DNA from: Microbotryum violaceum
Taxonomy: Eukaryota
Reading direction: 5' to 3'
Assembly: GCA_001244265.2 (NCBI GenBank)
Contig: LN717261.1
Span: forward strand, 62,001 to 126,000
DNA: 64,000 nucleotides
Below are positions 1 to 64,000 of this stretch, in pieces (positions within the stretch are counted from its first letter, which is position 1; the number at the start of each line of letters is the position of its first letter). The translations under genes were made by a program, and so were the position numbers. The notes below the pieces were generated by a model that worked only from the letters and a program-made list of their open reading frames with translations, ran no database searches and was not told the DNA's origin.

Positions 1-28
1 ACAATCTTAGATGTTGTCAACTGTGTAG

Positions 29-959
29 CTGCTCAAGTACAAGTCTTTAAAGAAGCCTTCTCGGTAAGCGGTTTGCCCATCCCCAGTCGAGTCCCTTTGA
101 GCCCGGATCGCTCAACCTTCTACAACTCGCAACCCCACTTGGTACTGACCCTCCCTGCATCTCTCTCACCTTTCTCAGCTACTCGACACCAACTCGGACG
201 GCTACATAACCCCCTCGGATCTCTCGACCCTTCTGACCCAACTCGGCCAACCGAATTCTGAAAAGTCGATCGCTCAACTTTTACACTCGACGGGTTTGGG
301 CCGGGAGGAGATGATGGAGGCAAAGGACGGGGGGAAGGGGATCAACTTTACGAGTGAGTCTTTGTGTGGAGTGCGGGTGGTGTACGTTCGGAGGTGCGAG
401 GATACTACTCTGGTATGATCTAATTCTCGTATTCTTTGACTGGCGCGATCGCGTTTCTTCAATTTTGGGCTCCTCTGCTACCGTCTAATCGCAGTGTTTG
501 TGACGATGATGGTAAGAGCAAAGATTTTCTTCATCTTCGTCAATGAACCTCCTGCACATATTAAACTCCTCAACTTCTTTCGTTTATCCCTCAAAAAGGC
601 CTCCCACCTCTCCCCTCTCTCTCCAACCTCGGAATTGAGCGAAGCTTTCTCCTCCTTCGACCCTACTCACTCGGGTCTCATCCGCGGCCGCGATTTGCAC
701 GCCCTCAAAAAGTGTTTGAAGGACGAAGGGGATGGAATGAGTGAGCAAGAGGTAGGTCAGACCCCTTTGGTATGAATTCACAGGAAACGAGGGGGAGAAG
801 AACGTAGCAGAATGGAAGCTAACTAAACGATCCGAACGGGGGGTATGCATCCAGATCGAACGTCTCTTCTCAGGTCCGTTCATGGATCGTGATGGCTCGT
901 TCAGGTATCGCGATTTGTGTCAGACCTTGAGGGTTACCGATGGAGGGGATGATGAATAG
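29..959 (+). CDS. Myosin regulatory light chain / EF-hand protein, multi-exon, 5' end probably upstream of the window
   Basis: Spliced translation AQVQVFKEAFS|LLDTNSDGYITPSDL...GKGINFT|..FVTMM|...ELSEAFSSFD...GDGMSEQE|IERLFSGPFMDRDGSFRYRDLCQTLRVTDGGDDE*. Contains an EF-hand (DTNSDGYI) and the INFT-xFxTM motif typical of RLCs. Canonical GT..AG introns, e.g. 64-178 and 752-854. Confidence 0.8.
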
Positions 960-2592
960 AAGGTGGCTTTATAGCTGGGAAGACCTTTTTCGGCGAGCCG
1001 TTTGGGTTCCGAGTCGTGGTGGAGCCCCATCTGATAGGTGCTCGCGTGTATTCTGTTTGGGTGGTCGTTCTTTCTTTTGTTGTTCGAATGTACAACTTTC
1101 ATCCTTCTCTACTTGTTCGACAGTTTTACGATTTCGGCCCTCGTAGGAAGCGCGATCAAAGGAGCCAAACCCTTCATCCGACAAGATGTGCATAACCTAG
1201 CGGGACAGGGCACTGATGAGGTAAGAAGCTTTGCTCCAGCTGAAGGACTCAACCCAGCGTGTACCACGCGCACCATTAAATATAAGAAAAGTCGGACGAT
1301 TGACGTCATTATCACCGCGCCGGAGTCCAGTTGCCGGTGAAGTGCCAGCCCCATTCAGCCAATTTGCGTCACTGTATCTGGGCCTCTTGAGGCTCGTAAC
1401 CGCGCCGCTTCGGAATATCTACAAGTCCTACTTTTCGGCTTTGAGCACGTTACAAAGGCAGTTTCGTATATCCGAGCCGTCGTGAGCCCAGTGTTGTTCT
1501 GGCGATCTCAGTGGGCATACAATTTAAAAGCCATGGGGGGCAAAGGGCACTCGATTCCGCCTTCCCACTGATCGATGAGAGGACCAGTCTATTCAGTGAA
1601 ACTCTGTAGTAACGCAAGGTGTTCTTTCTCCAGAAGATGAGTTAATATGTAAGATAGTCTGGGCGTGTGCTGTGTCTGAATGCGCGCCGAACGAAAGGTC
1701 CGATCCGCGACAATTGCAAGTTGAAAAGCCTGCGTTGACATTCACCTCGTCGGACCTTCCTTTCTCTGTCCCCCATCCCCCATCGATGTCTCCTCTAGAC
1801 CATGGATGTTCAAATCCTCCGAATCACCAAGATGCTCCACGCCTTACTCCCCCTCATGCTCAGAACCATTCTCGAGATCATTCAACTCGCCGCCCTTCCC
1901 ACCGCCGCCGTGATGCCACCCCTCGAGCGCCGGTCTAACGATGTAACGGTCGAGAAGTAAATTTTGCAGAGGAACGCCACTGCTGATGTGATTGTGGTGT
2001 AACAAAGGTTACTTTTCAGCTTTCTGATTATATTGACAACCTCGACAACAACGTGACCGCCCTTCAGCTCATGTCCTCGGGCCCCCTCCGAGTCTCCTTT
2101 TCCACCTGACACTGCCTCAGCATAGGGCGCTCACTAGACACTTGTCCCAACACCTCTGTCAACCGAGAGGTGCTGTCCATTTTTTGCGAAACTCTTGAGA
2201 CACTCAAACGGAACGAATAACTTAATCTCAACCTCACATTTTCTCAGACTAAAGCATCAACTCCGGCATGCTCTTGTAGGCAACAAAGCTAACAAAGGGC
2301 TAGAACGAGCCGCATCGGCCTGTGGCGTAAGAGCCCACATGCGGCCTGAGCGTTGAAGAGCCCGGTATCGGAGACTTTGACCAACACCGAAAGCAAGTTC
2401 GGTCTGTTTTTAAACAACGCTAGCAGGAGCGAGTTCCGTCTACTAGCAAAGGGCGGTGCAGCACCGCTTCACCAAGGCCCGAATCAGGTCCTCGCTTCTC
2501 TTCTTCTTTCCCCTCCCATCCTTTCAAGCCATCATTGGTTCGGTCAAATCCACCAGTCTCAAAGCTCAAACTTCTCACCTCGCACGTCAAGT

Positions 2593-3170
2593 ATGAAGTA
2601 TTCGCTCTTCTTCATCGCGTACGTCGTCATTGCCGCGGTCAACGCTCGGCTCTCCCCGCCTACCCTATCGAGTCCATTTCGGAAATCGACAAACTCTATA
2701 CTCCCGAGAAGCCTGCGTCTCGTCGAGTATCGCACCGACCATCCAGGTATCACATGCCTGGCCCTAGCCCGTAAGCTCTTCAGATCTGGACTAGGAAGGG
2801 CCCCATCTCTTGGTTGAATCTTCACTTACTTCTCCCCATCCCGTCGATTGCAGTGGAAGCGCGTCTCAGTGTTTAGACTGCTTCAATTGCCCGTGAGTGC
2901 CCACTCCTGACCGAAAGCGACGCACTCGATCTAAAACCTCCTCAAGAAGTCACGCTGCCAGCTGCCGAAGCCACGATGATAGCTAACTCTGAGCGTACGG
3001 ACATAACAGGCCTGCAGATAAGCTAGTTTATATACAACACTGCGAATCCGAAGCCACGATGATAGCTAACTCTGAGCGTACGGACATAACAGGCCTGCAG
3101 ATAAGCTAGTTTATATACAACACTGCGATTCGCCCCCAAAGGGGCGGCTCTGAGCCCCTTGGCTGTTGAC
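2593..3170 (+). pseudogene. Small secreted Cys-rich protein family 1, copy 1 (frameshifted pseudogene)
   Basis: Starts MKYSLFF like its paralogs. A 1-nt deletion at ~2644 (aacgctcggct vs paralog aacgtctcggct) shifts the frame. Same two intron positions as the paralogs; exon 2 encodes GSASQCLDCFNC. Carries an 83-bp tandem duplication and a further frameshift before the ancestral EPLGC* end. Confidence 0.8.
2965..3128 (+). repeat. Tandem duplication, 81 bp identical, period 83
   Basis: ccgaagccacgatgatagctaac...caacactgcga occurs at 2965-3045 and again at 3048-3128. Confidence 0.95.
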
Positions 3171-3295
3171 GGACCGAGGCGTTCCATGGCCGACAGGCCG
3201 TCCGATTCGCGGAATCGAGGTCGAACAACACCAAGCCGCACACCTATCGCCCTGCTTCGCATCGTCGCATCTAAAGATCCTTTCGAGAGCGCGTC

Positions 3296-4600
3296 AAGTT
3301 GCCCATCTATGACGAGGACAGAGGGTGGTGTGCATCGAGGACCGCGAAGACTGAGGCCAAGATGAGGAACCAGTCGAGCAAGCGCTCGATATATCTGAGC
3401 TTTGATCCCGGTTGTAAATGCCGAGTGGGATTGGGGAGTTGGGAGGAGATGCTGGAGATTGACTCACGCTTGATGTGCAGAGTAGGCTCAAAGGTTGTAA
3501 GCGCCGGCAATATCTCGTTCTGAATGTGGGCGTAACCAAAAGTTCCATGAAGCAGCTCGGTTCGTCGATCCAACTGCTGATCGTTGACGTGATGTGCGAC
3601 GTCAACGTTGTCAACGGTCATGTGGAAGTACTTGTTCGAGCCAATCTCCCAATTCGCCTTCATCAAGCTCGCAGCTGCCTGTAGAGTCGCCCAGCGAGAT
3701 GTCGTCAAGCCGCAATCGTACAGAAATGTTGTCAATCGGTCGTTCGCTCCACATGCGAGAGTCATGAGACGGTTGCGATGCTGCATGGTGTTGTTCCCTC
3801 GGTTGCAAGCGAATTCGATCTGACCCATGACACTGCGGTAAAGCTGTGGCCAGCGTGTTGATCTTTGGTGTCAGTTCGCTGCGATACCCAGCCGAGCTAG
3901 GGTCAGAAACACTCACAAACTCGATACGCCTTTTTTCGTGACCAGGCTCTTGCTCTTGCTCTGGATCGGAACCATTCTCCGGGGTGGCTTCTTTCATCTC
4001 GACATCAGTGGAGGCTGTTGGGTCCTTGTCGCAATTGATTGGCTCAGCCGGTGGTGGGTCTCCGCATTGTGATAGCAAGTTACGAATCCGTCCGCTGATA
4101 AAAAGGGTTGTCTTCGGCGATTGCATCGAGCCGGGCGTCGATGTAATCGGATGCTAGGACTTGGGGAGTCAAGTCATGACTAACGACAAAGGCGGACTTG
4201 GTCCGCTTCATCTCTTGCATGATGATCGAGTCGGCCTGCACGCGGATAAGGCAAGTTTTCAGTAGCTTTATTGAATTCGGAGAATCAATCCAAAAAGTAC
4301 GAAGAGTTGCTCACCTGCTCGGCGATGGCAGTCATTGATTTGGCTTCTTGACTGTGCGCCATCCTCGCATGCAAGTCGTAGAATCAGATCAAGGACTCGC
4401 TTGGGGCTGGACCAGTTGCTGTTGAACAGCTTTGGTCGGTTTGTTTGAATGCCTTCAAATCGTGTGGATGGGCGGAAGTACCACGATAGGTATTGACATA
4501 GCGAGAGATCGCGGCTACAAAACTCAGCGACTAGATCCGCCTCGCGGCGGTTGTTCTGGCGAGTTGATGAGGTACGGCGTCTGCTAATTCGGGTCATTTT
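3296..4600 (-). mobile_element. Degenerate DUF6589-like putative transposase fragment
   Basis: ORF 3307-3828 has FACNRGNNTMQHRN..LACGANDRL..FL..CGLTTSR and VDNVDV..HV..Q....TELLHGTFGYAH. These resemble multicopy rust-fungal DUF6589 proteins (DNxD...HGTWGYxH) as I recall them. Broken across frames and truncated. Confidence 0.55.
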
Positions 4601-5249
4601 TGGTTGTAGATATTGTCGCGCTAATGTGGCCGACGGTTACTCGTGAAAAGAAGAGAACAGCGAAGCGTACGGAAAGGGATCAAGCCGAACGCCGGGGCAG
4701 GCTCGCCGATGATACTCTAAGGAACGGTTAGTCGGGCGCGAGTCGAGGTAGTCGGGCGCGAGTCGGCGCTCAGTCGGGCGCGAATCGGGATTGGCTAGCG
4801 GTCCCGGGAGTCGCCGCCGAGTCGGTGCTTAGTCGGGCAACTGTCGGGCGAGTCGGGCGCGAGTCGAGACCGTTAGTCGGCGGGGAGTCGGCCGGGAGTC
4901 GACTACTAGTCGGTTGTGAACTCGTTGGCGAGCCATTGGGAGTCGGGCGCTTTCAGCCCCAAGTCGGAGAGTGGTCCACACGATTTCAACTCTCCAAAAG
5001 CCGCTTGCATAGTGATTTTTAGCACCGCTAAAGCTGAACAGACATGCGCCCGAGGCGAGCCAGAGTTGAGCACGAGTCAGACGACTAGCACCTTGCTCTC
5101 TTTGCCTCTACCCGGCGCTATGCTCTCGTGTACACAATACCCTCGACTCAAAGTGAGTGGTACAGGATGTGGCATGGATGATGGACATAGATGTGGGATG
5201 GGGGATGGGGGGCGTGTCCAATCTGATGCTCAAATCTACTTTTGCAGAA

Positions 5250-8018
5250 CTAGCACTCGAAAACCCTCACCATGGTGGATCCGTCGTTATCGAATATGTC
5301 CTCAAACACGTACATGCGTGGGTCCTTGGTCGAGTAGTACGCACCGACTAGCTTGTTCACGGCCTCGATCGGAATCACGGCTGGTGTCGTGGGCTCCGTG
5401 CGAACGAACGGCATCGACTTGTACAACAGTCGCGCCGGCGGGTACAGTTCGGCGACGACGGCAAGACGCGAACGCCCAAGCTTGAGTTGCTTGAGTTCGA
5501 CATGGGACGGTACCCGTACGATCGCCATGGCTCGACCAATCGTGTACATCGCTTTACGAGTCTGAGCTCCCGTCGAATCGAACGATGTCGTCACAAAGCG
5601 AGACGCCTGCCGCCGGTCGTTGTCGTCTTCACCTTCGCGCCTCGTCGTCGACAAGTAGTTTCGCTTGGCATTACTGAGCGTGGCACGACCGTAGTGATCC
5701 CAGTAAACGACTTCGTCTTCGATGCTTCCGACCAACCCTCTTATTTTGCCGTCCCCAAACGCCTTCATCCAAGCTTCGCACTCTCGGTGCCAGTCCTCGC
5801 TGGTTCGAGTCTCGACCGGCGAGAAGAGCGTCAAGACCCGTCCTGGCTCAGGCAGCGACGGTTCGGGCAAAAGCGCTAGCACGAGTGCGGCGCACTCGGG
5901 ATCGTTGTCCGCCCAGCACTTCTGCTGTTCGCGTACGATGGTCTGTGAAGCGGTGTCGAAGGCAAACACCCAGTCACGGTCAGCCGCAGGCATCCCGAGC
6001 ACTTCCCCGCTGCTCTGGGGACTTGCCTTCTTCATCAAGCTCATGCACGGGCTCACGTTCGAAGTCGCGTCCTTCTTGCAGTAGCCGATGACTCGCTCGA
6101 GCTGCAACTGCGACACAAGGCTGAGGTTACCGACCCGCTTGATCCATTCCCCGAGGTGGTGAAGTTTGTGAATGGCCAAGGGCATCGCTTCGACCCGGTT
6201 CCCGCTGAATCCGACATACAGACGCTCTTGCTCCTGTACGAACCGGTCGGCGAGCTCGTCGATGATTTGGATGCGTTCAATGCTGGCGGGGCTGCGGTCG
6301 AGCACAAGCCTGACGAGCCTGACGAAGTCAGCCCAGTGTGCGACGTACTTGTCGGGCATGCCGGCGTCTCGGAGGACGGCGACGGATCCATTCAACTCAA
6401 ATTGCAACCACTCGTGAATCTTGTAGCACGTGTTGGCCTTCTCTTGAGGGTTTCGCAGGTAGGTTCCGAATGCGCTTGGCGTCGTCACCTGGGCACCTTC
6501 GAGCAAAGCCACAGCGGTGGAGAGGATGCGAGTGCCATCTTTTACGGATCTCCAGCAGACAGGTGACTTCCACAGTAGAGCGGGAATGTTGTTCCCCAGC
6601 AGGTGTGCAATGTCGATTGGGAAGGACCCGGGCACGTCGAACAGTGTCGATTTGGCGGCGAGTGGAATTGCTGAGATGCCGAATTGTGTGCGCACCTTCT
6701 TGCTCGCTCGTTCGCTGAGCGTCGGGTTGAAAGCTTTCGAGATTTGTGCCTTGTATCGCGCCAGGGTTCTGGGCCTGGGACGGGGAGCACCGTTGTATGG
6801 GTAGTAGCCCCTGATCGCTCGATGGGCGTTGACTTGTTTGCGCGCGGTCGATGGGGGCACGGCCTTTCGCCTTTTTCGAGGTCGCTCGTCGCCGTCTCCA
6901 TCCCCGTCGTCGTCGTCGCCGTCCTCGTCACTGTTGTCGCCGCCATCATCTTCGCCGGTGTCCTCTTCTGCGGCTTTCTTCCTGCCCACGCAGCGATCTC
7001 TTCTGTATGTTGCTTGGCCGTCTTCGACCATGTAGTGGCCGGCGCCGTTGGGTTTGGTCGCCGACGGCATCTCGCAGTTATCGCATGGGAAGGTACCGCG
7101 GCTCATCGCAAAGCCCGACTGCTTAGCTTGTCCCATAAGATCAGCTAGGAAGAAGAGGATGTAGCCTCCCCATAGGAACCAGGTGTGATCGATGGAATCA
7201 AAAATCCAAATTCCCCTTGCCGCTTCCTCGAACCGCTTCAAGATGATGAAGGCGAAGCTGTCAAAGTCCGTCGTTGTTGTCGCACATGGGGCAATGACAA
7301 GGACGTAGGTACTGTCGCGGCGATATCGACCGGACTCGATTGGGATGTTGTACAGAGTGACCGTCCATATCCAGAACGAACCCTCTCTGTTCTCCTTCAC
7401 CAGCGCACCGTCGGTCGACAGACCAAAGAATCCGTTTTGTTCGTCATTGAAGACGCCTGCCTCAAATGCACGTGCCAGAGCTTGACCGGACGAGACGTCG
7501 CTGTAGCCGCCGGCGTGCGGATCGCCTCGAGCCTTGCGAAGACTGATGAACCGCCTCATCTCCTCGTGCAGCGAGCGAAGCATTTTGGCCTGCTGCTGGC
7601 AGCCATACATGGCCTTGATCCGCGGGACCGGGTCCAGGAAGACTGCCTGCTTTCGAGGTCTTCGTTGGAGATTGCCGCGGCGAGTCCTGATCGTCTTGAA
7701 TCTCGGTTCGGTGCATCGTTCCGTGATCGTCTTCTTCTTCTTCGTCTCGGGGTCGGTGTCCACGCGTTTGTGCAAAGTTCCACACACCTCTTGGTCAGCG
7801 TGGGGGCCGACGAATGCCACGTGTCCCTCGATACAGATGTCGAACCATTCGGCTTCGAGCTGTAATGCTGTCTGGATGAACTCCGCCATCCCCCGCATCG
7901 ACATACATCGCCGAGGATCCACACCTTTTTGCACATTTGCTTCTTGAATTAGATGAAGGTACTGCTTATCGGACATGTCGCTGTCCAGTGCGCAGATGAA
8001 GCAGCGTAGCGACAGCAT
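5250..8018 (-). CDS. CACTA-family (Transposase_21/Tnp2 plus DUF4218-like) transposase, 922-aa open ORF
   Basis: Motifs GLSTDG..., YNIP, ADLMG...PCDNC, PIDIAHLLGNN and HKLHHLGEWIKRVGNL..VSQLQLERVIG match the CACTA DDE transposase pattern. An upstream exon is possible. Confidence 0.88.
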   Translation of the reverse strand: MLSLRCFICALDSDMSDKQYLHLIQEANVQKGVDPRRCMSMRGMAEFIQTALQLEAEWFDICIEGHVAFVGPHADQEVCGTLHKRVDTDPETKKKKTITERCTEPRFKTIRTRRGNLQRRPRKQAVFLDPVPRIKAMYGCQQQAKMLRSLHEEMRRFISLRKARGDPHAGGYSDVSSGQALARAFEAGVFNDEQNGFFGLSTDGALVKENREGSFWIWTVTLYNIPIESGRYRRDSTYVLVIAPCATTTTDFDSFAFIILKRFEEAARGIWIFDSIDHTWFLWGGYILFFLADLMGQAKQSGFAMSRGTFPCDNCEMPSATKPNGAGHYMVEDGQATYRRDRCVGRKKAAEEDTGEDDGGDNSDEDGDDDDGDGDGDERPRKRRKAVPPSTARKQVNAHRAIRGYYPYNGAPRPRPRTLARYKAQISKAFNPTLSERASKKVRTQFGISAIPLAAKSTLFDVPGSFPIDIAHLLGNNIPALLWKSPVCWRSVKDGTRILSTAVALLEGAQVTTPSAFGTYLRNPQEKANTCYKIHEWLQFELNGSVAVLRDAGMPDKYVAHWADFVRLVRLVLDRSPASIERIQIIDELADRFVQEQERLYVGFSGNRVEAMPLAIHKLHHLGEWIKRVGNLSLVSQLQLERVIGYCKKDATSNVSPCMSLMKKASPQSSGEVLGMPAADRDWVFAFDTASQTIVREQQKCWADNDPECAALVLALLPEPSLPEPGRVLTLFSPVETRTSEDWHRECEAWMKAFGDGKIRGLVGSIEDEVVYWDHYGRATLSNAKRNYLSTTRREGEDDNDRRQASRFVTTSFDSTGAQTRKAMYTIGRAMAIVRVPSHVELKQLKLGRSRLAVVAELYPPARLLYKSMPFVRTEPTTPAVIPIEAVNKLVGAYYSTKDPRMYVFEDIFDNDGSTMVRVFEC

Positions 8019-8605
8019 CTGTTCAGGACTAAGGTCCGATAGTCTGATTCGAGGAGTAGGTGGACCAGAGGGTGGCTGCGGAGGAGGTTCGTACGAGGTC
8101 GACAGTCACAGGCGTGGAGGAAGCAGCGACAGCGAAATTGTGTCGAGCCACCGCCTGAGATCTGAGGGATACGACGAAACAGTGACCAGAATGTCAGAAA
8201 CTTCGAATAGATGTCACAGCTCGTTATAATCACTGAGGAACTCGGCGGCATCTAGCTTGCGAGATGGTGGTGCGACCGAAGATGTGCCGGTGAAATCAAG
8301 TCACGGACTATTGTGCCTTCTCGCCCTTGCAGCGCCCGATCGATCAACTCGGCCGGTGAGGCCGGCTTGCTCGCTCCTTTCCCAGCCCTAAAACTGTACT
8401 ATAACCGGTGTAACCGGTGTTAACCACCTCCTGAGCCGGTGGCGACGGTGACGGTTAAGCGCTAAGCGACCGGCAGTTGACACCGAGCCTCTCCTAGAAC
8501 TCACTAAATCGGCCTACACCGCTTTAAAGCGCGCGGTTTGGCCCAGAGTGCCCAGGTGGCCCCGATCGCGCTCTCCATCATTACCCACTTGACACCATCA
8601 AGAAC

Positions 8606-9721
8606 ATGTACGACAACGAGGATAGTGGATATGAGACCCAAAACAACGGCAAGACCGATAGAATGATATTTCATTCTATCGGCGACGCACGAGGAGCTTC
8701 TCCTTCACCCACTTTACCACTCTAAAGTCGATGAGCTGTACAACTTTTACCGACAACGCAGCGAGCAGCTCCCGATCAAAATCCCAGCAGGGGTTCGCGA
8801 TTCTTCGAGCTGCGGACCAAATCCTCAAGGCCAAGCAGAGGATTTTTCTGTCACCACTTGGTTGTCGCCTGTTCAACGGCCTGTCGAGGCAGACCCTTTG
8901 GTTCTCTGGACGCGCCGGGAAGGAAAAGGCCCAAACCCCCAAGCTCCGTCTTCCTTTCGTCCTCCGAACCCAATCGGGAAAAATGGTGTTGGACCTCAAG
9001 TTCAAAGATAGAGTCTCGTACGCTCGCGACGTCGATCAAGGGAAAAAACTCGTGGCTCGACTCATCCGATCGTCGTGGTCACACGACAACGTCAACTGTT
9101 GAACTCCGTTCCTCGACAAACTCCAAAATTAATATCATAACTCACTCTTTGCGCCCGCCACCAAGATTCTAGAAGGGCTCAAAACGGTCGGTCCGCTACT
9201 TCGTCTCTGCTCAGCGTCGTACAAGGCGCATGTCTGGCTCGGCGACATCCTAGAAAACCTGCGAGCGCAGTGCCGCCCGAAGCTGGTAGCATTCCTCGAG
9301 GTCAACCCCGGCTTCAAAGTCCACGGCAAGCGAATCCCCTTCACCAGAAGGGTAAAGCCGAAGGAGAACAACAGCGGAGGGCGAAATGGAGGGGCCCGCT
9401 CAAGTCAAGGGGAGCAGGTAAGGTTGGTCTTTGTTTTCCGTGCTGCTGATACTGATGCTTGTACGCCGGTCAAACAGCTGCGCTTTGATCCGGAAGAGGC
9501 TGAAATGTGCGAAGAAGAGCAGGAAGAAGAGCAGGGAAGCGAAGGAGAGAAGGAACGAGCTGGAACCGACTACGACGATGACGACGATGAATACAGCGAG
9601 ACTGTGAGCCGAGCGCTTCCGCGGTTCTCTGCACGCATGGCCGGCGGGCTGAGTTTCTTCTGATTTTGAAACCCCTCATAGATGCGCTTGGCGGAGCAAA
9701 CGTACCCGACCCTGCCGAATG
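8606..9721 (+). CDS. Transposon-internal gene A (unknown; possible TnpA-like accessory), multi-exon, model uncertain
   Basis: Open segments ILEGLKTVGPLLRLCSASYKAHVWLG...QGEQ|gtaagg and acidic LRFDPEEAEMCEEEQEEE...DDDDDEYSET|gtgagc are bounded by splice sites. Divergent from the transposase. Confidence 0.4.
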
Positions 9722-9866
9722 GTAAGCAAAACCCAGTGCCCGATAGCACAACATCAAATTGTCTCGAGAGCTGACTTTGCGTGTTGCACACTGCTCGTAG
9801 CACCCGCTGTCCCCATTACGTTCACTTCTCACTGTATCCGATTATACACGCTGACGGACACGACGC

Positions 9867-11854
9867 ATGACACCAGCCCGACTTTGCTGGCTTGGTGATA
9901 CGGGCGCCGACGACCTAAGTCGCGATCTTCAACGTTTGCTCAATAGTGCGACCGAACTTTGCCGATACGACAAAACGTTCTCGTCAACTCAAAAACATGT
10001 TCATCCCCACATCGAGAAATTCGCACAGGATCTTGCTAAGTTGCAACTGAGCGCTGAGACAAACGGGCTCAATCGAGACGACCTCGACAATGGGGGTGCC
10101 CAGTTTGGGCACGGCAAGTTGGGACTCACTGAGCTCGCTGAAACCCGAGAATACCTCGCCAACTGGCCCAACTGGTCCATTCGGGACGTCGTCACCCGAC
10201 GCTGGAACTGTATTGCGGCCATCGCGCGGGACGAGTTTGCACACGTACGTCGCAAGGGCAAGGCTACGGCAAGGAATGGCGACGACGGTCAAACGCTCGC
10301 CAAGGTCAAGGTTGGCTATATTTTCAGGGCAGCAATGGTGCCGACAGTGCAGGACGTGATGAAGACGGTCGAGCAGGCGCTGGACGAACACAAGAAGGAA
10401 ACCCGTGGTGAGGTCGAGAGTGAATCGGCGACGACGAGCAGCAACGTGAGTGGCTTTGCGGCCGGGCAACTGATTCCTCGCTTTTCTCCTGACTCTGCTG
10501 CCACTCGATGTCCCGCGCATGGTATATTCCCACACGCAGACGTCTCGCTCGAAGCGCCCAGCGGGAGCGACGGGAGCAGGATCTTCCGTTGCGAAGAAGA
10601 GGGCGAAACGTAAGTCTGCCCGCCGCCTCGAGCTCGAGATCTCGAAACGAACACCGCGATCGTGTTGGGCTCACCACCGCTTCCAATTCCACTCGAACTA
10701 GTTACCGATGACGCAACGCTCCAACAGCTCCCTTCCGCCATACCGGACCAAATCAACAAGACGATCGCGACTCCGCTCGCGAAGAAGCACGGGAGAGGCA
10801 ACCTTCCGAAGCATGCCTCTCCCAAGACGGTGGCGACGCAGCCCGTAAGCAAAACACTTGGACGCTTGCGAGTACCAGCCTCTGACACCGAGTATTACGG
10901 CCAATCACATTAATCACAGGCGATTGTGGGTTCTGAAAAGCTGGGTGCGGCGGCGAATGCTGGAGGAAGGGCGCACCGAAGATAGGTTCCGTTGCCGCAG
11001 CCTGATTGCTTGTGTACTTTTTTTTTCTTCTACTCCTACTCCCCCTTCTTCTTCTGCGTGGCAATACATGTGACGTAATTGCCGTGCCAAGAACCCGTCA
11101 AGTCGTCTGAAATATATCGCAACTTGCTGATCGGAAAAGGACAGCTTTGATCAGATGTTCGGAAGATCACGTGTGAGGGTAAGCGGGCAGGTGAGGAAAA
11201 GCAAGCCAATGTTTCAGATAACGGTAATCGCTTGCATGCATACTGCTACGGTCGACTCGAGCAATTCTACAACGGACCGATAGTCGACAAGACAGGCCGG
11301 CCGGCCGGGTGAGTATTGCTCCCCAGACCGGCCAGCGCAAGCTGTACGAACAGACTCTGCCAGTCGAGAGTCTGTGCCGGCTGACAAGCGGAGGGTCAGG
11401 AGGCTACCGATCGCGTCCGGGGATCTGGACCCTGGACACGGCGGCTACATGTTCGAGAAAGCGTTGCACCACAGCTACTGTGGGGTAAAGGCGCCATCCG
11501 AGGTAACGCTGGTGTCTTGCTCCCAGACAGATTGGCGAGGTCCAAGTTGGTGGGCGAGCGCGAAACACGAGACACGCTGGATATCGACAGAGTGATGTCG
11601 TCCATCGAATTGCGGAGCCCAAGCGGGAAATCGAGGTCGTGGGCTATCAGGCTGCGAAGGTCTATCGAGTCCCGTCGACGCACATCGACGAGGCTGCCGG
11701 CAAGACCGTGAATCGATGTGACGTGACGGTAGGTACTTCCAATGGCCTGGCTGCGCTCGAGATTCTCGCAGCTATGACGGTGCCGAAGCAATGGCGAATC
11801 TTTTCAGGGTCATCGGTCACGTTAGGGCCATGGAGAGGCATCAACAATGGATAA
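9867..11854 (+). CDS. Transposon-internal gene B (unknown), multi-exon
   Basis: A 248-aa ORF (9867-10613) ends at a gtaagt donor (~10610). Further open segments at 10662-10913 and ~11400-11854. No recognised domain. Confidence 0.45.
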
Positions 11855-13949
11855 GAACAATTTGTTGTCGCGCGACAATTTGACACCACAAGCGCGCAGC
11901 CTATTGGATCGACTTGGCGTAAGCATTCGTCGTCGCTGTCTATCTTGACAATCCGAAATAACGATCTGACGAGACTGTTGCGAGTATTCTCCCCCAAACT
12001 TCTAAGTGAGTATTATCTCCAGGGACTTCTAATTCAGTAATGCTCCGAGCCCTCCATAAGGAGCTCATAAATAAATAGCCAATGAGAAAGACATCCGCCT
12101 CCAAGGAGAGCACGAACAGCCACTGAGAGTTTACCCCACGAAATCTAATCATATCCTAACGACCTGCCCAATGTCCGTATGAGAGATTGAAGGGGGAGAG
12201 TTCTGATCAGCCCCGGACTGTGGCCGGGCCGCCCGTGCCCTCAAAGGTCCCTGTGGAAGGGAAGCCTGGTACGAGCCCTTCGTCAAGGAAGGGGCCCGAC
12301 CAGGGCCATGAACTTTTTTTTCTTTTTTCTTTGGCAGTCCAAAGGTTCAGATTACAATGCCCAGCGCAGAAATTCGACCTGCACCCCACTCTAACACGAC
12401 TGCCTCGACTCGCAGCTGACTTGCATCCGACTTGCGTCCGACTCTGTCGACTCGAATCCGACTCGCCGTCACCCAGTTGAACAGACTCGGGCACGACTCG
12501 CGGTCGACTGGGGGTCGACTCGTGCCTGACTACCTTCCGACTCGCAAGTCGGATTTTTTAACATTTTCGACTCGCGCCCGACTAAGCACCGACTCGCGCT
12601 CGACTAAGCGCCGACTCGCGCCCGACTACCTCGACTCGCGCCCGACTAACCGTTCCTTAGAGGATGATGAGAGCGCCAATTACACGATGCGCTCAGACCA
12701 TCTGGGGCCCGATCGACCGAAATCCGGCAGACTTTGAATCGCTGCAGCTCCACCCACAGCTTATGAAAGCTCTCGCCACTTGGGGCGTGTCATTTTTAGA
12801 GCATAAAGAAAACTAGGGTTCTTCACTTTTGCTTGAAGGCGCCTACTTGCAAGTTACAGAGAACCACCCCAAAATGGCCCTGAAATTTCGGAGGGCCACT
12901 GTGCCAAGCGCGCCGATAACTCGTAAGCCCCTCCCTGAGGGAGGGCTTAGTTGAGCCTACCTACGCGACATCTCGAATGTTATACTTCCCTTTACAACGC
13001 GAGATTCGGGTTATTGCATTTGGATTAGTGCAGTTGGATGAGATTGGTTTAGCGGCGATATTGCGAAATCTTTAAATGCACGTGCCACGACTCCGATTCC
13101 TGTTCGTGCCCCGGACTCAGGAGGTCGGCTCCTGGCACCGTATGCCCGAGCAGCCTTTGATTTCCTCGAACTAAGGAGGTCTCAGATTGCGCGTTCGAAA
13201 ACCGAGTGACGTAGCGCTACATCTAACTAATATGACTATTATCCGATCGGATGCCTCATCAGGTTCGGATTCAGCGCCTCGCGTAGGGCAGCTCAGGGGC
13301 GCATGGAGGGGAGGCACTTGGGTCTTGGGACTTTGGGCTTTTGGGGCTTTGGAATTCTCGTTTCTCGTTTGGTAGATCACTTGAGGAAGCGTCACGCCTT
13401 AGAATGGGGGCTGTTTAGTTTCCATGGCTTGAGTGTAGTGTTGGGAATACGAGTGTATGTGTAACCAGGGTTTTAAGTGTCCAAGTCGCCGAGTCTCGTC
13501 AACTTCCAAGTCCTCTTCGCTCCCTTTTTCGTCTCGGCGTTTGCGGGTTTTGCCCCGCATGCTTTGCCCCTTTCGCGTTCGGCCCGTGCCTCGGTGTAGC
13601 CCTCTCCTCTTTCTTCGGGTTCTGCGTACAGGTCTTGACCTTACCCGGTCCGTGCTACCGAGGGGCTCTGACCCCCCATGGCACGTCTCGGGTGTCAGAG
13701 TCTCGTACCTGCACCCGACCGGCCAACTCCTCGCTCAGGCCACGCGTGAGGCTATACGCCGCTGTTTAGGAGTCCCTTCCCCTAGAGTGAATGCACCGAA
13801 GCGTAAAGGAGCATCTTCAGGACAATACCCAAGCCGGTCCAGGTCCTCGCTTCTTTTCTTGTTTCCCATCCCAGCTGTTCAAGCCATTATAGGTCTTACT
13901 CACTTCTACAAAGTCCTCAAGCTCAAGCATCTCCCCTCTCAACCCAGAT

Positions 13950-14537
13950 ATGAAGTACTCGCTCGTCTTCGGCGCGCTCGTCATGGCCATGGTCGACGTC
14001 TCGGCCCTTCCCAACGACGCGACCAACACCACCACCCCCACCTCGAAAGTCAACGAGTTTCATCCTCTCAAGAACCCCGGGGCTACAGTATCACATGGGC
14101 AACCCTTTGCACAACGATTAGCCTGGCTGTTTGCGTAAGTACTTCGGATCTGGACTGAAATGGCCCCATTTCCAAGTAAAATTTTGGCTAATCTCACCCC
14201 ATCCCATGTGTTACCTTGAAAGCTTTGACGATTGCATTCAAGCTAAATGCAGTTGCTGCATGTGAGTGCGCACTCCCGACCGAATGCGACTCCCATTCGA
14301 TGTGAAACCTCAAAAAAAATCGGACTGGCACCTGCCAGGCGCCGAAGCCAACGTGGTAGCTAATCCTGCGAGTTTGTTCACAGGACTCCGTCTGCGAATA
14401 ATACGTGTAACGACAATTGCGCCGTCTGGGCGAGTTATGAGGGATTGCCAAACCAACCGGACATGCCGACGTCGTCGAATTGCTCAACGTGCCCAACGTG
14501 CCCTGCTGCTCGCCCTCCGAATCGCATCAATTTATGA
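13950..14537 (+). CDS. Small secreted Cys-rich protein family 1, copy 2 (125 aa)
   Basis: Exons 13950-14134, 14223-14261, 14384-14537 (378 nt, in frame): MKYSLVFGALVMAMVDVSALP...FDDCIQAKCSCCMTPSANNTCNDNCAVW...NCSTCPTCP...INL*. N-terminus looks like a signal peptide. Confidence 0.85.
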
Positions 14538-15183
14538 CAGTCTTGGTCTTACTTCAAACATACATAGGCTTGCTTTCGCTTTCCGCTTCGTTCTGTGACT
14601 TGCTTTCCATCACTGCTCTCGCATGTCAATGATATCAACGACAAGTCTCTACATAACATTAGGATCCAAGGTTCGAAGACGAAGGAAGGACGGTATTAAA
14701 TTTGGAGGCTTGTGTAAGGGCGTGGCGGGGGTTTGGAATAGGTGGTGGAGAGTGTAAGGTCCGTGCGCCTGGGCCTTAGAAGGAGGGGGGGCGCGCGCCT
14801 GGGCACTCTTCGTCTCTCCTCAGCGACTAGCGTAGAATGTCCAGTGTCAATCCTACATACTTTGGTCCTGTGATATTATCGTTGTCGCTCCGGTGTGCAC
14901 TCCTACGGGTATTGCAGGTTGGCTTGTTCTTGACTCTGAAGACATGACTAAGTGGGGGAATGGCAGGATGGTTCTATTACTCGACAGGGATTTAGAATTG
15001 GAATCGCGAGACTTGGGTTGATTCACCTCAACCCCTCCTCCTTGGCCTTGTTGCTAGATGTATACACATTCTTGCCATCTTACCCTGGCTACAGTTAATT
15101 CGGCCCGCCATCCAATTGGGGAGGCGGGGTATCTCTAGCAGATTGTTTGGCACCTGGGCGACACTTCGTCTCTGTCTCTCTTC

Positions 15184-15288
15184 ATTCGCTCTCGCATTAA
15201 AGAGTGACTGAAGTGTCGTTCAGGTAGGTTGTCAATTCATATTCCTTATTCGCTCTCGCATTGAAGACTGACTGAAGTGTCGTTCAGA
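15184..15288 (+). repeat. ~40-bp direct repeat pair
   Basis: attcgctctcgcatt(a/g)aaga(g/c)tgactgaagtgtcgttcag at ~15184 and ~15248. Confidence 0.8.
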
Positions 15289-16647
15289 TTTATATCTGCG
15301 AGATGCATAGCGGATCACCCACCAGCAACAATAAATAAAACCTCCGCCTTGCTTTTCCGTTCAAGCTCGTGCCATCCCGTGCATCGGGCAGGGCAGCCAA
15401 TCAACAAACTTCGACGTGTGATTCCGGGCTGAACGTATTGTTGATCGGAGCTGATCTCCACGATGCCGAAGGGAGCATGTCCCCTTTCCCTACTGAATTC
15501 GTAAGCCTTGCAAGCTCCGACTTGGCGCGCGAATCCGTTCTGGCAATTCCGGGACACGCACTGCGTGACAAGGCGAAGATGATCTGACCAGCAGTACATA
15601 TGATTCCTACTGAGGCCTGCTGTTAGTTTACAAAACAGGCACTAGGGAGTCTCTACATGGATCGCATGAACTGTGGTACGCTGGTTTGTGTCCCACAATT
15701 CCAAGATCGATTACCGCGCAGAACGAGCGCTCGATGGATCGGCGGTCACTCGTCATGGCGGCACCTGCAACCAGCGCGATCTTCGCCAACGGGTATTTCG
15801 AATGTTACACCTTCCTTCGCATAACACAAGACTCAGAAACGCGCACCTCGTTAACTTCGATAAAATCGGCTTGGCGACAAATCCGCAAAAAAACTCAGTG
15901 CGCGCGCGACGACTGCGACTCCCGCTCGTGCATCTGACCGCGAGTCGGCCGCTAGCACCGAATCTCCGCTCGATACCCTTAAGCTCAAGAAGCTGAGGAT
16001 CGGGTGAACGAGCTCTAAATTCAAAATAATTCGGCTATAGTCCTACGGATCGAATGTATCATCGAGTTCGGCATCCGGTCTTCTTTGCTGTCTTTCTTAG
16101 GTAGATCGCTTCGGGAAAAATCAGTCCATACCGTTGCTGCTGGTCAGCTTCGGTGGTTTTAGTGTTGAGAAGTCCATTGTGTGTGTTATGAGATTTGCAA
16201 GGGTCCAAGTCTCCGAGTCTCTCTTCAGCGTTCAGGTCCTGTCTGCCCCCTTTCCTGGGCGCTTGCGGAATTCGGCGCGCGCTTCGCCCCTCTCGCGTTC
16301 GGTCCGTGGTCGTCATCCCCCTCTCCTCTCTCTTCGGGTTCTACGTACAGGTCCCAACCTTATCCGTTCAGTGCTAGCGAGAGGCTCTGATACCCCATGG
16401 CACGTCTCGGGTGTCGGAGTCTCGTACCTGCACCCGACCGGCCAACTCCTCGCTCAGGCCGCGCGTGAGGCTATACGCTGCTGTTTAGGAGTCCCTTCCT
16501 CAAGGCCGAGCGCAAGTTCGGTCCACCGAAGCATGAGAGAACATCAGCTTCAGGATAATCCCCACGCCGGACCAGGTCTTCGCTTCTCTTCTTCTTCCCC
16601 ATCCCATCCCTTCACGCCTTCATAGGTCTCACTCGCATCCACAAAGT

Positions 16648-17179
16648 ATGAAGTACTCGCTCGTCTTTGTCGCACTCGTCGTCATTGCCACGCGCATCGT
16701 CTCGGCTCTCGCCGCTGACGCGACCAAACAGGCCTCCACCTCGGAAGTCGACTACCCCTATTTTCCCGAGGAACACGCGGCGACAGTATCACAAGGACCA
16801 CCCACGCGACCCATCACGCATCCAGTAGCCTCGACTCTGAAGTAAGTACTTCGGCCCTGTTCGAGAAGGGCTCCACTTCCTGCCTGAATCTTCGCTCACT
16901 TCTCCCCATCCCATCGGTTGCAGTGAAAGCCTTGTGAATTGTAAAGCGGAGAAATGCACCACGTGCAAGTGAGTGCCCCACTTCTGACCGAAAGCGACGC
17001 ACTCGATCCGAAACCTGTTCAGGAAGTCGGGCTGGCAGCTGCAAGGTGCCCGAATCCGCCATGATAGCTAATTCTGTGCGAATGGATACAACAGGGGTGA
17101 AGCACGGGGGACTTGTATAGAACAATGCGCCTCATGGATGGCACATCAGGCTTCGCAACCCGAGCCCGAAGGTTGTTGA
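16648..17179 (+). CDS. Small secreted Cys-rich protein family 1, copy 3 (107 aa; candidate effector)
   Basis: Exons 16648-16841, 16924-16968, 17095-17179 (324 nt): MKYSLVFVALVVIATRIVSA...LNESLVNCKAEKCTTCKGEARGTCIEQCASWMAHQASQPEPEGC*, with 6 Cys. Length and style recall Microbotryum MVLG_04106 (unverified). Confidence 0.9.
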
Positions 17180-17668
17180 CGAAGGCAACTTCGAGGCGTT
17201 CCAAGGCAGACAAGCCGTCCGGATCGCGGGATCGAGGTCGAACAACATTGAGCCGCACACCAATCGCCCCTGTTTCGCATCGTCGCATCTGTATATAACG
17301 TTCTGATATTACTTTCAACACACATATGTTTGCTCCCTGCTTCATGCTGCCACATGCTTTCGCTTCGATCATTGCTCTGCCTTTGCCGAATGTCAATAAA
17401 ACCTCCATCTTGCTTTTCCGTTCAAGCTCGTGCCATCCCGTGTATCGGGCAGGGCAGCCAATCAGCAGACTTCGACGTGTGATTTCGGGCTGGACGCGTT
17501 TTGTATCAAGCAGATCTCCAAGATGCCGAAGGGAGCATGGCCCTTTCACTACTGCGTTCGTAAGCCTTGCAATCTCCGACTTGGCGCGCGAATTCGCTGG
17601 AAAAAAATCGGGACAGGCTCACCTGGACACTCGTGTTAGTCGCTGAGGGGAGACTAAGACACACTGCG

Positions 17669-17757
17669 TTGTTGAAAGACGATTCAGCGCATGCATCTCT
17701 TGATGGTGCCTTCACTTTTGGTGTACTGGTTAAGGCGACCAGGATGGTTTTACAACA
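17669..17757 (+). mobile_element. Right-half fragment of the TGT...ACA MITE
   Basis: ccttcacttttggtgtactggttaaggcgaccaggatggtttt...caaca matches the right half of the element at 41527-41702. Confidence 0.8.
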
Positions 17758-18282
17758 TGCGTGACAGGAGGAACATTTGTCCAGCAGTTCCTATGACTGA
17801 GACCCACGCCTGCTCCTTTTTCACGACATAAGCATCATGAAGCACCTACATGATCATGGGAACTGTGGTACTTTGGGTCGTGCCCTATATTCCCAGCGTG
17901 TACAGCGCCCTAGTCATTACTCGTGTTCTGGTTTTCTGGTACCCTGGAGTGGTTGCGAGCTATAGCGAATGGCGCGGAGCGGCGCAGCGGCGCAGCACAA
18001 TTTCAGTCTTTGCGGGAGTCGGGTCAGGGGGGCACGGGGGAAGGACCTTGGGACATTGGGCTTTCGGGCTTTGGAATTTTCGTGTGCTCGGTTTCTTAGG
18101 TAGATCGGCACAGGAAGAATCAGTCCATACGTTTGGGGCTAGTTAGATGCCATGGTTTCATTGTTGTGAATCGAGTGTGTGTGACCAGATTTTCAACGGT
18201 CCCAGTCTCCGAGTCTCTCATCAGCGTGCACGTCCTCTGCGCCCCTCTTTCTTTCGGCGTTGGGGTTTCCCCTCCAGCCACT

Positions 18283-18421
18283 GTAAGGGGCTGCCTTACA
18301 GAACAGCCCTTAAGTAGCCTCTGAGTAGCTGGAACTGCGGAGTTTTAGTTACGACTTGCTTCTAGTCTAAGTGGTCAAGAACGGCAGACACTGTATTGTA
18401 TGCACATCAGAGGCGCATACC
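18283..18421 (+). repeat. Dispersed ~140-bp repeat (solo-LTR-like), inverse copy at 38563-38705
   Basis: tgtaaggggctgccttacagaacagc...catcagaggcgcatacct is the reverse complement of 38568-38705. It is inserted relative to the paralogous upstream modules. Confidence 0.75.
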
Positions 18422-19430
18422 TCCCGCGCGCTTTGCCCCTCTCGCGTTCGGCCCGTCCTTAAGTTGTCGCCCCCTCTCCCTTCGGATATACGTACAAACC
18501 AAAACTTTACCCGTTGGGCGTTACCACAGAAGGCTGAAGCCCGAACGCATGTCTCGGGTGTCGGAGTTTTGTACCCGCGACGACTCCGACTCCTGCTCGG
18601 GGATTGCAGGCTCGTATTTCCTGGACGGGGGGGATTGGGAGGTCTCAGATTATTCGTGCGGAATTCTTCAGCTCAAGAGACCGAGGATCGAGTTAAGGAG
18701 CGCTACAACTATTCAATACAAAGCTTTTCCATGTCTCAGCCCTTCCGGGGTTTTCTGGTGGCATTGGAGCGGTTTCGAGTTGGCGGATGGACCCGAGCGG
18801 CTCTTCGCGGATACAGGGTTTGCGGGGGGTTAGCTCTGGGGCGCGAGGAGTTTGAAACTTTGGACTTTGGGTCTTTTTTAGCTTCATTTGCTCTCTTGCT
18901 AGGTGAATCACTTCAGGAAGAGTCAGTCCATAGCGTCGGTGCTAGCCAGATTTCATGACTTCATCGTCGGGAATCGAGTATGTGTAACCAGGTTTTCAAA
19001 GTTTCCGAGTCTCTCGTCAGCGTTCAAGGCGTACACATCCTAATTCGCCCACTTTCTTTTCTCGGCGCTGCGGTTTTCCGCGTCCGCGAGTGGCCCCTCT
19101 CCTGTTCGGCGCATCCGCGAATGTCGCCTTCTCCTCTCGCTTCGGAAACTACTTGCAAACTAAAATCCTAACCTTTGAGCGCTACAAGACTCTGAAGCCC
19201 GAACGCATGTCTCGGGTGTCTTGAGTTTCGTACCTGCACGGGTGCGACCATGATTACAGGAGACCCTCCCCGAGCCTCATAAAAGCAATTTACCAAGCTC
19301 TTTGCTTCTCTTTTTCTTTCCCATCCCATTCCTTCCAGCTCTCATCAATCTTTTCCCAACTCTTCTCAAGTCTTCAAGGCCCCAGAACCTCTCCCCCGCC
19401 CCCCCCCCCCCCCCCCCCCTCAAGCGAAAC

Positions 19431-19968
19431 ATGAAGTACTCGCTCGTGTTCGTTACGCTCGTCCTAATGGCCGCGATCAACGTCTCGGCTATTCCCGCCG
19501 ACTTGACCAAGCCGACCTCCACTTCTTCGGAAGTGGACAAAGTCCACGATCCCAAGAAATATGCGCCACCTGCCGTTATATCATTTATTTCCAAGGCAAA
19601 TGCCACTGTTGCGAGACAGTGAGTACTTGAGATCTGGACTAGACATTCCCATTTTTTATTTGTTTTGGTTCAATCTTTGTTGACCACTTCCCGTCCCATC
19701 GATTGCATTGACAGAACCAAGGATTGTTGTAATTATTGCCTAAAGCGCAGGTGAGTTCCCTTTCCTGACCGAAAGCGGGGCACGATCCAAAACACTTGCC
19801 CATTGCTTCCAGAATTTGGGCCGGCAGCTGCCAGATACCATAACGAAGCCACCATTAATAGATAGCTAACTCTGTGCGTATGGATACAGACGCGACGGTG
19901 TGAAGCTAAACAGCTGTTATGCTATATGCCTCTGGTCCTCTGGGAAGTGGACGACAAAGTGCCCCTAA
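19431..19968 (+). CDS. Small secreted Cys-rich protein family 1, copy 4 (100 aa)
   Basis: Exons 19431-19618, 19715-19750, 19890-19968 (303 nt): MKYSLVFVTLVLMAAINVSAIP...QTKDCCNYCLKRRRDGVKLNSCYAICLWSSGKWTTKCP*, with 6 Cys. Confidence 0.88.
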
Positions 19969-20404
19969 AGACTTGTTAAGGTTGGCAACTTCCGAGTCGC
20001 TCCACCCGGAAGGATCGTCAAGCCGGCTTCACGGAATCGAGGCCGAACAAGGTCGAACCCGCCCGACCTTCACCCCTACTTGGCATCATGGCATTCTTCA
20101 AACTTGCATTCCGACCCTTTCGTGAACATTATATTCTTTGCGATCCTCTCCTCTCTCTGTTTCTCGTCATGCCACATACTTTGATCAGTACTTTTTGCTT
20201 TTATCACGTGTGAATAAGAATCTCAGTTTCCGGTTCATGCTCGTCCGGTGTACCGTTTTGCAGAATTGAAGCCATCGTAAAGTGAGATGAAACGCTCTTT
20301 CCGACCCCCCATCACCTCCCCAGTACCTAGAACACTTCCAAACGCCTACAAAATTACACGCCAATCTATAAAAGTAATAGACTCGCCTACGGTCTTCCAC
20401 CGGT

Positions 20405-21229
20405 TCATCCCTCCAACAATTCCGAACACAACCAATCCTCGTAACTACCATCGGGTAAGAACCTCCTCACGACCAAAGGGATCTTGTTCGCTGCCAATTC
20501 CTTCATCGCGATCATCAAAGGGTCTGATTCACCTTGCAAAGGAACGAGTACGGGAGCGTTCATACTAATTCGGAATGAATCAATCTCACTCAGGTCAACT
20601 CAACCCTCTCTCTTTCTCTCTGCCCGAATCTAACTCTCCAAAACACCAACTCACCTAATTTGTAAAGCTCTCGTACCCAATACCCTTGCCTTTTCATACT
20701 TTGTCATATAAGGTGTGGTAACCCTGTCTTGGTTAGGTTTCAAAGGTCGTTTAAGACCGGGTGGTAATTGACCTGATTCGACGACCCCGTTTTCCGATTC
20801 AAGTGCTGCGAAATCGGTCGATTCGTCTAGGTTGTAATCGGCGTCCTTATGGGAAACATGAAAGAAAGATTACAGTTTAATTCGATTGATCGAGTGCTCA
20901 AGATTAGACGTGGGAGGGGGAAAGAGTGTCGATCGTAAGATCGATCTCTGGCTTGCAGTCGACTTGTGCCCGCCCGCCCTGGCACGACCGGACGGGGTGG
21001 TGCTCATCTTCAACTCACGTAATTCTGATCAAAACTAAACCCCCAAGAAAAAACGACACAATCAAAATCAGCTCTCGACGATCGTGCGTGACCGGACAAG
21101 GGTTCTTGTTCTTGGCTCATGAACGGAGGGTGGGATTACCCCTGCCCGAGCTGTGATCGACGAGTGACTGTAGGTATGAAAAAGAACTCACTCTTCATCT
21201 TCACCTCTGTACGATCCGGCGTCTGACAT
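20405..21229 (-). CDS. RPB6: RNA polymerase I/II/III shared subunit Rpb6 (RPABC2)
   Basis: Spliced translation [26 protein letters not shown]...[80 protein letters not shown] carries the diagnostic Rpb6 core. Includes a 16-nt micro-exon at 21019-21034. Absent from the ORF track. Confidence 0.95.
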
Positions 21230-21551
21230 GGTAAGGAAGAGGTGTAGTGTGGGGTGAGAGGTGAGAGGGTGAGAGGGTGAGAGGGTGAGAGAGGTCGAGG
21301 TGAGTTGGGGTTGCAAAGTCAGAAGAGTGCGGCTGCTTAGCCATTCGCGCGAGTAACTCTATAAAGTACAATTTTAGGATAACCGATTCCGCTCCGAGCT
21401 GGGAAAACCACGCGCCAGCCCACCCAGCCCACCCAGCCAGCCCAGCCCAGCCCAGCCCAGCCCAGCCCAGCCCAGCCCGCCCACCCAGCCCGCCCTAGGG
21501 TCAGACTCTCTCTCTCTCTCCTCTTTCTCTCTCCCTCCAACCGAGCGAGAT
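21230..21551. promoter_or_regulatory. Bidirectional RPB6/TAF1 intergenic region (322 bp)
   Basis: Lies between divergent ATGs. Contains (GAGAGGGT)n at ~21255-21290, a TATA-like ctataaag at ~21359, a (CCCAG)n array at ~21415-21490 and (CT)n. Confidence 0.7.
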
Positions 21552-24500
21552 ATGGAGAACGATGATCCCTCCTCCGTGCTCTCCCAACTCGGATCTTTCG
21601 CCTTGACCGAAGTATTCAAGGATCTAGGTCTCGACCTCGAACGAGATTCACTTTCGTCCGTTCAATCCCAGCTGGGTTTAGGCGCAACTCATCATAGCGG
21701 TTCAGCAACGGGTGGAGATGGATTAAGTAAGGATTTGGTTTATGATGGCAAGTTTGTCGATGAGGAGGAGGAAGAGGAAGAGGAAGAGGAAGAGGAAGAG
21801 GAAAGCGAAGATGACTTGGAACGACAAGTCGATCAGGAGATGTACGACGAGTCACACACCACCACCTCCTTGCCACTTTCTACTCCCGCATTGACCGGTC
21901 GAAAACCGACGAGTTTGGTCAGAGGGGAGGAGGATGACTTTGATGAGGATGATGAGCAGGACCCACAACAGACGTCGACCGTCACCGACAAGGACGTCGA
22001 GATGGCTCACTCCAACTCGCACTCGGAAGAGGAACACCTCCTCCAATCCGTCAAGGCCGAACCCATCGATCACGAGCACACCACCTCGAGCATCCCCCAC
22101 GAGCCACTCGCGACCGTTCCCGAGGTCGAACCCACCCCGCTCCTCGATCGACTCCGACTCGGGCCTACCCCCACACCCGTACCCGTACCCGTACCCGCAC
22201 CCGTACCTGCACCCGTACCTGCACCCGCACCCGCACCGGCGATCTTTCCATCCACCACCAACGACCACCCTACCCCATCCATCTCCACCGCCGCACCCTC
22301 AGCGACATCCTTCGCCTCCATGCTGGATCCCCTCCCCGTTTCGATGATGCCGATCGTGCCACCTATGCCCCAGTATTCGGTCAAAGAACTCTTCCCCTCC
22401 TTCGAATACAGCCAAACCCTAGACTTTACCGACCTATTTGCTGTTCGACCCAGAAAGAGGGCCAAAAAACTCGTTTCAATACTTCAATGTGACTACCCGA
22501 AACCTTACATCAAGAACCCACACTCGATTCAAAAACTAATCTCATCTTTGTTTCCCAGTCACCCTCCCGCCAGAACAAGAGATTAGAACATCCAAATCGA
22601 CGCGCGATACCCTCTTAGAACCTATGAAACCACTCCCACCTACGAGTCATCTCAAGCAATTATTGAGCGAATCTCAGTACAAGGAGACGGAGGAATGGGA
22701 GGAGGAAGGAAATAGTGAAGACGAATTGTACAAAGCGATCGAGGTGAGTTTTTGTCTTTTATGTTCCCAGCAAAATGACTTACGCGCGAATTGACGAAAT
22801 AGGCTTTCTTGGCAGCGCTCGAATCGAATGACCACGTCCAAGTGGCAGATTCCTGATTCAATTCATGGGTTCGATAACGCCGAGTTGGACGATTGGGAGG
22901 ACAAGATCATTTGGGGACCTGATACCATCGCGTGAGTCATGCGCATCGATAAGAAACCCACCTCGATTAGATCACCCTTTTTCCTGAGCTTGGCCAAACA
23001 TCATCAAACCCCTTCCCACAGACCCCGAACTTTGATTCATGATCCTCTTGCTCCTCGTAATATCGACTTTGAACGAGGCGATTGGACCAAATCGATCATT
23101 TGGGATGCCTCCAAACCGTACAAGGATTTCACTCGACTCAACCTCAACCTCAACGATCGACAAATGATTCTCGAAGTTCAAGCACCGACTTTAAATTCCA
23201 TAACCGCATCCGATAAACCGACAGAAGTTACACCTATCGGTCTCGTTATCGAAAAAGAACCTGGTTTGGATCCTTTCAACATTTCAAACGATCGCGAATA
23301 CGTCGTTACGAAGGACGCGAAGCAAAAGATTCGACAAACTTTTGGTTCACTCGAGGTACAACATGCTCACCCGGCTGCCAAGTTACAATTACCTTTCTAC
23401 AAGACGCGCATGACCAAGAATGATATGCGTTCCTTTCATCGACCGACCTTACAATTCCCTCAAAACGTTCCTTTATCATTCGACAAATCACGTTCATCCA
23501 AGAAGAAAAAGGACGCTTTAGGTAAAAAAGTCAAAGGAAACGAATTGAGGCACATGATCGACATTACGCTCAAAGATACTTCACCTTTCGTCTTGTGGGA
23601 ATATTCGGAAGAAACGCCACCTATCATTTCCAACGTTGGGATGGGTAGCATTATCGTCAATTATTATCGCAAAAGGGATCCAACCGATAATTTCGTTCCC
23701 AATCTCGATTTAGGCGAACCTCTAATTCTCGAAGGAACTGACGAATCACCTTTTAAAGCATTCGGTTACGTTCATCCAGGTCAAACCGTTCCAGCTTTAT
23801 ACAACAACCTAATCCGTGCACCACTATTCCGTCATCGTCCACCTACGACCGATTTCCTAATCTGTCGAGTCACGATCGAAGGTGAAACCAAGTACTACAT
23901 TCGAGAAATCAAGAACATGTTCGTACTGGGTCAAACTTATCCCTTGAATGAAGTTCCTGGACCTCATTCAAGAAAAGTGACTACCTTGGTCAAGAATCGA
24001 TTACAAAATATTACGTTCAAATTGATCGAAAAGAATCCACATCATCGAATCAAGGTACATCGATTGACGAGGTATTTTCCTGATCAGAATGATTTACAAA
24101 TGAGGCAAAGGTTGAAGGTTAGTAATAAACTGGATAGGGTTTTTTTTTTTTTTTTTTTTTTTTTTTCTGAGACGAAGAAAAAAAAAAAAGTGAGAACTTT
24201 CGCTGACTCGTTTTTATTTATTTTAGGAATTCATGGAATTCAATCGAAAAGGACCCAACCAAGGTTTCTGGATGATCAAAAAAACCGTCGTCGTTCCTGA
24301 CGATACCGAAATGATGAAACTAGCCACTCCCGAAATGGTTTGTCTAGCCGAATCGATGCAAGTCGGTTTACGTCACCTCCAAGACGCAGGTTACGGTGCC
24401 GCAGCCGAAGAAGGTGGTGCTGGTGATGATGATTCCAAACTTGATATCGAACAACAATTGGCGCCTTGGATAACGACTAAAAATTTCATCAATGCGACGG

Positions 24501-24631
24501 CGAATAAAGCCATGTTGAAATTACATGGTGAAGGCGATCCTACTGGAAGAGGGGAGGCTTTCTCTTTTTTGAGAACTTCGATGAAGGATATTTTTTTGAG
24601 GGCAGGTGAATTGATGCAGGAACGTTTGGGT

Positions 24632-24670
<39 letters not shown>

Positions 24671-25887
24671 CCTATTCACTAGAAGAAAAGCAAAGAACTT
24701 TTGCGTCATCGTGTTTGTCGGGGAGGAAGGTTAGACTGATACCACACACGTGTGTTGAACACCCACAGCGCAAATGGAATCCCGACCTAAATCTGCCCAT
24801 CGTTACAACGTTCAAGAGCAACAAGATGTTTACAAGGAAGAGATCGCTCGTATTTGGAAAGCTCAATGGGATTCACTTCGAAACCCTATCGAACCCGACT
24901 TAACGGCGGAGGATGAAGAAAGAGCTAGAGGTGCGGCGGTTACGGCTGCTGCTAATGAGAAGATGGTCAAGATTAGACAGAGGCAGGAAAGACATGGTAC
25001 GAATTCGTTGATCGATCATGGAACGCCGGTACCGGGAACTCCTGGACCTGGTGGTGGAAGTCGTGCGAGTTCACCGGCCGAATCTGTTGGTTCCGGAGCG
25101 GGGGTGGAGAAACAAGCCAAGACGTTGAGGATCAAGAGATTGATCGAAGGAAAGTGGGAGACGGAAATCGTGAGGGACCCGACGATCATTAGTGCGTATG
25201 TGAGGCAGAGGAAGACGATTGAGGAGGAAAAGACCGAGGCGGATGATTTGTTACCGTCGGATGATGAGGGTAAGAATGAGAGGGCGAGGAAGAGGTGCGT
25301 TCGGAATTCATCTTCTGGCTCGGTGAGCTCGGAACCGAACTAATCTTAAAATCTCATGAACTCTGTTTAACAGGCTCAAGGAGCAACTCGAAAAGCTCAA
25401 ACGCAATCAAGAACGCCGTCTTGCACGCAAATCCGCCAAACTCGGCGTCCCCATCAGCCAAGTCAACGTCGGCGGAAAGGGATATGTCAAGACCGAAACC
25501 ACTCGAATCTGCGGCAACTGCGGCCAAAGGGGACATATGAAAACGTCAAAAAAGTTGTGTCCGAGATGGCACGAATTCAATGCGCCCAAGGGTCCGGAAC
25601 CTTCTTCAACTTTGGGTTCGGGCTTTGGTGGTGGTTTGGCATTACCTTCCCTCGGTGGAGGGGGTGGTCCAAGTGGTCCCAACAAAGCAGGTGGGAAAGC
25701 GGGTTCACCACCACCAATTCAAGTGGGTACACCTTCAGTATCGACACCAACAGCCTCGGGATCCGCTAAAGCGACGCTCAAATTTAAGTTGTCGACGAAT
25801 AACTCGGGGTCGGCTTCTTCGCCTCCGGCTGCTGCGCCGGCGACGCCGAGTGGAGATACGGCGATGGGGGAAGTGGAGCATTTTTGA
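21552..25887 (+). CDS. TAF1: TFIID subunit Taf1 (fungal type, no bromodomains), multi-exon
   Basis: DUF3591-type core DPFNISND..., HAHPAAKLQLPFYKT, RSFHRP, EYSEETPPIISNVGMGS, LYNNLIRAPLFRH, LAPWITTKNFINAT, GDPTGRGEAFSF. C-terminal zinc knuckle CGNCGQRGHMKTSKKLCP. Confidence 0.96.
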
Positions 25888-27268
25888 GTGGACGGGATTT
25901 GAATAGTTGGGACGCAGTTGTTTTGCATTTCTCACACCCATTCTCAGGTCTGTGTTCTTTTCTGATCCGTTCTTAATGATCGAGCGGCAATTTATGGCCA
26001 GTGAGCGAGCTACGCTGCTGGAGAGTCGATGTCAGAAGTGCGCCGTATTAAGAGACGTCCGCTACCGTCAAATATTGCGCTTCTACCACGAGCCTGGAGA
26101 CGACTCTTCTTCTTATTTTGACTAGCCTGCTTTTCCCCTTACCCATTGCTTGTCTTTCTCTTCTCCCTCTCCCTTAGCACCTTCTAGGAGACTTCAGCCA
26201 GCCTCTTGAAGCGCTGGAGAATACTCTCACAAGTAGATGTCCCCAGTCTTCATGCCTCTTCCGCAAAAGAGGACGCAGAAGAATTTGCGCAGCACTCACC
26301 TCATAGGATATCGATCGCCTTTTTCGACAAGCGAACTGTTTCAAGGGTCAAGCGATGAGGAAAGTCTTTTTATCAACGACCATTAGCTTGAATGGTGCAA
26401 GTTCTCATCACTGTCTCACTACCTCGGAACTTGGAAGAGTGCATTGACATTCACATTCAAGCTAGTCGAACGAGTGCACACAAGTTTCATCAGTTTGTCG
26501 AGCGCTCACTTCATCGTGTCAAGTCGCTCGGAACAACCGTCCCATCGAGGGTGTCGTCGTTGCATCGTCAAGGTCATTCTCGCTTCGATTGTCTTTCATT
26601 CCGGAACTTTTACATCGGTTCATTTCTAGGGCAGCGCGCCCAATCAAGTCAGCTCTTTATTTGCCTTCTACCCAGAGAGCAATGATTGAGATGGATTTAC
26701 CTTCCCTTGGTGCTTGGGGACAACGGCAAGGAGTCACTGCGCAGCCTTGCCCACGCATAGTACTAGCCACCGCTGCTTTGGAAGGACGGTAAAGACCTTT
26801 CTTCATGCATGTAGCTGATGGGAATCGCGTGGATACGTAGGGTACTCGATAGAGCAGACGAAGGGGTGTTTTCCGATCACAAGTCACTGCAGCGACTCAT
26901 GAGTTCTGCGAGTCGGACGACTCGGACTCAGAAGTTGCCGTCAAGAGCGTGCAGTGCAGTGAGCGCTCAGCATTGCGGTGGACTTGTCACATACCATATT
27001 CTCGCCCCTCCAGTGATATGAAACTCCCTGATTCATGCTGTTCGCGATTTCACAATTTTCGCCCATCGCCGTGTCAAATTTGGCTCCGAGTGTGCCTGAC
27101 GACTCACCGCGCTTTCACGCCCGAATGCGAGGTGATCAAGCAGCGCGTCATTCTGAGCTACGTCATCAGCTCCCTTCCCCAGCAGCTGAAGCGAGACTCG
27201 ACGCGCGCCGGCTGCTTCTTCCGCAGTTCACATCTGCCTGTCTGTCTCTTCTGTACATCAAACACATA

Positions 27269-29875
27269 ATGTCCAAAGCGGAAGATCCACCCGTCACTAT
27301 GTCTCAGTCTGAGTCAGGACCTCCGTCGCATCTCGCCGGCGTCGGCACTGGCAGCTGGAACCAAGGTGAGCCTCGGACGAGTCAGGACTCCGCACGACCA
27401 TCGCCTCCTCCCCGCACACTAGCCTCAGCCTTTGCGCCTTTCAACCGCTCATTCGTGCCGCCATCTCTATAGCTACTTCCACCGTGATACCAGTCGATGA
27501 TGAGCCCAAGCCCGCCTCTGTACCGAGCCCGTCTTTTACTCCAGCTCCAGTTGAAGCGCCATCATCGCAAGGTGACGTCAAGCCGCTGCCCGTCGGCAAC
27601 AATGTGCATCCTACCACCCAACAAGCACACGCCGCGTGCGCTTCCGAGTCGCTCGTACAAGCGCAAGCCGACAAGGTCGAACAAGCCGATCGAGTCGCTC
27701 ACGGCAAACCCGAAAAAGGTCGTTTCGTGCCCGGCATCTCGGACGATCGTCTATGGGCACTGCGTAGGCGCTTCGACAGTCAGATCGTACATGTGCTCTC
27801 ACCTCCGACCAAACTTCCGCCCGGCGAACCCGATTTGAGGTCGACGACATTGCCCAGTGTTCCCTTCAACTCGGACCTGCTGAGGTCGAATGCTGAACGT
27901 GTATATGCTACCGCCGGTAAGTATAGGAGTCGAGCCGTCGACACTTATCGCGTCGGACGAATCACTGACTCGATAAGGAAACTTCTGTTCAAACAGGCGT
28001 CTGGTCCATTTACTTTGCGCGCGAAAGTGAGAAAGATTTATTCTCTGCTTGTTCCGCTTCTCACTGCTGTCGGCTGATCTTACTCTCTCTCCGTTCTTAG
28101 TGGGTCGTCTCATGAGCTGGGACGAAGAAAATCGCATTCGCACGGGCATTTGGTGCACCAGCTACTTCCTTGTATGCTGGTGCGACTTCGTCATCCCCAC
28201 CATCATGCTACTTCTCATCCTCCTCGTCTCCTTCACTCCCTCCCGAGCGGTCCTCTTCCCCCCTGTGCATCCCCCTCCGGGCGTGCCTCATTCTGCCACC
28301 GACCCGACCCAACGCAAGGGTGACGAATCTAAAATTGCTGGCGTTGGTCACCCTGTTGAACATCGATCCAAGAGCGAGCAGATTGAACAACAAGCTTGGG
28401 AAATGACGAACACGCTTCAGCGCTTTGGTGCTCGAGTCGTGGTCGGTGGACAGGGCAAGGGTAAGCGTGGCAATGCCACTGTCGGCCGCAAGCAAGGCGC
28501 CGATGAGTACTCGGACTCCAGCGACGACGAGGAGGACAGTGAGGACGAGGAGGCAGAAGTACCAGCAGCTGGTGGTAAAGAAGGGGAAGTCGTCGTTGTG
28601 GGTCCTGATGGGCAGCCCGAGAAGAAGATGACGGCGAAGGAAAAGCGCAAAAAGGCAGCGCGCGAGGCGAAAAAGAAGCGGGACGAAAAAGTTGGGCGCA
28701 TGGCGAAAGGTCTGCAAGACGGATTGGGTGACTTTGCCGACGCGCTCGAACGATTCGCGAATGCGGTTTCCCCTCCTCGACCGTACCCTCATACGGACGC
28801 ACGCTACAAGCTCGCCGGTGCGATACTGGTCCCCATCCTACTCGTCACCGCCATCGTCCCGGCGCATGTTTGGTCTCGCGTCTCGTCCGTCTCGTTTGGT
28901 ATTGGATTCTTTGGTCAACCATTGCTCAAGCGAGCAGGTCGCAAATTTGTCGAACTCGTTCCCGACTGGCAAGAGAAGCTCGATCTTCGCAAGTAAGTTT
29001 TACTATGCTGCTCCAATGCAGCGTTGTCAAGATTTTGCCGAAGTTGACGATTTTGTATCAACTTGATATGTTGCAGCTCGATTCTCTCAAAGGTCCCGAC
29101 AAACGCTCAGCTCACTCTGCACATGCTTCGCGTCAAAGAGGCGGCGTACAACCCCTTGCCGCCACCGCCGACCGCTCCTACTCCTGCACATGTTAAAGCG
29201 GAGATTGAAAAGACTGCAGACGTCGACGACTCAGACGAATTACCTGACAAGTCCGCCAAGCACGTCGATTCCAAGACGGGCGAAACCGATACTGGTGCCG
29301 ACGAGGACGAAGGAGGTGACGGTGGCGCTGGTGTGCGTGGCAAGGTCGTCAAAAAGAGCAAGAAGGGCCTACTGGGTGGATTGAAGCTCATGGCGAAGAA
29401 GGGAGTCGACAAGGCCTTCTTCCAATCGCGCGTCAAGGACCGCGATATGATTGAGAGGTTTCCCGCCAAGTTCGAGGGTTCGTCCGGTGAGCTCGTCATC
29501 ACGCACGAGTTCGGTCAACCCGCCCTGGTATCGTTCGTCCCCGCTTCGTCGTTGAACAAGAAGACGATGTTCGAAAGGCCGATCGATGATCTTGTTGAAG
29601 TGAAGAAGAGTGGCGTTTGGATCGGCCGCGCCGTATTGGGCTGGGCCGCAGGTGCGAGTCTCGAAGGTGCCGGTTTGGAACTTAGGTTCAAGGACGCGCA
29701 ACTTCGTGAAGCCGATTCCATCGGCAAGCAACAGCACGAGGTGCTAGGCGAGGTGAATCCTCATGATGAACAGCATGAAGGCGATACCGTGTGCTTCTCC
29801 CACGTGGTCAGGAGGGACCAGTTCTTTGCGAGGTTGATTTCGATCCCTCAAAACACCAAGTGGGAGACGCTCTAG
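27269..29875 (+). CDS. DUF3292-like fungal membrane protein, multi-exon
   Basis: LRRRFD.QI.HV, LRSNAERVYAT and RLMSWDE..RT..WC..YF followed by hydrophobic segments and LFPP; VPTNAQLTLHMLR. ORFs 27484-28077, 28049-28996 and 29063-29875 are joined by GT-AG introns. Confidence 0.75.
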
Positions 29876-30112
29876 AGGCGCTTCATGTCACGTTGAAATC
29901 TACATCATACTTGAATTTCCGCAGTCGTGTCTTGTTCAATGTGAATTCAATCATGTATGGCTCTGTTCAGTGGCATCTTGATAGACACTGCAGCCCGAAT
30001 GTGCCCAGCTAGCTGGGGAGAGAAAATTCGTTCGTGATAAATATTTACAAAAATACTGAACCTGCACATATTCAATAAGCGAAGTAGCGAGACAAATACT
30101 ACCAAACTCTCT

Positions 30113-32955
30113 TCACGAGATCGTCTCAGCCTTCAAGACCAACGCATCAACCTCGCTCTCCCCGACCCCAACTCGGCGCTGAACGAACTCCCTCGTCTTG
30201 AGCGCCAACGCTTCCCATTCCTCCTTCAACTCGCCCATATGCTTCTGCCAATACGCCAATACGAGCAAAGCGATCAAAACATCTTCATCCTCTACTCCAA
30301 CTCGAGACTTCCACTCCTCGTCCAACTTGGTAAATCCAAGGACTTGAAGCACCAGCTTCTCAAAAGACCCGTCGAAGGCTTGAGCTCGAGCGATCTTGTC
30401 GAGTCGGTCCGAATCGGTCTCGGCAGTAGAAGGGGTCCCTAATCGATCCATCATTGAATCACCCTGAGCACCGCACACCATCCCACCGCCTCGTAGACTG
30501 AAGGACCTCGGAGCCGCTCCCGGTCCCGGTCCACCGCCGATTACTTGGGCCCTACTCCCGAACTTGTAATCCCTCTTCGATTGGGGCATCATCATCGTCA
30601 TCGGTGCCGCATAAGCCATCATCGGTCCAGGGGCGACGGGAGCCGAGAAAGTTGTCATCGGAGTTGCACCACCCGGAGGCGAGGGCGCACAAGCAGCAAG
30701 CATCCTCATTCCCCTTCCTGAAGTGGCTCCACCTCCGATCCCATCATAAGTCGGCGACATATTGTTGCGAGATCGAGCCGCTTGTCGTTTCGCGTGTTCT
30801 TCCACCGATCCGGACTCGTCGACGGCGATGAAAGAAGTGTGCGAAGAAGTGATCGCGTACGTCGTTCCGAGACGTACGATCTCCGCTTGGAGCTGGCGTT
30901 CGTTCTTGTGGGGTTGATCCGCAGTCGTCGAGGTGTCTTCGAAGGCTTGGATCAGCTTCTTGGCTGCGATGACGTGGATCGAGGTAGAAGGGGTGGGAGA
31001 AACTATGACGGGGATCTTGAGTTCGAAATCCTCGCCGTCGAAAGACTGGGCACAAAGGATGACCTCTTGGGGAATTGTGACGCTCGTATTGAGGATGGCA
31101 TAAACGTGCATCCTCGACCCAGAATAGAGCGACTTGATCACGCCTGGAACCTGTTGGATTCGAGGAGCAGGTGCCAAACTGACGGGCTCGACCTTGAGAA
31201 CCGGAGAGGATGCGCTTTCGAGAGCATCGATGGATGGGTCGAAGAGTGAGACTGGCGTCTGTTTTTCCTGCCCTTGCTGCGCATCGGGTTCCGGTTGATC
31301 GACCATCTCGAAATCCGAATTCTTGTCATCCTCTTCCACGGCCTCCATCTTCGTGACTACGTCATCTCGACCACCATAGTCGATCTCTATCTTGCTGAAC
31401 GGCTTGGATCTGGCGGCCTTGAGTAGTCTCGCCGTCTTGCCCGTGAATGACTCGCCATCGACGACGAACTGGCACGTCCCATCACCGATCCTGGCTATAC
31501 CTTCGCACATCGCCGTCGACGCCGAGTTACCGATGCCCAGAACGAAGACCCTCAAAGGCGTTCTCCTACCCGCCGAATCAACGGCTTGACGAACGGTGTC
31601 AAAGACGTTCAAAAGGTCCCACGCGTCTCCATCAGTGAGGAGGAAGACGGAAGTCGGCGTGGTCTTGCGACGTAAGGCAAAAGTTGCTTCGAGCGCGGCT
31701 TTCATCTGTGTGCCACCAAAATCGGCTTCCATCGAGTCGACGAGCTTGGTCGCACAATCCAGTGTACTCTGTGTGGTGTTGAGGCCTGTCAGTACCCAAC
31801 TTTGGTGGACTCAAGTACGGACCATTACTCGACTCACCTGATCATAGACCCGACTCCCACTCTTCCACAACGCCTCATGACCACTCCCAAACGAGATGAT
31901 GTTAAAGCCAGTCCTCCTGCGACTCGGCAAGCTTCTCAACAAGACGACCAACGCCTTTCTTGCCATCGAAATGCGATCGCCATCCATCGACCCACTACGA
32001 TCGACGAGGAAAAGGTATTCCTGCTCTTCAAATTCAGGGGCGTTGAACTTGGGGACGAGAGTGATCGAGAGTGCCGAAGAAGGGTTCGAAGGATGTCGTT
32101 CGGCGATACATCGAGGGTTATCGGAATACTTGGCGACGATGGAGAGCACGAAGTCCTTGTCGAGTGCTCGAGGGGAAGAGAAGGACACGGTCGCGAAATT
32201 TGGAACTTCCTGGGCGGGGACCTGGTCGGCGATCGAGGCGTCGGGTCCCAATTCAGTCGAAACGGTATGCGATGGGCACATGATTTTGCGGATGGCTGAC
32301 AGGGCCTCTATCGAAGTGGTCAAGTCGAAAAAAGTAGTTTCCAAAGTCGAAGTTCGAGAGGCCGAAGGGGAAGAGTCCAAGTCCTTGTCGCCGTAGCGTT
32401 GACCGATGTGCATAGGGAGGTGGAAGCGGATTGAATCGTTCTGTTCGTCCTCGGTGAGCTCGGTCACATATTCGAACTGGATCGTGACTCGTTCTTGAGG
32501 CAAGAGGTTGCCGACGAGCATTTGGAAAGCTGCATTACCAAAGTCAGAAGAACGAGCTCAAGTCAGCAAAGACTTTTTACAACCGAGATTAGACTCCAAC
32601 TGGACTTACTATCAGGGGTCTCTTGAAACAATAAGCTGGCCAACTTGCCCTTCTCTTTAGCTTGCTCGTACTCCTTCTTGGCCTCCTGTTTCTCCTTGAC
32701 GACCCCCTTCACCCTCGTCCCGTTCTGCTTGACCATCTCGAAAGCACACACCGCTCCTCGATCAGGCACAGGAAAGACATAGGTGCAGTCCTGAGTGTGA
32801 TTCGTCTCGTTCTTGTATTCTTGGACCAGTTTGACCGAGGCGGAGAGGTGCTTGATCGACGCGGTCGCATGCACGGATAGAAGCGACACGGAGCGGTACT
32901 CGACTAGCCACGGTTGTGCCACGGTGCGGTCGACGATGTAGAGGAGGCCGTGCAT
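30113..32955 (-). CDS. VIT + von Willebrand A domain protein (VWA5A-like)
   Basis: VIT region YVFPVPDRGAVCAFEM...VKEKQEAKKEYEQA; vWA MIDAS motif FLVDRSGSM, FNIISFGS, FGGT, LLTDGD, VLGIG. Three exons. Confidence 0.92.
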
Positions 32956-33511
32956 GATTGAAGTGAGGGGGTTGTGAAGTGCTGATGTGATGTGATGTGC
33001 AAGTAAGGAAGCAAAAGAACGTCGCAAGGATGGGAGCGAAAGGTCGACCGCGGCGCAGTGTCCCCCTATGTCCCCCCGGGCCGAAACTGGAGCTCCACAT
33101 CGATTTTTCGTCTGCAGTGCAGTGCAGAAGAAAGTCCCAAAGCGCGCGCGCTCGAGGGCGGCGGTGCAGATCGGCCGCGCACTTTGGCGCTGGCGGGAGT
33201 GTTTCAGATGATCTTCTCGATTGGTCATGCTGCAGTTCAGACGAGCTTCAGTGCAGACGAGCTTCGGATTCGCAAAGACAAGGTTCGTATGCACTGATCC
33301 CTCTCGCTTAGTCCGAGTCATGTTCCTCTCGACCCTATCACGTGTCAGTTTTCTCGTTTCCCCGTTTTCAGCTCGACTGCAGCGCACCTAATCTGTACGA
33401 CGAACACAAGCCTGCAATGTATCCACGCCAGACCATTTCCGAAAGGAAGAGGTAGAAACACAGAAGAAACGGTAAAAAGGGATAGCCGCACTGCCTCCCG
33501 CATCGTCCCTA

Positions 33512-35484
33512 TCAGCCCCACCTGAACGTATGCTGGTGGCCGCCCCCTCCCTGGGCCTGCTGGAAGAACTGTTCGAACGGATGCCCGCCACCTCCGCCTT
33601 GGTGGAAGAAGGGTTGGCCGTGGCCTCCGCCGGATTGTGGGTCGTTCGGGTCATCGCCGTTATCGAAGCGTTGTCGGAGCTCTGTCGAAAGAATTGTGTC
33701 AAGAGTCGGCGGTAGTTGAGCAAGTGACTGTAGCGTATGGCATAGCATATGGACGTACCAGGATTGGAGAGCACTTCGTAAGCCTCATTCAATGCAGCCA
33801 TCTTTTGTTCCGAGCCTCCTTCCTTGTCCGGGTGTGCCTTCAGCGTGGCCTTGCGACTGTGAAGAAGGACACAACAGTGGCACATGTCAGAGCCCGTCCA
33901 CGCATTCCAACAATGACGTATTCAACTCACTAAGCCCGCTTGATCGTCTTGCCATCGGCGTCCCTCGAGACTCCCAAGATCTTGTAATAGTCCTATCACA
34001 AGCAAGGAAATAAAGTCTTCGTCAGCTTCCTCATTCAGCACCAAAACCTCGATCAATGGAAACAAAAATGACCTTTTGCTTGGACTGCTTCGCCAACCTC
34101 TGCGCCTTCTGCAGCCTACCTAGCACCTCCCGATCGCTCTGACCGGTCTTCTCGAACGCCGCACTCAACGCCTGAACGGCCTCGTCCCACTTCTCCTCGC
34201 TTAACAGCTTCTCTCCCTTCCCAACAAGACCCCACACGTCATCCGGATTGACCGCAAGAGAAGCCTCGCATGCCGATCGAGCTTTTTGAGTTCGCGAGAT
34301 CATGAGGTACCCGTGGCAGAGATCACTGAGCGCATGTCGGTACAACGGCGAGTGATTGACGAGGTTCGGCGTCGAAGGTAGAGGCGCGTTCTGCTCGTTC
34401 GGTGTCAAGGGTTGCGCATAGGTCTCGAACAAATTCTTAATTTGTTGGATCAAGCCCGGACTGGCGGGTGATCCATTCAGTACAACTGTGACTTCGAGCC
34501 ATCTCCCCGCCTCGGCTGGCGCCTTCCACTTTGACGCGATTTCCCTGTCCATCTTTTTCAACAGCTTGAACACCTTGCGACAGGCTTTGGAGTCGGGATC
34601 GGCATTCAAGCACTTCTTCACGGCGGTCAATCCTTCGCTGTTCAATTCCCTCGCCGCGCCACTTCCCAACGAAGGATCCAACAGGAAGGCCGAGACGAGC
34701 GACCAGCGCAGCATCAACCAATCGGGGAGGGCCGAAGTCAGCGTCGCGGCTCGGGAGAGGTCTCCGACGCTCGAGTCGAACTCGTTCATATGGAGGTAGC
34801 AGTGTGAGCGCAGAAGGCGCAGTTCTTCAGAGTTGGGCGAGATTTGGAGTGCAGTGGTGGCCGAGTTGACGCATTGGGTCCATTGGCGCGCCTTTGAGGC
34901 CTTCTTGGCTTGCTCGAGAGCGGACGAGCCGAGGTTCACTTCCCGTAACTGTTGCAGTGCAAGACTTGGTGAATCAGCACCACTTTTCTTCGGTGATGGT
35001 CTGATTCATACATTTCACTGCCCCAACTGACCAGTTGTGCCGCCTCCTGAGCATGAGCCTGACGAGCGGCCAACTTGGACACCTGTTCCCTCGCGCCCGA
35101 GTACTCTCCTAGCTTGGTCATCGCATGCCCCAACTTGACCCTCGCTTCATCAAACGCATCGTTCCTCTCCAACACATCGTAGAACCCTTCCTTGGCCCGT
35201 GACCATTGTCCCAACGCGTACCGCACCGTCGCGCGTTTGTACAGAGTCGCGACGTCGTTCGGGTCGCGTTCGAGCAAGTGATCATACACCTGCAACGCCG
35301 TCGCCGTCTTGCCCGAAGTCAACGCCGACGTGGCGAGGGAGAGAAGTTGTGCAGCAGGCAACGAAGCGGCATTCTCCGGTAAGCCCCCGCTGGTCGCGGC
35401 CGAGGCCGAAGCGAACGTTGACGAACTGGACGAGGTGGCGAGCACGGCGATGAGCAGACCGAACGACGTGCTTCGTAGTAGCAT
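33512..35484 (-). CDS. Secreted/ER TPR + J-domain co-chaperone (DNAJC3/ERdj6/Jem1-like)
   Basis: Signal-like N-terminus, TPR repeats (TLYKRATVRYALG; KKCLNADPDSKAC), J-domain DYYKILGV...AHPDKEGG...LNEAYEVLSNP|ELRQRFDNGDDP, and a Gly/Phe-rich tail. Confidence 0.92.
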
Positions 35485-36551
35485 GATGGGCGTGGATCCT
35501 TCTCCCGATCAGACAGACAGCACGAAAACAAACAAGACAAGGCGAATCGGTGCGAGGCGCAAAGGTGTAGATCGCTGCGGTGATGGGAATTCGAGAACGG
35601 GCTGGATCATAAAGTGCGGACGTGGCATTTATTCGCCGACGTTCGTTTCAGGCGCGACGACGATCGCCGGCGTTGAACGTTGAGCTTGGACCTCTTCCCT
35701 GGTCGCCTCTGTCACAGATCGATGACGTGTCCTGTCATAATCGGTACGAAGACGCTGAAATAAATCTAGCGCGTCCCTGAAAGCTTCGAAAGCCCTTTGA
35801 ACCGGAGCAACCTCACGTCTCGTCGGTGAGGGTCTTTTCAAGTATTCGAGCGGCGGCTCGGAGCATTCACTGCACGTCGGCACCTGTTAACCCGTTCCCA
35901 GCATCTGCGTCGACACGAGCGCCGCCGGTCGATTCGGGCTGCTGCGGCGACTCTTCCAATTGCATGCACAGAGGTACCGCGTTCCGTAACTCGTATCTCT
36001 CATCTCTCGAATAACGCTCATACTGTCTCATGTCGCGCGGTGGGGTGTATCTTCGCCTCGTCGGACAAGAACGAGTCGACGCCGGCCAGGGCTCGCAGAC
36101 TCGGACGACAGGGGCGTCATGATTCTCAACATAACCTCCGGCGCGCTTCTTGACATGTGGAGACAGGGCACTGGGAGAAGAACGAAAATAAACGGGCTGG
36201 AAATGGGCACGTAAGTAAATTGCACTTGCTAAATTCCACTTGCTAGGTGTGTATTCCAAGGTGAACATGTAACAAAGAAAGAGACCAAGACCAAACGACG
36301 AGGAAACTTGGCGCGCTTGCGACCGAGGCAACGAAGGAACTTGACGTAGTGACCATGACGATATCTTTCGGCGAAGGGAACTTGACGAGACCGTAACCTG
36401 GATGATGGCGAGATTGAGGGGAAATGCACAAAGAAAAGGGGCCCTCCAACCGAGGACGAAAGAAGGATTCCGATGATAAGATGCTTGATGGATAAATGTA
36501 ATGACGAGTCGTGGGACGACGGCGTCGATGCGATTTTCGTCTTCATGCCGA

Positions 36552-37293
36552 TCAAGTGGAGGACGAGCAGTTCTTGGCAGTGACTCAATGTTCAGGAAGA
36601 AACCAGTCAGCACAACCACATCTGTGATTCTCGACCTCCAGACTCAAAAGCAAGACGTAACTAGAACTCGATAGTTCAAGCCACTCCAGTGGCTACATAT
36701 ATCGCTCTAAGGCATCCCCTTGCACCAGCTCGCCAGTGGTGTACGATTGTAACATGCTGACTCACTGCCTTTTCTGTTACAGTCACTGCATCGTCTGCGT
36801 TTATCGCCTTTGATCCAATTCGTGTTTTTAACGTCTGAGACGCAGGAGAGGGTGGCACGTAGTCAGCACACGGCGTTGGGTTCTGGCGCGAGACTGCGGT
36901 CAGGTTTTTGAGGCCTTAGGCCGAAGTGAGGTCGCGGTACGTTCGGCGCGAACATACACTGGTTCAGACAGCCCGAGTAGTACGAGAACCATTCAGTGTT
37001 GCCACACAGGCAGGATGCGAAGTAGTTGTTGTTGTGATCTATATCCTTCCATAAGTCACAGCAAGCCGGGCGGTCGACTGCAGATTGCGTCTGCGACCCT
37101 CGATGGGGCAGGGGGTCAGTCAGCTATATTTCGGCGAGCAAGGCATCGCAGATGGTCCGAGGACTAGGTTCGAAGCATATGGACTCACTCTGTCATCGGC
37201 TTCGGCCCGACACAAATCGTCGTAAGTCTTGGCGTTGGCTAACGAGTATAGGCATCCCAAACCCACGACGACGGCACAGCGGAGGGAAGGCAT
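36552..37293 (-). CDS. Small secreted Cys-rich protein family 2, copy A (~112 aa)
   Basis: Exons 37293-37189, 37090-36958, 36834-36766, 36583-36552 (last acceptor is GAG, tentative): MPSLRCAVVVGLGCLYSLANAKTYDDLCR...ACCDLW...SCLCGNTEWF..YSGCLNQ...WIKGDKRRRCSDC...NC. Confidence 0.7.
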
Positions 37294-37814
37294 GAAGTAG
37301 AGTATCGGTGATGGTGGATCGAAGGAGAGATGGGCATGAAGCAGGCGAGAGAGCAAACATTGCGTTGGCGCAGTTCGATCTAGTCCGGCCTGGGTTGTGG
37401 CACTCGGGACCCCGTCGGTTCGGACATAGCGGGCCGGGTTCAGGTTGTGGTGCTCGGGATCCCGTCGGAGTCATTTTGGTTGTAGCGGGGTCTGTGGTAC
37501 TCGGGATTCCGTCGGAAGCAGCGGTTGTAGCGGAGTCGTTTCGGTTGAAGCGAGGTCGAGTTCCGGAGTCGTTTCCGTCGAAGCAGGGTCGAGTTCCGAA
37601 GTCGTTCCGAGTTCCGAGCCGGGCGTCGTTTCAATTTCCACTAGTCCGGGCAGGATTAAAACGCCGGTCTCGGCAGAATTCTCAGCGATTAAGCAGTCCC
37701 GTATAAACTCAGTACTTTGGTTACTCGAGGCTTGACTGTCAGCGACGAATCATGTGTATCGCCGAAAAGATACGAGCGCGGAAGTAAAGCCTTCCGGACG
37801 CCGAGAAGTCAGGA

Positions 37815-37984
37815 CCACAATGTAGAGCGAGTGATGAGAAAGCTATCAAGATTAAACAGCCGCGCGGGAAGAAAGCCCCGCGCGCTCCCTAACTTAAACA
37901 GATCAAACTCCAATACCAAAGTGACTAATGACCAAACCCACGCGCATCCGCGCAGATACCACAGGCACAGGCACATATCAAATG
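37815..37984. repeat. 170-bp near-identical repeat, second copy at 47961-48130
   Basis: ccacaatgta...gcgcgggaagaaagccccgcgcg...cacatatcaaatg is present at both loci. Confidence 0.9.
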
Positions 37985-38223
37985 GCCATGTGGCGGGATT
38001 TGACTGGAAGACCGGGCCGGATGCGCGGATGAAGGGCTGAAGGGGAGTGAAAGGAGCGATGCGGCAATGCGACGGGTGCACGTCGAGATAGGGGGTGTTA
38101 GCAAATCATTGACAAGTATGGTATAGCAAAGCGGTCGATCAAAGATGATATGAAATGAAGATGGGACCGAGCTTGAAGACGAGGGAGACGAGTGAGACGA
38201 GAGACGAAAGACGAGAGACGAGA

Positions 38224-38987
38224 GAGCGACCGGAACGGCCGAGAGACAGGGAAGGGAAAGGGGCCCAAACCGAGAAAAGAGACCGAGTACGAAAACGAAA
38301 CGCTGAGACTGGACACTGGAGACGAAGCCGAACGAGACTTGAAGCACACAGAAAAGTGAGAACCAGCTAAGATGCTGTGTTGGATCCTAGAAGTGGTCTA
38401 GCTAAAAACAAGAAGCAAACTCCCCTCAAACGCTCCGACCATTCAAACCGCTGGCTAGGTACCTATCGAAAGCGGTACTGCACTCCTTTAATGACCGATT
38501 CCCCTTCATTTACACAGCCTCTATCGGTAAAACATCGCCCAGAGCGGTATACACTCGGTGTCTGTAAGGTATGCGCCTCTGATGTGCATGAAGTACAATC
38601 TGTCGGTTTTGACCGCTAGGCTAAAAGCAAGTCGTAACTTAAATTCGACAGTTCTAGCTACTCAGAGGCTACTTATGGCGCTGTTCTGTAAGGCATCCCC
38701 TTACAATTTGAGCGGATTTTGGACCGACGGACGGACGGAACGGATGCAGTGAAAGGAGAGGGGCTGGATGAACGATGAAGGCAGTGTCGGGGAGTGAAGG
38801 GGAAAGCCAGCCTGGAAGACTTGACATCTTGCAAGAATTTGCGTTTTGTTCTCACGTAGACCAGTTCACAGGATACAACATAGCGACCGGAACGGCCGAG
38901 AGACAGGGGGGGAGAGCCAAGAAACGAGACTGAGTACAAGAACGAGACCTGGAGATTGGAGACTAGAGACCATGCCGAACGAGACTT
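38224..38987 (+). repeat. Diverged ~110-bp direct repeats (38224-38341 and 38882-38987)
   Basis: agcgaccggaacggccgagagacaggg...gagtac...gccgaacgagactt occurs twice. Confidence 0.7.
38563..38705. repeat. ~143-bp TGTAAGG...CCTTACA element (solo-LTR-like)
   Basis: 7-bp terminal inverted repeat with TG...CA ends; homologous to 18283-18421. No TSD seen. Confidence 0.55.
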
Positions 38988-39132
38988 AACCTGTCATTCC
39001 CCTTCACCGCCTCATCCGCTCGCTCTTCCCGTTTCTCCTCCGTCCGGCCCGGTCCTCCGTGTGCATTTCCGCGACATGCTTTGTCGTTGGTAGTTGATGC
39101 TCGAGCCATCAAAGTACTGAGTTTACCCGAAA

Positions 39133-39214
39133 CCAGTGTTGACCCTACGGCCTACCCGAACCGGTGTTGACCCTACTGGAACCGGTGTTGACCCTACTGG
39201 AACCGGTGTTGACC
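39133..39214 (+). repeat. 21-bp tandem repeat within a TE-terminal-like repeat block
   Basis: gaaccggtgttgaccctactg repeated about 3-4 times. Confidence 0.85.
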
Positions 39215-41526
39215 TTGACAATTTGAGAGCTGACTCCGGCCCCGCTACAACCGAAATGACTCCTGAACTCGGCCCCGCTATGTACAACCGCTGTTTCCTT
39301 GCCAATTTGAAAGGACGATTCCGATGGGATCCCGAGTACGTACCACAACTCCCCCCACACAGAGAGGCCGTCCCGACCAACAAGACGTGCCGAACAAGGA
39401 GACAGGGGCATCTGGGCCGAATTGAGAACAACCCATCGCTCCATCGAATCGTGCATCTTCACTTCCTCGCATCCCCTTGAAACCCTAAAATCACGATCCT
39501 CTCCGGGTCAATCACCGTCATGTCGTCCTCGGTCAACCTGACCCCAACCTTTTTGTACGCGGTCACCACCCTCAGTTCCTCTCCTTCCTCGAGCTCTCAA
39601 TCCTCATCTTTCCTTCCCACCGTCATGGCCGTCCAGGACACCTTGAAGACCCACCCCTCTGACTCATCCGGTCCGCACATGAGCATTTCGAATCATCATA
39701 AGTCTTGCAACATACATGGTATCATATTCTTGTTGCAGGTTCAACCTAGAATTACTCATATGTTTGTCCTGCGACATCGAAATGATACGATTTCGTTATG
39801 TATTGACCTATAATCAAGTATCCGCCCGCACCTGTGCGGAAATTCGGAGGGAAGGGGAGGAAGGGGACCAAGGTCGAGGAACCTAGTGGACTCGGAACAA
39901 AATCTTTGTCTGGGGAGAGGGTCGAATCAGGAGCCGAGGAGGGAGGAGGAGACCAAGGAGGAAGGAACGGGGGAAACGAAAAAGAGGGAGGAATGGGGGA
40001 AACGAAGAAGAGGGAGAAATCGGAGGAACCGGCGGACGCGGTCAAAACACCCTAAATGGCGACGAAAACAGACGCCTTGGACCGGGGGCATGGATGGGCT
40101 TCGATCTATACCACTTCAAGTTGCCGAAGGCCTACGACTCCAAGGACAGGTCAACGAGGGCGCTCGTTCCTCGGACTGGCTGCGGGATGCTCGAGAGGCG
40201 AAAGAAGAGGAGTCGCAGATTTCATGTGCGGACCGCAGCCTCATGTGCGCAAAAGTCACCGACATATCCGCACACGGCGGTCTGCAGTCCACACTTGGCC
40301 CATCAAATGCGGACCTATCCGGCCACATTCCGATCCGCCTGAAGATCTTGAGACGTTGCAGAGATAAGACATATTTACTTCACTGTTGGAATTGTGTTGT
40401 ATAGCGACTTTTCTGACCAGAATTTTGAGTTGAAGGGAATCATGAACATGTCTCTAAAGTTGTATCATTAGCAGAAGTGCCCATTACAACAAAAATGGCT
40501 TAGAAGATCACAACGCTGCAAAGTTGCGACAGACCTGTTACGCTTAGTGGTTTTTAGCATTGCTACACCAAAGGCTCTCTAACTCACCGATTTGAAGCCC
40601 TCGAACAAGACGGAAGCGTCTTGCATCTTCCAGACCCCTTTTCCCTCATCAAAGAACCCCGTCCAGAGGCATTGTCGACATTTTGGATGGAAGGTCGGTG
40701 AGAGCCTCGGAGTCGAAGTAGAGCCCCATAGCTCGTGCCATTGCTGGTCCAGCAGCGCATTGAACGAAGGTAGCAAGTCATATGATTCGTGTTCTAGCTC
40801 GTAGAACAACATAGTCACCAATCCGTTGGTGGTCCTGTTGCCGGTTGGATAAGCGAGATGACCGCGCAATGCGTCGAAATGGTAGCGAGCGGCGTCTTCC
40901 CCTTAACCGACGATTGCATCCGTAGCGAAATGCTCACCGCTGAGCATGTGGCGCACCTCTGAACGAAGAGACTAGACGAGCTCCACTATAATCGGATTCG
41001 CCTGTACAACACATGTACCATCACCAACGACTCATCCATCTTTTCCCGATTCCTTGTGTATAATCTTCAATCTTCCTTTCATTCGTCTCTGGGAGGGAGC
41101 AACCGTGGGTGGGGGGGACTTGAACTCGGATGTATCGGGTTGGTCTGTTCTGCTAGTTACAACGCATCAAGCGGCGGTTGTGGTCATCATCGTGCATACT
41201 GGGTAGCATCTCCTTTAGTTCCGTAGGGGGTTTTCTCGTCTTGCAAATTAGCGATGAGTTTCATACAAAAAAAAAAACCCCCATTTGGCCCGAAACAGCC
41301 AAGCGAAGCTCACGCGGGGGTTGCTCGTGGCGAGCATACTGGTTGTTGATGTTGAATACAAGCACACGAGGAAGCGCGGTGAGCGATCTGCGTGTAAGAC
41401 CGTCTGATACAGTCGCTCTTGTGATAACGACGCCCAGTATTTTGTTTCTCTACGTCCGCCATTGCTGGTTGCCCAACAAGTGAGCCGAATACCTCAGACA
41501 GAGTTGGCTCGCTAAGGTTTCGACTC

Positions 41527-41702
41527 TGTTGCTGAAAGCCACCCTGGTCGCCTTAACCAGTACACCAAAAGTGAAGGCACCTTCATGTGATTCACGCTAG
41601 AATCAGTGGGAGTGTTGAAAGAGGATTCCACGCATGCATCCCTTGAAGGTTCCTTCACTTTTGGTGTACTGGTTAAGGCGACCAGGATGGTTTTCAGCAA
41701 CA
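41527..41702. mobile_element. 176-bp MITE, TGTTG...CAACA termini, ~60-bp TIR, 5-bp TSD GACTC
   Basis: gactc|tgttgctgaaagccaccctggtcgccttaaccagtacaccaaaagtgaagg... ...ccttcacttttggtgtactggttaaggcgaccaggatggttttcagcaaca|gactc. Confidence 0.9.
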
Positions 41703-42379
41703 GACTCGATGAGAGGACGGGCCAGTCGACGATGAAGTGTCGTCTTCGCAAGATCTCAATTTGTACGCATTGACAAGCCGAGCAATAACCGGCTCGCTGA
41801 AAGTGGGTTTCGATCTGAACTCGGGCCGTAAAGATGTAAAGCGACACGAGCCAGCTCTGCGGGGGACAAGAGTGCCACAGAAATGTTCTCAAGTGGAAAC
41901 TGATGATGACCACGACTCAATCCAATGAACAGGGACAAGAACAGAGTGGCCAGAGACTAAGAGACAGACTCGCGGAAGGCTAGAAAGTGAAGCGTAAAGC
42001 TAATAAGGAAAGAGAATAGAGACTAGTAGAGTATAGAGATTGAGTGACTAAGGAGTGAATGACACGCGCTAGGCTCAATCCCAAGTACCATAATAGGAAT
42101 GATAATCAGATGAAGGACGGAACAACCCATATGACCATATACGAATGACAGGATGGGTCCGCACTGAGCCAAGTGCGGACCGCCGCCATGTGCGGACACT
42201 TGACCAACACATGTCCGCACATGAGGCTGCGGTCCGCTCATGAAATCTGCGGTCCGCACATGAGAATTTGAAGTCATCATAAGTCTTGCAGCACATATCG
42301 TATCATGTTCTTCTTGCAGGATCAACCTAAAAAGACTTATATATTTTTCCGACCACATCGAAAAGATACGATATCGTCA

Positions 42380-43990
42380 TGTTCTACAACCTCCGACGAG
42401 GCGACGTACATCCAGGCGATGGCCGGCGAGAATCGCGAGGCTTGGTCCGTTTCCCTCATGACCGAGTATTCGATTCCCAATGGCATGAACACATGGGACA
42501 AGGAGCCCACCGAGCCGCCACCAGGGAGTTCGAGCAATCCCAAACGAAGGTCGTCCTCATCTGCAAGTGGAATGACAAAGGTGACCTCCTCAAGTACAAG
42601 GCAAGGATCATCGCACGGGGGGATCTCCAAAACCATCATGGGGAAACATTCTCACCGACAGCTCGAATCGCCTCCATCCGGATGATCAACGTCATAGCTC
42701 ACGCCAAAGGATATCGTCGGCTTCAGTTCGATGTCAACAGCGCATACCTTCACGGCCACATCACCGAACCACTATGGATCAAGCTGCCGGACGGTTCCAC
42801 CCATCGACTGAGCAAATCCCTGTATGGCCTCAAGCAGTCGGGTCGTGAGTGGAACAAGGTCTTGCATGCTGCGCTCGTCGATCGCGGCTTCAAGCGAATG
42901 GAGGAGGATTTTGGGGTCTACCGAAGGGTTCGCAATATCGGGGGCGTCGATCGCACGCCTCTCTTGGCCATCTACGTCGACGACGGTCTCCTCGCCGGTG
43001 ACGACGACCTCGAAGGGTTCCTCAGCGAGTTCGATCAACAGTTCAAGCTCAAGCGAGGCGAGTTCGAGTTGTTCCTGGGGATGAAGATCGCCACCGATGA
43101 CGCATCGGGGATCATGACCATTGACCAGTGCCACCAGATCGAGACCATCCAGAAAAATCACGGGTTGGCGAACGCTTCCGCTGTGGCAACTCCAACCTCC
43201 GACAGCAATCAGCACTCAGGTAGAGGGACTCTCATCTCAAGCTCAACTATCGCCAGGTCGTTGGTAAGCTACTTTGAGTTCAGGATGCACAAGGCCCGAT
43301 ATTTCCAATGCGGTCACCCAACTGTCAAGACACTGCGCCGATCCGAAACCGGAACACTTTAGGCAAATGCGGCGAGTTCTTCGCTATCTGCGCGGCACAA
43401 TTAATCGCCGACTCGAATACAATCGGCACTTGGGAATCGATGTGACCTTGTACTGCGACTCGGATTATACAGCGGAGAAGTTGGGGCGTCGATCGATTTC
43501 GGGCTACACAGTCATCATGGCCGGGTCGGCGATTACATGGGCGTCTAAGCGCCAAGTATCGGTCGCCACCTCTTCCGTCCAAGCCGAGTATCAAGCTCTC
43601 TCGGCTGCTGCCCGGAAGACACTGTTCATTCGCTCTCTGCTTTTCTGGCTCGGGGTCCCTCCATCTTCTCCCACCATCATTCATGGAGATTCAACGGGAG
43701 CAATTGCTTTGGCCGACCACCCGACCTCACACGCGACCACCAAGCATATTGCAACACACTACCACTTCACTCGAAAGCTTGTCTCGAATGGCATCCTTGA
43801 GCTCCGATGGATCGGGACTAAGGAAATGGTCGCACACGGATTCACCAAGGGGCTCTCACGCATGCCACACGAGTCGTTCGTTCGGATGCTTGGAATGGTG
43901 AACGCTCCTCGCTAGGGGGCGTGTTGGAAGGGACTGCGCGAGCAGTAATGGCTAGGAGCGTTGTTGGGGTTTTGGGTAGTCTTAGCCATT
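42380..43990 (+). mobile_element. Ty1/copia LTR retrotransposon relic (RT-RNase H, frameshifted, 5' truncated)
   Basis: ATYIQAM..W..E, YKARIIARG, QFDVNSAYLHG, LSKSLYGLKQSGREWN, YVDD, TRPDI, YCDSDY..RRSISGY, TKHI..YHF. Frameshifts at ~42525 and ~43250. Purine tract agggggcg followed by TGTTGG (LTR start, 43922). Confidence 0.92.
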
Positions 43991-45189
43991 TTGACCAGGG
44001 AGGCGCGGACTGCGTCAGCGGCGGTGCGGAGTCCTCTTGATTGGCTCCTCACCAATCATTGACTTTGCTATCGACCGTTGACTGAAGTTTGTGTTCTCGT
44101 CTCCCTGACCAAAGATCGCCTCGCACCGAAATTTAATCGAACGAAGCCGTCGAACTGTCCGTTGTAAGCATCTCGGACAGGCGAGTGTTTCTCCGCGCCC
44201 TCGCACACGAGCCCCTGTGGCCCGTCATCCGCACCGCGTACTTTCTCGAAGTATTGCCAGTGATCTGGCCCTACGTTATTCAAAACCGTCGTTCTAGGAC
44301 CAGTCAATATGAACGCACGTCAAGCCCGCGACTGGCAGGACGTCAAGTCCCAGTTTCTGGACAACTTCGCTGACGCCGTCGCAGATTCAAGCCATATTTC
44401 GGCGCAGTCGGACCGCGCCATGTCGCACTTCCTGGCCACCATTCCGTCCCTGCTGGCTCACGACATACACGCACGTCTGCTTCAAGTCGATCGCTACCTG
44501 GCGATGCCCGCGACGACGCCTCCCATCTCCCGCGTCGTCGCGATCGGTTTCCAAAAGAATCACCCATCGACACCGGCTCCCAAGCCCGTTTCTTCACCGG
44601 CAAGAGGCCGAAGACGATAACGACATCACGGTCTTCACTTGACCAGGAATGCAAGCTTAAGTCGGAGGGGCGACTGTTACGATCACCCGTCAATACTTCG
44701 AATCGGTTCCATTCTCTTCCACGTTCTCTTTCAATTTGAACACATCGTCGCGCTTCTTGGCCGTTCCATCGGCGTCCGTCGGCTTCCATTCCTCAACGAT
44801 GGATCTCGAGCTTCGGGCTCATTCTCTTGCTTTCATTCTGTTTTGCTTCTATTCGCTTCTACTTCCTTCTACACACGTTCTCCATTCTTTTGAGATAGTT
44901 CCATAACCTTCGATAACCTTCCACGGGTTTTACTATAAAAACCGGCTCATTTGTAAACGTTCCTTTGCTTCCTGCAAGCAACAACATCGTCCTTGATCTC
45001 ATAGTCCCTAGTCCCAATCTGTTCCAATCCATCTCGAGAGCCACACCACCTTGACTCACTCAGCTTCCGTTGCTTCATGGTCCTAACCTGATCCCACACT
45101 CGAGACTCCCTCGCACCTCGTCTTTTCCTCGTCCACACCGACTAGCCCCGCCTAGAAGGTCTCCCTAGCCGCGAGGACCGTTCTACGCA

Positions 45190-45640
45190 GCTTGGTGGCG
45201 ATTGTGTGTTTGCCGAGATAGAGTTGAGCCTGCTCGAGAAACGCGGGCAAGTCCGAGAGGAACCGCGGGGCGCTTATCGTTGGCGAGCTCGATGTAGGCT
45301 TAGAAGACCTTGTAGGCACTGCTGCGGAGGAGTGAAATCATGAAAGAAATTTTCGCCTCATCCGTAGTGAAGAGAGTTGGGTTGCCATAGATGTAGAACT
45401 TGCGCTGAGATACGAACGTAGAGTAAGCGGGCTTGTCCTTGCCGTCGTAGGCAGGCGGCTTTTCCAAGGGAGACTTGGGCTTGGGTGTGTGTTCGAGGGC
45501 GGCGGTAAGCCTCTCGACGACGTTGAAGTTGTCGGCAAGCGTGTCGTACTAGTCCTGCTCGCGTTCGGAACCGGTGGCACGGAGGTTGCCGATCTCCGTA
45601 TGGCGTTCGGCGCACGCGGCCTCAGGGAGACTCGACGGTG
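45190..45640 (-). mobile_element. Ty3/gypsy Gag capsid-like relic
   Basis: Frame reads [59 protein letters not shown], fitting the PxxF/YDG...FxTDxxKI gag pattern, with an internal stop. Confidence 0.65.
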
Positions 45641-46693
45641 CAGTGACGGGTCTCAGGAGCGGTTCCAAGCTTTACCACTAGCCTACACTGACCTAAAAAA
45701 GAAACAATATCCACTCGGAAGGAGGCGAGAGTTTGGTACTATGTAGCTCCAACCCCAAGTGAAGCAAGCTAAGAATTGCCGGATTACTGGTCCATGACAA
45801 CGGGCCTGGAGGAAAGTCGGTAGGGAAATATATCATCTGGTATGCTTCTAAAGGCTGACTTGCATACACGCCCTCGTGAGCCTGAGCCCCAGCCGCGAAG
45901 GGCCGGCGACAAACGCTGCTCGAGCTAGCTTCAAAGACCCCTCCACGGCCCACGGCGGGTGCCTCAGTTGGCACCGATGACGTGTCCCGGGCCTGCACAA
46001 AGTTCGTGCGAGGACTTTCGAAAGGAACCTAGCGGCTCCCTCAATGCCTCAAAACCCCTCTCGGCCGAGGTAACTTCACGTCTCGTCGGTCCGTCTTCGT
46101 AAGAACTCGAGCGGCGTCTCGGAGCAGTCTTCCGCTGAGGTGCGTGTTCCCGGCCGCTGCGTCGACACCGCGGGATCAGCTTCAAGATTCCGGCTTCTAC
46201 GACGACTCTTCCGATGGCATGTACACACGAAGCACCTTCGTATCTCGTATCTCTTATCCTCTCAAATTGGGCTCATTTCATATCATGGTACGCGGAGAGA
46301 TATCTTCTCGTCTCGTTGGACAAGAACTCGATGCCGGCCAGGGCTCGAAGACTCGGACGACAGGGGCGTCATGACTCTCAACACGAACCCAAGGGCGCGT
46401 CTCGAAATGTGGAGACAAAGAGTACAGGGAAAAGAACGAAAATGAGCGGGCTGGAAATGGGAACGTACGTAAATTGCACTTGCTAGATGTGTACCCTGAT
46501 CAAGGTGCACGTATAACAAAGAAACGAAGAGTAAACGACGAGGAAACTCGACGGGCTTGCGACCGAGGCCACGTAGGGACTTGACAAAGGGCCTTGGCGA
46601 AGAGGACGAGACGGTAACTTTATGATGGCGAGATTGAAGGGAAAGGCATAAATGGGCGGCTCGAGTCGAGGACGGAAAGAGGATTTGGTGGAT

Positions 46694-47478
46694 TTATGTG
46701 ATGACAACTCGTGGGACGACGTTGCTGATGCGATCTTCGTTTCCTTGTTGAGTACAGTTAACCGTTTCTAATAAATGTTCAAAAAAAGCCACAAAAAAAA
46801 AGGGTCAGCACTGGTGGTCAGCATTGGTATATCCAGGATAAGAGCAGCCGGCCAGTCCTGTACAAGAACCATACTGCTGACTCACGTATACCGTCCTTGT
46901 CGCAGCCGTCACATCGTCGCCGTTTGTCATTCAAAATCCAATCACGGTTTGTAGTCTCTGAGACGCAGGAAGAGAATGGCCCGTCGTCAGCACACGGCGT
47001 TGGATTTTGAAGTATGAATCGGATCTGGCGTTCGGGACCACACCCGCCGCTCGGACGTTCGGCGCGAACGTACTCCTTTTCAGGCATTTTAAGTAGCTAT
47101 CGAACCAATCAGCATTACCGCACAGGCAATGATTGTAGTAGTCGCCATAAACAGTTTTCGTTTTAAGCGCCGTTGTCTTCCAGCGAGCAAGGCATGAGTC
47201 GGGTGCGGCGGCTCTCTGCAACCCTCGATAAGGCAGGGGGTCAGTAAGCTGTGTTCCGGTGGGCAAGGCATCGCAGATGGTTCGGGGACTATATTTAAGA
47301 CATATAGATTTAAGACATATAGATTTAAGACATACAGATGTAAGACATATGGACTCACTTTCTTGTCCGCCTCACCCCTACACAAATCGTCAAAAGACAC
47401 GGTGGCGTTGGCTAACGAGTATAGCAATATCAAACCCACGGCAAGGGCATAACGGAAGGAAAAGACGAGGAAGAGCAT
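46694..47478 (-). CDS. Small secreted Cys-rich protein family 2, copy B (135 aa, 8 Cys)
   Basis: Exons 47478-47359, 47215-47074, 46957-46886, 46767-46694 (408 nt, in frame): MLFLVFSFRYALAVGLILLYSLANATVSFDDLCR...SCLARW...HCLCGNADWF..YLKCL...DWILNDKRRRCDGC...NCTQQ...VIT*. Intron 1 contains 15-bp repeats (47290-47350). Confidence 0.85.
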
Positions 47479-48904
47479 CGGTGATGGAGCGAGCGAGTGA
47501 GAGATGGGTGTAAACTGGTGTGAAGTAGATGAGGGAAGGAAGGCAAGGCGTCGCGTCTCCTTTCACCTCGGCCACCTGCGTTGGGGCTGTTCGTAACAAG
47601 GGGTGCAGGGCCCGTGCTTGCCCACAATTGAGACAAGCTTTCCTGTCGTTATCCCTGAAGCTCTTTAGCTATAGAGCTGAAGGTAGGTTCAGATGCCGAT
47701 CCCAGTTGCCTGACTTTTGTGCAAATATTGATCTGACCATGGAATCCAGATTTAGCACAACTTTTCTTAACCTTGTGCCATTGGCCATGAGCGGTTTGAG
47801 TGTACTTGTTGCCACCGCCTCTAGTTCTTGAGCATTTCTGAACATTCTCTCTCACCTCGCATTTGGGTCTAGAGTTGAGTAGAAACATCCCGTCATTCTT
47901 CCGTTTAGTGGAATCTTCAAAGTCACGAACAAGCCAACCCCCCCAAATCCAGTACCGTCCCCACAATGTAAAGCGAGTGATGAGAAAGCTACCAAGAGTA
48001 AACAGCCGCGCGGGAAGAAAGCCCCGCGCGCTCCCTAACTTAAACAGATCAAACTCCAATACCAACGTGACTAATGATTAAACGCACGCGCATCCGCGCA
48101 GATACCACAGGCACAGACACATATCAAATGACACAGTTTCTAGTCTCAGCGTCGTTCTCTCGTCCCGTGTGACGCTCTCGAGCCGAGCCCCTTTCCAGGG
48201 ATCCGCCTCTCCGCCTCTCTGCTTCACCCCCTTTGCTCAGCTGCCAGACTCAGGATGCCGTCAGGTGTGACTAATGACTCACACCTCAAAAGTAATTTTA
48301 GACCACAAGTCGTACCATTTGTAAGACAAGTATTTCGTGATCCAAGATCATGTGCCCACGCCGATGACTAGTAGAGTCTAGGCAGGCTCTTACAATATTC
48401 TCGGTCGTAAACTGGCAACTGGTGTTGCCAGAGGCACTCCCTCATCAATACAGTCATTGCTTAGCTGTAAGCCGCGTAGTGGGCCACTGCGACATCAACG
48501 GTGACCTAATAAAAAGCCCTATCTTCAACGTAAAAGTCGACCCGCCCTTTCGGCAAGAGGGAACGCGAACGCGGGAGACATGATGTCTGAGCGGGATCAC
48601 TGTCGACGACCGTTGTCTCCCTTGGTGTTGCACCCTTCTCTTTTTCCCTACTCCTTCCGTCCGACATTCATCTGGATCTTAGTTCGCTACTTTCTCTTCC
48701 CACCTGTTTTTTTCGTTTGTCCCTTACAATTTGTACTCGCGTGACATCGCGTTTTCTCGTATGCAATGACGCATCGCCTTTATTGGGTTGAGGCTTGGAT
48801 CGATTACGGCAAGCACTTGCTTCCTCCACAAGCATCAAAAACTGGGCAACGGGAGTGCTGAGTGACTAATAGTCAATGCATTTCAACCACGCTTACGAGT
48901 GCTC

Positions 48905-51442
48905 CTAATCGTCATCATCATCTGTATCCTCCCCGATACCGGGAAACCCACCCGGCAAACCCCCTTGACCAACTTCCCCACCCCCCTGAAGCATCGCCAA
49001 TTCATCCATCAACTCCCTCCTCAACTCGTCATTTATATCAATAGCCCCACCTGCCTGTCCGATCCCCAACAAAGCCGCCAATTGAGCAGCGAAACCACGC
49101 GCCGCTGCACCACCTCTTTGCGCTTGTGTCCGCGTCGCATTTTGTTGTCGGATGCGTTTACCGACCGAGGTCGAATGGAGTACTTGGAAGTAGTCGTCGG
49201 AATAGTAAGTTACGTTGGGGCCTTTGGGGGGTAAAGGATCGTACGAATACATTGCTTCGCCATTCGAAGTGACGCTCGGTGGGAGGTAGGGGCGTAATGA
49301 GGGGACGTCGGCGAGGTAGAGGGCACGGATAATGCCCTCAGGGGCTTGATTCGTCTTCCATGCGTGTTGCGCTGACCAGGCTTTCTCACTAAACACGACG
49401 TTGGGGTTCGACAGGTCGTTCAGTGAGGAGACGATCGAGGAGGCTGTCGAGGTGAGCCAGGACAGGAGAGAGGGATCTTTCCATAGGGGTGAGGATCGGT
49501 GCGCATAGAGTGAGGCGAGCAAGGAAGTGAGGTAGGAAGGGTCGGTCGTATACGATCCCGATATTTGCGCTCGTGGATGCGAGATGAGCGCAGGGGGGAC
49601 GTTGCCGCCGAGCGTCGAGAGGAGCAGGGGCACAACGGCGGGGAAGCGGAGGATCGCCGAAGCGAGAGCTTTCGTCGCAACGGAATCGGAAGAGGTCTCT
49701 TTGGGATGCAGTTGGCGCAAGCAGAGCGCCTTGGCGTACGCCAGACCGGGGTAGAGGTCGACCTGGCACTCGGGTTGGTTTGGGTACACTTTCGGCAATT
49801 CCTCGAGCAGACTGAGGAGCCATTCGTTTTGCCCCGACTTGGGCGCGAGAAAGTCGAGGAAGCACAGCATGCCCATCGGGTCCATTCCACCACTGCACCC
49901 GAGCGCGATCTTGGCCCATTCGGTCGCAGTCCTCCATGTTCCCCGTTTCGTCTGGATCGCGACGTTGCGCGCTAGTGCGATGAAGAAAGCGCGGTTCTCG
50001 ATGCGATTGTACGACAGTCGGAAAGAGCCGGAAGTAAAAGACGGTGGGAGTGGGGCTGACATGGCGTACAATGCGCGCGCGAGGTGCTGCGAGGAACCCG
50101 TGAGATCGCCCTGCTGGTTCAGCATTTCGGCAAGTTGGAGATGGGTGTCGATGTGATAGGGCTGAGATTGGAGAATTGAGTAAAGTCGGTTTCCATCGGC
50201 TTGTTGGAGCACTGCAGGCGATGGGCATGTATCGTCAGCGAGTCCGAGGTGGGTGCTAGCGAGCCGGATGAGGGCCCCACCTTCCAAAAAGCCCATCTGC
50301 GCGATTTTGTACTCGGGCGTATGGACATAAGTCCACCAATCTCCAGATCGGTCATTTTTTGCTTCGGATCCGACGTAGGTCTCCAACTTGAGCACACCCG
50401 CAGCGGGTAACCAGCCGGGTTCAGGATTGGCGAGGTACGATGCGGTGCGCTTGATCGAAGTCGAGTGATGCGGGTTGTTCGCGAAGCGGGCATGATGCTG
50501 TGATCGAGGCGCCGGTGCAGTATGTTGGATCTGATTTCGACAAGATGAAGGGTAAGCATGATTCCAGCGCACACCCTCAACGTGCAGTCGCATCGAGAAC
50601 TCGCAATTTTGGACCCGAAAAACTTCCTCAGCTCTGCATCACCATCGAGGAGCTTGGTGTCGAATGAGAAAACGCCCTTGATGGTTTCGAACCGCTTGTC
50701 GAGCTGTGAGTTCTGTTGTTGGGCCTGTATGGCGGCGAGTGATGGCCCGCCTTTGGATGCGAGCTCGGCCAGTGCTCGGTCGATCTCGTCGAGGTCATCG
50801 GGATTGCTTTTGGGTGTCCCTGCGGCGGGTTTGGCGCCATTCTTCTTCTTGGTGGATGCCTTTTTGGGTGTCGATACCGACACTGTGGGTGTGACGGGTG
50901 CTGTGCTATCGTCGGTATCGTTCATTCCTGTTGTACTTGGTGCTGCTGCGGCCGACAGCTTGCTCTTTTTCTTCTTCTTCTTGTTCTTGCCCTTCTTCTG
51001 CGCCCATGCGATGTATGATCAGCTAAAGTGAGCTATGAGGCACTGCTGAACGTGGACCTACTGCTGTACCAGCTGCGATCGCGGTGAAAGGCTCGTCATT
51101 GGCGTCGTCGTCGTCGTCCGGATCATCATCACCGTCCCCCAGGTCGAGCTGTAAAGCATGCAGCGAGGATTTCAACACACGAGCTGCATTGTCGAGTAGC
51201 TAATAGCTCCTAGACCTACTCACCGCTGCAAAACCAGCCGTCGTCCGGCCCAATGCTCCACTGTTCGCGATCGCAGCAGCGCCAGTGTCGTCATCGTGCT
51301 TCTCCTGCCCGACCTCGTCCTTTTCACTTGACGAAGCACGCTCACCATCGTCGCCGAGATCGGTATTGGCGACAGCAGAGGCGGCGAGATCGTCCAACTC
51401 GGCTTGCTCGCGCTGCTGGCGCTTGGAAAGCCGGGGTGGCAT
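48905..51442 (-). CDS. RQC1: Ribosome quality control factor Rqc1/TCF25 family, multi-exon
   Basis: LDGDAELRKFFGSK, L.QPYHIDTHLQLAE, RALY, LSYNRIENRAFFIAL, RGTWRTATEWAK...DPMG...LDFLA, PGLAYAKAL: the TCF25/DUF654 pattern. Confidence 0.88.
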
Positions 51443-52152
51443 CGGTGCAACGCTGCTCGATCCGGTCCAGTCGGTCGAGTCGAGCTGAGGTGAGTCAGGT
51501 CCAGCGCGGGCAGAGGGCAGGCACGTGCTCAGCGGCAGTCAGCGGCAGTCAGCGGCAGTCAGCGGCTGGCGCGGCTGGCGGCTCGTCTCGAGAAAGTGTT
51601 TCCTTGACTTTTGGCCCTCAGTCGGTAGAGCACCTGACTCTTAAAGCTCAAAAAGCCCCCCCTTTGAAATCCATCAATTGAAATAAGAACTCCGACCTCC
51701 TGACCGACCTGTTCGTCTCGCCGGAGCTCAGGCTCACACAGGTGTGCATTCAAGCCATTGCTTCGCGGCCTTTAAAAGCAAACATTTGATTTTTACTACC
51801 GGAGCAAAATGTTACGGTATTGTCCAAGCGCAGCGCTGGGAACTTTCATCACTCAAAAGTCCGCTCCCGGGTATCGTCCTTCTTCCGGAATCGGCCCGTT
51901 GTGGATCCCGTCATCCTCCTCGTCTTTTCGACAAAGAGAAGGCCATAAAATTCATGTAGTTGCAGACGCAAAAGCTATGCATGCATCGAGGAGGGCGCCC
52001 GAGCTTACCTAGTCCGTGCTATATAGGGTCGGCGTCCAGACTCCCGAGATGCCCCATCACGATTCGAAGCGAGCGAAGCGTTTCGGACTTTTTTTAGATT
52101 CTCGAAATAATGTTGACAACATGACAAAGGGTGTCCAACGCTCGCACTCTGG

Positions 52153-54237
52153 CTACCTAACCACAACAGCGACCCAGTTCTGTAGCCGCTCATCCTCCCG
52201 CGGCTGTTCGGTGTCCCTGGCCAATCGCAACAAGCTCAGACTCCTCCTCTTGAGCTTCTTCGTAAAGCCCTCACCCCCGTTCTCTTCCCAACTTTGCGAG
52301 CCTCCATGACGACCCAAAAAGCTCCATCTCGACGAGGCCTTACTTCTCCCACTATATCCAGTCGCATAGCTCATCCTGCTCGCCGATCGGTTCCCTGTCC
52401 AGCCCTGTCCCCACATTGTGCTCACGTCATCTCGGTCCTCCTCTTCGTCCTCCTCATCGTCCTCCTCAACCCTACCGAGCGCAGATCGTGTCGTATTTCT
52501 CGACGAACTCCTTTCGATCGGCCCATCAACAGCTCCCCATTTCTCCCTCCCCTTCTTCCCCTTCACACCACTCTTGGCCTTAGCTTCCAGTCCAAAGCTC
52601 GGCGTGATCAAATCCCTCCATCCGACCCTCAAACCCATCGCCTGTTCCCTCGGTGTATGCGGCGCGGGAAGGTTCTTCAAGTCCCATGTAAAGAGGCTAC
52701 TCTCGCTGTTCTTGGTCCTGAGATTCTTATCGGGTGTAGCGCGATGGTTCCAGTGACTCGGCGTGAGAGGGCGAAGGTGTTGCAGGAGTGGGAGATCGGA
52801 TTCGACTCGAGGAATGGATGGGGCCGTACGAGGATGGTGAGAAATGGAAGACAAGTAGGATGAGAGGTATGTCGAGGTACAAGACGTCGGGAAAGGGAGT
52901 GCGGTGGGGTCGTCGGGCAAGTACGTCGACGTCAAGGGAGGCAGGGTCGGTCGCTCCACTTTGGATTCGGCATCGTCGTCAACGTCCTCTTGAGTTTCGT
53001 CATCGTCGTCGTTGTCGCATTCAAATTGAGCCCCCGCACTCCACGATCTCAGTTTCAACGGCGATCCAAAGAACGTGCCAAACACAAGAGCTTGGTCCTC
53101 TTCGTCCTCGTCGCGCGTGATTGTTGCGGACCCTCGCCGCTTGCACTGCGGTGGGGAAGGGGTTGGTGCCGTTTCGTAAAGGCGCGGGGGCACCACGCCT
53201 ACGCTCGTTTTCTTGGTCAGACTTGGCGGTGTATCTAACCGAGTCAGTTGGACAACATCAGCTCGAAGGACCTGACCTTGCTCGGTGTCGTCCTCGCGTG
53301 TGTGGACGTCGTCGGACCCTTCGTCATCGGTGATCGAGGCTTGGTCTGCGTCAGCACGTAAAGGGACCTCGAGTCGCGCCCCAGCATTCGTGTTCGACGA
53401 TTGCCACAGCATAGGACCCAGTAAGGTATCGAGAGAAAGTCTGGGCTTGGGTGTTCCTTCGTATTTGTGGCGTAATTCGTCCGCCCACTCTGGCTCGACC
53501 TCGACCTCGGTGTCCTCATCCTCGAACGTCTTACCCCCAAAACCACTCCAAACGCTACCTAACCAGCTCATCCTTTTCCTCCTTTTTGTCGTGTTCGAGC
53601 TTTTGGATGAGCCCAAACTGCCGATGGTCTTATGTGACGAATCCGAAACGGTTCTTCGCTGATCGAGGTTGGAAGCAGAGCTGGGCCATTTTGACTGTTG
53701 TCCGTGAATACGGTCCCGTTCCAAAGATGCGATCGAGCTCCAAATCGGATCGTTGGACTGTACTGTACCTATGCTGCTTCGTTTCGATGGGTTCTTGGAT
53801 GTTAGAATCGCTTTGGCGACAGAGGGCAGGTCCATTGATCTCGATGCCGGCAATCTTAGATCGGGTTGATCCTGCGAAATGTGAGCCAAATTAAAGCTAC
53901 GGGTAGTAAGAGCGAGGCTTTATCGAATGAATACACTCACGAGAATGGAGTCCGTGACGTTGTTGGACCCATCTCGACGAACATCTTCCCTGTGGGGTTG
54001 CTGTAAGAACGGCTTGGAAATGACCAACGACTTGATGGCTGTTGCACTTGGGTTTTGACCCTGCCACCTCGAGGTGTTGGTGATGTTGCCCAAAACGGTG
54101 CGGGACTTTTGGGGCGTCGAGCCTCGCAGGTGGGGTTGCTGGTGTCGGCTGGGCTGTTTAGGTGCACCGTGAGCGAAGACGGACGTCGAGGACGGTGGTC
54201 GAGCGTCGGGGCTGGTTGCAATGACGGCGCCAGTCAT
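52153..54237 (-). CDS. Hypothetical disordered Ser/acidic-rich protein with an N-terminal D-box-like motif
   Basis: Exon 54237-53941 (…RTVLGNITN…) joins in phase 0 via gtgagt...tcgcag to the 578-aa ORF at 52153-53889. Confidence 0.7.
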
Positions 54238-56778
54238 GTTGTGAGGAGTCTACTCGAGTTCAAGACGGGTCTACGTCAGTCGATAACATTGTACGCCACT
54301 ATGGTTGCTCAGGAGCAGCGTTACGTGGTAGATGGTGTCGATCACGTGAGATGTATGCACCAGCAGCGACCTCCGCCGCCTGCGAACTCCGCACGCACGA
54401 TCACTCAACACCCCGCATGGGTCTGCTCGAACGTGCTCTCGACAGGTGACAGACACTTACAGTGGGGTGATACAGTACAGAACCACACTTAAATACAGTG
54501 GTGGGCTCGTGAAAGACTGGGGGGTAAATGAGCGAGCCGTGCGGGATCAAACTCGGGTCAGGGGCGTTGTTGATAGGCAGCGACGGACGGACGCGAAGAG
54601 GAGCGCACGCTCGCTCACGACCGGAGGCGCGTCGGGCGAGGTCGGGCGCTGTCGGGCGTGGCTGAGCCTGGCTGAGCGCTGCTGAGTGAGGCTGAGGAGA
54701 GCTCCTTCGCCCCTGTTTACTCAAAATTGGATTCTCTCGTTTCCAGTGAGGTTTTCGGTCCCGCCCGCCTGCCCCATGCAATGATTTCTTTTCACTTGTT
54801 TTTTCTTTATGGTTCCTACACAGATCCTTGGATTGGTCCTCCCCTTTTGCTCGACGCCCGGCCCGCTCCACCAATGTGATAGTGTCACTTCGTGCTTCGA
54901 GATCGTACTCACGGTATTCTACTACTCACCCTACTGAGACCGACACATCAGTGTCCCCCACCGCCGAAGCGCTAGGATGAACTTTCGGTTGAAAGGTCCA
55001 GTCAAGCGTGCCGAAATGGCTCAGTTGGGAGAGTCCGCCTGCGAGTGATACAGACCAGGAGGGAAAGAAGAATGGATTGAACTTCCGATGGTTTGCAGTG
55101 GCAGCTGAGCTGATGATCGACGTCGATCCGCCCCCCTGCGGAATTTTCCGCTTGCATCGAATCGTACGTAATACATGATCTTTCCATGTCTTTTGGTAGC
55201 CAATAGCAGCGATATTCAATAGAGATCGGAGCTCGCCTGAATTTGTGCAGCCCCCCCCCCCCCCCCCGCCGATTGGCGTCTCTTCTCTGGGTAAGCTACG
55301 CAGTGGCGCTGCTTTCAAACCTCGGACTGCTGATTCGTGACATCTTTCTTCTCCGCTCGTGACGAGCACACGTCCTGCAAGGTGCTGCCAGCTGTTCGCT
55401 TTCAATGGTTCATGAATTTTCCGAGATTCATAATCCTTGAACGCGATTCTATTGCTCACTGGAATCCAGAAACCGATGAAAGTTTGACCGATCCAACGCC
55501 GACGGGGTAGGAAAACAAAATATCCAATGTGGCAGGAGGCCATCACGATCCAACAACAAAACGGAGAGAGTGCGGAAACCCAGAGCTTGACAAGGAAAAG
55601 ATTAACGGTCTAGGCTGGATATGATCTGATGAGACCGATGTGGCGAAACAATGGGACTACGGTGGGACAGATTCGCGAAGGTTCGTTGTTGTCCTAACAC
55701 GCCATGGGCGATCATCCCGAACAGCTCCATTCGATCTTTATCCAAGGCCTGAACAGCCCCATCTGATCTATATTCAAAAACCGGTCACGAGCAACTTTCG
55801 GATATCAGTGGTAACGAGGAACATGATACGCTAATGCAGCGCTGCTGACGAGTTTGTGCAGGTCAAGGAAAGAAGCTTTCGTCCCAGCCCGGGATGCAGG
55901 CCGTGACGCGAAACGCACTCAGGAGACTAGCAAGGGGAGAAACAATGCCCAAGAAGATTCGAAACACACAGAAAACGAGTGCCAGGTCAGCTTCGATGTT
56001 GTCTGGAAAATTCTTTACCTGAGAACAAACGAATCCTTGCAAGAGATCAAAGTCTTCCAGGCTGCCCCCCCCCCCCCCCCCTTTCCTGGACCACACTGCA
56101 CGGCCTCAGGTGAAAGAATTGGATTTAGATAACACAGTAGTCATATCACTACCTAACGCCTGAGATTTACTCTGTAACTCTACATTGGTGTCAAAATCCG
56201 GTTCAGCCAGCCCTTCTTCTTCCACTCTCACCGTTCGGTCCATCGGTCCGTCGGAAGTTCACTGGATTAGGCTCTGTCTTTGTTCACGCCTACGTATATG
56301 AGACACCGAAGTCCCAAAGTGTGCCGAGAGCGCCTAATAGGGGACACGTTTTCCGATTGGAGTTGTCTTGTCGATCGCCAAGAGTGCCTTGTCGTCGATG
56401 CCGCAAGCCCCGATCAAGGATTTTATCGATCAAGCATTTTGTTTGTACTTACCACCGTTGCTAGCCTTGACCGTTTGGAATGATGATTCTGGTGTCAGGA
56501 TGCCGGATTTGAGAGTGTGGATTCTCACACTTCTGAGGGTGCGAGCACCGCCGACGGTTGTCGGCCGAACTGAGACACGTGGCGTAGGTTAGGGGCGACG
56601 CAGAAAGTATCTGGCTTTTGTAGCTCTTGCCGGCGCAGGGATGCACGCGGCTTGATCCGGCTTGATACGCCAGACGGTCAGAGGAAGAGTCTCGTCAATA
56701 TGAAGCAGAACGAGCGCACGCAACCGTTCGCTCTCTGTTCTGCTTCATACTCGTCTCTCCCTCGATCCACTATCGACG

Positions 56779-57603
56779 ATGCTCTTCTTCATTTCTTCCA
56801 TCCGCTGTGCCCTTGCCGTGGGCTTGGGATTGCTATACTCATTAGCCAACGCCGCCACTTTTGACTATCTCTGTAGGCGCGAGGCGGACGTAAATGTGAG
56901 TCCATATGCTTTGAACAGAGTCCACGAACCATCTGCGATCACTGGTGCCTCTTCCGCCGGGTTACGGCTAACCAACCCTCTGCCTCACCTCAAAAATCGC
57001 AGACGAGACACCCCGGGGTCTTTGGCGACTGCAAGATTTTGTGGCGAGACGCGGTACACACTCGGGGATGGGCAGCCATGAGAGTAGGCTTTACAATTCT
57101 TACTGCTTGTGTTCAAATCATGAATGGTTCACGCAATACTTGTTCTGCTTGAATGATCGTACGTTTGCGCCTAACGGTCGGCGGCCTCGCCTCAGCCTGA
57201 GGCGTCAATAACCTGATCCTAGTCACACGTCCAAAACCAACGCCGTTTGCTGACTACGTGCCACCTTCTGTTCAGACGCTCAAAGGCTCGATTGGATCGC
57301 AGGGGATGAAGCCCAACGATGCCAAGACTGCAAGTCTACTCACGGCAGTGAGTCAACAGCGTGATTTGTTTATACATGACTTGCCCGATGGTGTGCGGAA
57401 ACGCCTTATAGCGTTATATGTAGCCCCTGGAGTAGCTAGAATCATCGAGTTCCAGTCACGACTTGCTTTGGGGCTGACGGTCGAGAACGACAAATTATAT
57501 CTAAGCATATTAGAGGAGCATACCTTACAGCTGGTCTTGTCCTGGGTATACCAGTACTGACCAAGTTGTTCCTGAACATTGATTACTAGCGGTTGGATGT
57601 TGA
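56779..57603 (+). pseudogene. Small secreted Cys-rich protein family 2, copy C (1-nt frameshift in exon 2, or assembly indel)
   Basis: Exons 56779-56895, 57003-57158, ~57276-57347, 57590-57603. Exon 2 is 3n long versus 3n+1 in paralogs, so DCKILW and YCLCSNHEWF..YLFCL lie in different frames. Ends TVGC*. Confidence 0.7.
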
Positions 57604-59181
57604 TCGGCGAGGAAATGAAGATCGCATCAGCAACTTCCTCGTCCCCCGACTGTCATCACTTTCATCCACCAAGCTTCTCATCATTGGCACCCTTCTTTCG
57701 TCCTCGATTCGAGCCTCCCTTTCATTTGTGCATTTCCTCTCAACCTCGCTATCATCCAGGTTACGGCCTCGTCAAGTTTCCTCGTCGTTTGGTCTTGGCC
57801 TCTTCATTTGTTACACGTTCACCTTGATCAGAGTACACACTTCGCAAGTGCATTTTACCTACCTGCCCATTCCCATTCCCAGCCCGTTCAATTTCATTTT
57901 TCCCACAATATTCTGTCTCCATATCCTGAGACGCGCGCTTGAGGTCATCTTCAGAGTTATGCTGCCCCTATCCTCCGTGAGGCCGTTCGAATTCTTCTCC
58001 GACGAGCCAAAAACAACCCTCACCGCGCGCCTTTGAGCTCATATGAGCCTGATTCAATAAATACGAGATATGAAGTCGAAAACTGTATGTACATGTCATT
58101 GAAAAAGTCGTCGCAGAAACCGGAATAAGCTGATTGACGGCGATCGTGTTCGATCCAGGGGGGTCGACGCAGCGGCGGGGAAACACGTGCCGACTCCTTA
58201 CCCCCACCCCCCCCCTCAGACGCGGCTCAAATATTGGGGAAACAATGCCCCCAAATGACGAGACACGAAGTTGCTCCCGTCGCGAGGGTCCTTTTCGAGA
58301 CCTTTCGAGAGAACCGCTACTAGGTTAGATTTATTTAGCCAGCGGACTCGGGACTCCGACGGGGCCTCCCGTTTGGCAGGTATCATTGTGAGTTTTGAAT
58401 TGTGTTCAAAGCGCTAGATGAGCGCAGTTATGGGATGAGAAAACAAAGCGGTCAGAATCAACATGCGGGTCACCTGGGTCAGTACGACGGGATTAAGTGG
58501 TGTTCGGAGGCGCAAGACATTTTGGCATGTGGAGGTGACACCGATGCGCGAACATGCTTGTTCTGTAAGATTATTTACTCTAGAGGCAGACCACCCTAGC
58601 CGGGCGGTGCGGATCAGACTATGGGTTCCGTACGATTCGGGTTACTGCGTTTCGAAGAATGACGGTCGTCAACTTGAAGAGGAGGGCCTAGTATTAATTT
58701 GGAAGTTGAGCGTGTCCGTCGGTTCATGAATCAGTTCGATGATTCGGCACTGCAGGTGGTCATACATAATTCATGGAATCCTTTGACGAAACCACACGAA
58801 TTCGCCAGAAAGTGTATTGCTCGCCAAACCCCTATCTCAAATAATCGTCACGCCGGTTTTGACGGTCGTTCGTGTGCCAATCCCCATGTTCAACGGCGTC
58901 TGGGTGGTGCTGCTGAATACGCCGAAAACGACCGACGAGGTGGGATTAAGGCCGCCCAGTGGGGACACCAGTACTGTTTGATAGGCACTCCCGGCCAGAT
59001 GAAACTTGCAAGTGCGCTGAGATGGTATGATGAGCCCACCACGATTGATTTTGGTTGAATAAGCTCGGGGTTACCGTATAAGATACCACCCCAACAATAC
59101 ACGACAACAACAAATAAGAATCGGCTCCTCTCCCTTCCGATCCCTTTCGCCTCCAACAACTTGAAAGCGCCGTCTGGTTTT

Positions 59182-60341
59182 CTAGAAATCTCCACCCCCA
59201 CCGAAATCGTCGCCACCTGCACCGAAATCATCTCCCCCTCCGCCATCCTGGTACCCATCCTGATAAGCCTCTTGTTCATCATGATTGTTGTCCATGTTGG
59301 AGAGGCCCGCGCCTAGCAGACCACCGGCGAGGAGGCCTCCGCCCATCATCATCATCTGGTTCGATCGAAAACGGACAATGTGGAGTCAGCTTTCCTCTTC
59401 TCTCTTCTAGAGCAGTGGAAGCAGTACACGGTCAAGACGTACAGGATTCATACCACCCCCGGTCCTCCCCCACCACCCATCATGCCACCGCCCATCCTGC
59501 CGCCTTGACCACCCATATACCCTCCCTGTTGCTGAGGATAATAAGCCTGTTGTTGTTGCGCATACGCTTGTTGAGGATAATACGCCTGCTGTTGTTGTTG
59601 GGTCTTGCCTCCTCCGGAAAACTTGGAGAACAAACCCCCCAATCCTCCCTTCTTTTGCTGTGGTGGTGGAGGCGAGTTAGCGAATCCGGCTCCGGCTCCG
59701 ATGGGGGTAGTAAGGGGGATGGGCGAAGCTTGACCATAGCCTTGTTGAGCATATTGAGTTTGTTGGCCGTATTGTTGTTGGGTATAAGGACCGTGGTCTC
59801 GATTGTTGACCGCGTTCGATGAAGGAGGAGGTGGTCCGGGAGGTGGGGCGTAAAAAGTTTGGGATCGTTGAGTTTCGAGGTAGGTAGGATCGTCCAAGGG
59901 GTGAGTCCAGATCGATCGTGGAGGGGTGGCCTGACAAGATAAGCGGTTGTGTATAGGGAAGAGGAGAGCGTTTCGAGCGAGAGCGGAGTGTGGCCGTGCC
60001 AAGCAATTCAAGACGGGTGCAGTGGGGGAGATGGGTGGCACGTCAGCTTATACGACTGCATGGGTAGCACTATTCCTCGCCTCGAAAAACTGACCTTTGT
60101 ATCAACCCAAAATGACCTCGAGTGCCTGTACAGAACCAAGAATCAACATCGGTTGGTCTGTTCGCCACCACGCTCAGACTGGCTGAGCCCGTCGCCACCA
60201 GCCAGCAGCAACTCACGCCTGATCGAACTGGGCGATCCAGCCTTCCGGCAAGGGACGATGATCCCCCTCCGCACCAGGTGGACCACCTCCTCCGTAGCCA
60301 CCTTGCTTTTGGTCAGTCTGATAGTCCGGTTGATAGGACAT
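59182..60341 (-). CDS. WW-domain Gly/Gln/Tyr-rich protein (Wwm1-like)
   Basis: Spliced translation MSYQPDYQ...RPLPEGWIAQFDQ|..FWVDTK|ATPPRSIWTHP...YAPPPGPPP...QQAYYPQQ...GGGLLAGGLLG...YQDGYQDG..DFGGGGDF*. Confidence 0.85.
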
Positions 60342-60369
60342 GTTCGCCAGTTCCCAAGAGACGGGGCGA

Positions 60370-60452
60370 GTGTGACGTGTGACGTGTGACGTGTGACGTG
60401 CGACGTGTGACGTGTGACGTGTGACGTGTGACGTCTGACGTGTGACGTGTGA
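60370..60452. repeat. (GTGTGAC)11 heptamer array
   Basis: Ten TGACGT units plus one CGACGT at 7-bp period. Confidence 0.95.
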
Positions 60453-60901
60453 AAAAAAGAGTGGGAGAGTAATAAGCGATGAAGGCTGTCTCGGGGAACT
60501 GATTACGGCTGATTATTACGGCCCGGGTTGGCACTTATTAGCGTCGCCACGGCTGCCGGAAGCGCCAAGACTTGGCCATCTCCGACGATCGAATTGATCG
60601 GGAGGTGATATCTACCGAGTGCAACTCCTCTTCTTCGTGGGCGATCATAATGGCAATTGGAAATACAACGGTATTTTGTGGCGTTTACACATAAGCACCT
60701 GCCTAACAACTTTGGTCCGGTGCGATCCTCGGCGCTCCCGGGCCCAGCAACGATCTCGGAGATGGGGTCTGACTCTGGGGCAGGTCGGACTTGGCCGAGT
60801 ACAGCCCCTCAAATGCTTTTATAGTCTCAGTAAATTACAGTCGTCTCCTCAACTTCAATCCTGTGCATTGAAACCCCCTTCACTACCCTAATCCCCTCAC
60901 G

Positions 60902-62117
60902 CTAATCATCCTCATCCTCATCCTCATCGTCGTCCCCACCCCCCTCCCCTGCTATCCCCCCTTGTGCCGTATTCTCAAACTCGCCCACCTCTTCCATCTC
61001 TTCATCCTCGCCATCGTCATCGTCTTCATCATCGTCATCGCCATCCTCCTCCTCTTCCTCTGGCTGCTCTCCATTCACTTTCGGCGCCTGACCCTGACCC
61101 TGACCCTGAATCGGTACCTCCTCCTCTTCTTCTTCTTCTTCCTCCTCCTCCTCCTCATCATCATCATCACTCCCAAACAATCCCTCCCCTTCCTCTTCTT
61201 CCTCCTCCTCCTCCGCACCTGCACCTACACCTGCACCTACACCTGCACCTGCACCTACACCTGCACCTGCACCCATCCTCATCCCTCCCACCGCATCATC
61301 CCCACCTCTCAAAGAAGTCTCCAACCCACCCTGCGGCGGTAAGACCGCACCCTTCTCCGACCTAGGTACGATCGAAAAATTAGGAGCTGTCAACCTCTGA
61401 CTTTGAGGTGGTAATCTAATTCCATAAACTTCTGGAACGGGTGGTAAAGGGTTCGAATTGATTTGAGTGGCTAAATCGAGTAGGAACTGTAACAAAAATA
61501 GCAGGGGAATTAATTTCCCTCCTTGAAAAACGAGGAGGGGGAAAAAGCTTACTTCTTTGGGTATACTATTACTTTCTTGTTTGGCTTGTACGGCCAATCT
61601 AACGTCCTCGATCGAAGGAATCAAATTGATGACCGCTCCTGAAGGGTTCGAAGGTTGACCTCTAGCATGTTCAGCGTAAACGAGAGCGTCGGAAACGATA
61701 TCTGCCGTATAACCTGAAAAACCCAAATAATTGGGGACGTGAGCTTGGTTCGCTTTCTATGCCAGTTTTTTTGGGGGTGAAAAACTTACGATGTGCGAAT
61801 TCGACCAGCATTCTGATGACGGCTGGTTCGGCATCACTTGCACCATTAGCGGCCAAGAGGAGAGCGATCAATCTCGCATCCCGTGGGAGGAGATCGTGTT
61901 GGTTCGTCAAGGTTGCAGTGGGTTTGGTCTTGTCGGCGGTGGTGGTGGAGGGTGCGTCTACGGAGGATTGGGTTGGGGTTGGTTGTTGCGGGGGGAGAGT
62001 GGTAGAGGAAGCGGGGTCGCCATCCTGTTCGAGGAGTGGATGAGTGGATGAGTGGATGAGTGTGGGTGGGTGTAGAGTGCAGTGCAGTGCAGTGCGGGTG
62101 TGGGAGGAAAGGTCCAC
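60902..62117 (-). CDS. TAF9: TFIID/SAGA subunit Taf9 with long acidic tail; start codon unresolved
   Basis: LPRDARLIALLL...VIRMLVEFAHR|YTADIVSDALVYAEHA...EDVRLAV...PKE|FLLDLATQINSNPLP...GIRLPP...LTAPNF: the Taf9 histone fold and conserved C-terminal region. Confidence 0.93.
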
Positions 62118-62481
62118 AAGTTTGAAACTGGTCGCGGTGAAGTCGGCTCAGGCTGCCGGTAATAGGCACTTTATAATAAATAGGTTGTAACGAGCTGAAC
62201 GAGCTGAAATCGCTGCCGAGGCGCGTGGCCGGCCAGCCAGGTGACGACGGTCGTCAGCTTTTAGTTTTGGTTTTAGTTTTAGTTTTAGTTTTAGTTTTGC
62301 TTAGGCTCCTCCTCGCCAGCGAACAAGCTACTCTCCCAGCCAGCTTTCTCTTTCTCGTTCTCTTTCTTTCCCAAACTCGCAAGCTACTCTCCCAGCCAGC
62401 TTTCTCGTTCTCTTTTTTTCCCAAACTCGAGTTGCTGTCCTGGCACCTGCCCCGCTGCACCCCGTTCCTCGATCGACCACG
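62118..62481. promoter_or_regulatory. Bidirectional TAF9/TAF4 intergenic region
   Basis: Divergent genes about 0.4 kb apart. AT-rich ctttataataaa at ~62170, (TTTTAG)n at 62260-62299, and a duplicated caagctactctcccagccagctttctc. Confidence 0.65.
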
Positions 62482-64000
62482 ATGCCATCCGCCTCGTCAC
62501 CCCCACCTCCCTCCCAATCGCCAGCCACAGTCTCCACACCAACGGCCTCTGCCTCCGTCAGTACTCCCAAACCGGGTGCGGGTCGTACAGGCGGTGGATT
62601 ACAGCTTCCCGGTGCGCTGGGGAACAAGGGCAAGACGAAAGCTAATCCGAGTGCGGAAACGAGTCGTACGTTTCGTTTCGGGTATCATCCGATCCGCGCC
62701 TGTGTTTATCTAACTACTAGTCGGAACCCTTACTCAACTTGGGTGCGTTTTGGGGGGGGGGGCTGCGAATAGGTAATAATACGACCAGAGATACTTTGAA
62801 AGAGTAGGTCCTGAACTCTGTCAACTTGTGATGACCGTTTTCGTTTTCCTAGTTCCCTACTAACCCTCTTCCGCTCTCTCTCTCTCTCTCTCTCTAACCC
62901 TCTCCCTCTCTCTCTCTCTTCCGCTCTCTCTCTCTTCTCTCTCTCTATTCAGACCCCACGAAACTACCACAAACACAAACACGACCACGGGCAAATTCGA
63001 ACATGAACCGAGCACGAACGTACAACACCTCATGGACGCTGTAGGAGCGAGTGGAGTTGATATCAACGTTCGTTTTAATCTAGCCTAACTAAGCCCCCCC
63101 AACCCCTAACCCCTAAAAAGAACCCCAATCTAAATCCTGACCCCAATCTAAATCCTGACCCCAATCTAAATCCTGAACCCTTCTTCCCAGGCCGAAGAAG
63201 ATTCACTACGACAACATCAACCTGTCCGATCTCACTTCAACACCACCTCTACTTCCCAACAACCCAACCCATCCACAACCCACACCCATACCCACACCCA
63301 CACCCACACCGCCACCACCGCCGCCTCCTCCGCACCTTCCACCTCAACCCTAACCGACCTCGACCTCCGAATCCATTCCCAATCCTTCATCGACCCTCAA
63401 GTTCTCGCCGACGTAGTTCGTAAAATCGCCGCCGAATATTCACTCAAAAGTTTAGAAGGTCAAACCATTCCTTTGATCGCTTTGGCTTGTCGAACTAGGT
63501 TAATGGATTTAATTTCCAATTCGATTCGAGTGAGGGATCATCGTCTAAATGCGAATCATTTAAGGAAACCTCCTTTTGATAATCAACTCAAGAGGAGAAG
63601 GAGGGATCAAGCTTTAGGGCAGGAGTATAGAGTACATGAGGAGGAGGATATGTTACAGGAAGGTAAAAAGGAACCTGTTTGGGACGCCGTCGTTTATGAT
63701 GAACCGGAAAAGGCTTTGTGGGTTTTGGAAAAGGTGGATAGGGAGGAAGAGAGGAAGAGGAGGAGGGAGAGGGTCTTGAGGGATGAGAAGGAACAAGAGG
63801 AGAAGGAATTGAGGGAAGCTGTCGAGGCGAGTGAGCGAGCACGTGAGGAGCAAGAACGCGATGATATCGCTATTTCCACCCCTGGTGTTGATGGTACCGA
63901 TCAAACGATGACGAATACGCTAGCTTCGACGGGCGGTATGGAAACGCCAAAATCGAACCCTCTTTTGAAGAAGAAGAAGAAGCGCGATTTGGGTCAAGCC
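62482..64000 (+). CDS. TAF4: TFIID subunit Taf4, 3' end runs off the window
   Basis: Spliced translation ...LMDAVGASGVDIN|AEEDSL...FIDPQVLADVVRKIAAEY...IALACRTRLMDLI...DHR...WDAVVYDEPEKALWVLEKVDREEE. Matches the Taf4 SGVD-xxEE motif and histone fold. Intron 2 has an 18-bp repeat x3 (63122-63178). Confidence 0.85.

Follow-up and report, generated by a model that had tools for sequence, protein, structure and literature searches.

Two head-to-head gene pairs, RPB6(-)/TAF1(+) and TAF9(-)/TAF4(+), lie close together in the 64,000-nucleotide stretch of Microbotryum DNA analyzed here (the window), and all four genes belong to the machinery of transcription initiation. This arrangement raises the question of whether such genes have been kept together on shared promoters, as the original prediction proposed, or whether ordinary changes in gene order have brought them side by side. 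The geometry itself is clear. The four genes occupy the interval from 20405 to past 64000 (44 kb), the identities of all four (4/4) have Pfam support, and both lines agree with the predicted two divergent pairs within about 44 kb. Ten non-transposon genes, including RPB6, TAF1, TAF9 and TAF4, were counted within 20405-64000, close to the "about eleven" that had been proposed with four in the category. In both pairs the genes are divergent and their starts lie within 1 kb of each other, as measured between ATGs and not between transcription start sites.

RPB6 (RPABC2) occupies 20405-21229 on the minus strand, with the A of its start codon at 21229 (scripted check). The coding sequence is divided into four exons (21229-21192, 21034-21019, 20845-20655 and 20564-20405, the last containing the stop), of which the second is a micro-exon of 16 nt. 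The spliced product of 134 aa equals P0121, the RPABC2 of Microbotryum lychnidis-dioicae, at every residue (100% identical); because this micro-exon model translates exactly to P0121, the gene had correctly been described as hidden by short exons. Hits to named proteins assign the window to this species. Taken singly, two of the exons match PF01192 at 23.4 and 18.5 bits, under the Pfam cut-off of 26, and membership in the Rpb6/RPABC2 family follows from the identity of the spliced model to P0121, which bears PF01192 and is named RPABC2. RNA evidence comes from the contigs of run X19, the only run with splice joints, which cover RPB6 without mismatch at 20309-20536 and 20655-20839. An acceptor at ~20827 and a 6-nt micro-exon were each considered for this gene and rejected, since both are contradicted by the X19 RNA over 20655-20839 and the model with the 16-nt micro-exon gives P0121. 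Run X18 was discarded as a source of RNA evidence: it covers intergenic DNA at low depth and resembles the DNA of a close relative.

TAF1, the largest TFIID subunit, extends from 21552 to 25887 on the plus strand (Pfam, tblastn and X19 splice joints), and the script places the A of its start codon at 21552. The core of the protein is a DUF3591 domain (PF12157, E 7.9e-115), followed by a C-terminal CCHC zinc knuckle (zf-CCHC_6) whose match is weak (18.0 bits vs. a cut-off of 22); together, these two features assign the protein to TAF1. Introns at 24116-24224 and 25293-25371 are confirmed by GT..AG joints in the X19 contigs. The M. intermedium protein (P0001) aligns by tblastn over 21552-25884 in five pieces with 58-96% identity, and an exon query of 454 aa is 94% identical to the same protein.

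The second pair lies at the far end of the window. TAF9 (60902-62023, minus strand) was delimited by PF02291, by tblastn with the Leucosporidium and Rhodosporidiobolus lusitaniae proteins and by frame analysis. The exon carrying the histone fold ends near 61788, the second exon starts at 61711, an in-frame intron lies at about 61549-61484, the protein has an acidic tail, and the stop is at 60902-60904. PF02291 is found on both pieces of the gene (62.5 and 31.9 bits vs. a cut-off of 29). The sole upstream ATG, at 62023 (-), does not share the frame of the main TAF9 ORF, and frame analysis found no in-frame ATG ahead of the histone fold in this assembly; a run of six G (plus strand) is located at 61990-61995, between this ATG and the main ORF, and a seventh base there would give TAF9 an ordinary start. 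TAF4 starts with an ATG at 62482 (+, scripted) and runs off the end of the window at 64000. Its C-terminal domain, PF05236, scores 42.8 bits on the part within the window (cut-off 33), which places the gene in the TAF4 family. In tblastn, the full product, P0344 (526 aa), maps with residues 1-62 to 62482-62667 and with residues 69-380 to 62942-64000, and a relative with 97% identity bears the name TFIID subunit 4.

Between the ATGs of RPB6 and TAF1 there are 322 bp (21230-21551), exactly as predicted according to the scripted start-codon check, and between those of TAF9 and TAF4 there are 458 bp (62024-62481), where about 0.4 kb had been estimated. The first spacer contains five copies of GGGTGAGA at 21252-21291, a (CCAGC)n array at 21415-21495 and a TATAAAGT word near 21360. 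The second contains 3.6 copies of GAGTGGAT, 6.7 copies of TTTTAG at 62259-62298 and a central ACTTTATAATAAATA stretch near 62170. In the available text of the genome paper, the genome-wide mean intergenic length is 502 bp (PMC4469406), and by this measure spacers of 322 and 458 bp are typical for a compact genome. Probably, they act as ordinary putative bidirectional promoters, and sharing them may produce some incidental co-expression. A stronger reading is that selection maintains a cluster in which basal transcription genes are paired on shared bidirectional promoters for co-ordinated dosage. A single TATA-like word stands at the center of each spacer, and both spacers contain TATAAAGT and CCACGCGCC, as such a cluster might show; however, the 8-10-mers shared by the two spacers show no excess over shuffled sequences (in this comparison the RPB6/TAF1 spacer was taken as 21230-21541, 10 bases short of its full length). 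Transcription of both RPB6 and TAF1 in run X19 also agrees with a maintained cluster.

The distance between the two pairs is 35.0 kb. Downstream of TAF1 lie a DUF3292 family gene (27270-29875, plus strand, PF11696 on all three ORF pieces), a gene with VIT and von Willebrand A domains (30113-33387, minus; PF08487, PF13768, PF00092) and a gene with TPR and DnaJ domains (33388-35508, minus), the latter identified by TPR families and a DnaJ match just under the cut-off (25.2 bits vs. 27.8). A transposon and repeat block follows at 35867-48130 (self-BLAST, Pfam); it includes dispersed repeats at 35931-37984 and 46186-48130, with a further copy at 56718-57977, and a copia-type reverse transcriptase fragment at 42331-43912 (RVT_2, E 5.3e-36). 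Beyond it are a Tcf25/Rqc1-type gene (48905-51538, minus, PF04910, E 1e-85), a serine-rich ORF of 588 aa (52153-53919, minus) that matches 0 Pfam families, and the pieces of a Pro/Gln-rich ORF (59448-60512, minus), WW-like by eye and likewise with 0 Pfam families. About half of the 35.0 kb consists of repeats, the copia fragment and family-less DNA, in keeping with the suggestion that accessory DNA pushed the pairs apart, but the six conserved genes, all unrelated to the four under study, also lie between them, which leaves the suggestion half right. Transposons and repeats are abundant in the window, which also carries small secreted protein genes that form a family.

How surprising such a grouping is depends on the category chosen. 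In a random-order simulation of 7,364 genes, the count given in the available text of the genome paper (PMC4469406), and not of true gene positions, the probability of at least four category genes among 11 consecutive genes was 5.5e-5 for a category of 27 genes, 1.0e-3 for 45 and 1.7e-2 for 90; for two divergent pairs of category genes among 11 it was 2.5e-5 to 9e-4. With values of 5.5e-5 to 1.7e-2, the cluster is nominally beyond chance if the category is taken as pre-specified, which would favor maintenance. The category was, however, picked after seeing the data, while a very large number of windows was being scanned. Linkage of three genes is not rare by chance: at least three category genes among 11 occur with probabilities of 1.4% (27 genes), 6.5% (45) and 41% (90). 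The comparison with related fungi used the locus tags of named homologues, the order of their accessions and the lengths of their contigs rather than genome coordinates, and genes on different small contigs may still be linked.

Among 17 comparable other species, RPB6 and TAF1 are adjacent in one, M. intermedium (BQ2448_3311/3312), so that among the species compared this adjacency is confined to Microbotryum. In three of the 17 they lie within 2-6 positions: Leucosporidium creatinivorum (ORY53383/ORY53385, 2 accession steps within a 58.6-kb contig) and, in the Sporidiobolales, R. lusitaniae (4 tags) and R. poonsookiae (6 tags). A further four (4/17) have both genes on the same contig, namely Rhodotorula glutinis (another of the Sporidiobolales, 39 tags), R. 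nylandii, R. toruloides and S. salmoneus, and nine (9/17) have them on different contigs. For TAF1 and TAF9, the distance is 3-4 tags in 4/11 comparable species, all of them Rhodosporidiobolus, and the other 7/11 have the two genes on different contigs. In R. lusitaniae, a single contig of 125.6 kb carries RPB6, TAF1 and TAF9 under the tags _008568, _008572 and _008576; this linkage thus occurs in both the Microbotryales and the Sporidiobolales, two different orders. The five comparable non-Microbotryum species (Phenoliferia psychrophenolica, Meredithblackwellia eburnea, Sporobolomyces pararoseus JCM3765, S. koalae and Melampsora americana) all carry TAF9 and TAF4 on different contigs, and in Phenoliferia psychrophenolica and Meredithblackwellia all four genes are on separate contigs.

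Metagenomes were scanned for further relatives. With a single TAF1 exon as query no relative was found, and an alignment of 22 TAF1 sequences retrieved 25 TAF1 loci, 19 of which extend 1.5 kb or more upstream of the point where the TAF1 alignment begins. RPB6, TAF9 or TAF4 was present at 0/25 of these loci at E<=1e-4, with nothing credible at E<=5, and none of 17 ORF pieces from the other genes of the window was found there. In the Sporidiobolales-like loci, the immediate neighbors of TAF1 differ from those in the window; at one Rhodosporidiobolus-like locus (L017), the ten ORFs neighboring TAF1 match 0 Pfam families.

These comparisons bear directly on maintenance by selection. The synteny proposed as a check across relatives is near-adjacent for RPB6-TAF1 in Leucosporidium and broken elsewhere, and TAF9 and TAF4 are on different contigs in every species compared outside Microbotryum; across related genera and orders, adjacency amounts to 1/17 for RPB6-TAF1, 0/5 for TAF9-TAF4 and 0/25 for the metagenomic loci. 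The idea that promoter sharing has been maintained is thus not supported for either pair. The proposed ancestral cluster fares better in part: RPB6, TAF1 and TAF9 are linked in R. lusitaniae as in Microbotryum, which also speaks for maintenance, but the pairs themselves are not conserved. TAF9 pairs with TAF6 in TFIID and TAF4 with TAF12, and RPB6 is common to Pol I, II and III. The stoichiometry argument for clustering is weak, because neither pair encodes two proteins that dimerize directly with each other and because RPB6 works in all three polymerases. The literature listings and abstracts searched contain no report of such a cluster, or of linkage among TFIID or Pol II genes. Taken together, a selectively maintained cluster is unlikely.

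Survival of the three-gene linkage in two orders, while the neighbors of TAF1 differ, could nevertheless hint at preferential retention, as judged from gene order. An elaboration would have RPB6-TAF1-TAF9 selectively retained in both orders amid turnover, with TAF4 recruited and two bidirectional promoters coupling polymerase and TFIID dosage in Microbotryum; this we regard as slightly more doubtful still. At the other extreme, the arrangement might be pure coincidence in one genome, the similar linkage in Rhodosporidiobolus having arisen independently. The post hoc category, the very many windows and functional categories screened and the value of 1.7e-2 per genome obtained with the broad 90-gene category (from the gene count in the available text of PMC4469406) all suit such an accident. 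Yet a given gene pair falls within 7 positions by chance only about 14 times in 7,364 (the same gene count), so two origins of TAF1-TAF9 proximity plus a nearby RPB6 are far less likely than inheritance, and coincidence is distinctly improbable. Very improbable is a role of the mating-type chromosome, whose recombination-suppressed, transposon-rich part would have preserved the linkage. The transposons, repeats and secreted protein genes of the window would fit such a location, and the available text of PMC4469406 describes transposon accumulation both in mating-type regions and, genome-wide, around secreted-protein clusters. However, the locus tag of the M. saponariae RPB6 orthologue names "Chr7" and not a mating-type chromosome, and suppressed recombination does not create adjacency.

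The best explanation, to which we give a probability of roughly 70%, is an old, loose RPB6-TAF1-TAF9 neighborhood that is decaying neutrally, with the two pairs formed late in Microbotryum, rather than a maintained functional cluster. Since the pairing appears to be recent and is not kept in related fungi, it looks like ordinary gene-order drift. The four genes would be ordinary expressed housekeeping genes of Microbotryum lychnidis-dioicae. Within the class Microbotryomycetes, RPB6, TAF1 and TAF9 may at first have been loosely linked, and local rearrangements would then have shuffled or broken this linkage differently in each lineage. The tight RPB6/TAF1 and TAF9/TAF4 pairs would have arisen late, on the branch to Microbotryum, and transposons may afterwards have widened the gap between them.

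Among known systems, the nearest are eukaryotic head-to-head pairs; the available text of PMC4089025, PMC2670823 and PMC1487180 gives their definition and notes their tendency to be co-expressed. Like these, the two pairs consist of divergent housekeeping genes with short distances between their starts; RPB6-TAF1, however, is not kept beyond the genus and TAF9-TAF4 is not kept outside Microbotryum. There is also a likeness to the divergent histone pairs (H2A-H2B, H3-H4), in which genes of one assembly stand back to back, and TAF9 and TAF4 are themselves histone-fold proteins. However, the two products of a histone pair bind each other directly as a heterodimer and the histone pairs are very widely conserved, whereas the TAF9/TAF4 pairing is lineage-specific and would yield no dimer, because the TFIID partners would be TAF6-TAF9 and TAF4-TAF12. 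The gradient of RPB6-TAF1 distances resembles decaying fungal microsynteny: Microbotryum has the two genes adjacent, Leucosporidium has them 2 steps apart, two Rhodosporidiobolus species 4-6 tags and Rhodotorula glutinis 39 tags apart, and elsewhere they are unlinked; it departs from the usual case in that the three linked genes, four in Microbotryum, come from one functional machine.

If selection did hold these genes together, they would be a rare eukaryotic case of basal transcription genes organized for co-ordinated dosage, and the two spacers would be natural bidirectional promoters readily amenable to dissection. Because the evidence favors ordinary synteny decay and late, lineage-specific pairing, the main value of the locus is as a worked caution that a striking functional cluster in a single genome can dissolve on comparison with relatives. 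The loose RPB6-TAF1-TAF9 linkage could, in addition, serve as a synteny marker within the Microbotryomycetes.

The window is fungal DNA; its G+C content is about 53% and its introns are short. RPB6 (minus; Pfam PF01192, exons at 20408-20599 and 20654-20869) diverges from TAF1 (plus; DUF3591, E 7.9e-115, then three further ORF pieces, with a weak zinc-knuckle match under the Pfam cut-off), and TAF9 (minus; PF02291, two pieces) diverges from TAF4 (plus; PF05236, truncated by the window end). These Pfam identities, together with a scripted check of start codons that gives ATG-to-ATG spacings of 322 bp for RPB6/TAF1 and 458 bp for TAF9/TAF4, bear out the original prediction's description of the two pairs, including its 322 bp. 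In a homologue search, one RPB6 exon query is 100% identical to P0121, the 134-aa RPABC2 of Microbotryum lychnidis-dioicae p1A1, and a four-exon RPB6 model that includes a 16-nt micro-exon (21034-21019) translates into the identical protein. Residue 1 of the M. lychnidis-dioicae TAF4 protein (P0344, 526 aa) maps to 62482.

The grouping had been taken as a sign of functional clustering or co-regulation. Random gene order was simulated, in place of a permutation on the real gene map, for 7,364 genes, the M. lychnidis-dioicae count in the available text of PMC4469406. The probability of at least four members in 11 consecutive genes is 5.5e-5 for a 27-gene category (TFIID and Pol II), 1.0e-3 for 45 genes (whole pre-initiation complex) and 1.7e-2 for 90 genes (with Mediator and SAGA); for at least three members it is 1.4, 6.5, and 41%, respectively. 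For an 11-gene stretch with two divergent pairs from the category, P is 2.5e-5 to 9e-4. The four-gene arrangement is therefore nominally improbable under random order, which speaks for a selected cluster, but the category was picked after the genes were seen and the scan spans very many windows and possible categories, so that conservation in relatives must decide.

Synteny was read from locus tags, accessions and carrying-contig sizes of named homologues, which are proxies for map positions; different small contigs are no proof of being unlinked. Among 17 comparable species besides the window, RPB6 and TAF1 are adjacent only in M. intermedium (BQ2448_3311/3312, SCV70549/70550). In Leucosporidium creatinivorum two accession steps separate them on a single 58.6-kb contig. 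The tag distance is 4 in Rhodosporidiobolus lusitaniae, 6 in R. poonsookiae and 39 in Rhodotorula glutinis; in R. nylandii, R. toruloides and Sporobolomyces salmoneus both genes are on one large contig, at unspecified spacing. Separate contigs carry them in the other nine (R. ruineniae, R. odoratus, Phenoliferia psychrophenolica, Phenoliferia sp., Meredithblackwellia, S. roseus, S. blumeae, S. pararoseus, R. diobovata). TAF1 and TAF9 are 3-4 tags apart in 4 of 11 comparable species, all Rhodosporidiobolus (lusitaniae, azoricus, nylandii, ruineniae), and on separate contigs in seven; a 125.6-kb R. lusitaniae contig carries RPB6 (_008568), TAF1 (_008572) and TAF9 (_008576). TAF9 and TAF4 are on separate contigs in all five non-Microbotryum species in which both could be placed, none of them a Rhodosporidiobolus with a TAF9 tag. 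In M. silenes-dioicae, as in the window, one contig carries both RPB6 and TAF4, there at a distance of 21 tags. By these proxies, the pairing expected in relatives is largely absent.

The graded RPB6-TAF1 spacing, together with the closeness of TAF1 to TAF9 in both Microbotryum and Rhodosporidiobolus, suggests that RPB6, TAF1 and TAF9 share an old, loose linkage, which rearrangement would have eroded in most lineages. Judged by gene order, the tight head-to-head pairs are late, RPB6-TAF1 at genus level and TAF9-TAF4 seen in Microbotryum only. Of the proposed ancestral cluster, a loose neighbourhood is supported and two tight pairs are not. The spacers are ordinary in size, since the mean intergenic length of the genome is 502 bp (PMC4469406, available text). 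Each contains a single central TATA-like stretch (21360 and 62170). Two words occur in both spacers, an 8-mer (TATAAAGT, inverted in one relative to the other) and a 9-mer (CCACGCGCC); this amount of k-mer sharing is inside the range of shuffled sequences. Moreover, neither pair encodes direct TFIID partners, and RPB6 is common to Pol I, II and III. Because of the late pairs, ordinary spacers, shuffle-level k-mers and nature of the products, a neutral history with incidental, putative promoter sharing is favored (probability about 0.7), and a selected cluster appears unlikely despite the simulated odds. Titles and abstracts in the literature yielded no report of TFIID/Pol II gene clustering of this sort.

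From TAF1 stop to TAF9 stop the distance is 35.0 kb. This interval contains about 13 kb of dispersed repeats (35.9-48.1 kb), a further repeat copy (56.7-58.0 kb), genes of DUF3292, VIT-vWA, TPR-DnaJ and Tcf25/Rqc1 type, and two ORFs without family, one serine-rich (588 aa) and one Pro/Gln-rich. Within the repeat block, a copia-type reverse-transcriptase fragment (RVT_2, E 5.3e-36) is followed by an ORF without family (42331-43912, plus). The intervening genes all lie outside the Pol II machinery, and the suggested insertion of accessory DNA would therefore account for only about half of the gap.

Outside the pairs, four paralogous small plus-strand ORFs (2593, 13950, 16648, 19431) start with MKYSL(V/F)F, are signal-peptide-like and sit among repeats mutually 76-90% identical (13436-13914 vs. 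16160-16647, and others). Such an arrangement agrees with the transposon-associated small secreted protein clusters described for M. lychnidis-dioicae in the available text of PMC4469406. An uninterrupted 951-aa ORF (5250-8105, minus) with a weak Transposase_21 (tnp2) match, below cut-off (E 0.0043), is probably a DNA-transposon gene.

In metagenome contigs, an alignment-based scan recovered 25 TAF1 loci, grouped by nearest named TAF1 as Ustilaginomycotina-like (L002-L013), Phenoliferia-like (L014, L015, L022), Rhodosporidiobolus-like (L016, L017), Sporobolomyces-like (L018-L021), Rhodotorula glutinis-like (L023, L024) and Leucosporidium-like (L001), with L025 too short for placement. Nineteen of the loci include 1.5 kb or more of sequence upstream of the first TAF1 residue in the alignment. 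None of the 25 carries RPB6, TAF9 or TAF4 at E<=1e-4 (noise alone at E<=5), and none contains any of the 17 ORF pieces taken from the other genes of the window.

Over 61788-62023 (minus), the window assembly lacks an in-frame ATG 5' of the TAF9 histone fold; the sole ATG upstream of it (62023) belongs to a different frame from the main ORF, and translation from it would end after 21 codons. An assembly miscall (454 data), a genuine frameshift and a non-AUG start are all candidate explanations. A homopolymer miscall is plausible because the M. lychnidis-dioicae assembly was built from 454 reads (PMC4469406, available text), a six-base homopolymer (61990-61995) lies between this ATG and the main ORF, and X2, a sequencing run with the same organism label, has a C run one base longer at 21039. 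None of the 57 TAF9 homologue matches is a named Microbotryum protein.

RPB6 and TAF1 are both transcribed and spliced in the sample of run X19, since its contigs match the window without mismatches and on exons only, covering two stretches of RPB6 (20309-20536, 20655-20839) and several pieces of TAF1, with TAF1 GT..AG joints at 24115>24225 and 25292>25372; as contigs, they show neither transcript starts nor levels. A 5.9-kb contig of X14, a close relative, spans both genes and carries little weight at such relatedness. In RPB6 intron 1, X2 (labeled as the likely source organism) and X14 both have an extra C in the run at 21039-21044, where the window is 1 base shorter. X14 also lacks 102 bp of intron 2 (20883-20984) and has a 9-base insertion at 21011, beside the micro-exon donor. 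In these alignments RPB6 introns evolve fast and exons are kept. Two pure T runs occur in TAF1, one of 27 bases (24140-24166) within the RNA-confirmed intron 24116-24224 and one of 36 bases (24635-24670) between two coding pieces, probably in an intron. Contigs from several runs end at both, and assemblies are therefore fragile there.
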